Source: an uncultured delta proteobacterium (GTDB taxonomy: Bacteria; Desulfobacterota; Binatia; Binatales; Binataceae). Taken from it: a DNA stretch of 64,000 bases. The position numbers and the translations under genes are program-made. The stretch is from positions 512,001 to 576,000 of the forward strand of contig CAWJET010000001.1 of NCBI GenBank assembly GCA_963842085.1, given 5' to 3'. Below, piece by piece: positions 1 to 64,000 of the stretch. The notes under the pieces were generated by a model. That model had not been told where the DNA came from. It saw only the letters and a program-made list of their open reading frames with translations, and searched no databases. Position 1 is the first letter of the stretch, and each line of letters starts with the position of its first letter.

Positions 1-158
1 ATACGCAGGGATCGGATTCGCAGGCAGCGGAGCTGGCCGTGTCTATAAGTTCAGCTAATATTAGAATCAGACCCATTTGGGCGTCCGGACGCCTTTGTCA
101 ACCGCCCCATAGCGTCAACCAAATGGAGCGCAAAAGCATTAGCTCGGCTAAATCAATG

Positions 159-222
159 GAGACGAGTTCGCGTCAGACTCGTGCATCCCTGCAGCCAGTC
201 AGAGCAAAACGCGTTATCTCCG
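159..222 (+). repeat. att-like element-end motif (GAGAnnAGTTCG..CAGACT..CAGTC..AAACGCGTTATCTCCG)
   Basis: Aligns with 63595-63658 and shares the CAGTC-n-AAACGCGTTATCTCCG tail with 35512, 36079, 59311(-) and 27730(-). Confidence 0.6.
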
Positions 223-470
223 AAAGGCCGCGAACACCGGTTCGGGATATCGGCATAATTCGGTTGTGCATTTCCTCGCATCTAACGTCCGACGCGCGAT
301 GGCACGCCTGCCGGCAACCCTACCTTTTCGAGCGCTTCAATCGCCCGATCGATCCGTCCCCTCTCCTTCTTGAGATCCGCCACTATTCTTTCCAACTCCA
401 ACATTTGCTCCTTTGGTCAGTCCCGCAGGCGCTCCGTTCCCACGACGACCAAGTGTGATGAGGCATATAC

Positions 471-701
471 CTGATCGAGCTCATTGAACGCGCCGAGCTT
501 AGCAGCGAGGGTGTCAAACTCTCGCTAAAGCTCCCCCTCCTTCGAGCAGAAACAGGTGACAGCGCTCCCCCGGATCATTTTTCTCTCGCAAAGTTCGTCC
601 CGATCCAGATGAAGCGGCGCGGCGTTGAGATGCGAATGGTATTTGAGGGCGCCTCCACGCCAGCCCGGGTTGACGTGCCACCCAAAAGCTTCAACCGATA
701 G
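471..701 (+). pseudogene. remnant of the C-terminal region of a large serine recombinase
   Basis: Translates to LIERAELSSEGVKLSL..FVPIQMKRRGVEMRMV, similar to LERVELKRDGMQITV..FVPLQMRRRGIETRLV in 11143-12807. Confidence 0.7.
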
Positions 702-845
702 CTCAGTGAACGAACGACTGTGTCGCGATCGAAGCGGGCCAGGAAAACGGATGGCGCGTGGGACGAATCATTAATCCGTTTGGACAGAACTGGGAGATCG
801 GCAAATTGCGGAGACAACCCGAAGTTAACACGCCACCTTGAAATT

Positions 846-2543
846 TCAGAAAGTGTTCCAGAACGAATCGCATATGTGGAAGCTGTTGAAGTTGGTCTCG
901 GGCATCGGCGTCGGCGGGACCAACGACTGGAACTCGTCTGTTGATGCGCTGTACTTCGGCCACGCCGGCTGGCTGGACGAGTTAGGGTTAAGTGTCTTCG
1001 CGAATTGGGTCCAGTAGCTGATCATGCTGTTGGAAAGCATCTGCTGATCGGTAGTGAACGGGAAGATCCCGCCTGTTACGAGCATGATGTATTGAATCTC
1101 GGCGCCGTGAAACGCGCCCAGCGGAAAGCTCAGGCCCGGGATAGTGCCGGGAGGCGCGTTCTCGTCGTTGAACTCGTACGCATAGGCCGTTGTGAACTTC
1201 GACAATGACTTATCTGCATTGCGCGCCGGACAGCTAAAGACTCCGTCAGTACCCGAGGCGCTCAATGCCAGCCCGCCGACCGGGTAACTGCCATAGGGAT
1301 AGAGGTTCTCCACATAAGGCGCCAATGCCGAAGTCCACAGAGCGGTGACCGCGGCGTCGTATTCCGCCTGAGTATCGATAGGATTCCCTACTGCGTCGTA
1401 CTCCTCAGCTACGAAGCCTCTATATTCATCGTGATTGGTACCGGCCATGACAGGCACTCTATTGAATCCACCTTCGGCAAACGCGGCGCTGGGTGTCTGA
1501 GTAAGCAGTTTTCCGTCGACAAAGGGATACACCACAGATGCCTCTACTTCGACCAAGGCATCGGCAGACACGGCTCGCAGGCATTCGGCGGTCTGGCTGG
1601 AGCACCCGACAGCCGTCGCGACGGAGTTACCGGAAGGAGCGAGGCCGTTGGTAGTCTCGGCGGTCGCCAGCGTCTCGATAGCAGTAAAATAGTCCTGGAA
1701 TTCCAGGTAGGATCCGCTCTCCACTATCGCGCCGCGGAATAGTCCCTTCGCAAGTGGAGACGCTAGCTGGCAATACACGCTCTGCCCGCCAGCGGACTCG
1801 CCGAAGATAGTAACTTCCTTAGGATTTCCGCCAAAGGCCTTGATGTTGTCCTTGACCCATTTGAGCGCGAATTGCTGATCCATGAATCCATAGTTGCCGA
1901 GCAAATGCTTCTCGGCGTCGAGCCCGGACTCGGCCAGGAATCCCAGCACACCAAGGCGGTAGTTGATTGTGACAACGATGACACCTCCGCCGTTCACCAG
2001 CGGCGTAGGATCGTAAAGGTCGCCGCCTTGGGCGGTAAGCCCACCCCCGTGAATCCATACCATCACCGGCAGACCGCTCGATTTCTTCTTCTTTGCTTCG
2101 GGAGCCGTCGCTTCGTCGGCTTGTTCCGCCGCCCCTTCGCCAGATACGGCCTGGGAGGGCGCATAAACATTCAGGAACAGGCAATTCTCGCTGCCGGTCG
2201 GTGAAGGTGATCCAGGTTGCGTGCACTCACTGCCGAATGCGGTCGCCTCGAGAGGCGCCGTGAACTTACCGAAGGCCTTCGGTGGCATCCAGCGCAAAGG
2301 TCCCACCGGAGGCTTGGCGTAGGGGATGCCGAGAAATTCGTTCACCCCATCAACCGTCATGCCGAGCACGGCTCCGTCTTTGGTGATGGCAAACGGCGAT
2401 GGGTATGATGGCTTCTGCTTGTTGGCCGACGCGGTCGCTGCCGGTCCCAGCGTTAACGCGCAGATACCGGCCAATCCGAGGATAAGTCTGGAAGTAAGCG
2501 CATGATGCCAGCGCTGCTCGTTCGCTCTCGTGCAGTCGTTCAT
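846..2543 (-). CDS. secreted type-B carboxylesterase/lipase
   Basis: FLGIPYA, SENCLFLNV, WIHGGG, GESAGG nucleophile elbow, FHGAEI; N-terminal signal-like segment. Confidence 0.92.
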   Translation of the reverse strand: MNDCTRANEQRWHHALTSRLILGLAGICALTLGPAATASANKQKPSYPSPFAITKDGAVLGMTVDGVNEFLGIPYAKPPVGPLRWMPPKAFGKFTAPLEATAFGSECTQPGSPSPTGSENCLFLNVYAPSQAVSGEGAAEQADEATAPEAKKKKSSGLPVMVWIHGGGLTAQGGDLYDPTPLVNGGGVIVVTINYRLGVLGFLAESGLDAEKHLLGNYGFMDQQFALKWVKDNIKAFGGNPKEVTIFGESAGGQSVYCQLASPLAKGLFRGAIVESGSYLEFQDYFTAIETLATAETTNGLAPSGNSVATAVGCSSQTAECLRAVSADALVEVEASVVYPFVDGKLLTQTPSAAFAEGGFNRVPVMAGTNHDEYRGFVAEEYDAVGNPIDTQAEYDAAVTALWTSALAPYVENLYPYGSYPVGGLALSASGTDGVFSCPARNADKSLSKFTTAYAYEFNDENAPPGTIPGLSFPLGAFHGAEIQYIMLVTGGIFPFTTDQQMLSNSMISYWTQFAKTLNPNSSSQPAWPKYSASTDEFQSLVPPTPMPETNFNSFHICDSFWNTF

Positions 2544-2814
2544 CGATTTTGAGTCCCTCCGATCGAGTCTTTAAAACACGCCGCGACGCGTCTTCTTGCA
2601 TGAACAATTTTACTGTAGATGCCGCAACTCATCTGGATGACTGGGAGCAGAACATACGAGGTCGCGATCAGGAATATTGAAAAGTCGAATCTCTGCAGCG
2701 CGCGAAAAAGGTCTGCCCACCCTCCCACAATCGCCTCTCTCCTCTCGCACCACTCGGTTGGCTTCATAAGACCGGGCCGATTATTCGCTCTTCGCCGGAG
2801 AGGCTCGAATTGGT

Positions 2815-3118
2815 AAACGGTCGCCTCGACATATTCGCGGTAGTCAGACCTGCTTTCGAGCAATTTCTGATGGGTACCTTGCGCGGCGATTCTGCCGCGG
2901 CTGAGAAAACAGACACTATCGCACTCCATCAGCGTGGTTGCGCGATGCGCTAGAACTATTATGATGCGATTGCGAGCGAGCTGCTCGCCCTCGGCGCCGC
3001 ATTTTTCACAGCCATAATCCTGGGGCGGAAAGAAAGTGTAGCCGCGTCCTTTGAGCGCGGGAATCGCGTCGGTGCTGCTCTCAGAAAGAGTTGGCTGAGC
3101 GAGAATCAGCTCGATCAT
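2815..3118 (-). pseudogene. chimeric fragments: Zn-ribbon/OB-fold protein N-terminus joined to an ABC ATPase C-terminus
   Basis: YTFFPPQDYGCEKCG followed by IIVLAHRATTLMECDSVCFLSRGRIAAQGTHQKLL (ABC H-loop tail). Confidence 0.55.
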
Positions 3119-3211
3119 GGTACCTCCCAGTTGTCATACACGAGTACGCTTAACAAAATTATCTGTCAACACATACTTGATTGTTAGCAACTAAAGTATT
3201 AAAAGTAGCCT

Positions 3212-3862
3212 ATGGATGCGGAAACCCAAATCGGAACAATTCGCAAGCGCCGCCGCCACACCCAGAATGAGCGCCGCGCTCTTTCCGACCAGAGAATGCT
3301 CGAAGCGGCGCTGAAATTAATCGCCCGTCAAGGCAGTGGACGCACGACGCTAGCCGAGATCGGTGAAGTCGCCGGCTACACCTACGGCTTGGTCTCCAAT
3401 CGTTTCGGATCGAAGGCGGCGCTGATTCGCGCCGTCACGCGCATGCTGCAGTCGCATTTCGCGCGCCGGACCTTCGCAGAAATCGAAAACCTCACTGGGC
3501 TAGCTGCCCTGAAGGTTCTGGTCGAAAAGTATTTGACCACAATGGATTCGTCTGGTCGGCGCGCTCTTTACGTATTGATCGGCGAAGCCCTGGCGCCAGT
3601 GCCCGAGATCAGGCCTGAGATGGCGGAAGCCGATGAAGGCTTTCGCCGACATCTTGAGACCCATATCCAGCGCGGGATCACCTCCGGGGAAATCCGTTCC
3701 GACGTCAATCCTGCCGCACAGTCTGCGCTGCTGGTGGCTACGCTACGGGGCATCTCCTTTCAGGGTCTGATCAATCCCCAAGCGTTCGATCGCAAAACCA
3801 TCGCGAGTGAATTGCAGTTGAATATCGAAAGAACTCTCCGGCGCCCCGGCGTGCAATCTTAA
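3212..3862 (+). CDS. TetR/AcrR family transcriptional regulator
   Basis: N-terminal HTH (RMLEAALKLIARQG..TTLAEIGEVAGYTYGLVSNRFGSK) and TetR_C-type GEIRSDVNP. Confidence 0.9.
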   Translation: MDAETQIGTIRKRRRHTQNERRALSDQRMLEAALKLIARQGSGRTTLAEIGEVAGYTYGLVSNRFGSKAALIRAVTRMLQSHFARRTFAEIENLTGLAALKVLVEKYLTTMDSSGRRALYVLIGEALAPVPEIRPEMAEADEGFRRHLETHIQRGITSGEIRSDVNPAAQSALLVATLRGISFQGLINPQAFDRKTIASELQLNIERTLRRPGVQS

Positions 3863-3902
3863 TCATCGGGACGGAAGTAACCGGGAGCCCTCGATTTGAG
3901 AC

Positions 3903-4029
3903 CTAGCAGGTTGCGGAAAAACTCAATGAAAGACGATTTCGGCGAAGAGTAAGCATTACTACGATCACGAGAATGCGTCTTGGATCAATGTCATCAGGAG
4001 TCAAAAACCCTTTTTCCGCAACCTGCTAG
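3903..4029 (+). mobile_element. MITE, 119-bp core between CTAG repeats, TIR CAGGTTGCGGAAAAA (IS5/IS1182-like ends)
   Basis: Perfect terminal inverted repeats; exact reverse complement of 60304-60430. Confidence 0.9.
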
Positions 4030-4058
4030 AGCCGAATCTCCTGCGCACAAAGATCGAG

Positions 4059-5381
4059 ATGAACATGATGACCGGCATGTCTATCGCACTGGTCGGCGCG
4101 ATAGCCGCCATCGCAACCGGTGTCGCCGCTGCTTACGCGCAATCGCATTCCGCGCCGGCCACCGCGCCGAGCCCACTCCCTTCCACGGCTCACACCGCCG
4201 GCGCTGGAGTGTCCTCCGTGTCCGCGCCCGGAACCATCATAACCTCCGGCAACGCGTCCGCGTACGCGAACAATCTCCCCGCTGCCGCGGCGCTCGCCCT
4301 ACAGCACGGTTTCAAAATCCAGGTAGTGCCGACCGACACGCTTCAATGGTCGGCCGGCTTCCAGAGCGCGACGGAAAAATATTCGTCGCAGGTGGGCCTC
4401 GACAAAGACGATTACATGATCAATTACGTCGCCGGCATGCCTTTTCCACTGATCGACGCTAACGATCCGAAAGCGGCGGTCAAGATCGCATACAACTGGC
4501 ACATGGGGCCCGTGCTGCCCGACGATTTCTCGCTGTCGCCATGGAGCAGTAACGGCTACCTCGCGGATCAGAACAACCCGGCGCGGTTTCGGCAGTCCGA
4601 CGATTTCGACAGTCTGTGCGACAAGTTCGACTTTCTTCGCTACGCACATCGCACGGAAGTCGATCCACGCCCGACGCTGGGTTCCAACTCGAGCGGTGTG
4701 GAATGGAAAGCCAAGTGCAATCAGTGGTCAGCCATTGGCTTCGGCGCGTCTGCAGGCGAAGGCGCAGGCATCTGGATCCGCTATCTCGATCCCAAGGCTC
4801 ATGACGGATTCTACAGTATCAGCCAGCAGTCCCGTCGCGTCCGCCAGGCGGAAATCGCGCTTCAATATCCCAATCACGTCTGCCGCCAATGCCATCAGCC
4901 CTACTGGGCGTATGCGCTGCCGAAGACGGAAATCTACACCTATCGCCTGCTAGGCACAGCCCCGATTCTCGGGTGCATGAACGCTAATGACGAGCCCGCG
5001 GGAATCACGCCGTCGGAATCCGGGTACCGGCTCACGGAGGAGCCGTTCCAGTTGCGCCACGCCTACATCCTCGAGATGACGCCGACTCAGAACAACCTTT
5101 CGGAGCGTACCCTGATATTTATCGATAGCGAAATCTACGTTTGGCTCGCCGCTGAGTTCTACGAAGGCGGGGAGCGCGTTGCGACGGCGATCCCGCTATG
5201 GCATCAGCATCCGTCGCCCGAAGGTGGCAACTTGTTCGACCTGGCGGGCAGCTTCTACTTTTCCAGCGAGCATCCGGACTTCTTGCGATCGGTCGTGCCG
5301 GCGCATACTTCGTTCACACAGAAGATCAATGCCGGCGAGGCCTCCGAGAGCGATTTCCTGCCGCAGATGATGATCCGATAG
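4059..5381 (+). CDS. DUF1329-like exported protein
   Basis: Signal peptide; ATEKYSSQV.L....NYVAGMPFP.ID.NDP.AA.KIAYN motif typical of DUF1329. Confidence 0.75.
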   Translation: MNMMTGMSIALVGAIAAIATGVAAAYAQSHSAPATAPSPLPSTAHTAGAGVSSVSAPGTIITSGNASAYANNLPAAAALALQHGFKIQVVPTDTLQWSAGFQSATEKYSSQVGLDKDDYMINYVAGMPFPLIDANDPKAAVKIAYNWHMGPVLPDDFSLSPWSSNGYLADQNNPARFRQSDDFDSLCDKFDFLRYAHRTEVDPRPTLGSNSSGVEWKAKCNQWSAIGFGASAGEGAGIWIRYLDPKAHDGFYSISQQSRRVRQAEIALQYPNHVCRQCHQPYWAYALPKTEIYTYRLLGTAPILGCMNANDEPAGITPSESGYRLTEEPFQLRHAYILEMTPTQNNLSERTLIFIDSEIYVWLAAEFYEGGERVATAIPLWHQHPSPEGGNLFDLAGSFYFSSEHPDFLRSVVPAHTSFTQKINAGEASESDFLPQMMIR

Positions 5382-5481
5382 CGGAAAAGGAGGCCCCGTA
5401 ATTGAACGGTGACATTCTGGATCTTGATGGTCGCGTTGGTCTGATAACAGTTTTAGTTACCAGTCATCCGCCATTTTAAAC

Positions 5482-7080
5482 CTACTCGCGTTCCATGAAG
5501 CCCTCGAGGTTGCGCGAGCGCCCAGTCTGGCGCAGCTTGCGCAGCGCCTTCGCCTCGATTTGGCGAATACGTTCGCGGGTGACGGCAAACAGCTTACCGA
5601 CCTCTTCGAGGGTGCAGTCGGCCTTCCGGCCGATTCCGAAGCGCATCCGCAGGATCTGCTCTTCGCGTGGCGTCAGCGTCGCCAATACCTTGCGCGTCAG
5701 CTCGCCGAGATTGCCCCGGATCGCTGCCTCGACCGGTGATGGCACCAATTGGTCCTCGACGAAGTCCCCGAGCGATCTTTGCTCATCGTCGCCGAGCGGG
5801 GTTTCGAGCGAGATCGGCTCCCTGACGAGCTTGAGCGCCTTCTGGACCTTGTCAAGCGGCATCTCCATCTGCTCGGCAACCTCCTCCGGGCTCGGCTCGC
5901 GGCCCAGCCGCTGCACCAACAGGCGCGTCACGCGCAGCAGCTTGCTGACCGTCTCAACCATGTGGACCGGGATACGGATCGTCCGGCTCTGGTCGGCGAT
6001 TGCACGCGCCATCGACTGCCGAATCCACCACGTCGCGTAAGTCGAGAACTTGAAGCCGCGCTGGTACTCGAACTTCACCACCGCCCGCATCAGGCCAATA
6101 TTGCCTTCCTGGATAAGGTCGAGGAGCCCTAGCCCGCGGTTCGCGTTACGCTTGGCAAGGCTCACCACCAGCCGCAAGTTGCCTTCGGTCAGCTCCTGCT
6201 TGGCGCGCCGGCTCTGGGCCTGGCCCGACGCGATCGTTTCGAGCGAGCGCGCAAATTCGTCGGTCCCAACCTTGACCCGGCGCTCGACCTCCTTGACGGT
6301 CTTCTGCGCCTGTTTGATTCGCGCGGCGATATTGAGCAGGTTCTCGCGGTTGCCGTTGATCTTCAGCAAATGGCGGCGGTCTTCGGCCTTGGCCGCGTCG
6401 CACAGAAGCTGCGACTTACTGCGGCCGGTCGCCTCCTCGTAACGCTGGATCAGCGTCTGCGAATCGCGCGCTTCCTGGAGCAGGCGGCGCAGCTCGCCGA
6501 TGACGGCCTCCTGCAGGTGGCGCGAAAGCTCAAGATGATGCAATTCGCGCCTGACGCTCTCCTTGAAACGCACCTGCGACTTCTCGAGTTTCGCCTTCAG
6601 GATCGGCTTGGGCCGCTGCTTGAGCTTCTCCTCGAGATCCTCGATCCGGTGCTGCAGCGACTTGAGCTTGGTGGTCGCGGTGAACAGCTGTTTGAGTCGC
6701 TTTTCGTTGGCCTCGCGCCCACGCTCCTCATCGGCGTCGGTAGGCTCTTCGTTTTCATCGAAGAGGTCGCGCAGTTCAGCCTCGCCCGCCTCGACTCGCG
6801 TGCCCATCTCGATTACCAAATCGAGCGTCACCGGAGAACGCAGAACCTCCTCCTCGACTGCGTTCTCGCCCGCTTCGATGCGCTTTGCGATTTCGACTTC
6901 CTGCTCCCGCGAGAGGAGCTGGAAGTTACCCATCTCCTTGAGGTAGAGGCGGACGGGATCCGACGACTCGCCGATCGATTCAGCGGCCGGCGCGGGCTCG
7001 GCGGTATCGTCGGGCCCTTCAGCCTCGAGTTCGCCTTCCCTTCCGTCCGCCGGGACGTCGGCGAGGACCTTGATGTCCAA
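5482..7080 (-). CDS. rpoD: RpoD-like primary sigma-70 paralogue lacking region 1.1 (start uncertain, 7080 or 7131)
   Basis: [11 protein letters not shown] (1.2), [51 protein letters not shown]. Confidence 0.85.
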
Positions 7081-7108
7081 CCGCTGTGCCCGCCCAGGCG
7101 TTCGGCGA

Positions 7109-7339
7109 TCACTCTTTGATTTCAAGAGCAACCTTGCGGTTGTTCCGCGCTGCGACCGCGTTGAGGATTGTGCGAATCGAATACGCGGTACGGCCCTGCC
7201 TGCCTATTACTCTGCCCAAGTCTTCCTTCGCCACGCGCAATTCAAGCAGCGTGGCTACCTCGCCCCGAGTCTCCGTGACCTCGACCGCGTCAGGGTTGTT
7301 AACCAACTGCTGCGCCAAAAATCGGACTAGCTCCTTCAT
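7109..7339 (-). CDS. khpA: KH-domain RNA-binding protein KhpA/YlqC
   Basis: [28 protein letters not shown] GxxG motif. Confidence 0.9.
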
Positions 7340-7678
7340 GGCTGGCTCCGTTGAAGAAGTCGAAGGGGAAGTTTTTACAAGCCGCCCTGACTAAGCCTAG
7401 GCTAACCATGTCTTATAGATACCTGCCAAAACTAGGATAGTTCAGCTTGAACTTATCTCAATGTCGCGCTTGAGGAGCTCGCCGTGGATCCGCGGGGCAC
7501 CGCGCGTGATTTCATTTAGGGAGCGATGACGAGCCCCCGGAAACTGGACAACCCGATCATTCGCCTGACGACTCGTTTCAAGACCGAACGAAATGGGCGC
7601 GATCGCTACCGCTGTCCGTTTCCTACTCGCTGATCTCGTTGGCGATGTATTCGCAAAACCGCTTGAGCCGGAGGACAA

Positions 7679-7750
7679 ATTGAGTTTCGTCGGACGAAAG
7701 TTTCACAACCCAGCCAGGTTCTCGCGACACCAGAATTCAAGGTTAACGAC
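7679..7750 (+). repeat. partial copy of the ~250-bp att-associated repeat
   Basis: TTGAGTTTCGTCGGACG..AACCCAGC..TTCTCGCGACACC..AATTCAAGG aligns with 35296-35364. Confidence 0.8.
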
Positions 7751-7938
7751 GCGCCTGCAGGTTCATTTGCATGCTGCGCGGCACCGGAGAAGACCACTTT
7801 CTGCCGGTCCGTGCGCGAGATGCGGCCAAAGTCTCTGTTGGCAAGTGAGGCGGTTTCCATCCATGCGCGACGCACGACAGGAATCGATTCGCCGACGGAC
7901 TTGGCCAGAGTGTGCGGAAGTGCTCGAAGGTAAACGGG

Positions 7939-8190
7939 CTAGGCGATTCCCACGGCCTGTTCTTGCGCGGTCCAGAGCAGAGGGAGATCGATCCGTTCGG
8001 CCAAAGCCTCCGCGGCGAGCTCGGTTGGCTGGTTACCTGCGACTATCGCCTCGACAATCTCCGGGGCTAGGAACGCCAGCCGCGTCAATCGTCTGACGCA
8101 GCGGTCACCGACCGCCTCGCGTTCAGCGATCTCAGCAACTGACCACGCTCTGCCCGTCAGTAGGTCCTCAGACCATTGTCGCGCCCGGGC
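7939..8190 (-). pseudogene. remnant of a large serine recombinase C-terminus
   Basis: EIAEREAVGDRCVRRLTRLAFLAPEIVEAIVAG..LPLLWTAQEQ homologous to the end of 11143-12807. Confidence 0.8.
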
Positions 8191-8349
8191 GGAAATTGGA
8201 TGTGGGATCGTCGAGTTTTGGATAAGCCCCTGATTTCGCATCTCTGAGCCGGTATCATAATCGGGCCGACCCCTGTCGGTGAAGGATTTTCATCAATAGC
8301 CAAGTGCGCGCGAGCGCCACAAGAACCAGCGGCGATTAGGAGCATCAAG

Positions 8350-9369
8350 ATGAAACTCAAGGAACTCGCATTGAAGCTGGGACTCGAATTGCGCGGTGAC
8401 GGCGCCGTGGAGATTTTCGCGCCGGCGCCGATCGAGGCGGCCGGTCCCGGCATGATCGTCTTCGTGGCGAGCGCGAAGTATTCATCCGCGCTGCAATCCA
8501 ACGTATCGGCGGCGATCACGACCGCCGAGCTTGGGGCGGGCGCGAAATGCGCGACGCTTATCAGCGCAAATCCGTACGCGGACTTCGCCCGCGTGCTCAA
8601 GATTTTCTTTCCGCCGCACCGGCCCGCGCTGGGTATCGATCCGCGGGCTTCGATCGCGCCCGACGCGAAGATCGGTGCGAACGCGTCGATCGGCGCGTCG
8701 GCGGTAATCGGCGCGGGCGTTACGATTGGGCGCGATGCGGTGATTCATCCGAACGTGACGATTTACCCGGGCGTGCGCATCGGCGATCGCTTTACCGCGC
8801 ACAGCGGCGTGTCCATTCGCGAGGGAACGGTGATCGGGGATCGCGTGACGATTTTGAACGGCGCAGTAATCGGCGCCGACGGCTTCGGTTTCGTCGAGGA
8901 AAAGGGCGACTTGATCAAAATTCCGCAAGTCGGCACCGTCATACTCGAGGACGATGTGGAGATCGGCGCGAATTCGACGGTCGATCGCGCGATGATGGGG
9001 GCGACGGTGCTGCATCGCGGCGTGAAGCTCGACGACCAGGTGCATATTGGGCACAACTGCGAAATCGGCGAGTACTCGAGCTTCTCGGGCCAGACGGGAA
9101 TCTCGGGCTCGACCCGAATCGGCAAATGGTGCCTGTTCGGCGGGCAGGTAGGATGCGCCGACCACGCGACGATCGGCGATCGCGTCATTGTCGCCGCGCA
9201 GGCCGGCATCCACAGCGGCTTGAAAGACCACGCGATCGTCGGGGGCAGCCCGGCGGTGAACGTACGCAAGTACCGGCGCAACTCAGCAGCGCTGTCGCGT
9301 CTGCCCGACCTGATTCGGCGAGTGCGCGCGCTGGAGAATCGAGCCGGCATCGGCGCCAACGGGGCGTAA
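8350..9369 (+). CDS. lpxD: UDP-3-O-(3-hydroxyacyl)glucosamine N-acyltransferase
   Basis: Hexapeptide repeats, NPYADFA, IGADGFGF, KIPQVG.V, IGHNCEIG. Confidence 0.93.
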   Translation: MKLKELALKLGLELRGDGAVEIFAPAPIEAAGPGMIVFVASAKYSSALQSNVSAAITTAELGAGAKCATLISANPYADFARVLKIFFPPHRPALGIDPRASIAPDAKIGANASIGASAVIGAGVTIGRDAVIHPNVTIYPGVRIGDRFTAHSGVSIREGTVIGDRVTILNGAVIGADGFGFVEEKGDLIKIPQVGTVILEDDVEIGANSTVDRAMMGATVLHRGVKLDDQVHIGHNCEIGEYSSFSGQTGISGSTRIGKWCLFGGQVGCADHATIGDRVIVAAQAGIHSGLKDHAIVGGSPAVNVRKYRRNSAALSRLPDLIRRVRALENRAGIGANGA

Positions 9370-9502
9370 GGTTTGGGCGGCGGAGATGCGGAGGACCCGA
9401 CAATCAATTGGAACAATCTCGCGGGTCGCCCGCCTGATATCGCGCACCTTGCCGGGTACTCCATCGACCGCCCATTGTATCGCTTCTTCGGGAGGCCCTC
9501 GC

Positions 9503-9576
9503 AGGTCCTCCATCAAATCCATCGAGCCCTTGATGTCCGCGAACAGCGCCGTGACCGTCTTGCGCTCGCCCTCGAG
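9503..9576 (-). pseudogene. short fragment of a class III adenylate/guanylate cyclase
   Basis: Translates to LEGERKTVTALFADIKGSMDLMEDL. Confidence 0.6.
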
Positions 9577-9763
9577 CCGCGCGCCGTCAGCAAAAGTTCA
9601 GCGCCCAGGCCTACGGCACGTCGATTGCCCAGGCGGTGTTCTAATTTGAATTGTCGGAGCGAAATCCGGCGACAACCCAACCGAGCACTAGAACGAGACC
9701 ACTTGTGCAGAAATCTGCACAAGTGATTGGCATTCGCCAGCCAGATGGCGCAATGAATCTCAC

Positions 9764-9988
9764 ATGCTTGTTCAGTGTTTTGATATCGACATCCGCGCGG
9801 GCGAGCGCTGCGCCGCGCCCAGCTGCCGCCAGCCTGCGGCTCATCGCGTCACGATCACGGACGACTATGGCGATCTGAGCGCAAAATTTTTCCTTTGCGA
9901 CGACTCTCTCGACGAGGTGATGGGCGCACTCGAACTGGTCGAGCACGTGCTGAACGCCTCTGTAGTACTTTCCTACAATCTAGAGTGA
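9764..9988 (+). CDS. small hypothetical protein
   Basis: 74-aa ORF with plausible composition; no recognised motif. Confidence 0.3.
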   Translation: MLVQCFDIDIRAGERCAAPSCRQPAAHRVTITDDYGDLSAKFFLCDDSLDEVMGALELVEHVLNASVVLSYNLE

Positions 9989-10248
9989 GCAGAAAATCCC
10001 CGCGTGACGGGGCGCTTGTGCGCTTGATGCGAACCGGAGAGCGCGAGTCCTGCACCTGATTCGGCGAATTTCTCGGGTTTGTCTCCAGGCGCAGAAAAGC
10101 CGGTTCGCTTCACGGTTCCAAGATTCGCTCATCCATCGCCTTTCTGAGATGGGGCCGGTCGCGGCTCTAGTCGATTCCGATCGCCTTCAACTGCGCCGGC
10201 CATTCGAGCGGCAGATCAATTCGGTTGAGCAGCGTCTGGGCGTTGAGC

Positions 10249-10644
10249 GCTGAACTGATCAAGATCACGATCGGATCGGCGTACCCCGACAACGAAATTC
10301 AGACCATGGAGATCAAGGGACGCGACCTGGTCGGCGGAGTGCCGAAGACCATCGAGATCACCGACGAGGAAATTCGCGAGGCGCTGATGGAACCGGTGAG
10401 CCAGATAGTCGAATCGGTGCGAATCGCGCTTGAGCGCACTCCCCCGGAGCTTGCCTCCGACATCGTGGACAAGGGAATTGTGCTGGCCGGCGGCGGCGCG
10501 CTGCTGCGCAACCTCGACGTTTTGCTCCACGAAGAAACCAGGCTGCCGGTCAGGCTGGCGGACGATCCGCTGACGGCGGTCGTGATGGGCGTGGGGAAGG
10601 TGCTGGACGAACTGTCGCTGCTGCGCGACGTGACTGTTGACTGA
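10249..10644 (+). pseudogene. mreB: 3' third of the rod-shape actin MreB (5' part absent)
   Basis: AELIKITIGSA..GRDLVGGVPK..LERTPPELASDIVDKGIVLAGGGALL; no N-terminal part upstream. Confidence 0.9.
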
Positions 10645-10705
10645 TTTTTCGGGCGGATACCCCTGACAATGCGCCCGCGCTTCGGGTGACCTGACTGTGA
10701 GAAGA

Positions 10706-10890
10706 TTCTCGCGACACTGAAATTCGAGGTGCATGGCGGGCAGGGTACCGAACTGAAAGCGAATTTATTCTCTGGACGATGTTAGCTTATCTCGACAGGA
10801 AATTTCTCAAGCAATCGCGGAGGTTTTCCTTTGGACAGACTTCTCGCGACACCGGCGGTTCGAATCCACCCCGCTCCGCCACACAGTTTG
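10706..10890 (+). repeat. att-associated repeat ending in a tRNA-Ser-like 3' half
   Basis: Two TTCTCGCGACAC boxes 135 bp apart, then GGTTCGAATCCACCCCGCTCCGCCA (10857-10881); aligns with 35334-35516 and 27752-27935(-). Confidence 0.85.
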
Positions 10891-11142
10891 TAGTGTTCAT
10901 ATACAATCCGGAGATGGCGGTAAATTCGCGCGTGGACGGGCCGATTCGCTCACCTCGCGGCACCGGAGAGAGCGAATAATCTTGCAAATCGCTGATTCGC
11001 TGCGATTCCTCTCTGTTTAGAAAAGATTCGGTGCCACGAGCCCAGCCCCGGTATTTGCGCCTTTGACGCTTGACCTCTCGCCCTGATCGTCGGCCCAAGG
11101 AGGTCAGAAGAGAGGAAGAGAGAATGAGAAGGGGCGGCCGTT

Positions 11143-12807
11143 CTAATCCGCCAGCAGCCGCTGTTGCGCGTCCCACTCGATCGGAACACTGGCTTGCGTC
11201 TTGAGACGCTCGGCCGAGAGGCAGACGCTTTGTCGCCCGGCGCAGATGGATTCCACGATCGATGGGGCGAGCAATGCGAGCGGCACCAGATGGCGCACAT
11301 AGCTGTCGCTCACACCTTCTCGGGCTGCGATCTGTGTGGTCGACACCGCAGTTCCAGCCGCCAGTTCACCGAACCACTGGTAGCCGCGGCACAACGCTCG
11401 CAACAGGGAGGGATCTGTCCGAGGTACTGCGACCTTTTCTCCCCGGATTACCAGCCGGGTCTCGATGCCACGCCGTCTCATCTGCAGTGGGACAAAACGG
11501 GTCATTCGGAGGTTGGCTCCGCTCGCGGGGAATCGATCGGATGGGAGAAGCGCTCGGAGATCGACTGTGATCTGCATCCCATCCCGCTTCAACTCCACTC
11601 GCTCGAGCGGCGTGCTGGTCTCCGATTCCGCTTCGGTCTGTTCAGATGATTTGATCCTCGACCCGATTACCTCGACCGCCTGCTTGAGTTCCGCGGCAGC
11701 AAAACCGCAGGCTCTAAGGGTTGATGCCAGCGCGCCGCGATCCGAGAGGATCTGTCGTATGCCGGCCATCACTGCCAGTTCAGTACGCTCAGCGGGCAGG
11801 CGCCACCCGCGGTCATCCGGCTTACCCCTGACCAGTCTCTTGGAGACCAAATAACGGTAGCGCCGCTGTCCTTTTTTCGCCCAGCAGGAATAGAGCGGCT
11901 CGCCGCTCTGATCGAATAGTTTGCCCATGAGGAGGCCAGGGCTTCTTCTGACCGTTCTTCCCCGCGGGTGAGCGGCTTTCTTGCTCAGCATCTCCTGAAC
12001 CCGCAGCCAGGTCGCTCTCTCGATTATCGCCTCATGCTGGCCCGGATAGGTGACGTCCTTATGCCGGATTTCGCCCAGGTAGATCGGGTTGGCCAGCTGG
12101 TGATAAAGCGCGCCGCGTCCGAAGGGGAAACCGCCGTGCCGCACATTTCCTCTCGACACCCATTGCTTCGAGATGATCGACCTGCGGTCCAGTTCCTCTC
12201 TCACCCGGCGCAGAGTCTTGAGCTCAATATAGAGCCGGAATATCAAACGCACCGTCTTAGCTTCGGCTTCGTTTACCACCAGACGACGATCGCGCAGGTC
12301 GTAGCCCAGCGGCGGCATGCCTCCCATCCACATCCCTTTCTGCTTGGAAGCAGCGATCTTGTCGCGGATGCGCTCGCCGGTTACTTCGCGTTCGAACTGG
12401 GCAAACGACAGCAGCACGTTTAAGGTCAATCGGCCCATCGACGTGGTGGTGTTGAATTGCTGCGTAACCGCAACAAACGACACTCCGTAGGCATCGAAGA
12501 TTTCCACGATCTTCGCGAAGTCGGCCAGAGAACGGGTGAGGCGGTCTACCTTATAGACCACGACCACGTCGATGCGCTTTTCCTTGACGTGGGCGAGCAG
12601 GGCTTTCAGGGCTGGTCGATCCATGGTCGCGCCGGAAAATCCGCCGTCGTCGTACCCCGTTTTAACCAGCCGCCAGCCCTCGCCGGCCTGACTCTTGACG
12701 AAGGCTTCGCAAGCCTGGCGCTGCGCATGGAGCGAATTGAAGTTCTGTTCCAGCCCTTCCTCGGAAGACTTTCGGGTGTAGATTGCACAGCGCTTGGGAG
12801 CCGTCAC
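11143..12807 (-). CDS. large serine recombinase (resolvase + recombinase domains)
   Basis: CAIYTRKS catalytic Ser, DDGGFSG..RPAL, VYKVDRLTRS, GGMPPLGY, NPIYLGEI. Confidence 0.95.
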   Translation of the reverse strand: MTAPKRCAIYTRKSSEEGLEQNFNSLHAQRQACEAFVKSQAGEGWRLVKTGYDDGGFSGATMDRPALKALLAHVKEKRIDVVVVYKVDRLTRSLADFAKIVEIFDAYGVSFVAVTQQFNTTTSMGRLTLNVLLSFAQFEREVTGERIRDKIAASKQKGMWMGGMPPLGYDLRDRRLVVNEAEAKTVRLIFRLYIELKTLRRVREELDRRSIISKQWVSRGNVRHGGFPFGRGALYHQLANPIYLGEIRHKDVTYPGQHEAIIERATWLRVQEMLSKKAAHPRGRTVRRSPGLLMGKLFDQSGEPLYSCWAKKGQRRYRYLVSKRLVRGKPDDRGWRLPAERTELAVMAGIRQILSDRGALASTLRACGFAAAELKQAVEVIGSRIKSSEQTEAESETSTPLERVELKRDGMQITVDLRALLPSDRFPASGANLRMTRFVPLQMRRRGIETRLVIRGEKVAVPRTDPSLLRALCRGYQWFGELAAGTAVSTTQIAAREGVSDSYVRHLVPLALLAPSIVESICAGRQSVCLSAERLKTQASVPIEWDAQQRLLAD

Positions 12808-13286
12808 TTCGAGCCATGACTCGCCTCCCGTCCCTTGCCGCGCAGACCGAAGAACTGTGGCCCGTTCCAGTGTGCGCCGGTGATCAGCTGAGCGACCTCA
12901 GTGAGCGAGCGGTAGCGCTTTCGTTTGTACAGAACTCCCCGATCGAGCACCCTCACCTCGTGAGTGACGCCGTGCCACTCGCGTATCAAGACTGTTCCTG
13001 CCGGCGCTGAAGCGGCAGGTTCAAGTTTGAACGGCCGTCCCGACCGCGCCTCGTTGGCGAGGCGAATCAACAGTCTTCTGGTGGAGGGTTTGAGCCCTCC
13101 GTGGACTTGCTCCTGGATTCGATACGCTACGGCGCGGGTTAGCAGTTCGCGGCTGATGCGATGCGGCGGCTGGGAGCCGTAGAGCTCCCTCCACTGCTCC
13201 TTAAGCTCGGCGATCGAAGATGATCTCAAGGAAGCGAGTCGCTGCGGGATCGTCTCCGCCGATTTTGTAAACCTCTCATGCTGCAT
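12804..13286 (-). CDS. DUF2924 domain protein, overlapping the recombinase start
   Basis: AYRIQE..HGGL, GTVLIREWHG, YRSLTEVAQLITGAHWNGPQFFGL; 4-bp overlap with recombinase. Confidence 0.9.
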   Translation of the reverse strand: MQHERFTKSAETIPQRLASLRSSSIAELKEQWRELYGSQPPHRISRELLTRAVAYRIQEQVHGGLKPSTRRLLIRLANEARSGRPFKLEPAASAPAGTVLIREWHGVTHEVRVLDRGVLYKRKRYRSLTEVAQLITGAHWNGPQFFGLRGKGREASHGSK

Positions 13287-13488
13287 GTGTGCCCTGCCTC
13301 CTCTCGGGCAGTCACACACATTGCTCTGGTGCGCTTCCGAAGCCAGTTAGGACGCACTCGTCGCATTCGCCTTCCCATCGCCTTCCATCGTTCAGCGGGT
13401 CTCACTAAATGAGCGCTCATCGCTCGCTTCGTACGCGCAACAGAGCAAGCATGCGTGGCCAGCCGATACGGCTGAAGGAGACCGAGAA

Positions 13489-13728
13489 ATGGAACACGCA
13501 AAATTGGCAAACGCCGAAAAGAATGAGCCGGTAAACATCAAGTCTGCACGAGCGCCACGGAAGAAGACCGAGCGTAAGCCCAAAGCGGAGAAGCTCGTGT
13601 GCCGCTACTGCGGCAGTAACGATCTGGCTCCGAGCTTCATCAAACGACGTGATCGCCGGTGTCGGAAGTGTTTCAGCAAGCGTTATGGTTCGGCGGCGCG
13701 GGCGAAGAAGACGAAGATCAAGAAGTAG
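13489..13728 (+). CDS. small basic CxxC...CxxC zinc-finger protein
   Basis: CRYCGS..RCRKC, Lys/Arg-rich, AGGAG RBS, followed by a terminator. Confidence 0.7.
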   Translation: MEHAKLANAEKNEPVNIKSARAPRKKTERKPKAEKLVCRYCGSNDLAPSFIKRRDRRCRKCFSKRYGSAARAKKTKIKK

Positions 13729-13746
13729 CGCCAAGAGCGGTAACGA

Positions 13747-13783
13747 GGGATCGGGCGCTCATACGCTCGGTCCCTTTTCTTTC
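13747..13783 (+). terminator. probable intrinsic terminator
   Basis: GGGATCGGGCG-loop-CGCTCGGTCCC hairpin followed by TTTTCTTT. Confidence 0.7.
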
Positions 13784-13837
13784 TCCGTTTACCCCCTCCG
13801 CTGGTGTCTGTTCCAATCCGCCAGAGAAAGTCGACTG

Positions 13838-13871
13838 AGGGTTCGAAATGACTGCGCTCCGCCGTCCAGTC
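13838..13871 (+). repeat. degenerate tRNA-3'-like att motif
   Basis: GGGTTCGAAATGACTGCGCTCCGCCGTCCAGTC; downstream GGAGA..AAT..GCGCGTGG also resembles 10909-10935. Confidence 0.6.
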
Positions 13872-13945
13872 TGGCATCTTTCCATAGATTTTGGAGAAGC
13901 GATGAAATCGGCGCGTGGGGTTGCAACGCGGTGTCCTCACACCCC

Positions 13946-16723
13946 TCAGCGGCACCTACCCGTATCGCGCTGCTTCGGTCGGTTGTTCGCGAAATCACTA
14001 ATGTCTCGTGAACCGGAGCGCAGGAAATCCAGGAAGTCGACGTTCTTATATTTGCAGGTCTCACACACGCTCAACAAGACTAGAAAATCGCCAAGGCCCT
14101 TCTCCGTGGTTGTTCCTTCGATCACGCGGCGGAGCGTTGCGAAGGCTTTGATGGCGTGCTCTGCATTGTTGTTGTTCCAAGGTACGTCGTCGAAACCCAG
14201 AAAGGTGAACATCGTGTTGCGGTTCTTCTGCAAGCGTTCGATGATTTTTCTCGCCGCTTCGCCAGCACCAAATTCGCTGGTGAGGCGCTTGTAAAAGCGA
14301 TCGACAAAGATTCGGTGCTTTCCCAGAAATCGCTTCTTCAGGCCATGCCGGTCCACCGTCTCTATCATCGGCTTGACCAAGCTGGCAAAAGCTCCGACGA
14401 GCCTTTTGAGCTGGTCGTCGTAAGGATGCTTCAGTAGCTCGTCGTTTACGTCACGGATGAAGTGAATCAGGCATTTCTGCTGGAAGCACCGAACGGCATT
14501 GTAAGCGGCATAGAAATCCGACACCAGGACCCCCGAAAAATCCTTGAGCATCTCCTGCATGGTGTCCCCAGCCCGGGTCGCGGTATAAAAATAAGCCACC
14601 TCCTCCAGGCTAGCGAGAACCCAGACATAGCCTTCCCTGCCTTTGACGCCAATACTTGTCTCATCGACATGCAGCAAGCGACCGCTGCACAGCCTTTTCA
14701 AGATCAGGCTGTAGGTGCCTTCGTAGGTTTGCGCAGCCGCAGCCTTGAATTGGTTTGTCGTGTTCCGTGAGATGTGCAAACCGAACAATTGTTTTACGCT
14801 GCGGGCAATACGAATCTGTGGAAGCTGCAGGTCGATATTTTGGTATATCGTGTACGCGACAAGATTAGGACCGTACTTGCGGATGGGCAGCTGCCGATCG
14901 GGCGAGTAGAAGGTGCTTCGGCAGGATGGACATCGGTAGCGTTTGACGATGTAACGAGTTACCCACCGCTTTACCCCGTGCTGCATAAATCGAAGGTCGA
15001 TGACAGTCTGGGTTCTCTTGCCATGCGCATAAACCAGCTTCGATTTGCAGGTCGGGCAAGACGAGGGTCGCGGGTATTCGACTGTGGTGTTAGGTACGAG
15101 CACGCGTCGGCGCGTAGCGCATGGTCCTCGTTTGTGTCTCGAGGCACGGTTCGACTTCACATAGACTCGTTCACGCTGGTAATCCCAATATGCGGCCTTA
15201 TTGATGGTTTCCATTTCCGGAAGGACAAATTCGTTTCTTCCGAACCCGTACAGGTTTTCGCCCTTCATATTGGATGTAAGAACCAATTCTCCCTGCGCCG
15301 ATTTGCCCTCACGGGCCGCGACGCGATGCAGGTCGACCAGTCTGTTCGCTAAGAGCTCGAGGGCTTCGCAGTCTTGCCGATTATAGTCGAGTAGGGTCTG
15401 CTTCACGGCGGGGTCCCCGGATACCTCCCATCGATGCCGCCAAACGATCGTTTCGGAGCCCGACCTTAGCGAGCCCGACCATCGGAATCCGAGGTGTCCA
15501 GCGATTTCCTTCAATCCATTGGAGTACGTCGGGAAATAGATCTGTGCGTAAATGAATGAGAGAAGGTTTGTTGAATGATCGACTGCCGCCGCTGCTGGCG
15601 AATCTGCTTGTGGACCGCCGTATCGTTCGCGCATCCGTTTCAGAAAAGTGGTCTCATAGCTGCCGTAGTGGATTAGATGTGGATTCGTGATGGCCGAAAG
15701 AACGGCGAGGAAATCGTTCCATATCAGCCTTTCCGTTTTTGTATTGTCGGCCCAGAAACTGTGTTGAACGCTTCCTTCGGGTGCTTGGACACGCATCCCG
15801 ATCAGGTAGTAGAAATCACGGTCGGGCAGCCCTTCGACATCCAGAAAGACGAGAGTGCCCTCGAAGTTTGGAGCCGGAATGTCGACCGCGTGGATCTTGT
15901 TCTCACGGATTGCCAGCGCCTGCAAGGAATAATGATGTTTCTCTTGCTTGCCCCTCGAGTTCCTGCGGCGTCGGCGCGGACGAAATGTGTGGGACAGTTG
16001 GGTGACCGTGAAGATGCCCTTGTCGTGGAGCCTCTTGCGATCCTTCGCCGACATGCCTGACAGGAGACTGAGTTCGTCCTTTTCTCTAGCCTGCACCCGG
16101 CACCGAGTTTGGAACTCGCACTGGCCGCAGTGTCGATTCAGCACAAGGTCCGGCGGTGAATTGCGGGCCAAGAGTGCGGTGATGTCTTCGATCCGCTTTC
16201 GCACTTCAGTGGCGAAGCCGAGTGTGTTCACCTTTAGCACGGCGTGTTTGTCGCCATGCACTATCTTGCCCAGTTTTACATCGCGTCCAACCACCTCCGA
16301 CAACAAGAGTGCATCGAACGTGACTAGCAGCTTATGTTCCTTGGTAAGTTTGTTGGCGAATTCGAACCGATGAGCGATGAACTGGGCACGTCCGCCGCGG
16401 TCCTTAGCGGGTAGTCTCTCAACAGCCTGTAAGGAAGATTCCAGATCTCTTGTTCTCCAGCGCACATCGACGGCGAGGCGCCAGGTCAGATCCTTGGCAT
16501 TTTCTGGAATCGGCGGCGCGGTCATGCGGTCACTCTCGGAAGGGGATTGGAGCAAACGTTTGAGGCTGTCTCGGAGATATGTCTCCTTTTGCGCGCGAAT
16601 CCACTCTGCATAAACATTCGCGGTGGCCGGTTCGCCGCGTGAGCGGAGCCAGCACTTGGTAGAACATTCGAGATAGCTCTCGAATAGCTGGGAGCTGATG
16701 AGCGAAGCCCCCGTGTTCACCAC
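13946..16723 (-). CDS. TM0106-like RecB/Cas4-type nuclease + RNase H-like domain + IS66-family transposase fusion
   Basis: ECSTKC..HCGQCEFQTRC Cys cluster; FLDVEG/YYLIG/HYGSYE/YN..DC RNase_H_2 motifs; CPTC/CPSC, LHVDET, LVSDFY, QKCLIH, NNNAEHAIK IS66 motifs; start estimated. Confidence 0.85.
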   Translation of the reverse strand: MVNTGASLISSQLFESYLECSTKCWLRSRGEPATANVYAEWIRAQKETYLRDSLKRLLQSPSESDRMTAPPIPENAKDLTWRLAVDVRWRTRDLESSLQAVERLPAKDRGGRAQFIAHRFEFANKLTKEHKLLVTFDALLLSEVVGRDVKLGKIVHGDKHAVLKVNTLGFATEVRKRIEDITALLARNSPPDLVLNRHCGQCEFQTRCRVQAREKDELSLLSGMSAKDRKRLHDKGIFTVTQLSHTFRPRRRRRNSRGKQEKHHYSLQALAIRENKIHAVDIPAPNFEGTLVFLDVEGLPDRDFYYLIGMRVQAPEGSVQHSFWADNTKTERLIWNDFLAVLSAITNPHLIHYGSYETTFLKRMRERYGGPQADSPAAAAVDHSTNLLSFIYAQIYFPTYSNGLKEIAGHLGFRWSGSLRSGSETIVWRHRWEVSGDPAVKQTLLDYNRQDCEALELLANRLVDLHRVAAREGKSAQGELVLTSNMKGENLYGFGRNEFVLPEMETINKAAYWDYQRERVYVKSNRASRHKRGPCATRRRVLVPNTTVEYPRPSSCPTCKSKLVYAHGKRTQTVIDLRFMQHGVKRWVTRYIVKRYRCPSCRSTFYSPDRQLPIRKYGPNLVAYTIYQNIDLQLPQIRIARSVKQLFGLHISRNTTNQFKAAAAQTYEGTYSLILKRLCSGRLLHVDETSIGVKGREGYVWVLASLEEVAYFYTATRAGDTMQEMLKDFSGVLVSDFYAAYNAVRCFQQKCLIHFIRDVNDELLKHPYDDQLKRLVGAFASLVKPMIETVDRHGLKKRFLGKHRIFVDRFYKRLTSEFGAGEAARKIIERLQKNRNTMFTFLGFDDVPWNNNNAEHAIKAFATLRRVIEGTTTEKGLGDFLVLLSVCETCKYKNVDFLDFLRSGSRDISDFANNRPKQRDTGRCR

Positions 16724-16845
16724 ATCCCTAGCGGAGGCGTCCACGCCCTGACTCTCTAGACTTGGTGCGGACCAGTCAGGAGCGAACGGGAACTCTCCGG
16801 ATCGAACCAGGTGGGCGCGCCCAGCGATGCCCGGACCTCGGGCGC

Positions 16846-17787
16846 TCACTCTCCCTTGCTGCGGTGATCGTACGAGATGGAGTAAGCGGCCGATCGGGCC
16901 AGCAGAATCGGATCCGCCGAGAGATCGATGCCGTCGGTCAAGTTGGTGGGGTCGAACACCAGGCGGCGCTCGTCGGCGACGCTGATCGGAGAGAGGCCGG
17001 TCACCTCCAGCCGCCCCAGCTCGACCAGGGGCCGGTCTGTCGGCCACAAGGCGCTGACATCGTCCGTCGGATCGCCCTGCCCAGCCAATTGCAAGAGCAG
17101 GCGGAACACGACCGGACCGTTCCTCAGGCGGCTTTCCAGCTCCTCGCGCAGGAAATTCGTGCTGCGCGTGCTCGCATCATCAGGGGAGAGGTAGGCTTCA
17201 CCGGCCTCGGGTATCCAGCGATAGCGGCCGAATCGGCTGGTGCCATCCGCGGCAGTGAATTTAAAGGCGTGCTCCGCATAATAGCTGGCCCGCCCGTAGC
17301 TGGCCGGCACCGGTTTCCGCATCAGACACTCAATGAAGTCGCGCGTGGCGGGATGACTCTCGAGAAAGCGGGGGACCGCATCGGGTGCGGGCTTGCCGGT
17401 AGCCGGGTCGGGGAGTTGCGCGCGCAGGAACGCGAGAAACTCGTCAGGTGTCCGCGCGGGAAACCCTTCGATGTGGAGCGCCAGGATGTCTGCGTTCTTG
17501 CCATCGGGTAACTGAAATTTCACCGCCAGCGCGCGGGCGTTGGGGATGCCATCGTGTACGTCGGGATCCCCGCTCGAATTGGAGAAACGCACTACGGTTG
17601 GGACCGCTTGCCCTTGTAGATGAAGCGCGCGGCTCACAGCGCGCGCGCCTGCTGAAGCGCGAAACGTACCCGAGCAAACGATTCCCTTGGCGTGAACGGG
17701 ACGAAACCCCGGATGCGGGCCGGCTAGCGTCCGCATGGTCTCCACGAGTTGAGCAATAACGTTTGCTGATGCGGCAGATCCTGACAT
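16846..17787 (-). CDS. catalase-related (SrpA-like) heme peroxidase
   Basis: HPGFRPVHAKG, RFSNSSG, DPILLARSAAY. Confidence 0.9.
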   Translation of the reverse strand: MSGSAASANVIAQLVETMRTLAGPHPGFRPVHAKGIVCSGTFRASAGARAVSRALHLQGQAVPTVVRFSNSSGDPDVHDGIPNARALAVKFQLPDGKNADILALHIEGFPARTPDEFLAFLRAQLPDPATGKPAPDAVPRFLESHPATRDFIECLMRKPVPASYGRASYYAEHAFKFTAADGTSRFGRYRWIPEAGEAYLSPDDASTRSTNFLREELESRLRNGPVVFRLLLQLAGQGDPTDDVSALWPTDRPLVELGRLEVTGLSPISVADERRLVFDPTNLTDGIDLSADPILLARSAAYSISYDHRSKGE

Positions 17788-17837
17788 GGTGGGCCTCCTT
17801 CCTAGATGCGGCGATGTGCCTCAGTCGGTGGTCAGGC

Positions 17838-19364
17838 TTAACCAGCCTGGACAGCTCTCGCCATGGCGAGTTCGCTTTCCAGGCTCTCGCGGTCGCGTCC
17901 GATAGTGGCCACGGCGAGTGTCTTCCCGCCGCGCCGGAATGAGAGCTTACAGTCGTGCTCCTCGATGCTGCCGTCCAAATCCAGCCTGTCCCAAGTCTCG
18001 GCGTGACCAACGTAGTTGAGGGTAAAATCGTATTGAGTTGTCCAGAAGAACGGCACCGGATCGAACCGCTCGCGGCGGCCGAGTATGTTTCGCGCCGCCG
18101 TCTGTCCCTGGCGTTCAGCCACCACCCAGTGCTCGACGCGAATATGGTCCCCAGTCAGCGGATCGGGCCAGCGCGCGATATCTCCGGCTGCGTAAATCTG
18201 AGGAATGCTGGTCTCGAGGTACTCGTTCACCAACACGCCCTTGTCGGTCTTAATGCCAGCTCGCTCGGCAAGATCAATCAGCGGCCTGACGCCGATTCCG
18301 ATCACGACCAGGTCGGCCTCGATCGCGTTGCCGTCCTTGAGCACGACCCTTCGCTCGTCAATCGCGACAACACTCTGCTGCAGATGGAACACCACGCCGT
18401 TTCGTTCGTGCAGACGACGCAGATGTTCGCCCACCTGCGGTCCGAGAACTCTCTCCATCGGCACCCCCTCCGGCGCGACGATGTGGACCTGGAGCTTTCT
18501 GTGAATCAAAGAAGCCGCAACCTCCATCGCAATGAAGCTCGCGCCTACCAGCACGACGCGCCTGGCGTTGGCGGCCCTGCCAATAATCGCGCGGCAATCA
18601 CTCAGCGAGCGCAAGTAAGAAACCTGCGGCGAGTCCGCACCGGGAGTCTTCAGCTTCACTGGCTCAGCGCCTGTCGCCAGGAGCAACGCATCAAATTTGC
18701 GATTGCTGCCATCGGCGAGCTGGACTCCCTTCTTCCACGGATCGATCGCCGCAACCCGCGTATTCAGGAGCAGTTCGATCTGGTGCTCGCGATAGAAGTC
18801 CATCGAGCGAAGCGGGATCCATTCCTCGTTCGCAGTACCGGCTAGAAAATCTTTCGACAGATTCGGCCGGTCGTACGGAGTGGCGTCATCCGCGCTTATC
18901 ATAGTGACGCCGCCAGAATATCCGTCGCGCCGCAGCATCTCTGCCGCGGCGTTGGCTGCAGCGCCGCCGCCCACGATGATGACGTTTTCCGGCGCCTTCG
19001 CGGAAAGGGCCGGCCGTTTCTGCTCGGGCTGTTTTTCGCGGACGAAGAGCGTGCCGCCGCGCGTTTCAACCTTCCAGGAGCTGACCGGGTCAAGCGCCGG
19101 AGCGCGGAGCGCCTCGCCGGTGCGAAGACTGAAACAGGCGTGATGCCATGGGCATCGGACGATATCGCCGGCTATAAGGCCTTCGACCAATGGACCGCCA
19201 TAGTGGGTACAGGACGCGCCGATGGCGAGGTAGGCATCGCCGCGCCGAGCGACCAGGATCGCTTCGCCGTTGGCGTGGCCCTGCACCATGCCGCCGTCGG
19301 CGAACTCGCTGATGGAGACTCCCTCCGCAAAGTCGGGCCCGCTCAGTTTCTTTTCTTCGGCCAT
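17838..19364 (-). CDS. Rieske [2Fe-2S] + FAD-dependent pyridine nucleotide-disulfide oxidoreductase (AIF-like)
   Basis: CTHYGG..CPWHHAC; IVGGGAA; YDRPNLSK; YAAGDIA; PFFWT. Confidence 0.92.
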   Translation of the reverse strand: MAEEKKLSGPDFAEGVSISEFADGGMVQGHANGEAILVARRGDAYLAIGASCTHYGGPLVEGLIAGDIVRCPWHHACFSLRTGEALRAPALDPVSSWKVETRGGTLFVREKQPEQKRPALSAKAPENVIIVGGGAAANAAAEMLRRDGYSGGVTMISADDATPYDRPNLSKDFLAGTANEEWIPLRSMDFYREHQIELLLNTRVAAIDPWKKGVQLADGSNRKFDALLLATGAEPVKLKTPGADSPQVSYLRSLSDCRAIIGRAANARRVVLVGASFIAMEVAASLIHRKLQVHIVAPEGVPMERVLGPQVGEHLRRLHERNGVVFHLQQSVVAIDERRVVLKDGNAIEADLVVIGIGVRPLIDLAERAGIKTDKGVLVNEYLETSIPQIYAAGDIARWPDPLTGDHIRVEHWVVAERQGQTAARNILGRRERFDPVPFFWTTQYDFTLNYVGHAETWDRLDLDGSIEEHDCKLSFRRGGKTLAVATIGRDRESLESELAMARAVQAG

Positions 19365-19631
19365 TGGTTCGCCGAATTTCTATTTTGACTCGTGATCAAT
19401 ACTCGCACCGGTACCGGCCGAACGCAACGAAGAAGTTTTGGCTCGGCCTCAGGGCGTAATGTGATTAGAATGGCGGTCGACGATCCTGACGGCGAACCTG
19501 AAGCGAGCTGAATGATTGGAGACCGTCCCGTTCAACTGCGACGATCTACCCGTCGATAACGATCTCGCCCTACAGCGCTTCGAGAGCGCGCGCAACATCA
19601 AGAAATCTACGCGAGAAGTCCGCTCATTTCG

Positions 19632-19666
19632 CGGGGTTCAAATCCGCCCCTCTCCGCCACCGAGTC
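19632..19666 (+). repeat. tRNA-Ser-like 3' half / att motif
   Basis: CGGGGTTCAAATCCGCCCCTCTCCGCCACCGAGTC; no tRNA 5' half upstream. Confidence 0.7.
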
Positions 19667-19860
19667 CCCCCCTTGCCGAACCAGAGGCGGCGGCGGACCT
19701 GAGAAGTTCTCGTCCGATTGATCGACCGAGGACCGGTTCCCTTGATTCGAAGCGTAGCGAATGGTTCGATTTGTCGCTCGCCGGCCGATTTGATAGTGCG
19801 TGATTTTGAAAATACGAAACTCGGCGGTAGGTTGCTGCAAACCACAGAAGAGGTAGCACA

Positions 19861-20343
19861 ATGATTCTCACGATAATCCCCAGCAAGGAACAGGATCTCC
19901 AACTCGCCGGGATTGCGGCCACCGCAATATGCGGCGCCGGCCTAACGCAGCCCTTTCCGGGGGGCCTACCATCGCGCGGCGACGTGGCGGACGGAGGTTC
20001 GCTGGAAGTCATGTGCGATCCGGCCAACGCTCCCCGGGTAAGGGCAGGATTCGTAGGTGCCGGATTCGATACGATCGAAAGAGTCGCCGATCCTGAAATT
20101 CCGCCGAAGACGAATGTCGTGACTATCGCAGTAGGGCCGGAAAATCAGGAGTATCTACAAATGGCGGATCCGGCCGCCGATGCGCTTTGCGGTGCAGGAC
20201 TCACGGTGGCTTACGCCGACGGCCGATCATACTCGGGAGATTTGTCCTCCGACGCGACGGTCAATGTGCAATGCGATCAAACCGACGCCCCAGTCGTCCA
20301 GCAGGCTTTCGCCGCAGTATGGCAAATGCTCCAGTCTGACTAG
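19861..20343 (+). CDS. hypothetical protein built from two tandem ~75-aa repeats
   Basis: LQLA..AA.AICGAGLT..GD....V.CD..AP.V..F occurs twice; GAGG RBS. Confidence 0.7.
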   Translation: MILTIIPSKEQDLQLAGIAATAICGAGLTQPFPGGLPSRGDVADGGSLEVMCDPANAPRVRAGFVGAGFDTIERVADPEIPPKTNVVTIAVGPENQEYLQMADPAADALCGAGLTVAYADGRSYSGDLSSDATVNVQCDQTDAPVVQQAFAAVWQMLQSD

Positions 20344-20404
20344 GATGATTCGGGCGCGCGGGCGGCTGTTGTATCTAACTTAGGATCGAATTCGTCGGTC
20401 CGAT

Positions 20405-20462
20405 CGTGTGTGTGGGGCGAATTACTGATTTCCCCAGAATCAGCAATTCGCCACCCACAGGT
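20405..20462. repeat. REP-like hairpin, copy 1
   Basis: CGTGTGTGTGGGGCGAATTACTGATTTCCCCAGAATCAGCAATTCGCCAC; matches 39867-39919 and 42544-42590. Confidence 0.85.
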
Positions 20463-21007
20463 GATTTGCAGCGCGATCCGATCACGCCTTCAGGCCCCAC
20501 GCAAAGTCTTTTTCTCGAATCCATACTGGCGTCCTCTGGCCGGTTGAAAGCGATCGCGAGCGAACATTCGTTGTTGCCGCCAGCTACGGCCGCCGATCCG
20601 GCGAGCGGCAAAGGAACCGGCCCGCTGGATTCGGCGGCCAAGGAAGAGCTCGAGCGCGAGGCCCTCGCGAAATTTCTCGGTCCGGTAGCGGAATCGATGC
20701 GGCGGCAAGAGGGCGCTACTCACGCCGCAGCCGCTCTAGCGCGGCCGGCCGGGTCTCGCGGCATCTTCCTGTTCTGGTTAGTGATCGCACTCTCGGCCGG
20801 TGCGATCATCGCGGCCCTCGCAACAAAGTAAGCGGCACGATTTCGATCGCCACTGCCAGTCCCTGAAATCCAAGACTTGGCTTGCCGGTAACTTGCGCCA
20901 GTGAAAGTCTGACGATCTAGCGGCGCATGGCCGGCCCGATCGCTTCCCCCAAAGAAGCGAAAGAAGCAAACGGAGAATGGACCCGTTCCGTCGGAGGAGG
21001 ACTACGG

Positions 21008-21340
21008 ATGTCAAACCGTTCCGAGGCTTTGCCGACCCAGCTGGAGAGCATCAAGTATCTGAGCGAACTAGCCTTGGAATTGCGTGTCTCGTGGGACCAT
21101 TCGACGGACGACATTTGGCGCAAACTCGATCCTGATCTGTGGAGTCTGACGCGAAATCCCACCCTGGTGCTGCACGCCACAGCGGAGACCAAGCTGAGAG
21201 AACTGGCTGGCGAAACGGAGTTCCGACATCGTATCGAGGATTTCGTGCTGGCGCGTCGGCAGTATTCGCATTCACCCGGATGGTATCAGTTTGCCCATCA
21301 AGGCGCGCCCCTTACGCACGTCGCGTACTTCAGTATGGAG
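21008..21340 (+). pseudogene. glgP: 5' fragment of alpha-glucan phosphorylase, truncated by IS3
   Basis: LSELALELRVSWDH..LDPDLW..TRNP..VAYFSME ends exactly at the IS3 end. Confidence 0.85.
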
Positions 21341-21380
21341 TGTACGTCGTCAGAACCTATTGGACAAGTTGGCACAGGAA

Positions 21381-22394
21381 TTAAGAGAGGATCTGGTCCA
21401 TCTGAGTTGAACCTTTGGCTGCGAACGAATGATGCAGCCGGCGTCTGGCTTCGATGGTTTTCAGTTTGGCATTTTTCCTCCGTGACAGAATCGCGGGACC
21501 TCGGCCGAAGTAGACGTCGGCCGGGGTCAGGTTGTTGAGACTTTCGTGGTAGCGGCGCGAGTTGTAGTAGTCGACGAACTCGGCCAGGCGCGCTTCGAGC
21601 TGACCGGGCAGGTAGTAGTTCTCGAGCAGGATCTGGTTCTTCATCGAACGATGGTAACGTTCGATCTTACCCTGGGTCATCGGGTGATAGGGCTTGCCGC
21701 GGGTATGCATCATGCCATGCTCCGCGAGCCAGGAGCCAAGCTGGGCCGACACGTACGACGGTCCGTTGTCGCTCAGCAGGCGCGGCCGGTGCCGGACGCG
21801 GACGCGCTCCAACCCGGAGTTGCGCAGCGCCATCGCGAGGGTGTCGGAGACATCGGTGGCAGTCATGGTGGTACACAGCTTCCAGGCCAGGATATAGCGC
21901 GAGAAGTCATCAAGGACAGTCGACAGATAGAACCAGCCCCAGCCGATCACCCGCAGGTAGGTAAAGTCGGTCTGCCAGAGTTGATTGGGTGCGGTGGTTG
22001 GATGGGCGAAGCTGTCGGCTGCCTTCATCAAGATGAAGGCCGGGCTGGTGATCAGGTCGTGCGCCTTCAGCAGCCGATAAACTGAGGCTTCCGAGACGAA
22101 GTACTGCTGCTGGTCGACGAACGAGACCGCCAACTCCCGCGGCGATAGCTGCGGTTCTTTGAGCGCAAGCTCGAGCACGGCCTGAGTAACTGCAGCTGGG
22201 AGCTTGTTCCACACCCGCCGCGGCGCCGGCGTGCGATCCTCCAGCCCTTCATCATCGCGAGTTCGATAGCGATCGTACCAGCAATAGAAGGTGGACCGTG
22301 GGATGCCGATCTGCTCCAGGGTGCGCCGCACCGGCAGCGACGACTGCTCGACCAGCCGGATGATCTCCAGCTTCTCGGCGGCCGCGTACCTCAT
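21381..22394 (-). CDS. IS3 transposase OrfB (DDE/rve)
   Basis: WQTDFTY, LDDFSRY, SDNG, QGKIERYHRSMK. Confidence 0.92.
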   Translation of the reverse strand: MRYAAAEKLEIIRLVEQSSLPVRRTLEQIGIPRSTFYCWYDRYRTRDDEGLEDRTPAPRRVWNKLPAAVTQAVLELALKEPQLSPRELAVSFVDQQQYFVSEASVYRLLKAHDLITSPAFILMKAADSFAHPTTAPNQLWQTDFTYLRVIGWGWFYLSTVLDDFSRYILAWKLCTTMTATDVSDTLAMALRNSGLERVRVRHRPRLLSDNGPSYVSAQLGSWLAEHGMMHTRGKPYHPMTQGKIERYHRSMKNQILLENYYLPGQLEARLAEFVDYYNSRRYHESLNNLTPADVYFGRGPAILSRRKNAKLKTIEARRRLHHSFAAKGSTQMDQILS

Positions 22395-22765
22395 ATATCG
22401 GACTCCCCATCCGCCAGCACGCTTTTTTTGAGCAGGCGGTTCTCCATCATCAGTTCGGCCAGCAGTTCCTTGAGCTGATGGCTCTCCGCCCGCAGCTCCT
22501 TGACTTCATCGCTGGTCGCTTCACGCGCGGTATCGCCGGCCAGCCGCCTCTTGCCCGCCTCCAGGAAGTCCTTGGACCAGCGATAGTAGAGGTTCTGGTT
22601 GATCCCTTCCTTGCGGCACAACTCGGCCACGCTATCCTCGCCGCGCAGGCCGGCGATCACGATCCGGACCTTGTCCTCAGCCGAGAAGTGCCGGCGGGTC
22701 GCCCGCCTTATGTCGCGTACCGCCTTTTCCGCCCCATCCGACTGCGCATCGATTTTCGATCTCAT
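22391..22765 (-). CDS. IS3 transposase OrfA (HTH)
   Basis: RRHFSAEDKVRIV..SVAELCRKEGI; A7G slippery motif near 22421-22428 and ATGA overlap with orfB. Confidence 0.9.
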   Translation of the reverse strand: MRSKIDAQSDGAEKAVRDIRRATRRHFSAEDKVRIVIAGLRGEDSVAELCRKEGINQNLYYRWSKDFLEAGKRRLAGDTAREATSDEVKELRAESHQLKELLAELMMENRLLKKSVLADGESDI

Positions 22766-22853
22766 CTACCGCTCCTTCCGCGGTTAAAGATGAGCCAAAA
22801 ACCCTCTCTTCCTCAATCGCCTCGAATTGTCCAACTTGTGCTGACGGGGAACA

Positions 22854-23117
22854 CTCGACCTATTCGGTGACTACAAGAGCAACGTCGCGCTCTATCCTCA
22901 ATTCCAGGCTTACTTCCGAAAGCACAAGCCGCCGCTGCTAGCGGTGTGGGGCAAGAACGACCCGTTCTTTCTCCCTGCCGGCGCCGAGGCATTCAAGCGC
23001 GACAACCCAAGCGCCGAAGTGCATCTTTATGATACGGGCCACTTCGCGCTCGAAACTCACGTGCAGCAGATCGCCGCGGTGATTCGCGACTTCCTCGGTC
23101 GTCATCCCTATGCGTGA
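22854..23117 (+). pseudogene. 3' fragment of an alpha/beta hydrolase
   Basis: [34 protein letters not shown] begins exactly at the IS3 end. Confidence 0.85.
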
Positions 23118-23139
23118 CCGCGAGTATAGGGAGGTCTCC

Positions 23140-23820
23140 ATGTCGGCAACCGAACAAACCACAACCGTGTCCCGCCCCGGCTCGATTGTTTCCGTCCAGG
23201 TCGGCCATGTCGCTCCGCTCGGTCCTAGGCGAGTGCCAAGCGCCTTCGTTAAAAGACCGATCTCTGGTCGGGTGATGGTCCAACGGCTCGGGCTGGTCGG
23301 CGACCAACAGGCAGACCTGCGAGCTCACGGCGGTCCCGACAAAGCAGTCTACTGTTACCCAATCGAGCACTACGCCAAATGGTTAGCGGAGCGCCCATCG
23401 GCTGAGGCACTACTCGTGCCGGGCGGCTTTGGCGAAAACCTGACGACCCTCGGTTTCGACGAGGATGGCGTGTGCATCGGTGACATTCTGAGCATCGGCA
23501 GTGTCACGGCACAGGTGGCCCAGCCCCGAACGCCGTGCTTCAAACTAGGGCTCCGTTTCGCAAACATGCAGATGCTCCGCGCGATGACCCGCTCGGGGCG
23601 CAGTGGTTGGTATCTCCGCGTGCTCGAGCCCGGGCTGGTCGAAGCTGGAGCGTCGATTACGACAATAGATCGTCTCAACCCATCCTGGCCGGTCGTGCGG
23701 TTAAACCGTCTGATTCGTGGGGATGCCCGGCTGGACGAAATCGCCGAACTCGCCAGTCTTCGGGGGATCGCGAATGATTTACGCATTACCGCACGCGCCG
23801 GCATCAAAGGCTCGATCTGA
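23140..23820 (+). CDS. MOSC domain protein (YiiM-like)
   Basis: GDQQAD..HGGPDKAV, FGENLT, QPRTPCFKL, SGWYLRVLEPG. Confidence 0.9.
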   Translation: MSATEQTTTVSRPGSIVSVQVGHVAPLGPRRVPSAFVKRPISGRVMVQRLGLVGDQQADLRAHGGPDKAVYCYPIEHYAKWLAERPSAEALLVPGGFGENLTTLGFDEDGVCIGDILSIGSVTAQVAQPRTPCFKLGLRFANMQMLRAMTRSGRSGWYLRVLEPGLVEAGASITTIDRLNPSWPVVRLNRLIRGDARLDEIAELASLRGIANDLRITARAGIKGSI

Positions 23821-24033
23821 AGCGGACGCGACGGCGCAACCGCAAACTAATCCAAGTGATTCAACTTTAAGATCTTCTGGATAAAGGAGGCTGCGAAGTA
23901 AACAGCGAAGTTGTGTGACGAAATTTGCAGTCATTTGCGACTCCCCCGATCTAATGCTCAGTCCACGCTTCACTTCAGCCTAGTTAGTCCGTAATCCGCG
24001 CTCGCGATTTTAAATAAAAGATTGGAAGTTTTT

Positions 24034-24722
24034 ATGCGCGCGATCGTTATAGACGGATTTGGTGGCGTCGAACATCTGGTCATCAAAGAGATTCCAGACC
24101 CCGAGCCGAAGCCCGGCTACGCGGTGACCGAGGTTAAGGCCTTCGGCATCAACCACGCCGAGATGCATATGCGCAGAGGGGAATGGGCGGAAGCTGCGCC
24201 GGTAAGCGGCATAGAATGTGTCGGTGTCGTGAAATCCTGCCCGGGAGGTGAGTTCGCGGTTGGAACGAAGGTAGCCGCATTGATGGGTGGGCTGGGGCGA
24301 ACGATCAACGGCAGCTACGCCGAGTATTACACGAGCTCCGGTGACAAACGTTGCTTCTATCGAGTCAGACCTTCCTTGAGAGGAACTTGCAGCAATACCG
24401 GAGTCTTATGCCACAGCCTGGACTTTGTTCCGTAACCTCGAACTCGCCAAGGGTCAGAAACTGGTTATCCGTGGGGCGATGTCCTCGTTCGGGCAGGCAG
24501 CTCTGAATATGTCGGTAAATGCCGGCGCAGAGGTTATCGCCACAACCCGCAAAGAAGACTCCTTGCGGAAGTTGGGAATCGCTCGGTGCAAAACACATCG
24601 AGTTCGAAGGCCCCGATCTCTCGAGCCGCATTTCCGAACGGAAACGGATCGACGCGGTTCTTGATCTCGTCGGCAACAGCACCATCCTCGACTCCCTTGC
24701 CATGCTTCGCCGAGGCGGGCGG
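24034..24722 (+). pseudogene. frameshifted, truncated zinc-binding dehydrogenase/quinone reductase
   Basis: MDR motifs (VKAFGINHAE, GIECVGVV, NGSYAEY, IRGA.SSFGQAA, DAVLDLVG) split over three frames. Confidence 0.85.
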
Positions 24723-25324
24723 CAAGATGGTGGTGCGCCTCTGAGGAGTCTGTAGAAATTCGGAGGCCATCTAGCGGAATCAGGTTCTTGGGAAACTGTT
24801 GGCGGTTATCGAAACTGCGGTGACCGGCAACAGTCCTTTCGCGAGGCTCTAACTCGAAGCGGACCGGATGCGGATGCGGTTTCTTTCGCCGCGCAATGGA
24901 TGACTGGAGCTCAAATTTCGCCTCGGCGACGGTGAAGTGAAGTCGATTTAATTCTTATCCGGCTCTTCCGGGTCTCATTCGATCTGCGTAGCCACCTTTC
25001 GCCAATGGCCCGAAGTAATCTCAAGAGTGAAACAAATCCGGAGTGTAATCAGATGGCTGCTCGTCCGCGCGGATGGCGACCCTGCGGAAATCTGAAGATG
25101 GGCATGGCGATTGCGGGAGAACGTTGACTGTGAAGGGACTCGCGAATCCGTTTTCGACTGGATCAGGCGGGTCGAACTTTGAGGGCAAAGTCCAAGCGGC
25201 GTTCGTAGGGGCGATGCTTGTGGGCGCTCCCGCCCCCTGTTGATGAAAGGGTTGAATCACGAGTTGGCTTGGTCTGATGATGGTGGGAAGTGGGTATTTT
25301 CTTCGAGCCAGGGAGCATCGTCCC

Positions 25325-25846
25325 TTGAAGGTATTGATCCTCACCGGCCCCCCGGGTGCCGGGAAAAACACTATTGCATCGGTCTACGCGAACGCGCGCG
25401 AGCGATGTGCAGTGATCGACGTGGACGTAGTCAGATGGATGGTGCTGAAGCCACACGTGGCACCATGGGGCGGCGAAGCTGGGCGAAGGCAACATCGCCT
25501 CGGCGTCCGCAACGCCTGTATGCTTGCGCGCAACTTTATCGAAGAAGGATTTGAAGTCGTAATCCTGGATGTGCTCTCGGACGAGATCGCGCGACTATAT
25601 GAAGCCGCGCTGGAACCGGTGTCCGCCAATATCGTCCTCCTGATGCCGAGCTTCGAGGAGATTCAGAAGCGAAACCGGGACCGGTTGGGAACGAGCCTGA
25701 CAGACGAGGAAATCGCTAATTGCTACGAGTCGCAAACCCAACTGCGCACTTTCGACCGGAAAATCGATAACACTGGCCTCTCGCCAGCGGAAGTCGCGCA
25801 TATGCTCGTTCAAGTCCGCGATTCGGTATCGCTGCCTCGCGGATGA
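25325..25846 (+). CDS. P-loop kinase (AAA_33-like)
   Basis: LILTGPPGAGKNT Walker A; VVILD. Confidence 0.8.
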   Translation: MKVLILTGPPGAGKNTIASVYANARERCAVIDVDVVRWMVLKPHVAPWGGEAGRRQHRLGVRNACMLARNFIEEGFEVVILDVLSDEIARLYEAALEPVSANIVLLMPSFEEIQKRNRDRLGTSLTDEEIANCYESQTQLRTFDRKIDNTGLSPAEVAHMLVQVRDSVSLPRG

Positions 25847-26365
25847 TCTCTAGCCGGTCGGATTCGCTAAGTTTAAGAATGAGCTCTCGCAATACTTCAC
25901 TCGGCATGGTGACTCCTCCGGGGCATCTTGCACCGACCGGCTGAGTATCGAGCGTACATTCGCCCATAATTTATTCGGAAAAGCAAAAGGCGATATGAAG
26001 CACAAACGTCTCGGATTCCACAGACGGATCATCCAGCGCGTGGTGGATTTTCGGCCCTTTACTCATTGCGCTGGCCCTGGCGTCGGCTCCGCTCACTAGC
26101 TAATTAGCGCAGCTTATTTGACTTTCTCTATGCAATGGAAATAGACTTCGACTCGTCGGAATCGCAAGAAATGAATCGCGTCCGACTTTGATCCAGCCCG
26201 ACAGTGGCCCTTCCACTCGCCTTCTGACCACGTTCCGCTAGACCAACGCAAATCGTAAGACGGGAAGGCTTGAGAGAGGTCCTACGGGACGAGCTCGTCT
26301 CCAGGCGCCCATGCTGGGCCGTCCGCCCCTATCTTTTGCGCGCGGCCGCGCGGCATAGCGGAACA

Positions 26366-26791
26366 ATGTCATCTACGGGGAACCTGGCCAAGGCGCAACT
26401 CATTCTTTCGAGAAAAGAACTGCTCGACTTCGCAGCCGAGGGCAGCACCGATGACTACAAAGCGATTGTGGCCGATTGGGTCCGGGTCAAACCTGCAAAC
26501 TTCCCAGGATGGGAGCCGCAAGACCCGGTTGTCGCAGTCTTTCAAATACTCAGAAGAAACGAGCGGAGCAGGGGCGGTGATTACCTTGAGTCGATCGTTT
26601 ATGAAGCCCTAGTGAAGTGCCATCGGCAGTTGAACACTCTCCGCGGTATCTATCGCGGGGAAAAGAGACACGCAAAACAAGCCGCAGACGCGGCGCGTAG
26701 TATCGGCGATCCCGAAGTTGATCCCGATCCCGCCCTTGACTTGTCGAACCTAACCGAAAGCGAGAAGGAGCACATACGCCGCTGGCCGTGA
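26366..26791 (+). CDS. hypothetical protein
   Basis: Open frame with protein-like composition. Confidence 0.45.
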   Translation: MSSTGNLAKAQLILSRKELLDFAAEGSTDDYKAIVADWVRVKPANFPGWEPQDPVVAVFQILRRNERSRGGDYLESIVYEALVKCHRQLNTLRGIYRGEKRHAKQAADAARSIGDPEVDPDPALDLSNLTESEKEHIRRWP

Positions 26792-26973
26792 GCGCCGGGC
26801 CAGAATCGCTTCGTCCTATGTCGAACGGCATCCGGTGAAAAGCGGTGTGGTTCCTCAAAACTTCATCCGCGCGAATTCGTTGGTGGTTTCGATGGGCCGG
26901 CGATAGCCTGCTTTCATGGCGAAGCCGACAAGCGGAGCGCTCCCGGTCACCCGAAGCGGCAAACCCCGAGGCG

Positions 26974-27057
26974 GCTCGATGCCTCACGTCAGGTTCGAAT
27001 TAAGGCGTTGCAGCACATACCGGAACTACTCGAGGCGCTGAAGAGCAAGGCCGACGA
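26974..27057 (+). repeat. 84-bp duplicate of 45052-45135
   Basis: 82/84 identical by eye. Confidence 0.85.
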
Positions 27058-27401
27058 CTTTATCCGCCCGCATTCGTATCTTCAGCTCGTCATACCTCCG
27101 CCAACCGGTTCAAGAAGACGGACTTGAAGCGGTACGGACTGCCAGTCTAATGCTCCCGTTTTATTGAGGTCTCCGAGAAGAATTCCAATGCTGCCGCCAT
27201 TGTATGCACCTATGGTTGAAATCATCTTGTCAGATAGGGAACATTGAAAGTCATGATCGTCGCCGCCGTGGGGATCGAACCGATCTCTTTCTCTCAGAGC
27301 GTTATCTGCTCGAGCATCGCGAACGGTGCTCAGATTCCTCATTAGATCTGGGCGGTATCGATCCAAACCGCAGCCGTTATACTTCTGCGGAGGAGGGACC
27401 G

Positions 27402-27713
27402 ATGAGTAAACTTGCTGACCATCCCGCGATCCAAGAATCCTGGTCCAACTTGCTTTGGAGCCCGGGCGACATCTCCGATCCTGATCCAATCAATCCGCTC
27501 GACAGCGTCTTGAAAAACGTGACCTTCATCAAGGGCGCTGCGGGCAAACACCATCTCCAATTGACACGCGCTCAAGACGGCGCGATCGCGGCTCTCTGGT
27601 GCTGCGACAATTCGCTGGTTCGGAACCTTGAGGAGACCTTGCTCCAGTGCCTCGGCCAGACGATTCGCGAGATCGGCGAACGTACGATCCAGGACGACTT
27701 GACCCTTCCTTAG
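27402..27713 (+). CDS. hypothetical protein
   Basis: GGAGG RBS, 103-aa ORF. Confidence 0.5.
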   Translation: MSKLADHPAIQESWSNLLWSPGDISDPDPINPLDSVLKNVTFIKGAAGKHHLQLTRAQDGAIAALWCCDNSLVRNLEETLLQCLGQTIREIGERTIQDDLTLP

Positions 27714-27729
27714 CTCGCTCATCGTCGTG

Positions 27730-28008
27730 CGAGATGAAACGCGTTTTGCTATGACTCTCTGCCGGAGAGGGGCGGATTCGAAACGGCGGTGTCGCGAGAG
27801 ACCTTTGCGTGGAAAAACCTGGGCAAGTATTGGGAAAATTTCGAGTTGAAGTCCGCTAGCATCCTACGGAGAGTAAGTTCGCCTTCAGTTCGGTACGATT
27901 TCCGCCGTCAACTTTAAATTCCGGTGTCGCGAGAATGCGGCTGGGTCGACGAATTCCGTCCGACGAACTCGAGTCTTCCAAGGCGACGCCAAAGCTCGCT
28001 CGCCCTGA
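27730..28008 (-). repeat. inverted copy of the ~250-bp att-associated repeat with tRNA-like end
   Basis: Reverse strand reads ..TTCTCGCGACACC..CGTACCGAACTGAAGGCGAAC..TCTCGCGACACCGCCGTTTCGAATCCGCCCCTCTCCGGCAGAGAGTCATAGCAAAACGCGTT. Confidence 0.85.
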
Positions 28009-28019
28009 CTTATTTCGGC

Positions 28020-28260
28020 CGAGCTCCGATCGCCGCTACGTTCCCAAAGGCGAAAGCACGGACGACGAGTTCCGCTGCGCTCGAGCACGGCGATTTGATG
28101 GCGCAGCCGCGATCGATTCCAAAAGCAGCGAAGTCCGGGTTCGGGGTTCGCTTCGCGCGACGGGGGCTCTCCGCTTATCCGCTTCGCCATGACGGCAGGC
28201 TATCGCCACGCGTTTGAAACCGCCAATGAATTCGTGCGGATAAGGTTTTGAGGAGGCAAA
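28020..28260 (-). pseudogene. 5' remnant of an rve-integrase element
   Basis: LRHQIAVLERSGTRRP resembles the N-terminus of 46303-47334. Confidence 0.5.
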
Positions 28261-28542
28261 CCTCGAATTTGAAAACGCGAGCGGCTTAATTTGGTTTTGA
28301 CGTAAACTCAAGGGAAACCGATGGCTGTCCAAACACCCGCGCCAGCGCATCTTTTAGTTCCAGTTTCTGTTCTTGGTTGATGTTGGATTCCGCGTCATGG
28401 TCAGCGTTGTATTGGGCGATGTAGACCCCGATCATTTCGGACAATACAGTTGTCAATTCTTGGGGCCATTGTTTTTGCATAAGGTTCCTTCCTCGGCCTC
28501 GGGCGCCCGATCGGGCGCGCAATCGCGTATTCGCGTGCGCAA

Positions 28543-30201
<1,659 letters not shown>

Positions 30202-30245
30202 TCAACGGAATGGATCGGTATTCGCTTGTGAGCGGGCGGCAATGT

Positions 30246-30536
30246 CTACTCGATGATTCCCAGGATGTCGTCCTCGCGCAGGATCATGTGCTCTTCGCCG
30301 TCGAGCTTCACCTCACTGCCCGAGTACTTGCCGAACAGGATCTTGTCGCCGGACCTCACCTCGAGTGGGATAAGCTTGCCATCGTCTCCGTATTTGCCCT
30401 TGCCGACGGCGATTACCTTACCCTCCTGGGGTTTTTCCTTGGCCGTGTCCGGGATAACGATCCCGCCCTTGGTGCGTTCCTCCTCCTTGATGCGTTTGAC
30501 CAGAACCCGATCTCCCAGTGGTCGAAACTTCGTCAT
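30246..30536 (-). CDS. groES: co-chaperonin GroES
   Basis: [25 protein letters not shown]. Confidence 0.97.
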
Positions 30537-30588
30537 GGAACCAATTGCCTCCTTGGCTTTGCGATGTCGGTAAAAGCCGGAACCGCCT

Positions 30589-30843
30589 TCAGATTAAGTA
30601 ACTGCCCCGATGATTCTCTGAGTTTTTCAGACTTTTCCCGACGGTGTATCCAACGCCGATTCCGACAAGTCCGCCGATAACGGCTCCCGTGGCTGGCGCG
30701 CCCACAGTCGCACCTGCAATGGCTCCTGTGCCGAGTCCAACCGCACCACCGGCCCAAGCGCTCAGTGAAAACATATTTATTCCTGCTACCTCGGCCGCGA
30801 GGAGTCTATTCCGGATTGGACGAAGACTAGGTCGTTCCATCAC
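30589..30843 (-). CDS. small glycine-zipper membrane protein
   Basis: [30 protein letters not shown] repeats. Confidence 0.5.
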
Positions 30844-31228
30844 GCCTCCCTCAAGCCTTACCGTTCTTACGATTTGTGTGGTCTAGCAGAACCGTGGTCA
30901 AAGGCCGCAGGAAGGGCCACTGTCGGGCTGGACGAATTCGGACTCGATTCCTATGTCGGTTCGAATTTGGTTAAACTGTAGATCAAGCCTACCAACAAAG
31001 TCAAATTAGCACTGCTACTAGCTAAGTTACGACTTCATCGATGCGAGGGCGGTGGACGGCAGTGCAATTCTGCAGTTCGTACCTATATTCCTAAAGGGCG
31101 TACAATTCGTACTCACCTTAGTTCTAGAAATACGCCTCCAACCGGTTGAGGTACCACGGCGCAAAGGCGGTGGGTGACCCCGAAACCCGAAGACAATGCC
31201 GAGCATCGTGCGCCGGCAGGGGGTTCTG

Positions 31229-31648
31229 ATGGAACTCGTGTTTGAAAACGGATGGAACGGCAACCGAGGGCTGATCGATAGGCCGGCCAGCTTTCAGCGA
31301 GATATGGAAGATGCCGCCTCTAGCCCTATGGAGCCCCGGGCGGACGTGATCGAGGACAAGGATGCGTACCATTTCTACTTCGAGATGCCGGGGCTCAAGG
31401 GTGAGTCCCTCGACGTGCAGGTGGAAAACGATCAGTTAAGTGTTGCAGCGGAGCGCAAGAGGCCCGAGTGGCCGCAGGAGACGGCGGTTCACATCGCAGA
31501 GCGCGGTTTCGGTCATATCAGACGCGCATTCAGGCTTCCGCTCAACGCGAGCCGCGACGGCATCCGCGCGTCCTACGTTGATGGTGTACTCGAATTGACG
31601 GTCGAAAAGCGCCCCGAGTCCAAGCCAGTCAAGGTCACAGTTAACTAG
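31229..31648 (+). CDS. Hsp20/alpha-crystallin small heat shock protein
   Basis: PRADVIE..EMPGL..ERGFG.IRRAFRLP..ASYVDGVLELTV. Confidence 0.92.
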   Translation: MELVFENGWNGNRGLIDRPASFQRDMEDAASSPMEPRADVIEDKDAYHFYFEMPGLKGESLDVQVENDQLSVAAERKRPEWPQETAVHIAERGFGHIRRAFRLPLNASRDGIRASYVDGVLELTVEKRPESKPVKVTVN

Positions 31649-31663
31649 GTTAGTTTCCCAAAG

Positions 31664-31706
31664 GGCGCGCCGCACGCCTCAACGCAGCGGCGCGCCGTTT
31701 CGTTTG
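31664..31706 (+). terminator. probable intrinsic terminator after hsp20
   Basis: GGCGCGCCGC..GCGGCGCGCC stem then TTTCGTTT. Confidence 0.65.
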
Positions 31707-32041
31707 GAGACCCCAACCCGTGCTGGACTGGTTCCGGACGGTAGAGCTATCAAACTCTGCCACGCTTCCGCGCTCGCAGTTGTGGGCTGGTACCTGATGA
31801 TGCCGCCCGATTACCCTGTCCCTACTGGAAATTCTATCTGAACCGGAATTCGAGTGGCTGCAAGAATTGCTATCGAATTGATGCGCTCAAATGAGACGGG
31901 CTGCAATCTGAACCACAAGTGGCTCACCCTGATCGAGATCGAAAGGCCACCGCCCCGGGATACGAACCTTGCTCTGAATCCCGCCGATCTCAGGACGTCG
32001 ATCATCGCACGCAGGCCGGGCGATGAAGAAGCCCTGCATCT

Positions 32042-32236
32042 CTAGGGGGCTTCCAAGTCAATCCGGACGCCGTCCTTGAACGACGCAATGATCCGGCCAT
32101 AAGCAGCAACGCTGACCCGCTCGACATCGGACACCTTGCTCATGTTCGCCGCGGCCTCTTCGACGTCGCGCCACTTGCGCGGCATAGCACAGAGGGTCAT
32201 CTTGCCGGCCTTGGTTCTCACATAAGCCGTGAACAT
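32042..32236 (-). CDS. small hypothetical protein
   Basis: GGAG upstream of MFTAYVRTKAG; no motif recognised. Confidence 0.35.
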   Translation of the reverse strand: MFTAYVRTKAGKMTLCAMPRKWRDVEEAAANMSKVSDVERVSVAAYGRIIASFKDGVRIDLEAP

Positions 32237-32474
32237 TTTTTGTTTGCTCCGCAATGGGCGCTCAAGATGTCAAGCACGACGAAATCAAAGGCGCCGGCGT
32301 GCTACGAATCTCGTAACTGCTACTACGGCCGCGATTATCCGCGATGCGAAGTAAAGCAAGTTTTCCTGCACTCCGAGCGGCCGTTTTCATTGGGCTTCGT
32401 TGACGCGCGAATGCGATGCCTGCTAGCCTTCAACTGTAGCGAACTGACGTATATATCACACTTCGAAGGCATTT

Positions 32475-34194
<1,720 letters not shown>

Positions 34195-34384
34195 GGTTTG
34201 ACAAGGGACAGGTGGAGGCTCCGACCATTCGGCGCACCCGTATGAATTTGCTTGGGCGCCGTAGGATCAATCTACGATTTCCTGGAAACGATCGGTAAGG
34301 TGTGGCCTTCGGCCCATCCTCCGATAAGGGATGGTTTTTCTAATAGTGTTAGGACAACCGGTGGACCGGAAATGTGAGAAACGA

Positions 34385-34645
34385 TGGCTCGTTTGCTGCC
34401 AGGTGAGCGATCCCGTTGACTGGCCTTGACCGTTGTCCAGAAACGCACCTAGCGTGACGCTGGCGCCAAGGTCGCGCTGGATATCCATGTGATAGAGAAG
34501 ACCGGTCTGGAGGCCGCCCGTATTAATCGTTGGGGGGCCTAATGCGTTCCCGGTCCAGGTTGCGCCTCCGTCCGTGCTCCTCCACATACCACCGTCATTA
34601 TCCGCGTAAACCACCGTGGGCGTACCTGGAACAAAACCCCAGGGA
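34385..34645 (-). pseudogene. internal fragment of a BNR/sialidase-like beta-propeller protein
   Basis: VVYADNDGGMWRSTDGGATW Asp-box. Confidence 0.55.
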
Positions 34646-34778
34646 TGGCCCCGTAAGAAGGCCGTCATGCTAGTCTCAAATTGCAAAACCAATGGTTTCA
34701 TCAGAAATTCACATGCTGATCGCTGCGCCGAGGGCGGTTCGAGAGGAATCTAATTAAGCAGACACTTGGAATGGAATC

Positions 34779-35264
34779 ATGCACGGGAAGGTGCCGATGA
34801 GCCACAAGAAAATCACGATGGAGGGGCGGAAAAAAATCGCCCTAGTCGCGCACGATAACAAAAAACAGGACCTGTTTGAGTGGGCAAAGTTCAACCGCGA
34901 ATTGCTGGCCCAACATGACCTCTACGCAACTGGAACAACCGGCCAAGTCCTCAAAACTAAGCTGGACTTAGATATCATCAACCTGGAAAGCGGGCCTTTG
35001 GGAGGCGACCAGCAGATTGGTTCCAGGATCGCGCAAGGCGAGATTGATTTTGTCATTTTCTTCTGGGACCCACTGGAACCTCAGCCACACGATCCGGACG
35101 TCAAGGCGTTGCTACGTATTGCAGTGGTCTGGAACATTCCGGTTGCGTGCAACCGGGCTTCGGCGGACTCTATGATCTCCTCTCCACTGATGTCGGGCAA
35201 ATACCAGCGACTCGTCCCCGATTACTCGAAATACAGGGCTCGACCGAGCAGCAGCGCGGGCTAA
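34779..35264 (+). CDS. mgsA: methylglyoxal synthase
   Basis: [38 protein letters not shown]. Confidence 0.96.
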
Positions 35265-35283
35265 GTCAAACGAGCCACCAGCG

Positions 35284-35538
35284 GCCTTGGACGACTTGAG
35301 TTCGTTGGACGGAAGTCTCGCAACCCAGCTGTGTTCTCGCGACACCGAAATTCAAGGCTAACGACCGAACTCGTACCGAACTGAAGGCGAACTCACTCTC
35401 TGGAGGATATTAGCTGATCTCGACAGGAAATTTCTCAAACAATCGCCGAGGTTTTCCTTCGGAAGGACTTCTCGCGACACCGAAGGTTCGAATCTCCCCC
35501 GCTCCCCCAGCCAGTCACCGCTAAACGCGTTGTCTCCG
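35284..35538 (+). repeat. long copy of the ~250-bp att-associated repeat with tRNA-like end
   Basis: TTCTCGCGACACC at 35334 and 35469; GGTTCGAATCTCCCCCGCTCCCCCAGCCAGTC..AAACGCGTTGTCTCCG. Confidence 0.85.
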
Positions 35539-35615
35539 CGTAGGGTTCCAAAAGCAGGAATTCATGCCGGCGCGAGTCTCGCCAGTCCTTGGTCGACTAA
35601 TTGACGAGCGCCTGC

Positions 35616-35942
35616 TCAGGAAGCTTTTGCCTTCCTTTCCGCCCAACGCTTTTTCATCGCTCCGGACAGCCTCTTCCTGCCTGCGGGTGTGAGTCGCCCA
35701 CGTCTCTTTGGCGCGGCAGCCTTTGCCGACAATTTTTTTGCCCGCCGCTGCGCCCAACGTCTTTTCATCGCCAGTGACAATCGGCGTCGTCCTGCCGGGG
35801 TGATGCCACCTTGTCTCTTAGGCGCAGCTTTTCGAGTGGCGCCTTTGCCACTCACACCCGCGCTTCCGATTAGGGCAGCAATTGCCCGCCCTATCTTCTC
35901 TGTTTCGCTCTTCAATTCCGCGATGATTGTATTTAGGTCCAA
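35616..35942 (-). CDS. small basic putative nucleoid-associated protein (coiled coil + two TPAGRxRLS.AMK.RWA motifs)
   Basis: TTG start with AGGAG RBS; paralogue of 41915-42151. Confidence 0.8.
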   Translation of the reverse strand: MDLNTIIAELKSETEKIGRAIAALIGSAGVSGKGATRKAAPKRQGGITPAGRRRLSLAMKRRWAQRRAKKLSAKAAAPKRRGRLTPAGRKRLSGAMKKRWAERKAKAS

Positions 35943-36078
35943 TATGGGCTCTCCTTGACTGAGCAGTTGAGACAGTATCGTGTCGGCACGAAGGAACTTC
36001 AATAGCTTAGGCCGTCGCTCAAACGCGCAGCGAAACGGATGCGCCTCGCGAGGAGCAAATGGTGGCGCGAGGTGCACC

Positions 36079-36105
36079 CAGTCACAGCGAAACGCGCTAT
36101 CTCCG
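36079..36105 (+). repeat. isolated att-tail motif
   Basis: CAGTCACAGCGAAACGCGCTATCTCCG. Confidence 0.6.
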
Positions 36106-36360
36106 GATGGGTAAATCGCTACTTCTGACGCACTTCTTGTGACGCACCAATTTCCCGCCAATCATAAGTAGAGTTGGTCGCGTTTTGATCCGGCGCGTGG
36201 AAAATTCGTTCAGCCAGAGAGATCAAAGCGGCCGGGATCGACCTGGATCTGAATCGGGCAATCTGAGGTGCCGCGTACTCTTAGTTCTACGCCTGGTCGC
36301 AAGAAGGACTGCTGTTTCTGAAAGTGATGTGTCGATTATTGCAAAAGTTCTCGCGATGTC

Positions 36361-37557
36361 GTGAACTCTCAGGATTTCGGAATGCTCCGGCGAAGCGAAA
36401 AGTCTCTTCTAAGAATGTTCTCTCTTGTGCGGCAACTTCATGACCATCCCGAAGAATACAAACTCGCGCTCGCGATCCAAGAGGAATTGATAGTCCGGAA
36501 GTCGAACGTAGAGAGACGGATCCGCGTGCTTCGGCAGTGTCGCCGTGCTTCGAGTTTCGAACTTTCGAAGCGACATTCAGACCGCGGTCGAGCTAACGAG
36601 CTAAAGTCAGCGATTGCGCGAATCGATGATCGAATTGAGGAGGCTCGGCTACTTGACTCGGTCTATCTCGACATCGGCGATGCCGTCGCCTTTACTTACA
36701 TCGATCCTTGGGACATCAAACCGCTCGCGTTTCGTGAACGCGCTGGTTTCATTAGCGGAAAGAAGGGGGCACGCTTGGAGCGTAAGGTCCTGCGCGAAGT
36801 CTACAGGGTCGGCGGGATCGCTATCTTGAATGATCTTACGCATTCTCTTCGTTATGCCGATTTAACCGTGATTCGCAAGCCAAAGACCGATTTCTTGTTA
36901 CTGGAGCTTAAATCAGGACGCGGAGGCAGTCGGGTACGTGCACACCGGCAATTGAAAGCGGCCGAACGGGTGACGAACTATCTCAAAACGGACAAGGTCC
37001 AAGATCTTTACGCCCCAGGACAAGAAATGCTTCGCTATTCTGTTCATTCCGCACCTGTCTACAATGCGGATGCGATTAACCGCATGTTGGCAAAAACAAC
37101 GATGGACTCCTTGGTGCGCGAAGAAGTGGAGGCGGGCCTACATTACATTGCAATCGAGGGTGATTGGTCAGAGGATACCGATACGATTCTAGGACCCTAC
37201 TCAGCAAAGCACCTTGTGATGTTGGTCAATGATTTCAAAGGCTCGAAGGTAGGATACCGTCCATTCCTGTTGAACCTGGAGGACCCCAACAAAATGCTCC
37301 AATTCTACCAGGGTAGCATAGTAATCATCGTCATCATTGATACCGAATCGGTCAAGGAACGGCTCAGGCAGCGTGGACTGGATCTCCATCTCACCGGCAA
37401 CGATGAGTGGCCTTGGGAGATTAGTTGTCCCCCAGACGAAAATAGATCGAGATTTTCATGGCACTTCATAAGTCGTGTCGGCGCCGAGTTCTTGAGCCTT
37501 AGTTGGTTGGTCGACGAACTCTCTCAGCCTATCGACCCGATGAAATTGCCCAGTTAA
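36361..37557 (+). CDS. hypothetical protein: coiled coil + putative PD-(D/E)xK nuclease
   Basis: YADLTV..LLELKSG motif; appears lower in GC than its neighbours. Confidence 0.7.
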   Translation: MNSQDFGMLRRSEKSLLRMFSLVRQLHDHPEEYKLALAIQEELIVRKSNVERRIRVLRQCRRASSFELSKRHSDRGRANELKSAIARIDDRIEEARLLDSVYLDIGDAVAFTYIDPWDIKPLAFRERAGFISGKKGARLERKVLREVYRVGGIAILNDLTHSLRYADLTVIRKPKTDFLLLELKSGRGGSRVRAHRQLKAAERVTNYLKTDKVQDLYAPGQEMLRYSVHSAPVYNADAINRMLAKTTMDSLVREEVEAGLHYIAIEGDWSEDTDTILGPYSAKHLVMLVNDFKGSKVGYRPFLLNLEDPNKMLQFYQGSIVIIVIIDTESVKERLRQRGLDLHLTGNDEWPWEISCPPDENRSRFSWHFISRVGAEFLSLSWLVDELSQPIDPMKLPS

Positions 37558-37832
37558 AAGACAAACAGCGTAGAGAAAGGCGAATGTGGTCGAGAAGACG
37601 TCAAGGGCCGAATAATGGCTCGACCGTCGCAACCTGCGCAGCCACCAATCGCTTGAACATTAGTCGAGGCCGTACCGGCGGCGACCGCCGGTAAGCCCTT
37701 CGATTTCGTCAGGATCGAAAACATTGGTCACAGGCAATACAGGTGCGCTGGCGCCAAGCGACGCGCTCACCTTTGTTACTATCGTCGCCGTCCGCTGCCT
37801 GAGCATTTGAGAGGAGCGACTTCCTGGCTGTC

Positions 37833-38455
37833 TCACCAGCATCCCTTGATCCGTGAAAAACGACCACCAGTGGTGACACGCGGCAGGTCGTCCCATTCAA
37901 CGCTGCCGGGTTTGGGTAATGGGATGTACCTAAATGGCTCCGGTGCGGTGATGTAGTTGAACGCTCCGCAGGCGGCATCTACCTGATCATCATGTGCGTA
38001 CTCCCGCTCATTGGGGCTAAATTGCTCGCATTCTTCCAGGAACGCTTCGTTCCAAGCGCTGCGCAGCAGTTTCAGGTTGCCGGCCTCGGCAGCCGCTCGG
38101 AATGGTTGTGACCGTTCGAACTTGGTACCCCTGACTTGATCGGCATAAACCGGATACCCCAGTAGCAACCCCCGTCGCATAGCGTCGATCCATAGCGCGC
38201 TACCGCTCCCGGGCTCCTGTTGCAAGACAACGCGTATGTTACGGCTGTCTTGACCTGCGATATTCGCAATGAAGCTTTCGACTTCATGAGGGGTGCCCTG
38301 CATGCGCGCCACATGGAGGATATAGCCGACCCCATTGCGTGCGATGCCGTATTTGACGCCTGCAGTAAAGTCGCTGGTCTTAGTCTTTTGGTAGGCGGTG
38401 TCCCAATAACGTATGATCTCCAGTTCGGCGGGTGGCGCATCCACGATCTGGAACC
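37833..38455 (-). pseudogene. C-terminal nuclease domain of a phage terminase large subunit (ATPase half missing)
   Basis: RYWDTAY..SDFTAG, QEPGSG, WNEAFLEE, HDDQVDA. Confidence 0.85.
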
Positions 38456-38547
38456 TGATGGGATGGACCGCTCCCTACTGATAACGGCCTCAATGGGCCA
38501 AGGTGGTACGTTCGACCACCAACAATCGAAGCAGGGAGGGTCCGAAG

Positions 38548-39588
38548 ATGCAGGTTACTACGGTCGGGATCGATCTGGCAAAGAACGTGTTCTGTCTTCA
38601 CGGTTGCGATGCACAGGGCAGGCCGGTGTTGCGCAAGCAACTCGCGCGGCGGCAGCTGCTGAGCTTCGTCGCCATTCTGCCGCGGTGCCTGGTGGCGATG
38701 GAGGCATGTGCGAGCGCGCACTACTGGGCGCGCGAGATTGAGAAGCTCGGTCACCAGGTGCGGCTCATCAGTCCCAGGTTCGTAAAGCCTTACGTCAAAG
38801 CCAACAAGAACGACGCCAGCGACGCCGAGGCGATCTGCGAGGCGGCGAGCCGGCCGTCGATGCGCTTCGTCGCCGTCAAGAGTACCGCGCAGCAGGAGGT
38901 GCAGGCGGTCCATCGGGTGCGCCAACAGCTGGTGAAAACCCGAACTGCCCTGGTCAACCAGGCGCGCGGACTGCTGGAATTCGGCATCGTGGTCGCGCAG
39001 GGAGTTGGGCGCCTGCGCCGCGCCTTACCTACCATCCTCGAGGATCGGGAAAACGGACTCAGCGGAGTGATGCGCGAGCTGCTCGGAGAGATCGGCGAAC
39101 GTCTGAGGTTCATCGATGATCGCCTGCACAAGTATGACCTGACCATCCAGCGGCTCTTCCGCCAGGATGAACGCTGCCAGCGAGTGGCCGCAGTTGAAGG
39201 CGTGGGTCCGCTGACCGCCACCGCCCTGGTCGCTGCGGTGGGCAACGCCACCGACTTCAGAAGCGGGCGCGAACTAGCGGCCTATCTCGGACTGGTTCCG
39301 CGCCATCGCGCCAGCGGCGGGCGCACGGTGCTGCTCGGGATCAGCAAGCGTGGCGATCGTTACCTGCGCACGCTGCTGATTCACGGTGCGCGCTCGGCCC
39401 TGCTCCGGATCGAGCGGCAACGCAGTGCGCGCGCCATCTGGGCCGCGCGGCTCAAGCTTCGCCGTGGATCTAATGTGGCGGCGGTTGCGTTGGCGAACAA
39501 GAATGCGCGAGTGCTGTGGGCGCTGCTCAACCGACACCAGAGCTATCAACCAGCGCCGTTTCCCGCCCGCGTCCCCCAAAGTGGTTGA
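38548..39588 (+). CDS. IS1111 DEDD recombinase/transposase
   Basis: GIDLAK, MEAC, KNDASDA, GVGP, ASGG, ISKRGD.YLR. Confidence 0.95.
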   Translation: MQVTTVGIDLAKNVFCLHGCDAQGRPVLRKQLARRQLLSFVAILPRCLVAMEACASAHYWAREIEKLGHQVRLISPRFVKPYVKANKNDASDAEAICEAASRPSMRFVAVKSTAQQEVQAVHRVRQQLVKTRTALVNQARGLLEFGIVVAQGVGRLRRALPTILEDRENGLSGVMRELLGEIGERLRFIDDRLHKYDLTIQRLFRQDERCQRVAAVEGVGPLTATALVAAVGNATDFRSGRELAAYLGLVPRHRASGGRTVLLGISKRGDRYLRTLLIHGARSALLRIERQRSARAIWAARLKLRRGSNVAAVALANKNARVLWALLNRHQSYQPAPFPARVPQSG

Positions 39589-39649
39589 GGGAACGGCGGG
39601 CGGAAAATGGCTTTACCAGCCCTGAGATTGTGCAGGCTGTAGCGGAGAG

Positions 39650-39820
39650 CATGATGGCGAACCGGTCGGAACCGGCACCTTCTCGAACCTGGCCACACAC
39701 AAGGCCTTCGAGGCCGTGAACCTGATCAGGCGAAGGTGCGCGAACTTCCATCTGGGCCCGGGGCACAAAATGACGCCCCACTCAACGAGGCCGAATATAT
39801 GACTGCAACCGGATCATCGC
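39650..39820 (+). ncRNA. putative bridge/seekRNA of the IS1111 element (ends approximate)
   Basis: Stem GCACCTTC/GAAGGTGC encloses GCCACACACA and GAACCTGAT, which match the two genomic flanks; a second loop has TTCCAT and ATATATG matching the circle junction. Confidence 0.8.
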
Positions 39821-39866
39821 TCATCAAACTCCACAAACAGTCTTGCGCCCGGGAGCGGTCCATATA

Positions 39867-39919
39867 TGTGTGTGGCGAATTGCTGATTCTGGGGAAATCA
39901 GTAATTCGCCACACACACG
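39867..39919. repeat. REP-like hairpin, copy 2 (IS1111 target)
   Basis: 22-bp stem with one G.T pair, 7-nt loop: TGTGTGTGGCGAATTGCTGATT-CTGGGGA-AATCAGTAATTCGCCACACACA. Confidence 0.9.
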
Positions 39920-40329
39920 GGGCCGGCCGTCATGTTCGGCAGATCGAATTGTGCACGAAGCATGGCAACGTCGTTATCGCGCGCGCGCGGCCTTGAGATT
40001 TCCGATCGGCGGTTCAGATAAGGAACGGGCCAGCGAGGGAGGGGGGCCATTTCGCCGGCCCGCTGCCGACTGGTGAAAGGAAGGAGGCAAACACTAGCCA
40101 GCGATCTCCTGACTACTAAATTGCCGCGCGAGCGTCCAACGTCGGTGATACTCAGCCCCGAATTAAGACAGTACCGGTGGCCTGATGGCTTGGTGGCCTT
40201 GTTCTTCTCGCGCTCGAGCTTGCGCAGTTCCAGCTTGCGGTCGCGCTTCAGCCGGCGGAGTTCCTCGGCCCGGTCGTGCAGCCGATCCACGGTTTCTGCT
40301 TGCTTAGAGAAGGCGCGCCGAATCGAGCT

Positions 40330-40899
40330 TTTAGCGCAGCATCGCTCACGATCGCCGCGCGCGGATGCCGGCCCCCGCCCACGGTGGTGTACCCTAATAA
40401 ATCGATCGCGCTCAGTGGGCCAAGCGCTTTAGTGACAGTCGATGAAGCGGTAAATCGCCGGGCGTTCGAGAACAGTAACTCTTCAGACCCGACGGCATCG
40501 CGAGCATCGCCTGCATCGCTTGGTACGGAATCGGTGCGATCGAATCTCTGATCGCTGGACCGATCGAGCGCAAAGGCCGGAGCGCCTTCTCGCCCGCTGC
40601 GAGATCTCCCGACCAGCATGCGGTGATGCAGAAGGCGGGCGCGCCTGCAAGAAGGCCCGCGGTCGCGATCACGGTAAGTTCGTCCGGCATCGAAGAGTCC
40701 TTGCGACGTCCTCGGCGCAGGTGCACCGGGCAATCAGCGCTGGCAGTTTGTCGAAGCATCCGTTCCAGAGCTTGCGCGCGTCATCATAGTCGTGCTCACC
40801 AGGTCGCACGATGGTTCCCCGCAAATGAGACTTGAACTTGCCAATCGCAGATTCGTCGACGGCTTTGCCGTTGGTGGATATCACTGCTTGATTGTTCAT
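40330..40899 (-). pseudogene. internally deleted FAD-binding (BBE-like) oxidoreductase
   Basis: YDDARKLWNG.FDK.PALIARC..EDV followed by PDELT..GEKALRPLRSIG pieces in different frames. Confidence 0.75.
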
Positions 40900-41013
40900 T
40901 TGGTGTTCCTGCACCGACCATTTGCCGCATCTTACTAAACTACCCGCTGGCGAGCTCAAAAGTTACTTCGCCACGGTCATCGAGTTCGCCATTCCTATCT
41001 CGCTTCAAGATCG

Positions 41014-41538
41014 CTAGAGCGCGGGCGCGGGGGTCCCGGGCGCCGACGCGAAGCCTGCCGGCAGGTCTTTTTCCGGAGTGATCCGAATCGCTATCCGGTC
41101 TCCGCTCGCAAAACTCGCGCGGCTCGGCCCGACCACGGAGTTCATCATGCCATATTTCTTCGGATAGTCGGTCAGGATCTTGTCCACCACAGCGGCATCG
41201 TTCGTGATCTCTGCCTTGCCGATAAAGCAGGGACCGTTGAGCCCGCCGATCCACACGATCACCGGGCTACCGCGTCTGATGCGCTTGTCCTTCCACGAGC
41301 CCTTATGCGCCTGGATGAAAAGCAGTGCGCGGTTGGCGCTCAGGGTGAACCACACGGGCGCCGGCGTGCTCTGATTGCCGTCCTTGCGCACGGTTGCGAT
41401 ATAAACGAGCGTGGCCTGGTCGAAGGCCTTCAGCTCAGGATCGGAGAACCCCGCGCAGCCCGCCGGTCCCGCGGTCATAATCGAGATGGTTAGCGCCGTC
41501 GCGACGGCGAGAATCGAAAGTGTCGCGAATCTTTTCAT
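41014..41538 (-). CDS. exported pyridoxamine-5'-phosphate-oxidase-like (split barrel) protein
   Basis: Signal peptide MKRFATLSILA..; YIATVRKDG..PVWF, SWK.KRIRR. Confidence 0.75.
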   Translation of the reverse strand: MKRFATLSILAVATALTISIMTAGPAGCAGFSDPELKAFDQATLVYIATVRKDGNQSTPAPVWFTLSANRALLFIQAHKGSWKDKRIRRGSPVIVWIGGLNGPCFIGKAEITNDAAVVDKILTDYPKKYGMMNSVVGPSRASFASGDRIAIRITPEKDLPAGFASAPGTPAPAL

Positions 41539-41914
41539 TGTTCGCCTCCGTTCCGAGCGCTGTTTATGTTCCATCATGGCGCGTTCGCCAACATCATGGC
41601 TGGGTCTCGCGGCAGGGGCCAGTCCCGAAATCACACGTGGATTATCACAATTGGCGCGCGATGGCTCAGTCTGCAGCATCACCGTGGTGAACACATCGAG
41701 CCCGAGCGCACGAACCATTCTGAAAGGAGCGATCGGAACGACCGGATGGGCGGCGACGATCGCTCGGTTTTGAGGAGCTGCTACGACCTAATTCTGCGGA
41801 GTCAATGGTTGGTATTTTCTAGCGCGAATGGCTATTGAGAGAGGTTGGGCGCGAGTCTGAGCGGTTACTCAAAGGATCAGCTAGGTAAGGCCGGCGAGCC
41901 AAAAGGAGCGAATC

Positions 41915-42151
41915 TTGGATTTGCAGAAAATAGTGGCAGACTTGAAGAAGGAGCGAGACCGACTGATTCGTGCCATTGCGGCGCTCGTGGGATCAGCCTC
42001 GCAACGGGGTGCTAAGAAGGAGCGTGCCAGAGCTCCTCAGCGCGCAGGAGTGAAAAAGAAGAAGCGCGGAGGTCTCACCCCGGAGGGCAGAAGGCGGTTG
42101 TCGCTAGCGATGAAGAAGCGCTGGGCAGAGCGCAGAAAGAAGGGTTCGTAG
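41915..42151 (+). CDS. small basic putative nucleoid-associated protein
   Basis: MDLQKIVADLKKERDRL.RAIAAL..LTPEGRRRLSLAMKKRWA; AGGAG RBS. Confidence 0.8.
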   Translation: MDLQKIVADLKKERDRLIRAIAALVGSASQRGAKKERARAPQRAGVKKKKRGGLTPEGRRRLSLAMKKRWAERRKKGS

Positions 42152-42261
42152 AAGACTGCCGCATCGACGCTGCGATGACGGACCGAGATAAAGCATTCGC
42201 CATCGAGGGATGCGTTAGGACTTCCGCTCGCGCTGAGAGAGCGGACACTCCAGTCAGGCCG

Positions 42262-42543
42262 CTAGCGCGGCGTGAGCAGCACCACGGGGATGTCGCGTTT
42301 CGTTCCGGCCTGGTAGTTGTCATAGTCGGGCCACTGGGCTGTCATGATCGGCCACACGCGCTTCTTTTCTTCGGCCGTCGCAGTCCGCGCCCGGACCGGA
42401 ATCACTTTGTCCCACACCTGGATCTCCACATCGGGGTGGGCGAGCAGGTTTTTGTACCACCCAGGATGGTCGGGCGCGCCACCTTTCGAAGCGACAACCA
42501 GATAGTTGTTGCCGTCGCGCCCGTAAATCAGCGGGAATTTTTT
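42262..42543 (-). pseudogene. 3' part of a deazaflavin (F420)-dependent nitroreductase-family protein
   Basis: PLIYGRDGNNYLVVASKGGAPDHPGWYKNLLAHP..YQAGTKRDIPVV; cut at the hairpin repeat. Confidence 0.85.
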
Positions 42544-42590
42544 CGTGTGTGTGGCGAATTACTGATTTCCCCAGAATCAGCAATTCGCCA
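42544..42590. repeat. REP-like hairpin, copy 3 (one arm truncated)
   Basis: CGTGTGTGTGGCGAATTACTGATTTCCCCAGAATCAGCAATTCGCCA. Confidence 0.85.
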
Positions 42591-42956
42591 GAGTCACCCC
42601 AACTGCAAAGGCTCCCCAAAGCATAAGTTGGCTTACAATAGAACCATGTTACCAAAAATGCATGCCAGCCCGTCAACCACCGCGTTGTCAACCACCCTAT
42701 AGCGTCAACCGGTTGACGGTTGACGGAGAGCAGTTCGCATTAGACTGGCTCATCCAGCGGACGGTCAGAGATTTTTCGGGGCCTCTCCGGATGAATGATC
42801 GCCTTGGCACGAAGCTCGATCGCAGCGCCCGCCGTGACGAAAGTTCCATCTATGCCTGACGCACAAAGGGGTCGCCATTATCGACGTTAGGCGTGCCCGA
42901 GATGTATCGTGAATGGAAGCCGAGACGGCAGCGGCCCTTATGGCCCTGATCGAAAC

Positions 42957-43123
42957 ATGGGCACCAAGGTTTCGTCGGTCCTGAAGCGCAAAGGTCATGA
43001 TGTTGTCACCGTCACGCCGCGCCAGACAATCGCGTCGGTGGTCGAAGTGCTCACCCAAAATCGGGTCGGAGCCGCGCCGGTGGTGAACGAGGAAGGTCAA
43101 CTCATAGGGATCATCTCCGACAG
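42957..43123 (+). pseudogene. 5' fragment of a CBS-domain protein
   Basis: VLKRKG.DVVTV.P..VGAAPVV..LIGIISDR, then homology ends. Confidence 0.75.
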
Positions 43124-43186
43124 ATCGGGCTATCTCGGCTGCAAGAATTTCTGTGTTCATGATCGCGGGTCTCGTCGAAGTACCGC

Positions 43187-44170
43187 ATGAGTTCAGCGAA
43201 GAGCGTGAGACGCTTTGTTAAACGCGTATCTTTCATATTGCGTCCTGCGTCGCCGTTTCATTTCGACGGGACTTTCCACAAACCGTCGCATTTCCCCGCC
43301 CCGATAGAAGACTGGGAGTCCGGCAAGTATTGGCTGACGTTGCGTCGCGGCACGAAACTCTACGGCGTGCGAATTCAAAACGCCGGATCGAGGAGTAAGC
43401 CGGCGCTCCGGGTGTCGATCTTCGCCGACCAACGATTGGCGCGAACTGATCTGGATGCGATCAAAAGCGAACTCATCTGGCGATTTGACCTTGACGCGGA
43501 CCTTCGCGAGTTTGACCGAGCTGCTCGCTCGGATGCTCGGTTCAGAGCTGTATTCCGCAGATGGCGTGGCACGCGAGGCTCCTGGCACGGCAGCATCTAT
43601 GAGCTGCTCGTCATCTCAATTCTTCTCCAGAACGCCACGGTTAGGCGAACCGTCCAGATGATGCTTGCGCTGCTCGGAAAGTTCGGTACGAGACTATCGT
43701 TTGACTCGAAGAGCCTTTACGCGATGTGGCTGCCCGAAGATCTCGACAAGGTTTCGGAGGCTGACCTGAGAGTTCTGAAGATTGGCTATCGGGCGCGCTT
43801 CCTAAAGCGGCTGTCCGGCGACTTTGCGCGTGGAATCGTCGACGAGGTCAGGCTACGAACGCTCGATCTGAATTCCGCAAGGAAAGAACTGATTAAGCTC
43901 TACGGCGTCGGTCCCGAAACAGCGCGGATGTTGTTATATCCGGCGTGCCATCAGCATGAGCGGCTGAATCATATCGCGCCGTGGCAGCAGAAAATCTATT
44001 CGCGGATCTTTTACGACAAGCCGCTCGTTCCGGTCCGCAAAATCATGACTGATCTCAACAAGAGGTATGGCGATTTCGCGAGCCTAGCGACGCACTATGT
44101 TTGGGAGGACTTATTCTGGCGTCATAGGCGCGAGCCTATCGGGTGGTTGGCGAAAGAGATACGTCTGTGA
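43187..44170 (+). CDS. HhH-GPD DNA glycosylase (AlkA/Ogg1-like)
   Basis: ILLQNA, KIGYRA, LIKLYGVGPETA HhH motif. Confidence 0.85.
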   Translation: MSSAKSVRRFVKRVSFILRPASPFHFDGTFHKPSHFPAPIEDWESGKYWLTLRRGTKLYGVRIQNAGSRSKPALRVSIFADQRLARTDLDAIKSELIWRFDLDADLREFDRAARSDARFRAVFRRWRGTRGSWHGSIYELLVISILLQNATVRRTVQMMLALLGKFGTRLSFDSKSLYAMWLPEDLDKVSEADLRVLKIGYRARFLKRLSGDFARGIVDEVRLRTLDLNSARKELIKLYGVGPETARMLLYPACHQHERLNHIAPWQQKIYSRIFYDKPLVPVRKIMTDLNKRYGDFASLATHYVWEDLFWRHRREPIGWLAKEIRL

Positions 44171-44728
44171 CTCGATCTGGGAGTTTGGCCGGAGGAGCCG
44201 AAGCTCAACTAACGAACCGCCGATCGCAAATCTCCAGGCCGTGGGTGAACTCACGGAAGCAGCGGCGAAATAGCTCCACGGCGCCGGACGCGGCGAAGGC
44301 CGGACAACGAGCGCCGACTTGAACTCTCCGAAACTCTGATCGAATGAGGAGCCGGAACGCGTACAAGAAAATTAGCACCTCGACCGTGCCAAGGAATATC
44401 GTCGCGAGCGTGGCGCTCAAGCCAGCGTCCTCCCGGGTCTTGTCTCTCAGTCTACGCGCGCGAGCGTAAGAACCGCTGGATGACACCGACTGGGCGATCG
44501 AGCGGTATTCGCGTCTGACCGATCGATATCTTCGAACAGCGGTCGCCGCGACCAACCTCGGGGCAGCGGTACCAGTTGCGGCAAAGGCGATCACCCACTG
44601 CGTAGCCTCGTTGACATTTCCAAGCTCGCCGCTAGGATTGAGATACGTGCTGGTCCTGACCGATCGGCAAAAGCGAAACGAGCGGCGGAAGCTGCTCATA
44701 GCGGCCGGAAGGCCTTGGAGGAATCCGA

Positions 44729-45178
44729 ATGTCCGTCGTCGAATTTTCTAATCTGCTCTCCGAACTCAACAAAAGCGCTAGCGAGCTGAACGCTGGAACC
44801 GAGACGGTTAACTCCGTGTTGGCGTCGGTGGAAACCCAGCTCACCAAGATGAATCTCGGGTTTGAGGTATGGGTTCCCGATTCGCTTTCGAGTATCCAAA
44901 TCAGCGAATATAGGTATCAAGATACCGAACTTGGGTTTGCGAAGATCGGCACCGATTGGTCCCTTGCGGTGCGGGTCCGGGAGGGCAAAAGAGATCCGCG
45001 TAGCGGCGATTTCGATTGGTATCCGCTTCCGATTCCCGGGTCGACTCGGCTGCTCGATGCTTCACGTCAGGTTCGAATCAAGGCGTTGCAGCACATACCG
45101 GAACTACTCGAGGCGCTGAAGAGCAAGGCCGACGAAGCAGCCGCTACGATTAAGGAAGCCAAGAAGCTCATAAAGTAA
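44729..45178 (+). CDS. hypothetical protein
   Basis: GGAGG RBS; protein-like 149 aa. Confidence 0.7.
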   Translation: MSVVEFSNLLSELNKSASELNAGTETVNSVLASVETQLTKMNLGFEVWVPDSLSSIQISEYRYQDTELGFAKIGTDWSLAVRVREGKRDPRSGDFDWYPLPIPGSTRLLDASRQVRIKALQHIPELLEALKSKADEAAATIKEAKKLIK

Positions 45179-45309
45179 GAATTGATTTCAACCGATCGTC
45201 GATCGGTCACAGAGCCCCGGAGCAGGGGCATGACTTCGGCACTGACTCCGAAGTAGGGGCGCTTGGCGAGAGAGAAACAGCCGACGCATCAGTTTGAAGG
45301 AGGTTTTCT

Positions 45310-45774
45310 ATGCCACCGCTCAATAAGCTGAAGGAGTTTCTCGACAGCAAGCAGGTCAGCTATGAAGTCCTCGCGCATCCCGTGGCACTTACCGCCCAGC
45401 ATCTGGCGGCCGTTGAGCACGTCAGCGGTAAGGAGCTCGCCAAAGTTGTGGTGTTACGCAGCGGGTCCGAATTCATGATGGTCGTGCTACCCGCGCCGTA
45501 TCACGTGGACCTTGAGAGGGCGCGAACCGCAACTGGCAAGCGGGACCTTGAGGTCGCCCGGGAATCAGAGTTCGCGAATCTTTTCCAATGTTGCGAGCCG
45601 GGGGCGATGCCGCCGTTCGGAAATCTGTATAACCTGCAGGTGTGGGTTGATGAGTCCCTCGCTCAAGATGACGAAATCGTCTTCAACGCTTGCACGCACA
45701 CGCAAGCTATCAGGATGAAGTACTCAGACTTTTCGCGCCTGGTGCATCCTAAGGTGGCTACGGTGAGACATTGA
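45310..45774 (+). CDS. YbaK/EbsC aminoacyl-tRNA deacylase family protein
   Basis: LAKVVVL, CEPGAMPPFG, FNACTH. Confidence 0.9.
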   Translation: MPPLNKLKEFLDSKQVSYEVLAHPVALTAQHLAAVEHVSGKELAKVVVLRSGSEFMMVVLPAPYHVDLERARTATGKRDLEVARESEFANLFQCCEPGAMPPFGNLYNLQVWVDESLAQDDEIVFNACTHTQAIRMKYSDFSRLVHPKVATVRH

Positions 45775-45904
45775 AACACGGTGGCGAGGCATTTCGCCGG
45801 CCAGCGCGCGCTTATACTAAATTGCCGCGCGAGCGTCTATCCGGCTTATCTTGCTGCAAGCCTGCCGCAGCGATATAGCTCGCCCATCACGCCAGGGCGG
45901 CTCT

Positions 45905-46094
45905 ATGGCAACCAAGGCGAGCATCATTACCGCGATCGACGTAAAAGTCGGAAGTACTGAATACAAAATCTGGCGAATCGGACTCACGCACGATCCGGCA
46001 ACACGAAAGCAAGAGTGGTTTAAGACGGAAAGCGTTGTCTTCTGGCAACAATGGTAAGCCGATTCCTTGTCAGACGCTCAAGACATTGAAGCGC
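45905..46094 (+). pseudogene. small gene with an internal stop, truncated by the rve element
   Basis: WRIGLTHDP..R..W*ADSLSDAQDIEA reads through to the element end. Confidence 0.45.
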
Positions 46095-47400
46095 TGTGCC
46101 TGCGCAAAATTCCATCTCGTGTGAGATTTGGGGCGGCGGCGAGCACGGAGCGATGAAATGCACGAGTCGAGTCGGACGCCGATCCTCCCCGAGCGCGCTG
46201 GTCAGTCTGAGCAGCGGCTATTAGCCATCGGGATTCAGCACGCGCGGCATGGACCTCCACACAACGGCGGCCGTGAGAGATCGTGCAGCCCTCGAAAGCG
46301 GATCAAGCGGCGAGACGTTCGTAGCGATGGTGAAGACCGCCGACTTCTGGAATCGCGATCACCTCGCCGCGGTTCGGCGGATGGACGGGGCGAGCATCCG
46401 GGCAATCTTTGTCGAGCGAGAGATGTGTCCGCGAGCGGTTATAGTAATCGACGTACGAAGACAGGGCGCGGCGCAGATGGCGTTCGTTGATCACGAGTAC
46501 GTGATCCAGGCACTCGCGACGAATCGAGCCGATGACCCGCTCGACGTAGGCATTCTGCCAAGGTGAGCGTGGCGCCGTAACGACCTCTGTGATCCCCATC
46601 GCTCGAGCGCGCTCGCGAAAGCATTGACCATAAGATCGATCACGATCGCGCAGGAGGTAACGTGGCGCGGTGTCCCACGGAAATGCCTCGGTGATCTGGC
46701 GGGAGAGCCAACCCGCGGTAGGATGCGGGGTTACATTCAGATGCAGGATCCTCCGTCGCGCGTGACCTAAAATGACGCTCACGTAGAGCAGACGAAACGC
46801 GGCAGTGACGACCACGAGCATATCGATGGCGGCGATGCCGTCGATACAATTGTTCAGGAAGGTCCGCCAGGTTGGTGAGGCCGGACCATGCCGCCGCACC
46901 ATATGTCTCCCGACGGTTGCCTGGCTGACTTCGATGCCGAGCTTGAGCAGCTCGCCGTGAATCCGTGGGGCTCCCCACAGCGGGTTGGCAACGCTCATCT
47001 GCCGGATCAGCTCACGAATCTCGCGATTCACGCCTGGCCGCCCAACGCGGCGCGAGCTTGAGCGCCAACGCCAATATCTGCGGAAGCCCTGCCGGTGCCA
47101 CTGGAGCACGGTTGCGGGCTTGACCAGAACCATTACCTCCAGACAACGAGGCCAAATTCGGTAGAGCCAACCCCAGAGCAAGCGGTCTCCACGAACAAGC
47201 CACACTCGGCCGGGCCGCTGCCGATGGAGAACGGCCAACTGATGTCTGAGGGCGAGCACCTCCAGTTCCAGGGAGGCTCGACGCCGAAACCGGAAAGAGA
47301 CCAGAGAAACCATTGCCGACAGGATCGTAAGCATGCCGGCCACGATAAGGCAGTCGTCGCAAAACTCCAATGTTTACGGTGCGTACGGAATTATGAGGCG
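46095..47400 (-). mobile_element. rve-integrase (IS481/IS3-like) element
   Basis: End TGTGCCTGCGCAAAA and following ~150 bp are shared with 53608ff; the other end is not resolved. Confidence 0.7.
46303..47334 (-). CDS. integrase core domain (rve) transposase
   Basis: WGAPRIHGELLKLG, AID, LLRDRD, SPWQNAYVERVIGSIRRECLD, GGLHHRYER. Confidence 0.92.
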   Translation of the reverse strand: MLTILSAMVSLVSFRFRRRASLELEVLALRHQLAVLHRQRPGRVWLVRGDRLLWGWLYRIWPRCLEVMVLVKPATVLQWHRQGFRRYWRWRSSSRRVGRPGVNREIRELIRQMSVANPLWGAPRIHGELLKLGIEVSQATVGRHMVRRHGPASPTWRTFLNNCIDGIAAIDMLVVVTAAFRLLYVSVILGHARRRILHLNVTPHPTAGWLSRQITEAFPWDTAPRYLLRDRDRSYGQCFRERARAMGITEVVTAPRSPWQNAYVERVIGSIRRECLDHVLVINERHLRRALSSYVDYYNRSRTHLSLDKDCPDARPVHPPNRGEVIAIPEVGGLHHRYERLAA

Positions 47401-47569
47401 TTCGCGGAGCTGAAGAGGCGATGCGTGGAACACTCGGCAGAGAAAGCGGGACCGGAGCTGAAGAGCGCGAGTGGCAGATAGGAGGGAGCAGCTATGGTCG
47501 AAGTCTCCGCCGACAAGGCTTATAGTGTCTTAACTTTTCGGTAGTCGGTCGAATTGAAAAGAGACGGCC

Positions 47570-47974
47570 TCAGTAAAACGACGCGATATAATCGATCCCC
47601 GGCTGCATGGCTTTGCGCCAAATAGCCTCGGTCTGGTCGTCGAAAGCCCAATCGCACTTTTTCGCTGCGACCATAAGTGAGTCAAGCCATAGCGCGTAAA
47701 GATGAGGCGGAATATTCTTGTCGTTCCGCGCGTGACGACGGGCGAGAGCGGCTAGTATCGAGTAATCCGCCGATTTAAGTACTACAGCACCGAGCATGAC
47801 ATAGAGCGAGAGTTTGAGCATCTCCTTCTGCCGCTTGAAGTCCGTGCCTTGGAATTTCGCAGCGACCTCGGGCGACAACAAGAAGTGATCATAGAACACA
47901 TCGAAGAAGCGTCGTCCTGACACCATGCACCGTTCAAAGCTTTCGTGGAAAGCAGCGATCTCAACGTCGGTCAT
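47570..47974 (-). CDS. single-domain globin
   Basis: FYDHFL.SPEVAAKF.GTDF.RQ..ML; RHAR..IPPHLY.LW. Confidence 0.85.
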   Translation of the reverse strand: MTDVEIAAFHESFERCMVSGRRFFDVFYDHFLLSPEVAAKFQGTDFKRQKEMLKLSLYVMLGAVVLKSADYSILAALARRHARNDKNIPPHLYALWLDSLMVAAKKCDWAFDDQTEAIWRKAMQPGIDYIASFY

Positions 47975-48361
47975 AATCCCACTCCTTCTCTATATTCTAG
48001 TTCCTACTACGCTTATTCGTATTGAGATCAGATCCACCCGAGTTCCTTCATGCACCATCCCGCATGCAAGATTTTAGTCATGTGCCGGACCTTCTCGCCG
48101 TTCGGAATTGCCCGAAGGGCAGCTGCGCGGCGATTGGGCGGCCGGAAAAACCGACTAGTCGGCGTGTGCCACGAATCTGGCGTAGGCGCAGTCAACTTCG
48201 CCGCGCTTGACGGCGGCGAGCAACATTTCCTTCTGCGCGCGAACCATCTGGCCGGTGGGCTACGCTGGCGCCCCAGCACGCGGTTTTCGAATCACCCGAA
48301 ACTTCATTGGAACTACCTCCATTTGATTAAGGTTACCAAGTTGCCGGTTTCGCGGGTCAGC

Positions 48362-48730
48362 TCATCCTTCGAACAAAGTGCCCTTCCATGAGCGCGCGGC
48401 CAGATCTATTTCGCCCTCGGCTCTGATTCTGCGGCCATCGGAGACCTCAGCAAAGTTCGCCGTGCGCCACTTGTGCTTCCCTATACTCTCGTAGGTCCCT
48501 TGACCGGCGCCGTTGAGAGTGTCGCCATTGTCCAGGTATGATGCCCAATGGAGGCCGAAAGTCCCACCCTTGCCGCCGCCTACGAAGGTAGCCGTCAGGA
48601 AGGTCGCCCCAAATCCGGTCCCCGTACCTTCCCAATTCACCTGGATAAGAACGCTACCTGCGGGTCCAGGACTTTGGGTGGAAGTGATCGACTTCAGTGA
48701 ATATTCTCCGATTGCTTTACCTGATGCCAT
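48362..48730 (-). CDS. hypothetical beta-rich protein
   Basis: AAGGAG RBS; 122 aa. Confidence 0.7.
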   Translation of the reverse strand: MASGKAIGEYSLKSITSTQSPGPAGSVLIQVNWEGTGTGFGATFLTATFVGGGKGGTFGLHWASYLDNGDTLNGAGQGTYESIGKHKWRTANFAEVSDGRRIRAEGEIDLAARSWKGTLFEG

Positions 48731-49370
48731 ACGCGTGTTCTCCTTTATGTTGAAGAGTTGAGTTCGCTACGACGGCCAACCTTATCCATTACTCCTGTGC
48801 CAGGCTTAGGGCGAGCCGAGCGGTACTTGCTGATTGCGACGCCACCTTCGCCGAATACAGCGCGAGCGAGTCTCGCGGCCTGGAGATTTGCGATTGGCGC
48901 GCGGCGTCCGATGGCTGAGCGCGATTGACGGGAACGACGGAACGCCGCCAGAAGCAATCCATGAATCCCCGTCACGCCGCCGCGCTCACCCTTGTGGGCT
49001 GAAGAATTCTCGGATGAACTCTCTAATTGCGCTCGCGCTCTTGGTTGTCTTCCTGGCATTGGCTTTCATGTGGCTTTTTTCTGATTGATCGCAAGCGACG
49101 CACAGTGCGCTTGTGTCGATAGCTGACAGTGAAGGGCCGAGCTGGAAGCTGCGGCTGGCGCGGGCATCGCGACCGACGATCCGCGCCTCAAAGCGGAGTA
49201 GTCAGAAAAGAAACGGGCCAGCGAAGAGAAGGTCAGTTCCATCGCCAGCCCGAACGCCGACTGGAAAGGGGGGGCAAACCCAGCCAGCAACTCCCCCGCG
49301 TATCAAACTGCCGCCCTTAGCGCCCGTCCCCCAAGCCAGCGAGGTCACCGCAATAGGTGTGTAAACGAGA

Positions 49371-49750
49371 TCAGGCGGCGCGGCGCTTCGGGATGGTTTC
49401 GCTTACTGGCATTCGGTCTTCGAATAGTTGTCCATCGTAAACTGCCGCGAGTAGTTGGGGCGAGTTGAGGCGGCGGAATTTCCTCTCCGCAATCATCAGG
49501 ATCTTCCAGATCAAGGCCTCGGCATTGGCGACCTTCTTGTAGCGCTTGGCGGCGTCGGTTCTAAGCCGCACCGCCGCGAACGGCGATTCCACCACATTGG
49601 TGGTGCGCAGATGGATCCAATGATCTTTGGGAAAGCGATAGAACGTCACCATCCGCTCCCAGTCGCGGCTCAGCGTCTGGACCGCCTTGGGCCAGAGCTT
49701 GCGATAGCGGTCGGCGAACTGTTCGCGCAGCCGCTCGCATTCAGCTCGGC
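49371..49750 (-). pseudogene. IS256-family transposase C-terminal remnant
   Basis: FY.FP..HW.HLRTTNVVESPFAAVRLRT. Confidence 0.85.
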
Positions 49751-49867
49751 TTAAGGAAGCCATCTTGCTTTTGGGGTCCGATCTTGGGGCTTAGGCAGTC
49801 CCGCCAGGCCAGCACCCTCGGCTCGACGGGCCTTCGTCCGCGTTAGTGACGGGATTACAAGAGGTTT

Positions 49868-50752
49868 TCATTCGCGGTTCTTTAGTTGCTGACTATCGCC
49901 GAGTCCGTACACCATCGCGGTCTTGGTGGTGCCAAGTTTGATCCATTCCGCGCAATCGAGCTGCACTCTTTTGTAGAACTCTTCGGAGAGTTCAAGCGAC
50001 TCCTTGCTAACCTCGTCGACCCGATCGAACTTGCACTGAAAGGCGAATTCGCCCGACAGTGATTTTTCCAGCGCCCGGCTCCGCCATATGGCGATGGTGG
50101 TCTTACCCTTGAAGTGGTGCCCGAAGTGGATGATGCCCATGGTGTTCTGCACTTCCTCGACCGCTACGTTGTTGACCAGCATCATTTTGGTTCTTGGCCG
50201 TATGTCTATGCGTTTGAGGGTCGGGAACGCGCGGGCAATGTCCTCGATGCCGCGGTCGAGTTCAATCTTGGGCGATGTAAGCACGCATCCATGAGAGTAG
50301 ACGCTGCGCATTCCACCCAGACGATCGCGCTCGAGCAGCAACTCCTCTTTGAACTTTATCTCATCGTGTCCACCCAATTGCGGACGCACGTCAACGGCCG
50401 CGGCGTTCTTGAGCTCCGGCGTGCGGTATTTGAAGGCCAACTCGTGGCCGGGACGGGGCCATCCCTGATCGTAGAACGTGCGCTTTCGCAGAATGAAGTG
50501 ATGATTGTAAAGGTCAAACTCCGGGGTGTCGTAAAAAAGCACTTCCCGAACCTGGCTGTCGAATGCGTGCTCGTCGACATCTACTTTAAGACCGAGTTTC
50601 TTGAGAGTCTTGGACACGGTCTCCCAAAACTCGAGAAAACCATTCTTGCTCGTAAACCGATCGGGTTGCAGCAGAATCTTGTACTCACGGTAATGAACCA
50701 CGTCGGCAGCCAGATGCTTGGTTTCGGGATGCTTGCTTATGTGCTTGTCCAT
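49868..50752 (-). CDS. hypothetical protein, possibly CYTH/tunnel-fold
   Basis: REYK near the N-terminus, VLFYDTP..L....FILRKR, AFKYR, EFAF pattern. Confidence 0.7.
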   Translation of the reverse strand: MDKHISKHPETKHLAADVVHYREYKILLQPDRFTSKNGFLEFWETVSKTLKKLGLKVDVDEHAFDSQVREVLFYDTPEFDLYNHHFILRKRTFYDQGWPRPGHELAFKYRTPELKNAAAVDVRPQLGGHDEIKFKEELLLERDRLGGMRSVYSHGCVLTSPKIELDRGIEDIARAFPTLKRIDIRPRTKMMLVNNVAVEEVQNTMGIIHFGHHFKGKTTIAIWRSRALEKSLSGEFAFQCKFDRVDEVSKESLELSEEFYKRVQLDCAEWIKLGTTKTAMVYGLGDSQQLKNRE

Positions 50753-50896
50753 AGGTCAAATTGCACCATATTCCATTGAATTTGGCAAAAACGGCGGATC
50801 GTCGCTAGCTGGCCTTTCTCTCAGGGACTTTGGGCTCAGAAAACGCCGTGCACGCGGGCAATTCGCGATCCAAAGCGTGAATTTCTCTGCATCGAA

Positions 50897-50962
50897 GACT
50901 CGGGTGCGGAGCAGAGTGAATTCGAACTGCCGGTTCCGATTCTCGAACAACCTGACGACAGC
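50897..50962 (-). repeat. tRNA-3'-like att motif, subtype shared with 59311-59400
   Basis: Reverse strand GCTGTCGTC..AGAATCGGAACCGGCAGTTCGAATTCACTCTGCTCCGCACCCGAGTC. Confidence 0.7.
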
Positions 50963-51027
50963 TGGTTGTTTCTTGGCACTGTTCAGCGCAACCGCCGTTC
51001 ACGGAGACCATCCGCACATGGCATAGT

Positions 51028-51630
51028 TTGCTAGTGCGGAACGGCGCTACCATCGAACTTCTCAGGAAGCACCTCTGGGCGCGTCCGCCGGGCGAAGTTG
51101 TGGAGGTCGGTCGCGTGGCTGCGCTGCTTGCCGTCTGTTGGTCTGACTTTGCGGGGGCGGATTCCGAGCGCATGCATGCGGGTAAACTCGGGCGCATGGA
51201 AGCCGTACAGTGGGATCCACCCGTGCTCAGCTTCACGATCGAGCGGCACGGGGCTATGGGTATGGGCTCGACGCGCGCCGAGCTCCAGCAGTGGCGCATC
51301 GATTTGGACCGAAGAACGGCAGAATGTGAACGCAGCCGCAGGTATCGCCAGATGCTTCCGCGCTCGGAAGCGGTGAAGGTAGAGCCCATCGCAAAGGAGC
51401 TTGCCGAGACGATAATCGCCGGTCGCAGTGATCCGCGGCTCAAGTGGCAAGGCCAGGAAACGGTGCGAGTTCTGATGACGAAGATTTTCCCGTATGACTC
51501 CGGCTACATGCAGACAGTAACAGGCCGCCGCGGTCGGCTGCGAGCGGTGTTGGGGACGCTTCTATCAGAGCAGGGCTGGCGGGAGATTCGGCGGGACGTG
51601 TACTCGAGAACGCCCTTGGTCAAGAATTAG
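51028..51630 (+). CDS. hypothetical protein
   Basis: Open 200-aa frame; start uncertain. Confidence 0.55.
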   Translation: MLVRNGATIELLRKHLWARPPGEVVEVGRVAALLAVCWSDFAGADSERMHAGKLGRMEAVQWDPPVLSFTIERHGAMGMGSTRAELQQWRIDLDRRTAECERSRRYRQMLPRSEAVKVEPIAKELAETIIAGRSDPRLKWQGQETVRVLMTKIFPYDSGYMQTVTGRRGRLRAVLGTLLSEQGWREIRRDVYSRTPLVKN

Positions 51631-51908
51631 CGACTTGAATCCTTCTCGACCAATCAGACCCGGGACTCGAGTCCGCGGCTCGCTCAGCATTTTCGTCACT
51701 GCTGTCCTCGTTGCGGTCGAGTGATTGAGCGCCTTTTTTGTCCTGGGGAAGGACGAGACCGCGCCTCAGGTTCCGATGTGGGCTATGCCAACGAGCGCGC
51801 CGGAGAGGGCCATGCTCCTTTTACTCCCATGCACCGGTGGCCCTCTCCTTTTCTTGGATCAGGCTCTCTCTACGCCAATACGTCTGGAAACCATGGAGAA
51901 CCGCTGAC

Positions 51909-52154
51909 ATGCCCCACGCCATCATCCGCGGCCGAAATGGTCGTAGACACGAAGTAGATTTTGAAGACGCGGAAATTCGCGTCGAAGTGTATTCCAGCGA
52001 TGAGACAGTCGAGATCGTCGTCGAAGCAGTAAACGACCTCGCGCCTTCGGATCGCCGCCAGTTCGCGCTGCTCAACATTCCAAAGCATCTCTTCTTGTCG
52101 GCGCTCGGCGAGGCGGCGCAGCGGAAGGGAACGCCAGGACCGCGGCGAGCGTAG
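51909..52154 (+). CDS. small hypothetical protein
   Basis: GGAG RBS; MPHAIIRGRNGRRHEVDF.. Confidence 0.6.
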   Translation: MPHAIIRGRNGRRHEVDFEDAEIRVEVYSSDETVEIVVEAVNDLAPSDRRQFALLNIPKHLFLSALGEAAQRKGTPGPRRA

Positions 52155-52163
52155 CAGCATCGA

Positions 52164-52538
52164 TCAGGCGTTCTTCTGTCGCATCGCTTTGCGCATCGTG
52201 ACTTTGTCCCACAGATTGATCATGTATCCGTCGGGGTCGCGTAGCTCAGCGCCGTAACCCCAGAACAGGCGCTGCGGAGCATTCACGAACTTTACGCCGT
52301 TGCCGGCAAGCTCGCGATGCTTCCCGTCCACGTCCTTCACCTGGAGCGTGATCGTGACCTTGGATCCGGGCAGGCTTTTCTGCGCCTTCGCAAGGAAGAT
52401 GGTGAACCCAGCGCTGTCCTGGATCGCCGTAATGCCTCCGCGCTCGAACTCGACCTTGAAGCCGAGATTCTTCACATACCAATCTCGCGATTTCCGAACG
52501 TTCGTGACCGGCAGGCTCATGTGGTCGAACTTCACCAT
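52164..52538 (-). CDS. VOC/glyoxalase family protein
   Basis: DHMSLPV..SRDWY..LGF; WGYGAELRDPDGY. Confidence 0.9.
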   Translation of the reverse strand: MVKFDHMSLPVTNVRKSRDWYVKNLGFKVEFERGGITAIQDSAGFTIFLAKAQKSLPGSKVTITLQVKDVDGKHRELAGNGVKFVNAPQRLFWGYGAELRDPDGYMINLWDKVTMRKAMRQKNA

Positions 52539-52789
52539 GGACCTAACTCCTCAACCTTCGCGCAGATATACGATTTCAACAATTGCGACGCCACCTCAAT
52601 TTCGAGGATGCGCAATGTGCCGAGGCCGCCCCTCAGGAGGGTTGCCAGAGCGAGGGCGCTTCGTTAGCAGGATCTTTTAGCAGCGTCATCTGGCAGCGTG
52701 ATCAGGAGTTGTCACCGCGAAGTACTTCAAGGTAACGTTGGAGACCGAAGGCGCCGGTTGGTTTCTCGCGCTTCGGAATCCTGTGGCGT

Positions 52790-53311
52790 TCACTTAGCCT
52801 TTGGCGCGAACGCGCTCCCTTCGAAATGAGCCCCTTCGTGTATGTTCAATACTGTCGAAGCGATGTCGCCCCAAACCTTTCCCGTGGGAAGAATCTCGAC
52901 CCTGGGGCTCGCTATAGTCTTGACCTTCACCGTACCCGCAATGATTACCGAGGGGGCCCTCAACTCGTCACTGGTTATCGATCCGTTCTCGCCGAGCGTG
53001 ATCTCGTCCTGTCCAGTGATCTCACCCTCCACATGGCCATCTATGACGACCGGCCCCTCGAAGAACAGCGTGCCGATGATTTCGGAGCCCTTGGGGAGAC
53101 GAGAATCCCGCCGAGCACCTGGCGACGGCTTGGTAGTTCCATTCAGCTTAACAACTTGAGGAGCCGACGATATCCCGTTTGCTTCGTTCTGGTGCAATCG
53201 CTTCTCTCCCTTCCCGACCTTCGTAGCCGGGAGTAACTTCGTTAAAAGCGATGCTGCCTTACCGAAATTCAGTCGAATCGCGAGGAAAGTGAGGTTGCGC
53301 TTCAACAGCAT
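52790..53311 (-). CDS. bactofilin (polymer-forming cytoskeletal protein)
   Basis: G.L.FEGPVVIDGHVEGEI..IIAGTV..GKVWGDI..IHEGAHFEG. Confidence 0.8.
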   Translation of the reverse strand: MLLKRNLTFLAIRLNFGKAASLLTKLLPATKVGKGEKRLHQNEANGISSAPQVVKLNGTTKPSPGARRDSRLPKGSEIIGTLFFEGPVVIDGHVEGEITGQDEITLGENGSITSDELRAPSVIIAGTVKVKTIASPRVEILPTGKVWGDIASTVLNIHEGAHFEGSAFAPKAK

Positions 53312-53424
53312 TGCCGTCCTCCACATCCATCAAGCGCCAACCCGAGCCTATCATATCTAGACACTTTGTCGAGCCAGGCTTCTCTCTAGGCCACGGTCTC
53401 AGGAAAATTGTGAGCTTTGATGTC

Positions 53425-53607
53425 TGTCCATAGTCAGAACTTCAAACCCGAATTTATTGATGATGAAGCCCGCCCAGGATCGGCATCGCGACGATGCGGC
53501 CGACCTTCTGTGAGCGTCGAGACTTCGGCGCGTCTTTGTCCAACGACAGATGAGTCCGCACCTCGTTGTAGTAGCTGGCGTAGGTCTTGAGAATCCGACG
53601 CAGGTGC
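53425..53607 (-). pseudogene. 3' remnant of an rve-integrase element
   Basis: HLRRILKTYASYYNEVRTHLSLDKDAP..LGGLHHQ. Confidence 0.85.
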
Positions 53608-54053
53608 TGTGCCTGCGCAAAACTGTATCTGGTGTCAGATTCTGGGCGGCGGCGAGTAGGGTGCGATGAAACGCACGAGGTGATTTCCCAATGGCGCTGG
53701 TCAGTCCGTGCGGTCGGCTTTTGCACTGTGGATTTTGCACGCGATGATATGGCTCGCCACACAGTGCGTGAGCGCCGGAGGAGATGGCGCAGCCTTGGAA
53801 AGCAGGTTAGGCGGCGAGGCGTTCGTAACGCTGGTGAAGCCCGCCGACTTGCGGAATCGCGATCACCTTGCCGCGGTTTGGCGGTTGGATGGAGCGAGCA
53901 TCCGGGCAGTCTTTGTCGAGCGAGAGATGGGTCCGCGAGCGGTGATAGTAATCGACGTACGAGACCAGGATGCGGCGCAGATGGCGCTCGTTAATCACGA
54001 GTACGTGATCCAGGCACTCGCGGCGAATCGAGCCGATGACCCGCTCGACGTAG
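53608..54053 (-). pseudogene. 3' remnant and end of an rve element similar to 46095-46550
   Basis: YVERVIGSIRRECLDH..GGLHQRYERLAA plus shared TGTGCCTGCGCAAAA end. Confidence 0.85.
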
Positions 54054-54165
54054 CTCCATCGCTTATTTTTCGCGGTTGCATTGAAGTGCGCGAAGGCTTC
54101 AGCCAATTTCCATTTTTTTTTTGGGGCATCAACACCTCCCTATGGTGTAGGCGCCGGGGCGGGGG

Positions 54166-55005
54166 CTAAGGTGCGGCTGACTGCGCGCTCATTAAGAGTT
54201 GCCGTACAAGCTCTTTAGCGACTTGCCAAAACATTGATGAGTCGTTGAAGGTCAGTATGATCCCGTGTCGAAGCTCCTTCTCAGGGTGAATGTAGTTCCT
54301 GTATTCCTTCAACACGTCCGCCAAGTCCTTGGCAGAATGCGTGATCCAGTTCAACTCGCGGGCGACCCTAATGTAGGAGTCTAACCTCCACTCTTGGTAA
54401 TTGATGGTCTTTCCGGTCTTGGGGTCTTTGGGAGCTGAAGCAGCGTTGATGAGCGCACTTTTGTCCGGCATCTTATTGGCGCGCGCCACGAATAGTGCCT
54501 CTAACAATCCGCCCATCATCACGATTGCCGCAAGGTGAGCGCCGGCGCTGACGCACCGGTGACACTCGTGCCAACGCCGCGTCAAGATATCTCGCATCGG
54601 TGGGTTACCAGCGAGTGCGGAAAAGTCGGGAGCAAGGTCGTCTGTGCTCCCGGCGGGAGATGCCGAAGGAGCAATCAAAACCGCGGTGCGTAGCGCGATG
54701 AGAGCGTCCTTGGTCTCCTTCAGCGCGTCGAGATATGTCCGCCTGGCCGCATGCTTGGCTGTCAAATCTAAAATAGTTGTGTAGGCGTGATCAGCGTCGC
54801 CAAGATCTACGCCAACGGCAGCGGAGGCCACCACAAGCCGATGCGAGTTGAACCAGGCATGTGCGGTCGATTTCAGCGTAGCTACAGCGTCAACGCCGCG
54901 GACCTGTTTTGTCTTGATCCTGGATACCAAAGAACGCGCTGTCGTCACCTCCGATATGGCGGCGTCGACGGCCTCGGAGCTAGTGGCCACGAGCGAATTC
55001 TCCAA
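54166..55005 (-). CDS. hypothetical protein with C-terminal HEPN/Abi-like domain
   Basis: AAIVMMGGLLEA helix and RNYIHP (RxxxH) motif. Confidence 0.75.
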   Translation of the reverse strand: MENSLVATSSEAVDAAISEVTTARSLVSRIKTKQVRGVDAVATLKSTAHAWFNSHRLVVASAAVGVDLGDADHAYTTILDLTAKHAARRTYLDALKETKDALIALRTAVLIAPSASPAGSTDDLAPDFSALAGNPPMRDILTRRWHECHRCVSAGAHLAAIVMMGGLLEALFVARANKMPDKSALINAASAPKDPKTGKTINYQEWRLDSYIRVARELNWITHSAKDLADVLKEYRNYIHPEKELRHGIILTFNDSSMFWQVAKELVRQLLMSAQSAAP

Positions 55006-55021
55006 TCCGCAGCGCCACCTT

Positions 55022-55627
55022 TTACGACCTCGCCTTCGCGCTCTTTTTCTTCCCCGCCTTCGTTGGCCGTTTTCTCGTTACCTTGCCGCGATTGTTCGCT
55101 TTCGCTGGTTCATTCCCGGGGAGCGTCACGGCCACCAAATTCTCGCCGACAGTGCTGATCCGGAATTTGCCCGGCTCGGTAGTGTCCAAATAGCCTGAGT
55201 TTTTTGCATTGTTTAGGGTCGCAAGCGGCTTACTCGGTCGCTTGCGATCCGCTAATCGGGCTGCGTCCGTTAGGTCCTTTGCTCCTATAGCTTCCTTCTT
55301 CTGCGGCTCCGGCGCCTCGAACTTGTGGAAGTATGCGACTACAGCAGCAAACTGTTGATCGCTCTTGGGAGCCTTCTCCGCAACGAACTGCTTGATGTCT
55401 TTCGTATGTACGCGAATCCCCTGCGAGGACGGAGCGGCAGGTGTTGCCCCCGGTTGGACCTGTGATACCACCAACGGTTGGGATTGAGAGGGAGGACGCA
55501 AATCGAGCCATTCGCTTGCAAAACGGATGGCCCGCTCTTGATGAGTCTTGTCCAGACCCCTTAGCGTTTCGATGATTGCTTTTGCGGCATCAAAGACCTT
55601 AGCCGCGTCAGGATGTTCCTCGCTCAA
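55022..55627 (-). CDS. hypothetical protein, possible winged-helix DNA-binding partner of 54166-55005
   Basis: ATLNNAKNSGYL..GKFRISTVGEN wHTH-like wing; 16-bp gap to next gene. Confidence 0.7.
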   Translation of the reverse strand: MSEEHPDAAKVFDAAKAIIETLRGLDKTHQERAIRFASEWLDLRPPSQSQPLVVSQVQPGATPAAPSSQGIRVHTKDIKQFVAEKAPKSDQQFAAVVAYFHKFEAPEPQKKEAIGAKDLTDAARLADRKRPSKPLATLNNAKNSGYLDTTEPGKFRISTVGENLVAVTLPGNEPAKANNRGKVTRKRPTKAGKKKSAKARS

Positions 55628-55849
55628 ATTCCTTTCTCCAATTCGAGTTGACTGAACAAACACATTTTCCCGCGATCGGCATCCAATCTCAGTTTACCCT
55701 GTTGCTAGCTCGGTGTGAAATCAGGTGCGAGTGGTCGATTGCACGTGGCCTCGCTGGCGGGCATGATCGGGCGTGATGACTCGGCACAAGTTCATTTCAC
55801 ATGATGCGTTGGCTATTGTGTTTGCACGCGACGGAGGCCGATAGAGCCA

Positions 55850-56059
55850 ATGTTCGAACAAGCCTTCAAAAACATCGACGACGTGCTCCGGAAAGAGGCC
55901 ACCTCGTATAGAGATTACTACCATCGGTCGCGGACCCATCTTTCCCTGCAGAAGGACTGTCCCGACCCCCGCCCCGTCCAATCGGAGAATCGGGCCAAGG
56001 TGATCGCCATCGAGGAGGTGGGTGGCCTTCACCATCGTTACGAACGGCTGGCAGCCTAA
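55850..56059 (+). pseudogene. type I R-M HsdM-like first 17 codons fused to an rve 3' remnant
   Basis: MFEQAFKNIDDVLRKEA then YYHRSRTHLSLQKD..GGLHHRYERLAA. Confidence 0.65.
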
Positions 56060-56103
56060 TTCGCGATGGGCTGAACGCGTCCACGGCCGCGGTCCCAGTC
56101 CAA

Positions 56104-56598
56104 TCACGAGTTGGCGTGCCGCAGGAGAGCCAAAGAGACTGTTCTCGGGGACTCGTATTTGAGCGGCGAGCACGGCGTCCCCGCTAGCTTGACTGCCAGA
56201 GTCACCAAATCGATCGACGGATTGTCCTCAATTTCAAAGCGAGCGAGCGAAGCTAGGTCGTTGAGCGAGCCCAGCACTCGGCGGTTCGCGGTCGCGCCGA
56301 TCGTAAACGACTCCATCTCTCGCACTTCCCGACCCACCGCATCCGGCCCTGCTCCGATGCCTTGCAGCACCGACCGAGCGGCATCTCGAAAACGCGGACT
56401 GAAGGAAGACGCGCCTCTGGCTTCAACAATCACCGGGAGCAGCGACCGTTCGCTAATGCAAACGATAAGCGGCACGTGCCTGACGAAAACCAGCTTGGCA
56501 TACCAGTTGCCGAGGCGATTGGTCGGTGAAGGCGGATCAGCGATCGCTTCTGCGCCCAGGCGTTTCAGCAGTTTGCGAGTACAGCGGATAGTCAGCAC
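56104..56598 (-). CDS. DUF6933-like hypothetical protein
   Basis: MLTIRCTRKLL..LGNWYA..NRRVLGSLND. Confidence 0.75.
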   Translation of the reverse strand: MLTIRCTRKLLKRLGAEAIADPPSPTNRLGNWYAKLVFVRHVPLIVCISERSLLPVIVEARGASSFSPRFRDAARSVLQGIGAGPDAVGREVREMESFTIGATANRRVLGSLNDLASLARFEIEDNPSIDLVTLAVKLAGTPCSPLKYESPRTVSLALLRHANS

Positions 56599-57130
56599 GT
56601 TCCAGGGGGGTTTGGATTCAAGGGGGCGGCAGTTGAGTCGCCTGATCCGTGGCCGACCAACTGAAAAAACCCTCCAGCTTCTCCCAAGGCTCGACTATCG
56701 CACGCATTTGGTGTTTTGAGTAGGCACACCGGCAGCCAGTCGCGCAAAACACGTCATTTCTGGGACGATCCCGGCCTCAAGGAAAAGTAAAATGGCCTCG
56801 TGCTTATAGGCTGGTATCTGATAGTGCTGCCAGGTGAAAAAACTATTTGACCTATACGGGGCGTCAGATAAGGCTGGTCAGATACGGGCCGTCAACAGAC
56901 CGCTCGCGAGAGCGACGCAGAGGTAAGCAAAATGGTACGACCATTCAAGCCTGCGATTTACCCCCGTCGCGCCCACCCAACCATGGGCGGGATGATCTCA
57001 TAGCTTAGGCACCTGAGCGCGAAATGGCGCGAACCCGCCGCCAGTCACGGATAAGAAACAAGCGCGGCAGGCAACGACACGACAAGACGGCTTTCTTAAG
57101 CCGCCTTAGCCGGGCCGCGGGTCATAGCCA

Positions 57131-57793
57131 TTACTTCCCGGCGTCGTTCTTTTGCTTCGGTCGCGGCGGCACCTTCTTCGATAGAGCTTTGACCTCACCC
57201 GGAAGAACGTAAATCGATGCAATCAGATTCTCCGTAATGTCGAGCAGCAGTTTTAGATCCTGCTGTGACGGCTGAAATCCCCGATGTGCCGATGCGCTAC
57301 CAGCATCGATGGTCACTTCGAGGAACTCTCTGTTGCTTGGAGATATGAATCCGCGCTTTTCGACAGCGGAAAGTTTTGCAGGGAAGTTGCCCACATCGCC
57401 GACGTGTTCAGTTATCACTATATCTATGAGTGTGCGGACCCCCGTTGCCGCAAGGACTCGCAAGTCCTCGTGAACCGCCACGTAAATCTCGTCCAGAAGC
57501 CGTACGATTTTCTTCTGCTCGCGCCGGAGAGAACCGCTCAACCAATACGGTTTCCGTCTCGAAACGGCAGCAGGAAAATAGTTGATCGTCTCGCGCGTCC
57601 CCCCTTCGATGGTAGTTACCCGTCTGAATCCGACAGTATCGCAACCGCAACAAGCTACGATTTGATAGCAATCTTCTCCGTATATCCCGGCGTCCACATC
57701 TGACCAGCTACTCTTCTTTTTGGCGACGAGAACGTGGTTCGTTTCCTTTAGGCAGCTATTGCAATGTGCCTTTACGATTACGACCTCGGCCAT
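57131..57793 (-). CDS. Zn-ribbon + DUF4145 (HEPN-like) protein
   Basis: HCNSC, CCGC, LAATGVRTLID, GSASAHRG. Confidence 0.8.
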   Translation of the reverse strand: MAEVVIVKAHCNSCLKETNHVLVAKKKSSWSDVDAGIYGEDCYQIVACCGCDTVGFRRVTTIEGGTRETINYFPAAVSRRKPYWLSGSLRREQKKIVRLLDEIYVAVHEDLRVLAATGVRTLIDIVITEHVGDVGNFPAKLSAVEKRGFISPSNREFLEVTIDAGSASAHRGFQPSQQDLKLLLDITENLIASIYVLPGEVKALSKKVPPRPKQKNDAGK

Positions 57794-57905
57794 TTGCCGA
57801 AAGCTCCTATTGGTGCGATCACCAGTTATAGCAACCCCATGTCCGCGCGAGCACAACGGCGTCGCGGAGCCTCATTGTGCGGCGGTGGTCGGCGAGAGCC
57901 GCCAG

Positions 57906-58271
57906 TTACCACAGGCGGGTGTCCCACACGTACCCGCTGATGGACGGTGCGAAAGGCCCGATGACCCAAGCCACGGTGGCAATACCAAAAGCGATAGCCA
58001 TGGCCACGTAGACAGGTAGCCACAACATTTCCCTGAGCGGCGGTGGGTTACTCCACGCCTCGATGATAGCGCCGACTGCGAGCCACGGGAAAATAGCCAA
58101 AAAGCACGCGATCGCAACGTAGCTAATTGCACTTTCGACGAAGACGAGAACGAAGTACACCGGGTCGTGGTAGTGCCTGTGATATGGCACCGTTGTCGTC
58201 AGTCGCATCGCCGCCACAGCGACCGCGATTACGACCGCTGTGATTGCAACTGGGCGAATCTTCTCCCACAT
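57906..58271 (-). CDS. small membrane protein
   Basis: Three to four hydrophobic segments. Confidence 0.45.
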   Translation of the reverse strand: MWEKIRPVAITAVVIAVAVAAMRLTTTVPYHRHYHDPVYFVLVFVESAISYVAIACFLAIFPWLAVGAIIEAWSNPPPLREMLWLPVYVAMAIAFGIATVAWVIGPFAPSISGYVWDTRLW

Positions 58272-58318
58272 GCCGGGCTAGATCCTCTTTGGGCGTTGCG
58301 CAGTGACTTTGAATCCTT

Positions 58319-58555
58319 TCAGTCTTCGTCTAGCGGCGTGTACGCATCGGGTTTCTTGTCGGGACAGGATGGCTTGCACTTTATAGGAGGTCCGAAGCCG
58401 CCGCTTGTTTGCTGCCTGTGCCATTGGTTTAAGTGGTGGTGTTTGCACGTCTCCTCTCGGTGAGTGCCTCCGACTTGTCCAGCCTTGACATTGAACAGAG
58501 GATTTTTTGAACTGTCCCAAGTAGCATCGCAACCCGGTTTACCACATTTCATCAT
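58319..58555 (-). CDS. small Cys/His-rich protein
   Basis: AGGAGG RBS; CGKPGC, CKHHH, CKPSC. Confidence 0.55.
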   Translation of the reverse strand: MMKCGKPGCDATWDSSKNPLFNVKAGQVGGTHREETCKHHHLNQWHRQQTSGGFGPPIKCKPSCPDKKPDAYTPLDED

Positions 58556-58847
58556 GCGGTCCTCCTTTTACCACGAGCCCAAATGCACCAGCGCGGCGAC
58601 GTGTCGGGGTTCATTTTGAAAACGATCTAGCAGACAGACGCGCGACCGACAAATGGGCGCTGACTGGCTGCCGGTCGGTCGCGATTGCGCATCGCTTCGC
58701 CGCCCGGCCACGATTACCGTGACGCTCGACTGATGCGCCGTTGACCGAGAGGATGCTTACGCCGCCAGCCGCCGCTCCCGCGCCCGCAGCGCCTCACCAT
58801 CGATGCCGAGTTGGACCGTGCTATCCGTGGCGGCTAAAATCGATGGT

Positions 58848-59183
58848 ATGAGAGACAAACTGTTATGCGTGCTTCTGATTCTGACCATCGCCGGTGCGCC
58901 AAAAACGTACGCACAGACCACCACCGTGCAAGTGGCTAAACTCTGCGAGGCGATCGCAAACTTCGCGAACGAAGCGGCGCGGAACCGCGATAGCGGGGTT
59001 TCGCGCGGTGACTCGCTCAAAATTGCTAGAGCAACCGCCCCGCATTTTCCGATTCCTAATAAGTCGATGCTAAAGACGGCCACGACCATTATCAATAACG
59101 TTTACGACCATCCTACGGAAAGCGCCGAAGACCTGACGCGGGACACTTTCGACGAGTGCCTCACGGAGCAATCGCCACAGTAA
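58848..59183 (+). CDS. small exported helical protein
   Basis: Signal peptide; paired Cys. Confidence 0.6.
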   Translation: MRDKLLCVLLILTIAGAPKTYAQTTTVQVAKLCEAIANFANEAARNRDSGVSRGDSLKIARATAPHFPIPNKSMLKTATTIINNVYDHPTESAEDLTRDTFDECLTEQSPQ

Positions 59184-59310
59184 GCCACCGCTGCGAGCGG
59201 ACAGCGGCGGGTAGGATCAGAGGAAAAGGCGAAGGAAGATGTCGAAATGCATTTTAGGTCCCTCAACTGTTTTCGGTCTCCGCCATTCCGCGCGGGTGTA
59301 CGCCAGCCTT

Positions 59311-59400
59311 CGGAGATAACGCGTTTTGCGCTGACTGTCTGCCGGAGCAAGATGAATTCGAACTCCCGGTACCGATTCTGGAACTTCCAGACGACAGCTC
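59311..59400 (-). repeat. tRNA-3'-like att motif with tail
   Basis: Reverse strand ..ACCGGGAGTTCGAATTCATCTTGCTCCGGCAGACAGTCAGCGCAAAACGCGTTATCTCCG. Confidence 0.75.
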
Positions 59401-59529
59401 TCGGTGAGGATTTCAGAACAGCTCGACGAGGCGGAGCGCTCTTTCCTCAAGCCTGCCCAACCGGAGCGAGATTGGCGCGTGTAGCGCGCATTTCGGAGAA
59501 GAACGTCGATCGGGGCCGGTGGTGCTCTC

Positions 59530-59620
59530 GCAGGCGGTGCGGTGGATTCTCTTGTGGTGCTGTCGGACGGCCGACTCGCCAGCGGTGGTGACGATGGCAC
59601 AATCAAGCCCTGGCCGAAAG
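59530..59620 (+). pseudogene. single WD40 repeat fragment
   Basis: VDSLVVLSDGRLASGGDDGTIKPW. Confidence 0.55.
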
Positions 59621-59685
59621 ACGCTACCTGTCGTCGACGCTTCGAGATTGCGGACTGTTCATTTGACGGAATAGCGGGCAAAGAG

Positions 59686-59970
59686 ATGAGCGCTCCAGAT
59701 ATTGAATTGGAAGCTGAGAATCTTCCCAGAGATTTTGGATACGTCTGGAGCGATTGGCTTTACGCTTATCGGCTAGTACGCCGAGTGGGAAGGGAATCAA
59801 CGGAAGAGTATCTAGCGGCTGCACCGGTCGTTGTGAGCTACGAAGATTTGAAAGACCATGGACTTGTTATCGCGCAGTACCACTCTGGCGCGACGTCGCC
59901 GACGCCTATGGAGAGGAATGCGGCGATTCAGTGGCTCCGCCAGGTGCTTAATCAGAACGAGAACATGTGA
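59686..59970 (+). CDS. hypothetical protein
   Basis: Open 94-aa frame. Confidence 0.35.
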   Translation: MSAPDIELEAENLPRDFGYVWSDWLYAYRLVRRVGRESTEEYLAAAPVVVSYEDLKDHGLVIAQYHSGATSPTPMERNAAIQWLRQVLNQNENM

Positions 59971-60024
59971 TCGTGGCCGGCTTGCTGCTTGAAGGGGCTA
60001 ATGGTTGCGAGATAGATCGACGGC

Positions 60025-60625
60025 ATGGCAGAAAACAAAGTAAATTTTTTCATCAGTTACACCGCCGTCGACGAACGTTGGGCCGAGTGGGTCGCGTTCG
60101 TTCTCGAAGAGGATGGATATTCGACGCGCCTGCAGAAGTGGGATTTTGCGGCGCGTGGTAATTTCGTTCTTGAGATGCAGCGCGCTGCGAGCGAGTCTAC
60201 CCACACCATCGGCATTTTGTCACCGGACTATCTCAATTCCAGGTTCGTTAAACCGGAGTGGGCGGCAGCGTTAGCGGCCGACCCAGAGGGGGCAAAGCGA
60301 TCTCTAGCAGGTTGCGGAAAAAGGGTTTTTGACTCCTGATGACATTGATCCAAGACGCATTCTCGTGATCGTAGTAATGCTTACTCTTCGCCGAAATCGT
60401 CTTTCATTGAGTTTTTCCGCAACCTGCTAGTGCTGGTGAGAGTACGGCCGTGTGAGCCGAGCGGACTGCTCAAGCCGATCATTTACATCGACTTGGTCGG
60501 GCTCGACGAGGTGAAGCACGCCAGCGATTGTTGAGCGGCGTGCGCAGGGATCGCGCGAAGCCGTCGACACGGCCAGCATTCCTAGGGAAAGCCACTAAGC
60601 CACCAGCTCCGTTCCCCGGCTCTTC
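60025..60625 (+). pseudogene. TIR-domain gene interrupted by the MITE, with a further frameshift
   Basis: FFISYT..DERWAEW..LSPDYL.S....EW; removing the MITE restores KRSLVLVRVRPCEPSGLLKPIIYIDLVGLDE. Confidence 0.88.
60304..60430 (-). mobile_element. MITE, second copy, with CTAG duplication
   Basis: Reverse complement of 3903-4029; sits inside the TIR gene. Confidence 0.92.
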
Positions 60626-60687
60626 ATCGTCGCTAGCCGGTAGAGAACCGAGCGTTAGGTACAAGCCGAACCTTCTTTCACGTCAAT

Positions 60688-61176
60688 TCAGAGTCGCTTT
60701 CCCCCGGGGGCACCTTCTGGCTGCTTTAGCAGATCCTCCATTTCCTGACTTGGTAAATCCGGCCCTGAGGTGCCGACCGCAATACCCAATTTGCGCATTT
60801 CATCTATGGTATCAGCCAACAAGTTGAGCCTCTGCCAGCGATCCTCAGGCTGCCACGCCTCTTGCTTTTCTTCCCGGTCGGTGAGTTTGTACTTCTCGCT
60901 GAGTGCCATCAAAGCCTGAATAGAACGGAAATCCCCTCCGGCTGCCTTGTTGACGAGCCGTCTTGAAATAACATCCATTTTGGTCACTCTCTTGCGTCGG
61001 CCTTCCTCGCTAATCACGACGCGCTCGCGGAGCGCCTCCTTCAAATGAGTAGCCATATTCTTGGCGCCGCGTGGACGCCCACGACTATTTCCCGACTGAC
61101 CCTTTTGAAAGCGTGTATGACGCGGTGGTTTGCCGTAGCCCACCTCGTATTCATCTTGCTTATTCTCGGTTTCCAC
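60688..61176 (-). CDS. DUF5681 protein (terminase-small-subunit-like position)
   Basis: YEVGYGKPP..TRFQKGQSGN.RGRPRG. Confidence 0.88.
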   Translation of the reverse strand: METENKQDEYEVGYGKPPRHTRFQKGQSGNSRGRPRGAKNMATHLKEALRERVVISEEGRRKRVTKMDVISRRLVNKAAGGDFRSIQALMALSEKYKLTDREEKQEAWQPEDRWQRLNLLADTIDEMRKLGIAVGTSGPDLPSQEMEDLLKQPEGAPGGKRL

Positions 61177-62533
61177 CTTCCCTTACCTCCCTTTCAATCT
61201 TATCAAACGGTTCGCCGCTTGCGTGTCGTGCGGTGTCGCGAGTAAAGGCCTGCCAACGGCGAACGATTGCGTCGACATATAGCGCATCTATCTCTACACC
61301 AAAGCAACGGCGTCCAGTGCGCTCGGCGGCGATCACGGTCGACCCACTGCCCAGGAATCCGTCCAGGACGATCTCGCCTCTGCTGGTGCAGTCCATGAGC
61401 ACGTCGGCGATCATCGCGACCGGCTTCACAGTCGGATGCATCGCGAGCAGGTTACCCTCGTCGCCGGACCGCGAGAAAGAGCGCGCACTTGGATAGCGCC
61501 ATACGTTCGTGCGGTTGCGGCCGAACCGACCCAGTTGAACGTTGTTGGTATGTCGTCCCTGGCCATTCTTGTAGATGAAGATGAGCTCGTGCTGACTTCT
61601 GTACAGCGAGCCCATTCCGGCATTGTCCTTCGCCCACACGCACAGGTTCATAAGCTCGCTATAGGCGGCCCTGCCGGCTGCCAGCATCTCCGAGATATGC
61701 CGCCAATCCATGCACAGGAAGTGCAAGGAGCCATCGACACTGTGGCGCGCAAACAAAGAGAATGCCTTGGCCAGAAATTCGGTGAACTGAGACTCGGTCA
61801 TTTCACCGGAACCCATAGCGAATTCCCGATGTTGAACGGTGCCGAGGCCGCTGACGTTGCCCGCGATTCTTACGTTGTACGGCGGGTCGGCGAAAATCAC
61901 CGTGGCGCGCTCGTCGTCCATCAGCTTCGTGTATGCCGACGCGTCCAGAGCGCTTCCGCAATAGACTCGGCAATCCTTTCCCAATAGCCACAGATCGCCG
62001 GGTCGAGATACGGGAGGACCGTCCGGCACACCCGCGATGTCATCAGCCGCATCTGGTTCGCCTTGGGCTTCGCTGTTTGATTGTTCGATGCGAAGATCGA
62101 TTTCGCCCATCTCGAAGCCAGTCGCCTCAAGGCTGAAATCGAGATCGAGCTCCGCAAGGTCTCTAAGCTGCTCTCCGAGTAACTTCTCATCCCAGGTCGA
62201 AATTTCGGTCAATCTGTTGTCGGCGATCATGTACGCTCGCATCTGCGCCTCGGACAGGTGCGACAAACAAATCGTCGGCACCTCCATCAAGCCGAGATGC
62301 TGAGCGGCCATGACACGGCCATGCCCGGCGATCACCTTCCCATCAGAATCGATCAGAACCGGAACATTGAACCCGAACGTCTCAATGCTCCACGCCAGTT
62401 GGCGAATCTGTCTTGCGCCGTGGACCCTTGGATTGTTTGGGTCCAGCTTCAGCTCAGAGATTGAGCGATATATCACCTCAATCCGGCCCGCCCGATCCCC
62501 ATTTCCTAAACCGCCACCCTCCAGCAACCGCAT
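61160..62533 (-). CDS. ParB-N domain + N6/N4 DNA methyltransferase
   Basis: NPR.H, FGFNVPVL, IAGHGR, IADNRL; DPPYN, HPTVKP, LDGFLGSGST. Confidence 0.93.
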   Translation of the reverse strand: MRLLEGGGLGNGDRAGRIEVIYRSISELKLDPNNPRVHGARQIRQLAWSIETFGFNVPVLIDSDGKVIAGHGRVMAAQHLGLMEVPTICLSHLSEAQMRAYMIADNRLTEISTWDEKLLGEQLRDLAELDLDFSLEATGFEMGEIDLRIEQSNSEAQGEPDAADDIAGVPDGPPVSRPGDLWLLGKDCRVYCGSALDASAYTKLMDDERATVIFADPPYNVRIAGNVSGLGTVQHREFAMGSGEMTESQFTEFLAKAFSLFARHSVDGSLHFLCMDWRHISEMLAAGRAAYSELMNLCVWAKDNAGMGSLYRSQHELIFIYKNGQGRHTNNVQLGRFGRNRTNVWRYPSARSFSRSGDEGNLLAMHPTVKPVAMIADVLMDCTSRGEIVLDGFLGSGSTVIAAERTGRRCFGVEIDALYVDAIVRRWQAFTRDTARHASGEPFDKIEREVREGGNRE

Positions 62534-62649
62534 GCCTCCACCTGTCCTTCGGCACCCTCGATTGACGAGGGGCCTATTTTTCGATAATGTAACACGAAAT
62601 TTCGTGCTGTCAAGGCGACGGCATATCATTCTATCAACAGGAGGCTCCT

Positions 62650-63351
62650 ATGAGCTTTTCAGAACGGCTGAAAAAGGTGACGGCGGAGTTCGGATCCCGT
62701 TATGCGCTGGCCAAGGCCAGCGGCATACCGGCCAGCACCCTGCAAAGTTACGAAGCCGGCTCAAAACCGGGGATGGACGCGCTTGCGACTTTGGCCCGGG
62801 TCGCAAACGTCGACATCAATTGGCTGCTATCTGGCAAAGGTGAGATGCGCCCAGCGGGTTTGCTCTCCGGCGCAGTATTAGCGGACGTCCTCATGGTGGA
62901 CCAATACGAACTTGGGACGTCACTCGCCGCGGAAATGGTGATCGGGCAGATTCCCTTCAGCCGCAGATTTCTCGAGGCCATGCTACACCTCAAAGAGCCA
63001 ACCCATGAAACGCTGCTTGCCGTGGAGGCAGGTTCGGATCTATTCGACATCGACCGCGGCGATTTCGTGCTGATCGACCGAGACCACGCAAATCTTGCTC
63101 GTGACGGTATTTACCTCGTTGACCTTCCAGGAATCGAATTGCGCGGAATTTCCCGGCAGCCCAATCAAACCGTTCGGGTCGTCGGACCGGAGCGTAGGCA
63201 TCGGTTTTCGGGCTCAGCAGGGAATGGTCGGGACGGCGAACGCCTGAGCTCAGCGGAAGTCGTGATGACCCTCCACGAGTTGCTTGGTTTCCGAGGCCGC
63301 TCGGGGTCGAAGATCATCGGAAGAGCTGTTTGGATCGGCCGCGCGCTATAG
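62650..63351 (+). CDS. XRE HTH + degenerate S24-like phage-type repressor
   Basis: FSERLK..LAKASGIPASTLQSYE..NWLLSGKGEM; DGIYLV; IIGRAVW. Confidence 0.82.
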   Translation: MSFSERLKKVTAEFGSRYALAKASGIPASTLQSYEAGSKPGMDALATLARVANVDINWLLSGKGEMRPAGLLSGAVLADVLMVDQYELGTSLAAEMVIGQIPFSRRFLEAMLHLKEPTHETLLAVEAGSDLFDIDRGDFVLIDRDHANLARDGIYLVDLPGIELRGISRQPNQTVRVVGPERRHRFSGSAGNGRDGERLSSAEVVMTLHELLGFRGRSGSKIIGRAVWIGRAL

Positions 63352-63394
63352 CAGTTTGCCTTGCCTCTGCTGCACTGAAAATGCCGGCTCGGCT

Positions 63395-63586
63395 TTCCCT
63401 GTTATAGCCAGAAAGTTCCCTGATCCTCCAAAATAATTCCCTGTTTAGTGAAAATAATTCCCTGTTTTGATGCGTAGGGAATTTGCTGAAAAACCCCCAG
63501 CTCCGTCGTGGTTTTTCTTCTCTTGGACCGCCAAATCGGAGCAGAAGCCGCGCAAATTCCCTGCATTTTCCCTGTTGATCAGGGAA
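63395..63586. repeat. TTCCCTG iterated boxes (four at an exact 21-bp period, plus converging pairs)
   Basis: Starts at 63395, 63416, 63437, 63458, 63557, 63568; inverted at 63475 and 63580. Confidence 0.85.
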
Positions 63587-63594
63587 TTTGACCC

Positions 63595-63658
63595 AGAGAT
63601 CAGTTCGAGCCAGACTGCCCCATCCGCCAGGCAGTCATAGGGAAACGCGTTATCTCCG
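63595..63658 (+). repeat. att-like right-end motif
   Basis: GAGATCAGTTCGAGCCAGACTGCCCCATCCGCCAGGCAGTCATAGGGAAACGCGTTATCTCCG. Confidence 0.7.
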
Positions 63659-63725
63659 GGTTGGGTTACGAGAGCTTTTCGTGTGCAACGTGTCAACGAT
63701 TTCTAATTTTACATTCCTCTCGTGA

Positions 63726-64000
<275 letters not shown>

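Follow-up and report, generated by a model that had tools for sequence, protein, structure and literature searches.

Repeated tRNA-Ser 3'-end-like sites in a Binatia-like bacterium as probable att junctions of DUF2924-associated large serine recombinase elements

Results

The 64-kb stretch of DNA analysed here (the window, C1:512001-576000; positions within it are prefixed w) carries ten sites resembling the 3' end of tRNA-Ser, which are probably att junctions of elements that target tRNA-Ser genes by means of a large serine recombinase (LSR) and that would have accreted head to tail before being scrambled into a strain-specific island. As part of this same reading, the LSR and a DUF2924 protein are taken to form the integration module, joined in this lineage by a small zinc-ribbon protein. 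That tRNA-Ser-targeting elements appear to have piled up at such sites points to site-specific accretion rather than to an integron. All recombination between sites is read here from sequence comparison.

All ten places at which the initial annotation had located sites do carry one, as judged by a fuzzy regular expression and reading of the sequence (Table 1). The tRNA-Ser-3'-like sites are at w10858(+), 13841(+), 19636(+), 27783(-), 35486(+), 50927(-) and 59363(-), divergent forms at w166-221(+) and w63603-63657(+), and a tail-only form at w36079-36104(+). The strict consensus GGTTCGAATCCNCCCCNCTCCGCCA with up to three mismatches matched four times in the window versus 0 in each of 100 shuffles, and the tail AAACGCG(T/C)T..CTC was recovered on six sites (w196, 27757(-), 35512, 36079, 59337(-) and 63632), the number first reported. 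The view that none of the sites is itself a tRNA also stood: ARAGORN predicted 0 tRNA genes in the window, with no intact target tRNA at the array end, and no Rfam family reached its gathering score there. Genome-wide, a core profile recovered 24 non-tRNA sites at E ≤ 0.01 (11 in C1:482-572 kb, 7 in the window), a count that is not independent because 22 of the sites themselves went into the profile. Degenerate cores occur among the window sites (CTCCCCCA, CTCCGGCA and CATCCCTGCA).

Six to seven of the ten sites are in the forward orientation and three to four in the reverse. Segments between them measure 0.6-15 kb (all but one 3-15 kb), are mostly multi-gene with genes on both strands, and contain IS elements, gene fragments, phage remnants and second copies of housekeeping genes; an intact LSR is kept in just one of the ~10 segments. 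The gene order of the prophage remnant next to site 10 recurs in relative G013.

Table 1. Sites, genes and remnants in the window (L and R, left and right arms of sites)
Feature	Position	Strand	Description
Site 1	166..221	+	L3-like left arm (GTTCGCGTCAGACTCG..CATCC) and R2 right arm (CAGTCAGAGCAAAACGCGTTATCTCC); degenerate core
LSR remnant	483..650	+	tblastn: aa 401-456 of intact LSR, 36% identity
LSR C-terminal remnant	7957..8187	-	tblastn: aa 474-550 of intact LSR, 47% identity
Orphan R1-type right arm and LSR 3' flank	9959..10231	+	without core; 92% identical to C1:1260380-1260655
Site 2, position A of intact module	10705..10945	+	L1 arm w10705-10881, end GGTTCGAATCCACCCCGCTCCGCCA; R1a from w10882
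Intact LSR	11143..12807	-	554 aa; Resolvase domain (R12/S14 conserved) and Recombinase domain
DUF2924 protein	12804..13319	-	160-171 aa; stop overlaps LSR start
79-aa basic Cys4 zinc-ribbon ORF	13489..13728	+	divergent from DUF2924; conserved in Binatia-type modules
Site 3, position B	13830..13920	+	L2 arm (GTTCGAAATGACTGCGCTCCGCC) and R1b-type right arm without its LSR; GACTG-N12-CAGTC inverted repeat
Site 4	19635..19669	+	pseudo-tRNA-Ser left arm and ACCGAGTCCC (R6-like, only 10 nt common)
Site 5	27731..27984	-	L1 arm and R2; core CTCCGGCA
Site 6	35277..35537	+	L1 arm and R2; core CTCCCCCA; located after MGS-domain gene
Site 7	36079..36104	+	R2 tail alone
Terminase large-subunit C-terminal fragment	37833..38444	-	interrupted by IS110 copy w38503-39588
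Site 8	50845..50965	-	L4 arm (tRNA-Ser(gct)-like, ..CGGAACCGGCAGTTCGAATTCACT..) and R4 right arm
Site 9	59312..59400	-	L4 arm and R2
Prophage remnant beside site 10	60688..63351		DUF5681, ParB-DNA methyltransferase, CI-like repressor
Site 10	63554..63657	+	L3 arm (hairpin CCCTGTTGATCAGGG, GACTG) and R2; directly after CI-like repressor gene

One intact large serine recombinase and two remnants had been reported, and these were confirmed by domain matches and by tblastn, respectively. The intact protein has a resolvase-type catalytic domain (PF00239, aa 8-160, E 2.5e-39) followed by a Recombinase domain (PF07508, aa 180-276) and lies within the size range of LSRs (about 450-700 aa). It could be aligned with the catalytic domain of TP901-1 integrase, RKS standing opposite RVS, and neither R12 nor S14 varies among 30 relatives. 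No Pfam zinc-ribbon match was obtained in this protein at E ≤ 0.001, no Cys after residue 33 is invariant among the 30 relatives, and the sole match of the C-terminal 130 aa was phrog_14161, annotated 'recombinase'. CcrB was the best NCBIfam match, but the protein is not a member of that family since it scored 119 bits against a cut-off of 900. The complete 3.0 kb unit (w10882-13863) consists of the R1a arm, the LSR, DUF2924 and 79-aa zinc-ribbon genes and the L2 arm. DUF2924, to our knowledge without known function, has 3761 relatives at E ≤ 1e-5, and the whole genome holds eight DUF2924-LSR modules of several clades.

Comparisons across genomes show the 3' end of tRNA-Ser genes as the apparent natural target of the DUF2924-LSR family. 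The gene immediately upstream of the LSR encodes DUF2924 in 71 of 80 LSR loci from named genomes (Binatia, Alpha- and Gammaproteobacteria, Syntrophales, Acidobacteria and others), and 37 of the 80 have an intact convergent tRNA within 600 bp after the LSR stop. At 29 of these 37 loci it is tRNA-Ser (30 genes; anticodons cga 13, gga 7, gct 6, tga 4), the non-Ser tRNAs being Met (4) and Lys, Ala, Val and Gln (1 each). A motif match within 700 bp after the LSR stop was found in 43 of 79 named loci versus 11 matches in the remaining 491 kb; this ~35-fold enrichment just after LSR genes bears out the expectation that the motif is concentrated near this recombinase family. Site distance after LSR genes is fixed across phyla (median offset 285 bp), and the core profile gave no site in 36 of the 79 loci.

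Among 32 distinct modules from same-genus relatives, eight adjoin an intact tRNA-Ser (gct, cga or gga), one adjoins tRNA-Ala and nine have a non-tRNA left arm, while no site was detected by the core profile in 14. In the window's own genome, a site follows the LSR in all eight modules, one of these sites being a real tRNA-Ser(cga) (C1:3188878-3188967). Nine of 80 loci examined on IMG/VR viral contigs bear sites, and three of these nine have GACTG..CTCCGCC..CAGTC beside the LSR without a tRNA arm. The earlier interpretation of the sites as reused serine-recombinase recombination sites that mimic the T-loop/acceptor end of tRNA-Ser appears to hold.

The exchange point was located from the boundaries of arm identity. 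Leftward of C1:482404 and w10881 the sequence is identical for 83 nt (98% over 640 nt), with divergence starting at +1; rightward, tRNA-Ser(gga) at C1:2178469 and C2:1677926 match perfectly over 66 nt, and here divergence starts at -9. These boundaries map the apparent exchange to the 8 nt CTCCGCCA immediately before nn-(C/G)AGTC, in agreement with the core originally proposed as exchange point; the crossover is delimited to 8 nt only, because no empty/occupied pair with identical flanks was found. Since strand exchange would fall inside the last 8 nt, the tRNA would stay intact. As in serine-integrase sites, there is an imperfect dyad round a small crossover core, the pattern GACTG-N12-CAGTC occurring in 6/6 L2|R sites (the left pentamer is AACTG in one copy).

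Left arms have been reassorted with right arms among the sites: L1 pairs with R1a and R2; L2 with R1b, R4 and R5; L3 with R1a, R1b, R2 and R3; and L4 with R2 and R4. Left arms are either real tRNA-Ser or the tRNA-mimic arms L1 to L4. The co-occurrence of arms and recombinases shows that the LSR-side arm (R1, R4, R5: nnCAGTC..GGAG..AAAT.CGCGCGTG) apparently travels with the LSR clade, R1a being found with LSRs 78-100% identical to the window LSR, R1b mostly with a ~57% clade, and R4/R5 with ~54% clades; right arms seem to belong to the elements themselves. The distal arm (L2, L3, L4; L1 in a second clade) keeps the tRNA blocks GTTCGAA and CTCCGCCA and loses the T-stem, and would for this reason mimic a protein-binding sequence, not an RNA. 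Of six position-B sites examined, five have a right arm after which its LSR is missing.

The R2 tail "AAACGCGTT" together with the L1 arm is the putative site of this second LSR clade, in opposite polarity, and L1|R2 was assigned to the LSR at C1:504863-506584. On a Bryobacteraceae contig, an 80% identical LSR is accompanied by the same L1, here ~230 nt long, and by R2, with polarity unchanged; overall, L1 is ~200-270 nt long. L1|R2 sites have the look of intact attP sites rather than hybrids, and several of their cores are degenerate.

The window lies within a ~127 kb accessory region and showed no synteny in the five closest relatives, synteny with G009 ending at tRNA-Leu (C1:462973) and restarting at tRNA-Lys (C1:590404). 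In the array of G009, tRNA-Ser(gga) is followed by three sites, all in the forward orientation; eight of nine site matches are forward in G013, which has four LSR modules; and G014 has three tRNA-Ser loci. Arrays with an intact tRNA were seen in G009 and G014.

Discussion

Accretion would proceed as each new element integrated either at the tRNA itself or at a junction left by earlier insertions, where the core is retained. In the head-to-tail array built in this way, every junction would be a hybrid (attL-, attR- or attP-like), with one element's distal arm abutting the proximal arm of its successor. Later deletions, IS insertions and inversions would have removed most LSR genes and the anchoring tRNA, and what remains would be the ten sites, the one complete unit and the two LSR remnants; intact LSRs of the genome may still recombine junctions in trans. 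Several observations stand against accretion. The array has no intact tRNA anchor in this genome, up to four of the ten sites in the window have the inverted orientation, an outcome that head-to-tail accretion in its simple form does not yield, and a single segment has an intact LSR. In addition, position-B right arms mostly (5/6) have no LSR following, the L1|R2 sites resemble intact attP, and modules without a profile-detected site are common (14/32 in relatives, 36/79 at named loci). Contigs of four metagenome runs showed neither circle nor deletion junctions.

We consider it unlikely that the array is an active platform for shuffling and capture, in which resident LSRs repeatedly excise, invert and re-insert LSR-less segments in trans and the region serves as a cassette store, as first suggested. 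The combinatorial reassortment of arms, the position of the intact mini-element in an L1|R1b-type junction instead of at a tRNA, the uninterrupted state of five of the eight LSR genes of the genome, the presence of sites in both orientations and the second housekeeping-gene copies on segments would all suit such a platform, but serial integration alone explains the same arm grammar. Moreover, several cores are degenerate, IS elements and gene fragments abound in the segments, there is neither a common promoter nor a single recombinase, and no alternative junctions were seen in the four metagenome runs (contigs only, a weak test).

It is very improbable that the sites have no role in recombination and represent either a SINE/MITE-like dispersed repeat derived from tRNA or an RNA element resembling tRNA at gene 3' ends. 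L1 does follow the MreB, MGS and LSR genes in sense orientation and holds an inverted copy of its own 3' end; set against this are the lack of an Rfam match and of covariation support from five L1 copies, the loss of T-stem pairing in the L2 and L3 arms, the sharp arm-exchange boundary and the tight association of sites with LSR genes.

We likewise consider it very improbable that the sites are partial tRNA duplications from tyrosine-integrase islands at tRNA genes, with the LSR as a passenger. It is usually tyrosine integrases that use tRNA 3' ends (PMC4701971), as the initial annotation had fairly stated, and two lie near tRNA genes in this genome, one associated with DUF3987 beside tRNA-Lys, where the accessory region ends on the right, and another 170 bp from tRNA-Ser(gct). 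However, none of the genome's 14 PF00589 matches falls in C1:512001-576000, the distance of sites after LSR genes is fixed across phyla, right arms co-vary with LSR clade, the common core is just 8 nt, and the arms form the GACTG/CAGTC inverted repeat typical of serine-integrase sites.

The integron-like logic originally suggested found no support: the eight modules of several clades leave no single platform recombinase, arrays in relatives begin at a real tRNA-Ser gene, right arms appear to be owned by elements, and segments are mostly multi-gene, in both orientations, with IS elements and phage remnants. An integron proper was rejected, as no IntI tyrosine recombinase is present and the segments are not one-ORF, one-orientation cassettes. 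The likeness is confined to an array in which segments alternate with recombination sites recognised by a single recombinase family; in contrast to integrons, neither attI nor Pc is present, attC-type sites appear to be absent, and the segments are multi-gene elements with integrase modules or remnants of their own.

Site-specific accretion of LSR elements has closer parallels. In SCC arrays, Ccr large serine recombinases insert at the 3' end of rlmH, and tandem elements have repeated att-type sites between them, some units being without their own recombinase. The present array likewise points to LSRs that insert elements at a conserved gene's 3' end, with elements in tandem and some units lacking an LSR. 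It departs from SCC in its apparent tRNA-Ser target, in pairing the LSR with DUF2924 where SCC has a second Ccr, in its host, a soil Binatia-like bacterium, and in having one core common to many LSR clades.

More tentatively, and at somewhat less than even confidence, DUF2924-LSRs could be phylum-spanning, tRNA-Ser-specific integrases with a minimal ~3 kb three-gene form, capable of arm exchange and of mobilising LSR-less neighbours. The minimal element would comprise the LSR, DUF2924 and zinc-ribbon protein and carry a protein-binding mimic of the tRNA end. With a core common to at least five LSR clades, each junction made would stay a usable target, and elements of different clades could intercalate, swap arms and mobilise neighbours, including captured housekeeping-gene copies. 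The dyad centres on the palindromic CG of CTC-CG-CCA, which could relax orientation control and in this way explain both site polarities.

Serine integrases are preferred tools for inserting large DNA. A tRNA-Ser-aimed LSR family, if true, would make a landing site readily available in many bacteria, with no gene disrupted, the target 3' end being nearly invariant and the family extending from Binatia to Alpha- and Gammaproteobacteria. DUF2924 would gain a testable role beside an integrase, and tRNA-linked island growth, usually credited to tyrosine integrases, might also be the work of serine integrases whose elements carry mimic arms. Our literature search found no paper linking DUF2924, LSRs and tRNA-Ser; DUF2924 was found in Wolbachia papers only, and 'large serine recombinase' and 'tRNA-Ser' co-occur in some papers. 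The word tRNA is absent from the main text of a large survey of LSR targets (PMC10083194).

A serine recombinase acting at this tRNA-Ser end is already known, namely the small enzyme of the filamentous Ralstonia phages phiRSM1 and phiRSM3, which integrate at the 3' end of tRNA-Ser(UCG) (PMC3816273). Their published 13-nt attP/attB core, ACCCTCTCCGCCA on the tRNA strand, contains the exchange window CTCCGCCA found here. The phiRSM enzyme is ~200 aa and resolvase/invertase-like, in a ~9 kb phage, whereas here a 554-aa LSR is accompanied by DUF2924, the arms are long and clade-specific, and elements pile up in multi-element arrays.

Tycheposons of Prochlorococcus, 910 of 937 of which carry a tyrosine recombinase and the rest an LSR according to the preprint (10.1101/2020.12.28.424599), offer a similar picture: rounds of site-specific integration enlarge islands at tRNA genes, and partial tRNA repeats lie inside these islands. 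They differ in that the array integrases here are all LSRs, the anchoring tRNA is absent from this copy, and the repeats appear to be element-borne mimic arms, not duplicated tRNA ends. In Wolbachia phage WO, where hosts and element types differ and a tRNA-Ser target goes unmentioned in the portion of the source drawn on (PMC11376236), an LSR gene likewise neighbours a DUF2924 gene, at the prophage start.

Junction sites in the window

The genome comprises two contigs (C1 and C2; 4.93 Mb, 61% G+C), the window being C1:512001-576000. Sequence reading and pattern search recovered the recurrent motif at all ten places named in the initial annotation, namely seven tRNA-Ser-3′-like sites of the form GTTCGAA..CTCCGCCA followed by nn(C/G)AGTC, two divergent forms and one tail-only form; six sites carried the described tail AAACGCG(T/C)T..CTC, here termed right arm R2. 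The strict consensus matched four times in the window versus none in 100 shuffles; loose regular expressions gave 154 and 372 matches, mostly noise, and were used only for picking clear sites. In agreement with the reported lack of tRNA 5′ halves, no tRNA gene was detected in the window by ARAGORN. An Rfam scan of the window returned no family at gathering score, and a scan of w10400-11200 only an antisense match to a tRNA-like plastid UTR (E 0.19). The annotated large serine recombinase (LSR) proved intact, and both LSR remnants were located.

Coordinates of features in the window (w, window position) and elsewhere on contigs C1 and C2 or in related genomes (G013, G017)
Feature	Position	Strand	Details
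tRNA-Ser-3′-like sites	w10858, w13841, w19636, w35486	+	
tRNA-Ser-3′-like sites	w27783, w50927, w59363	-	
Divergent sites	w166-221, w63603-63657	+	
Tail-only site	w36079	+	
LSR remnant	w483-650	+	
LSR remnant	w7957-8187	-	
Complete unit	w10882-13863		R1a arm, LSR, DUF2924, 79-aa ORF, L2 arm, in that order
Intact LSR	w11143-12807	-	554 aa; Resolvase and Recombinase domains
DUF2924 gene	w12804-13319	-	
79-aa ORF	w13489-13728		Cys4 zinc ribbon; divergent from DUF2924
Comparable units	C1:1260366-1263319, C2:1677926-1680480, G013 C1:30087-32970, G017 C75		2.5-3.3 kb
Fusion ORF	w13946-17047	-	1033 aa; TM0106-type RecB-like nuclease (Cas4-like and RNase H-like parts) fused to IS66 transposase
L1 arm	w10700-10880		TTCTCGCGACACCG twice, as in its copies
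Palindrome in R2	w205-214, w35521-35530, w63641-63650		Examples; perfect AACGCGTT
tRNA-Ser(cga) gene	C1:3188878-3188967		Site after an LSR
tRNA-Ser(gga) and downstream stretch	C1:2178469-2178905		R1b arm, DUF6933 gene fragment, no LSR
Duplicate of that downstream stretch	C2:1677926-1677491		Behind L2 arm
tRNA-Ser(tga) flank (L016)	C2:61935-61975		GGGAGTC and block TTCCCGACAATCT
LSR followed by L1	C1:504863-506584		
Ninth Resolvase-domain ORF	C1:1259284-1259721		570-aa open frame
DUF3987 protein and tyrosine integrase	C1:586915-590473		Outside the window; integrase 578 aa
Second housekeeping-gene copies	w5482-7131, w8350-9369, w10225-10644, w28543-30536, w32475-33038, w49868-50752, C1:481126-482166, C1:575804-576844		
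~130 bp repeat	w3900-4033, w60297-60436		
IS copies	w21334-22863, w33035-33994, w38503-39588		

LSR genes and tRNA-Ser ends

The LSR family associates with tRNA-Ser ends. Eight DUF2924-LSR gene pairs (modules) were found in the genome, all eight with a site ~250-300 bp past the LSR stop codon (position A); in one case the site is a genuine tRNA-Ser(cga) gene, whose downstream flank resembles the right arm at w10858, with 15 differences over the first 100 positions. LSR relatives were present in 15 of 31 same-class genomes and 13 of 18 same-genus relatives (tallies including the unpublished genome G018, which otherwise enters only the tRNA-Ser(gct) flank comparison). Among 32 distinct modules examined in relatives, the site behind the LSR had as its left part an intact tRNA-Ser (gct, cga or gga) in eight, an intact tRNA-Ala(cgc) in one and a non-tRNA left arm in nine, with no site detected in 14.

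A wider survey covered 80 LSR loci in named public genomes belonging to several phyla. The gene immediately upstream of the LSR was DUF2924 in 71 of them, and 37 had a convergent intact tRNA no more than 600 bp from the LSR stop; in 29 loci (30 genes) this was tRNA-Ser. In 43 of 79 loci the core profile matched within 700 bp past the stop, with 11 matches in the other 491 kb, an enrichment near this family the lack of which would have told against the earlier proposal. A ninth Resolvase-domain ORF, missed by tblastn with an LSR query, lies just left of a site at C1:1260351.

Arm types and the exchange point

Left and right arms were separable, and many combinations occurred across sites. The left arm was a real tRNA-Ser; the conserved L1 (200-270 nt); L2, ~520 bp upstream of DUF2924; L3, a hairpin plus GACTG adjoining CI-like repressors (in the related genome G041, behind a membrane-protein gene), which may be either an element arm or a chromosomal target; or the tRNA-Ser(gct)-like L4. 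After right arms R1a, R1b, R4 and R5 an antisense LSR gene comes next, and for these four, arm type is evidently linked to LSR clade. Common to them are nnCAGTC at +3..+7 and an outer block AAAT.CGCGCGTG; AGTC or AGT also occupies the nnCAGTC position beside tRNA-Ser in many distant loci. Right arms at the module's other, L2 end (position B) usually lack an LSR of their own.

Of the 24 positions of the tRNA end L2 retains 16, grouped as the two blocks GGTTCGAA and C.CTCCGCC, yet it has lost the T-stem complement, which points to recognition by a protein. All six sites joining L2 to a right arm contain GACTG-N12-CAGTC centred between CTCC and GCCA, one copy having AACTG as left pentamer; in L3-type sites, where the spacer is 14 nt, the dyad centre is only approximate. 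Sites of this kind were found beside an LSR, lacking a tRNA arm, on three IMG/VR contigs (any site in 9 of 80 IMG/VR loci). The R1b block TTCCCTACAATCT matches the block in the tRNA-Ser(tga) flank of this genome five bases nearer the core, a shift that could represent half-site spacing or an old arm.

The site at C1:482404 matches that at w10881 to the left, identically for 83 nt and at 98% across 640 nt, with divergence beginning at +1. tRNA-Ser(gga) at C1:2178469 matches the site at C2:1677926 to the right, identically for 66 nt, with divergence beginning at -9. Because of these two points of divergence, exchange can be placed, on alignment evidence, within the 8-nt core CTCCGCCA, where crossover would presumably occur at CG. 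Occupied sites keep an intact tRNA (ARAGORN). As a candidate empty site, tRNA-Ser(gct), whose flank in this genome is common to the relatives G009, G016, G011 and G013, lacks an LSR module but has a tyrosine integrase gene 170 bp away, and was rejected as not clean.

L1 occurs in five copies in the genome, all within C1:482-548 kb, one of them directly behind an LSR with gene and site in the same polarity. This L1 and R2 recur in a Bryobacteraceae contig whose LSR is 80% identical, and similarity stops beyond them. The L1-R2 junction is therefore the cognate site of a second LSR clade, with opposite site polarity; among the 43 named loci that had a site, a single one showed parallel polarity. 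R2 has seven copies in this genome and a single copy across 46 further genomes of the genus. The palindrome inside the R2 tail might constitute a distinct protein-binding or restriction-type site. L1 also contains a degenerate inverted copy of its own tRNA-like end, ~130 nt upstream of that end. L1 was considered as a structured RNA, RNAalifold on the five copies pairing the tRNA-like end with the upstream inverted copy in a long hairpin, but two diverged copies lack the hairpin and the candidate was dropped.

A complete 3 kb unit

The window contains a complete 3 kb unit, with comparable units elsewhere in this genome and in two relatives. Its 79-aa ORF has six further copies beside modules in this genome (one of them orphan) and accompanies upwards of 20 modules in relatives; beyond Binatia-type loci a single weak match was found. 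For DUF2924, nothing below E 1 was obtained in a PDB profile search, no match in NCBIfam, no usable match in a protein atlas search and, in PHROGs, only phrog_11806, whose function is not known. The DUF2924 protein and the zinc-ribbon protein are putative partners of the LSR in integration, and DUF2924 may bind the LSR. The 1033-aa fusion ORF occupies the expected place of the R1b arm's LSR.

Probable origin of the array

We consider it probable that the array was built by serial site-specific integration and subsequently altered: LSR elements would have integrated one after another at tRNA-Ser and at older junctions, and the array would later have decayed and rearranged. The order of events in its build-up we infer. 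Arrays in relatives begin at a real tRNA-Ser, their sites nearly all in direct orientation. Against serial integration, the anchor tRNA is missing here, four sites are inverted, most LSRs are lost and several cores are degenerate, and no circle or empty-site junction was seen in four sequencing runs (contigs only).

The module was present in 11 soil or wetland runs. Logan contigs from the four runs, compared with w9000-28999, included none bridging or circularising at a site; they contained weak joints at 10658>10856 (side 22) and 9577>20409 (side 27) and, in run X5, weak loose ends behind w19666 and w13920, none of which was counted in support of any reading. The junctions may still be active.

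Arrays of SCC cassettes work alike. The region also works in like manner to tRNA-island accretion (10.1101/2020.12.28.424599), and its LSR family has a target in common with the phiRSM small serine recombinase (PMC3816273). The integron-like logic suggested initially was not borne out, the region failing to resemble an integron in either a tyrosine-recombinase search or segment content.

Setting of the window

No syntenic counterpart of the window was found in the five closest relatives, which matched only core housekeeping-gene copies, IS elements and LSR modules. Because synteny with G009 stops at tRNA-Leu(taa) and restarts at a tRNA-Lys cluster, the accessory region spans ~127 kb. The element adjoining the 3′ end of tRNA-Lys(ctt), with its DUF3987 protein and tyrosine integrase, is a classical island at the right edge of this region. 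Prophage remnants in the window (CI-like repressor, ParB-methyltransferase, DUF5681, split terminase) have the same gene order in G013.

Second copies of housekeeping genes (sigma-70, LpxD, an MreB fragment and two full MreB, GroES/GroEL, NuoB and a 294-aa core gene) show 77-91% DNA identity to the genome's core copies, are about as distant from relatives' copies, and may be captured xenologs. The ~130 bp repeat, which looks MITE-like, has at least 17 further copies on both contigs (97-100% identity). An IS3-family element has at least ten identical copies genome-wide; the window also contains two IS110-family copies, one splitting the terminase gene.

Follow-up and report, generated by a model that had tools for sequence, protein, structure and literature searches.

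Positions 38456 to 39866 of the window (the whole stretch of 64,000 nucleotides analyzed here) read as a complete IS1111-family insertion sequence (IS) with a putative guide RNA of its own, and this RNA matches the repeat that the element occupies. Taken as a whole, the data are very likely best explained by a complete IS1111 element whose putative seekRNA, or bridge RNA, places the insertion inside one arm of a REP-like repeat. The element is an ordinary example of the RNA-guided mechanism already described in 2024. The main idea of a preliminary description of this DNA—that a seekRNA region downstream of the transposase gene matches the element's own insertion site—holds in the light of the family anatomy, the covariation of guides with flanks, and a covarying fold. 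The features are collected in Table 1.

Table 1. Features of the IS1111-family element, its predicted RNA, and its insertion site (window positions)
Feature	Position	Strand	Remark
Left target half GAACC	38451-38455	+	flank outside the IS; same letters as guide bases 39718-22
IS1111-family insertion sequence, 1411 bp	38456-39866	+	length by family convention, with one TG assigned to the left end
Left terminal extension TGATGGG, 7 bp	38456-38462	+	bases 1-2 are the core TG
Left subterminal inverted repeat ATGGACCGCTCCC, 13 bp	38463-38475	+	
Transposase/recombinase gene, 346 aa	38548-39588	+	Pfam PF01548, PF02371
Predicted seekRNA/bridge RNA region	39651-39823	+	covariance-model match; functional part probably ~39651-39815
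Helix 1, 5' strand GAUGG	39653-39657	+	copy of the IS left end; pairs with 39748-52
Target-loop closing stem, 5' strand GCACCUUC	39675-39682	+	pairs with 39732-39
Top-strand target guide GCCACACACA	39692-39701	+	complementary to core TG + TGTGTGGC (39867-76)
Inner hairpin GGCC-UUCGA-GGCC between target guides	39703-39715	+	compensatory changes at 3/4 pairs among the 58 distinct relatives
Bottom-strand target guide GAACC + UG (core) + AU (IS body start)	39718-39726	+	same sequence as left flank
Target-loop closing stem, 3' strand GAAGGUGC	39732-39739	+	pairs with 39675-82
UUCCAUC, helix 1 3' strand and candidate donor guide	39746-39752	+	complements left end G-ATGGGA with one G.U pair
Donor-loop inner stem GGCC/GGCC (39755-58/39789-92) and distal hairpin (39760-64/39775-79)	39755-39792	+	
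Donor guide AUAUAUG	39795-39801	+	same sequence as right end ATATA + core TG (39862-68)
TTGCGC, candidate -35 box of a promoter spanning the circle junction	39843-39848	+	inferred from sequence
Right subterminal inverted repeat GGGAGCGGTCCAT, 13 bp	39851-39863	+	complement of the left repeat
Right terminal extension ATA, 3 bp	39864-39866	+	
Rest of REP-like palindrome	39867-39919	.	core TG 39867-68, TGTGTGGC 39869-76, right arm to ~39917

The boundaries of the IS were set from three genomic copies, from empty repeat arms, and from a filled/empty site pair. According to the accessible text of PMC11187229, terminal extensions in the IS1111 family are asymmetric, with 7 bp on the left and 3 bp on the right, and the window element fits this rule once empty sites define its boundaries. 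Its inverted repeats of 13 bp lie within the range of the IS1111 group (11–13 bp), and the same subterminal repeat is also found in the related elements L010 and L012. Non-coding DNA of 278 nt follows the transposase gene (39589-39866) and 92 nt precede it (38456-38547); a longer downstream region is likewise a feature of the IS1111 group.

With 346 residues, the encoded protein falls within the 330–350 aa of IS1111-group transposases and combines a DEDD (RuvC-like) N-terminal domain with a PF02371 C-terminal domain; the Pfam matches are PF01548 over residues 6–144 (5.6e-17) and PF02371 over residues 210–292 (1.2e-22). The reading frame is open and the catalytic residues are all present: D9, E52, D89, and D92, together with S256 in GLVPRHRASG, which matches the motif GL-P----S(T)G. 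Alignment to the chains of IS621 (8wt6, E 6e-5) places the catalytic serine on S256 and the D..D pair on D89/D92, with residue numbers in the chains that differ by 2 from the S241, D102, and D105 given in PMC11208158.

Insertion is site-specific and adds no duplicated bases; the TG that flanks the element occurs once in empty sites. The uninterrupted target reads ACC-TG-TGTGTGGC in the view of 20 unoccupied arms and one filled/empty pair. The latter is an insertion polymorphism between this genome and the soil metagenome: the empty site at C2 ~1570286, on the minus strand, reads ...GGGTGTC AACC TG TGTGTGGCG, and a contig from a soil DNA run (X1) shows the same 24 flank letters followed by the window sequence from 38452 onward without a difference, which for the left end of the window element means 0 differences over 90 bases. 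Since the site is filled in the X1 contig and empty in the genome, TG is the dinucleotide shared by both junctions. TG is also found at both junctions in all 16 delimited relatives, and contigs from other loci start their exact match at 39867.

These sites revise the preliminary description on several points. It had reconstructed the empty site as GAACCTG-AT-GTGTGTGGC, with AT as the core and the insertion at the edge of a hairpin. This empty site is unconfirmed, as AT precedes none of the 20 unoccupied arms, eight of which read CC-TG-TGTGTGGC. The dinucleotide common to both junctions is TG (38456-57, 39867-68), and the crossover had been misplaced by three bases; the AT in GAACCTGAT already belongs to the IS body, as its opening two bases. 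Nor does the element sit at the hairpin edge: the insertion point falls within the palindrome stem, five bases in, and the arm begins at ACCTG. The circle junction, predicted as CCATAT-AT-GGGAT, turned out three bases short and would read CCATATA-TG-ATGGGAT in corrected form.

REP and REPIN sequences are dispersed extragenic palindromes in many copies that are mobilized by a RAYT, a Y1 transposase. The repeat of about 56 bp described here is called REP-like because a RAYT that would mobilize it is at most a candidate: the genome has one match to PF01797, located at C1:1118947 and not adjacent to a hairpin. The 4.93 Mb genome contains 12 complete hairpins, three of them occupied, and 23 arm matches; these arms carry GTGTGTGGCGAATT, with 3 occupied by the IS and 20 unoccupied. 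Among the nine genome matches listed for the element, three are full length (100%, 97%, and 88% identity, copy B being the one at 97%). The flanks of the other genomic copies, to which the preliminary description had pointed, were checked as well: three of three full-length copies occupy one and the same palindrome arm, and together with L010 they share the same position within the repeat. A search with the guide-specified 15-mer, allowing at most one mismatch, gave six genome sites versus 0.57 expected from composition—all six in these REP-like palindromes.

The strings on which the preliminary description was built are present where it had placed them, both in the target loop (GCACCTTC at 39675-82, GCCACACACA at 39692-701, GGCC-TTCGA-GGCC at 39703-15, GAACCTGAT at 39718-26, and GAAGGTGC at 39732-39) and beyond it (TTCCAT at 39746-51 and ATATATG at 39795-801). 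The two target matches (39692-701, 39718-24) have the core TG in common. When the 278-nt region was shuffled 5000 times, a right-flank match of at least 10 nt occurred 17 times, a left-flank match of at least 9 nt 39 times, and both together never; a chance origin of both flank matches is unlikely. Most of the 17 listed elements likewise have their best exact matches to their own flanks at these two segment positions. Guides and flanks were further compared in an unanchored best-match matrix with permutation over nine related elements with different flanks: across these nine target groups, the score for own flanks was 136, and the best of 133,496 derangements reached 117.

The fit is uneven among the relatives. 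L048 (top-strand match of 5, at another place) and L080 (top-strand match of 5) fit their own flanks poorly, and the left guides fit poorly in L013, L014, L015, and L016. The RNA of L012 scores higher with the window flanks than with its own (17 versus 14), and for both L012 and L048 the guide–flank fit is moderate only. Within the palindrome, pairing of the left half is loose as well: in place of the window's GAACC, one of the other REP-inserted copies has GACCC and two have TTACC, and matches to the own guide amount to 4/5 in copy B, 2/5 in copy C, and 3/5 in L010.

Poor left-half matches in two copies (2/5, 3/5) are what might be expected if the recombinase found the palindrome by protein contacts or by a DNA hairpin or cruciform, with the guide matches as mere leftovers of carried target DNA. 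All four REP-inserted copies lie in a perfect palindrome, which also fits such a reading, and the RNA is here predicted from sequence alone. However, relatives outside the palindrome match their own flanks at the same positions: AAAC-TG-ACCCA in L017-19, TTCTAC-TG-AGAGTTC in L040, CGAC-TG-GCTGCTG in L045, and TGGCC-TG-CACCCC in L004. In addition, the segments are embedded in a fold with compensatory changes, and published IS1111 members require the RNA for transposition, as stated in the accessible text of PMC11187229. Recognition by protein or DNA structure with leftover matches is hence extremely unlikely, and we continue with the guide RNA reading.

On the 3' side of the bottom-strand guide, GAU follows in 14 of 16 aligned elements and GAC in the other 2. 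In 14/16 elements, this AU repeats the two bases with which the IS body opens, and it may belong to a handshake or to the scaffold. An IS621-type handshake extension of the top-strand guide was rejected, because the bases A and G after GCCACACACA match neither the donor nor the left side of the target.

The single-sequence minimum free energy fold of 39589-39875 is no better than that of shuffles (z -1.21), and covariation was therefore used instead. Covariance model R1 scores 179 bits at the window and finds 65 matches in 65 of 72 sources, including the window and the model-building sequences. In a set of 13 sequences, 90.7% of the cells are paired, versus 34–44% when the fold is slid along the alignment, and seven pairs are changed on both sides. 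For 58 distinct sequences these values rise to 93.4% and 26 of 30 pairs, in an alignment that is model-fitted and favors structure. The closing stem of the target loop shows compensatory pairs at 4/6 positions in the set of 13 sequences and at 6/6 among the 58 distinct relatives. A 3-bp closing stem of the donor loop (39740-42/39804-06) was considered and rejected: it is always paired, its variation is one-sided, and a nested structure could not contain both this stem and helix 1. An Rfam scan of 38300-40100 at E <= 1 found no family for the RNA region and returned two sub-threshold, unrelated matches (ar14, AaHKsRNA41). RNA forms of ~100 and ~165 nt are predicted. Contigs from the metatranscriptome libraries X16 and X17 cover 39491-39814 and 39672-39868, which, as assembled sequences that can contain DNA, are weak evidence of transcription.

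For the second loop, the preliminary description had proposed TTCCAT and ATATATG as the segments that match the circle junction. The latter is strongly supported: the AUAUAUG segment tracks the right end of the element in 25 distinct combinations, and 0 of 20,000 permutations score as high. This test covered 42 elements; from the 65 model matches, 17 without a repeat and six with a wrong repeat were left out. Boundaries were anchored for the window, L015, L016, and L048, and the automatic inverted-repeat finder was wrong in 10 loci. TTCCAT, on the other hand, is no free loop segment and forms the 3' strand of a covarying helix—helix 1—with GAUGG at 39653-57, where 4/5 pairs show double-sided changes among the 58 distinct relatives. 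The predicted state of the free RNA has it paired with this upstream copy of the left end, which makes a function as donor guide uncertain. The segment at the UUCCAUC position, which sits in this RNA–RNA helix, does follow the left end, with 15 of 20,000 permutations at least as high.

In distant relatives, left end, mimic strand, and guide strand covary, as TGATGA/UGAUGA/UCAUCA in L056 and as TTAATGA/UUAAUGA/CAUUAA in L028, and likewise around AAGGT in L077 and L075. Tentatively, and with more doubt than confidence, we propose that the segment reading the left end is masked in the free RNA by the mimic strand, giving a switch between a closed and an open form that possibly gates excision and insertion or blocks premature donor capture. 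The closed form would be target-only and equal the published "short" seekRNA; the open form would arise once the DNA left end displaces the mimic. In the consulted texts on IS110/IS1111 RNAs, no helix equivalent to helix 1 was found described, and supplementary folds may show one.

Together, these elements suggest the following course. The host is a soil bacterium, and its closest relatives in the public collection carry the labels Binataceae or "delta proteobacterium" MAG. The element encodes a DEDD/serine recombinase and, downstream of it, a predicted structured RNA of ~165 nt. Within the target loop, GCCACACACA would bind TG-TGTGTGGC on the top strand, while GAACCUG would bind GAACC-TG on the bottom strand. 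Both matches include the core TG, and this pairing would put the element inside one arm of the REP-like palindrome. In the second module, AUAUAUG (right end plus core) and UUCCAUC (complement of the core G plus left end) would hold the circularized element. The joined ends would form a -10 box TATGAT (39865-68 + 38458-59) behind a 16-nt spacer after TTGCGC, and TTGC[GA]C is present at the candidate -35 position in 14/16 aligned elements. By analogy, the RNA would be made and bound by the recombinase, the circle would carry a junction promoter, and changes of the guides would change the target; the term "programmable" is thereby transferred from published relatives, namely ISEc11 in the accessible text of PMC11187229.

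The element is probably still mobile or was so until recently. Alternatively, it might be a guide-bearing IS1111 member whose present copy and genomic family are immobile relics. The genome has only three full copies next to truncated and end-only remnants of related elements, no circle or excision joints are listed in the covered parts of the contigs of four runs, and no promoter-like site was found inside the element. Against this, the open frame retains all catalytic residues, both ends and both repeats are intact, copy B is 97% identical, and the soil DNA run shows an identical left end at a site where this genome has no insertion; moreover, members of the family normally have no promoter inside the element, according to PMC11187229. 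We therefore regard the relic reading as quite unlikely and retain that of a mobile, or recently mobile, element.

The window element adds an IS1111 member from a little-studied soil lineage. Its close relatives, with transposases 81–97% identical, occupy at least three different target sites for which their guides have been naturally rewritten, and such a set can help to show which positions of the guides are important. Across it, matching is strict in the right half and TG and loose in the left half, and the RNA does not always match the first core base. For annotation, the lesson is to set element boundaries from empty sites and not from repeated end letters. The masked-guide helix, if real, would bear on donor recognition by IS1111 RNAs—a point left open in the published work as far as accessible.

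Among known systems, IS1111 seekRNAs have the top-strand match 5' of the bottom-strand match, with an overlap of the two (text of PMC11187229), and exist in short and long forms of 82–96 and 148–172 nt (consulted parts of PMC11187229 and PMC13604230). ISPa11, an IS1111 member of Pseudomonas aeruginosa, targets a REP (PMC11187229, same text) and resembles the window element in its fixed place in this repeat and in a seekRNA that lies downstream of the transposase gene with the top-strand match first. Its RNA forms measure 96 and 172 nt (PMC13604230, consulted part), compared with the ~100 and ~165 nt predicted here. ISPa11 differs in host lineage and REP sequence, and the two are likened by description, not by sequence identity. 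The window transposase and its best plasmid-borne relatives share at most 58% identity.

ISEc11 and ISXne4, also of the IS1111 group, share the architecture of the window element. Their natural retargeting by a swap of the two guide segments with retention of the stem, described in the accessible text of PMC11187229, is also seen among the relatives of the window element. For ISEc11, the same text reports experimental evidence for RNA, circle, junction promoter, and reprogramming, whereas the window element is known from its sequence. IS621, an IS110-group element of E. coli, likewise combines a DEDD and serine recombinase with a REP target, and has two-strand guides that overlap on the core dinucleotide as well as separate target and donor modules (PMC11208158, consulted part). 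In contrast to the window element, its RNA lies upstream in the left end with a reversed guide order, its core is CT, and its inverted repeats span only 2–3 bp, according to the accessible text of PMC11208160. A further difference from IS621 is the predicted pairing of one donor segment of the window element with a copy of the left end that lies upstream in the RNA.

The insertion sequence carries all sequence-level features of the IS1111 group that were examined, and the predicted RNA of its downstream noncoding region (~39651-39815) those of a seekRNA/bridge RNA, with the role of the left-end donor segment the least certain of them. In the transposase, the Pfam domains DEDD_Tnp_IS110 (residues 6-144, E 5.6e-17) and Transposase_20 (residues 210-292, E 1.2e-22) are found together with the family motifs GIDLAK (D9), AMEAC (E52), NDASDA (D89, D92), and GLVPRHRASG (S256). 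A sequence search among solved structures matched the transposases of IS621 (E 6e-5) and ISCro4 (E 1e-4). In the alignment, S256 falls on the catalytic serine of IS621 and D89/D92 on the D..D pair of that protein, as these are named in the available text of PMC11208158. The best plasmid-borne relatives are at most 58% identical; hence, the element is taken as an unnamed IS1111 member.

Features of the element, its predicted RNA, and corresponding segments in relatives (window positions unless a contig is named)
Feature	Position	Description
IS1111-family element	38456-39866	1411 bp, TG counted on left
Full-length copy, window		100% identity
Full-length copy	C1:3241030-3242446	97% identity
Full-length copy	C2:1664629-1666049	88% identity
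Left extension TGATGGG	starts 38456	7 bp, boundaries from empty sites
Subterminal inverted repeats	38463-75 and 39851-63	13 bp
Right extension ATA	ends 39866	3 bp
Transposase gene	38548-39588 (+)	open frame, 346-aa protein
Top-strand guide GCCACACACA	39692-701	reverse complement of TG+TGTGTGGC
Bottom-strand guide GAACCTG	39718-24	left flank plus TG
Stem closing target loop	39675-82 with 39732-39	compensatory changes in 4/6 pairs (13-sequence set)
Inner hairpin	39703-15	RNAalifold and pair counts
GGCC/GGCC stem	39755-58 with 39789-92	RNAalifold and pair counts
Distal hairpin		RNAalifold and pair counts
Guide matches, L017-19		top strand UGGGUCA; bottom strand AAAACUGAU
Guide matches, L040		top strand GAACUCUCA; bottom strand UUCUACUGAU
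Guide matches, L045		top strand CAGCAGCCA; bottom strand CGACUGAU
Guide matches, L004		top strand GGGGUGCA; bottom strand UGGCCUGA
Guide matches, L012		bottom strand CAAUGUGAU
Right end and next two bases ATA-TG		RNA segment AUAUAUG
Right end and next two bases ACA-TG		RNA segment AUACAUG
Right end and next two bases ACG-TT		RNA segment AUACGUU
Right end and next two bases GTA-CG		RNA segment AUGUACG
Right end and next two bases ACA-CT		RNA segment AUACACUU
Left end and helix 1, L056		left end TGATGA; 5' strand UGAUGA; 3' strand UCAUCA
Left end and helix 1, L028		left end TTAATGA; 5' strand UUAAUGA; 3' strand CAUUAA
Left end and helix 1, L077 and L075		AAGGT

All strings listed in a preliminary description of this element are in place, and the flanks that it suggested comparing are indeed shared: of the nine matches listed for the genome (two contigs totalling 4.93 Mb), three span the full element, and 3/3 show the left junction xxxCC-TG-ATGGGATGGACCGCTCCC and the right junction GGGAGCGGTCCATATA-TG-TGTGTGGCGAATT..., followed by the same palindrome. 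Of 23 genomic occurrences of the arm motif GTGTGTGGCGAATT, three are the IS-occupied arms; AT directly precedes none of the 20 unoccupied arms, and CC-T precedes eight of them, giving CC-TG-TGTGTGGC. One empty arm (C2 ~1570286, minus strand) is occupied in the soil DNA run X1, where a 114-nt contig leads from 24 flank letters identical to this site into window 38452-38541 with 0 differences, and in contigs from other loci (X1 and a further run, X18) the exact match to the window begins at 39867. From the empty arms, this filled/empty pair, and these exact starts, the uninterrupted target reads ...ACC-TG-TGTGTGGC..., and the dinucleotide common to both junctions is TG (38456-57, 39867-68) by sequence comparison—replacing the AT core assumed before. 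The AT that follows the GAACCTG guide has the same sequence as the start of the IS body. Since the palindrome arm begins at ACCTG, the insertion lies five bases inside the stem and not, as had been described, at the edge of the REP-like hairpin. The ends agree in repeat length and in both extensions with the layout described for the family in the available text of PMC11187229 (11-13 bp repeats, 7-bp left and 3-bp right extensions). Complete hairpins number 12 in the genome, with clusters at C1 924-939 kb and C2 1.25-1.67 Mb; two further copies of this REP-like palindrome, both unoccupied, lie in the window at ~20402-20464 (C1:532402-532464) and ~42546-42600 (C1:554546-554600).

Both guide segments proposed to match the element's own insertion site are present, occur together in 0/5000 shuffles of the noncoding region, and covary with the flanks in relatives, which is the stronger test. 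Scanning one genome per species gave 92 encoded relatives; 80 of them were retained, and the nearest ones come from Binataceae and "delta proteobacterium" MAGs. Conserved ends allowed 16 elements to be delimited, among them L004, which represents a second IS1111 species of this genome. All 16 bear TG at both junctions, their flanks form nine target groups, and the noncoding region of most elements has its best matches to the element's own flanks at two shared positions. With one representative per group, the own-flank sum is 136, versus a mean of 101.8 and a maximum of 117 over 133,496 derangements. The top-strand guide misses in L048 and L080 and the left guide in L013 and in L014-16, and the RNA of L012 fits the flanks of the window better than its own. 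The second species (L004/L006, C1:1494333-1495659, minus strand, 69% DNA identity) has its own target GGCC-TG-CACCCC, matched by its guide segments GGGGUGCA and UGGCCUGA.

Pairing of the left half appears loose, with matches at 4/5 positions in copy B, 2/5 in copy C (the other full-length copies), and 3/5 in the related L010; TG and the right half are matched in every one of them. Six sites in the genome lie within one mismatch of the guide-specified 15-mer versus 0.57 expected from composition, and all six sit in REP-like palindromes. The RNA evidently does not match the first or second core base in every case. In L014-16, CG, or G opposite T, stands at the core position of all four guide segments while both DNA junctions are TG; a core mismatch is listed also for L048, and L030-33 carry CA at the left and CG at the right junction.

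For the donor module, AUAUAUG (39795-801) repeats the sequence of the right end and the TG after it, and the role proposed for it was supported in 42 delimited elements (25 distinct combinations of ends and RNA segments), which remained from 65 model matches after dropping 17 without a detected and six with a wrongly detected repeat: the segment tracks the right end, with 0/20,000 permutations of the distinct combinations as high. For TTCCAT, the second proposed donor segment, the outcome is divided. UUCCAUC (39746-52) complements the left-end bases G-ATGGGA, one of the pairs being G.U, but it is also a predicted helix strand, paired by RNAalifold with GAUGG at 39653-57 (helix 1), with double-sided changes in 4/5 pairs among 58 distinct sequences. 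In our reading, the segment would be both. A changed helix segment comes with a changed left end in the relatives L056, L028, L077, and L075, and helix 1 reaches past any left-end pairing in the TT-core group and L077. Permutations scored at least as high as the match to the left end in 15/20,000 cases—weaker than for the right end, partly because ATGG is nearly invariant. The 5' strand of helix 1 copies the left end, the 3' strand is complementary to it, and all three covary in these four distant relatives; in L034, the helix is changed (AUCGUGG/CCAUGAU) and the left end is not. No description of such a helix was found in the available running text of PMC11187229, PMC11208160, PMC11208158, PMC13626964, PMC12288879, and PMC13604230. 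This putatively masked left-end segment and the CG-coding guides at TG ends in L014-16 are what remains of particular interest.

The fold was assessed by RNAalifold on 13 sequences and by pair counts on a structure that we specified, where 90.7% of cells are paired versus 34-44% with partners slid. A covariance model built from this 13-sequence set matches at 65 places in 65/72 sources searched, including its own building sequences; for the 58 distinct sequences that resulted, the paired fraction of cells is 93.4%, and 26/30 pairs show both-side changes, in an alignment fitted to the model and thus favouring the structure. The order—outer stem, top-strand guide, hairpin, bottom-strand guide, outer stem—is that published for IS1111 seekRNAs, with the top-strand match 5' and both matches overlapping (available text of PMC11187229). 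At 100 nt, the domain closed by helix 1 (39653-39752) is close in size to the short form in Table 1 of PMC13604230 (82-96 nt), as is the two-module region as a whole (~165 nt) to the long form (148-172 nt).

The element itself contains no sigma-70-like site; its left flank has one (38388-38417). Read by eye, a circle junction would set TTGCGC (39843-48) 16 nt before TATGAT (39865-68 + 38458-59), and TTGC[GA]C stands at the equivalent position in 14/16 aligned elements. This candidate promoter matches the junction-promoter idea in the available text of PMC11187229 and PMC12288879. Peat metatranscriptome contigs cover 39491-39814 (X17) and 39672-39868 (X16), which is a weak hint at expression of the predicted RNA, since such libraries can contain DNA and the contigs show neither strand nor ends. 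They differ from the window by G>C at two positions, 39718 (the outermost left-guide base) and 39732 (the first base of the 3' strand of the closing stem)—natural RNA variants in related populations. None of the run contigs is listed as a circle or excision joint; the filled/empty pair points to the element having moved in this population not long ago.

Decayed relatives are scattered over the genome: L005 (C1 ~2581100-2581800) is 5'-truncated with a complete RNA region and its right end kept, L007 (C2:1291509-1291580) and L009 (C2:1669880-1669944) retain the donor module and/or right end alone, and L008 (C1:1662449-1662611) is a fragment of a broken transposase. The ORF adjoining the IS (37833-38444, minus strand) encodes the C-terminal nuclease domain alone of a phage terminase large subunit (Terminase_6C, E 2.9e-11, 203 aa); it is without the ATPase half, and the IS and palindrome occupy the place where its continuation would be expected. 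Neither of the two ORFs beyond the palindrome matches a Pfam family. Window 40021-40100 (minus strand) weakly matches ar14, an alphaproteobacterial sRNA family (E 0.15; 22.3 bits, gathering score 58.8); it contains two hairpins that bear CCUCC-type loops, and this match extends to the edge of the searched stretch.

Among described systems, the closest cases are ISPa11, which likewise targets REP sequences, and ISEc11/ISXne4, for which natural retargeting is described. The more distant IS621 targets REP sequences too, but its RNA lies upstream, its core is CT, and its guides stand in the reverse order.
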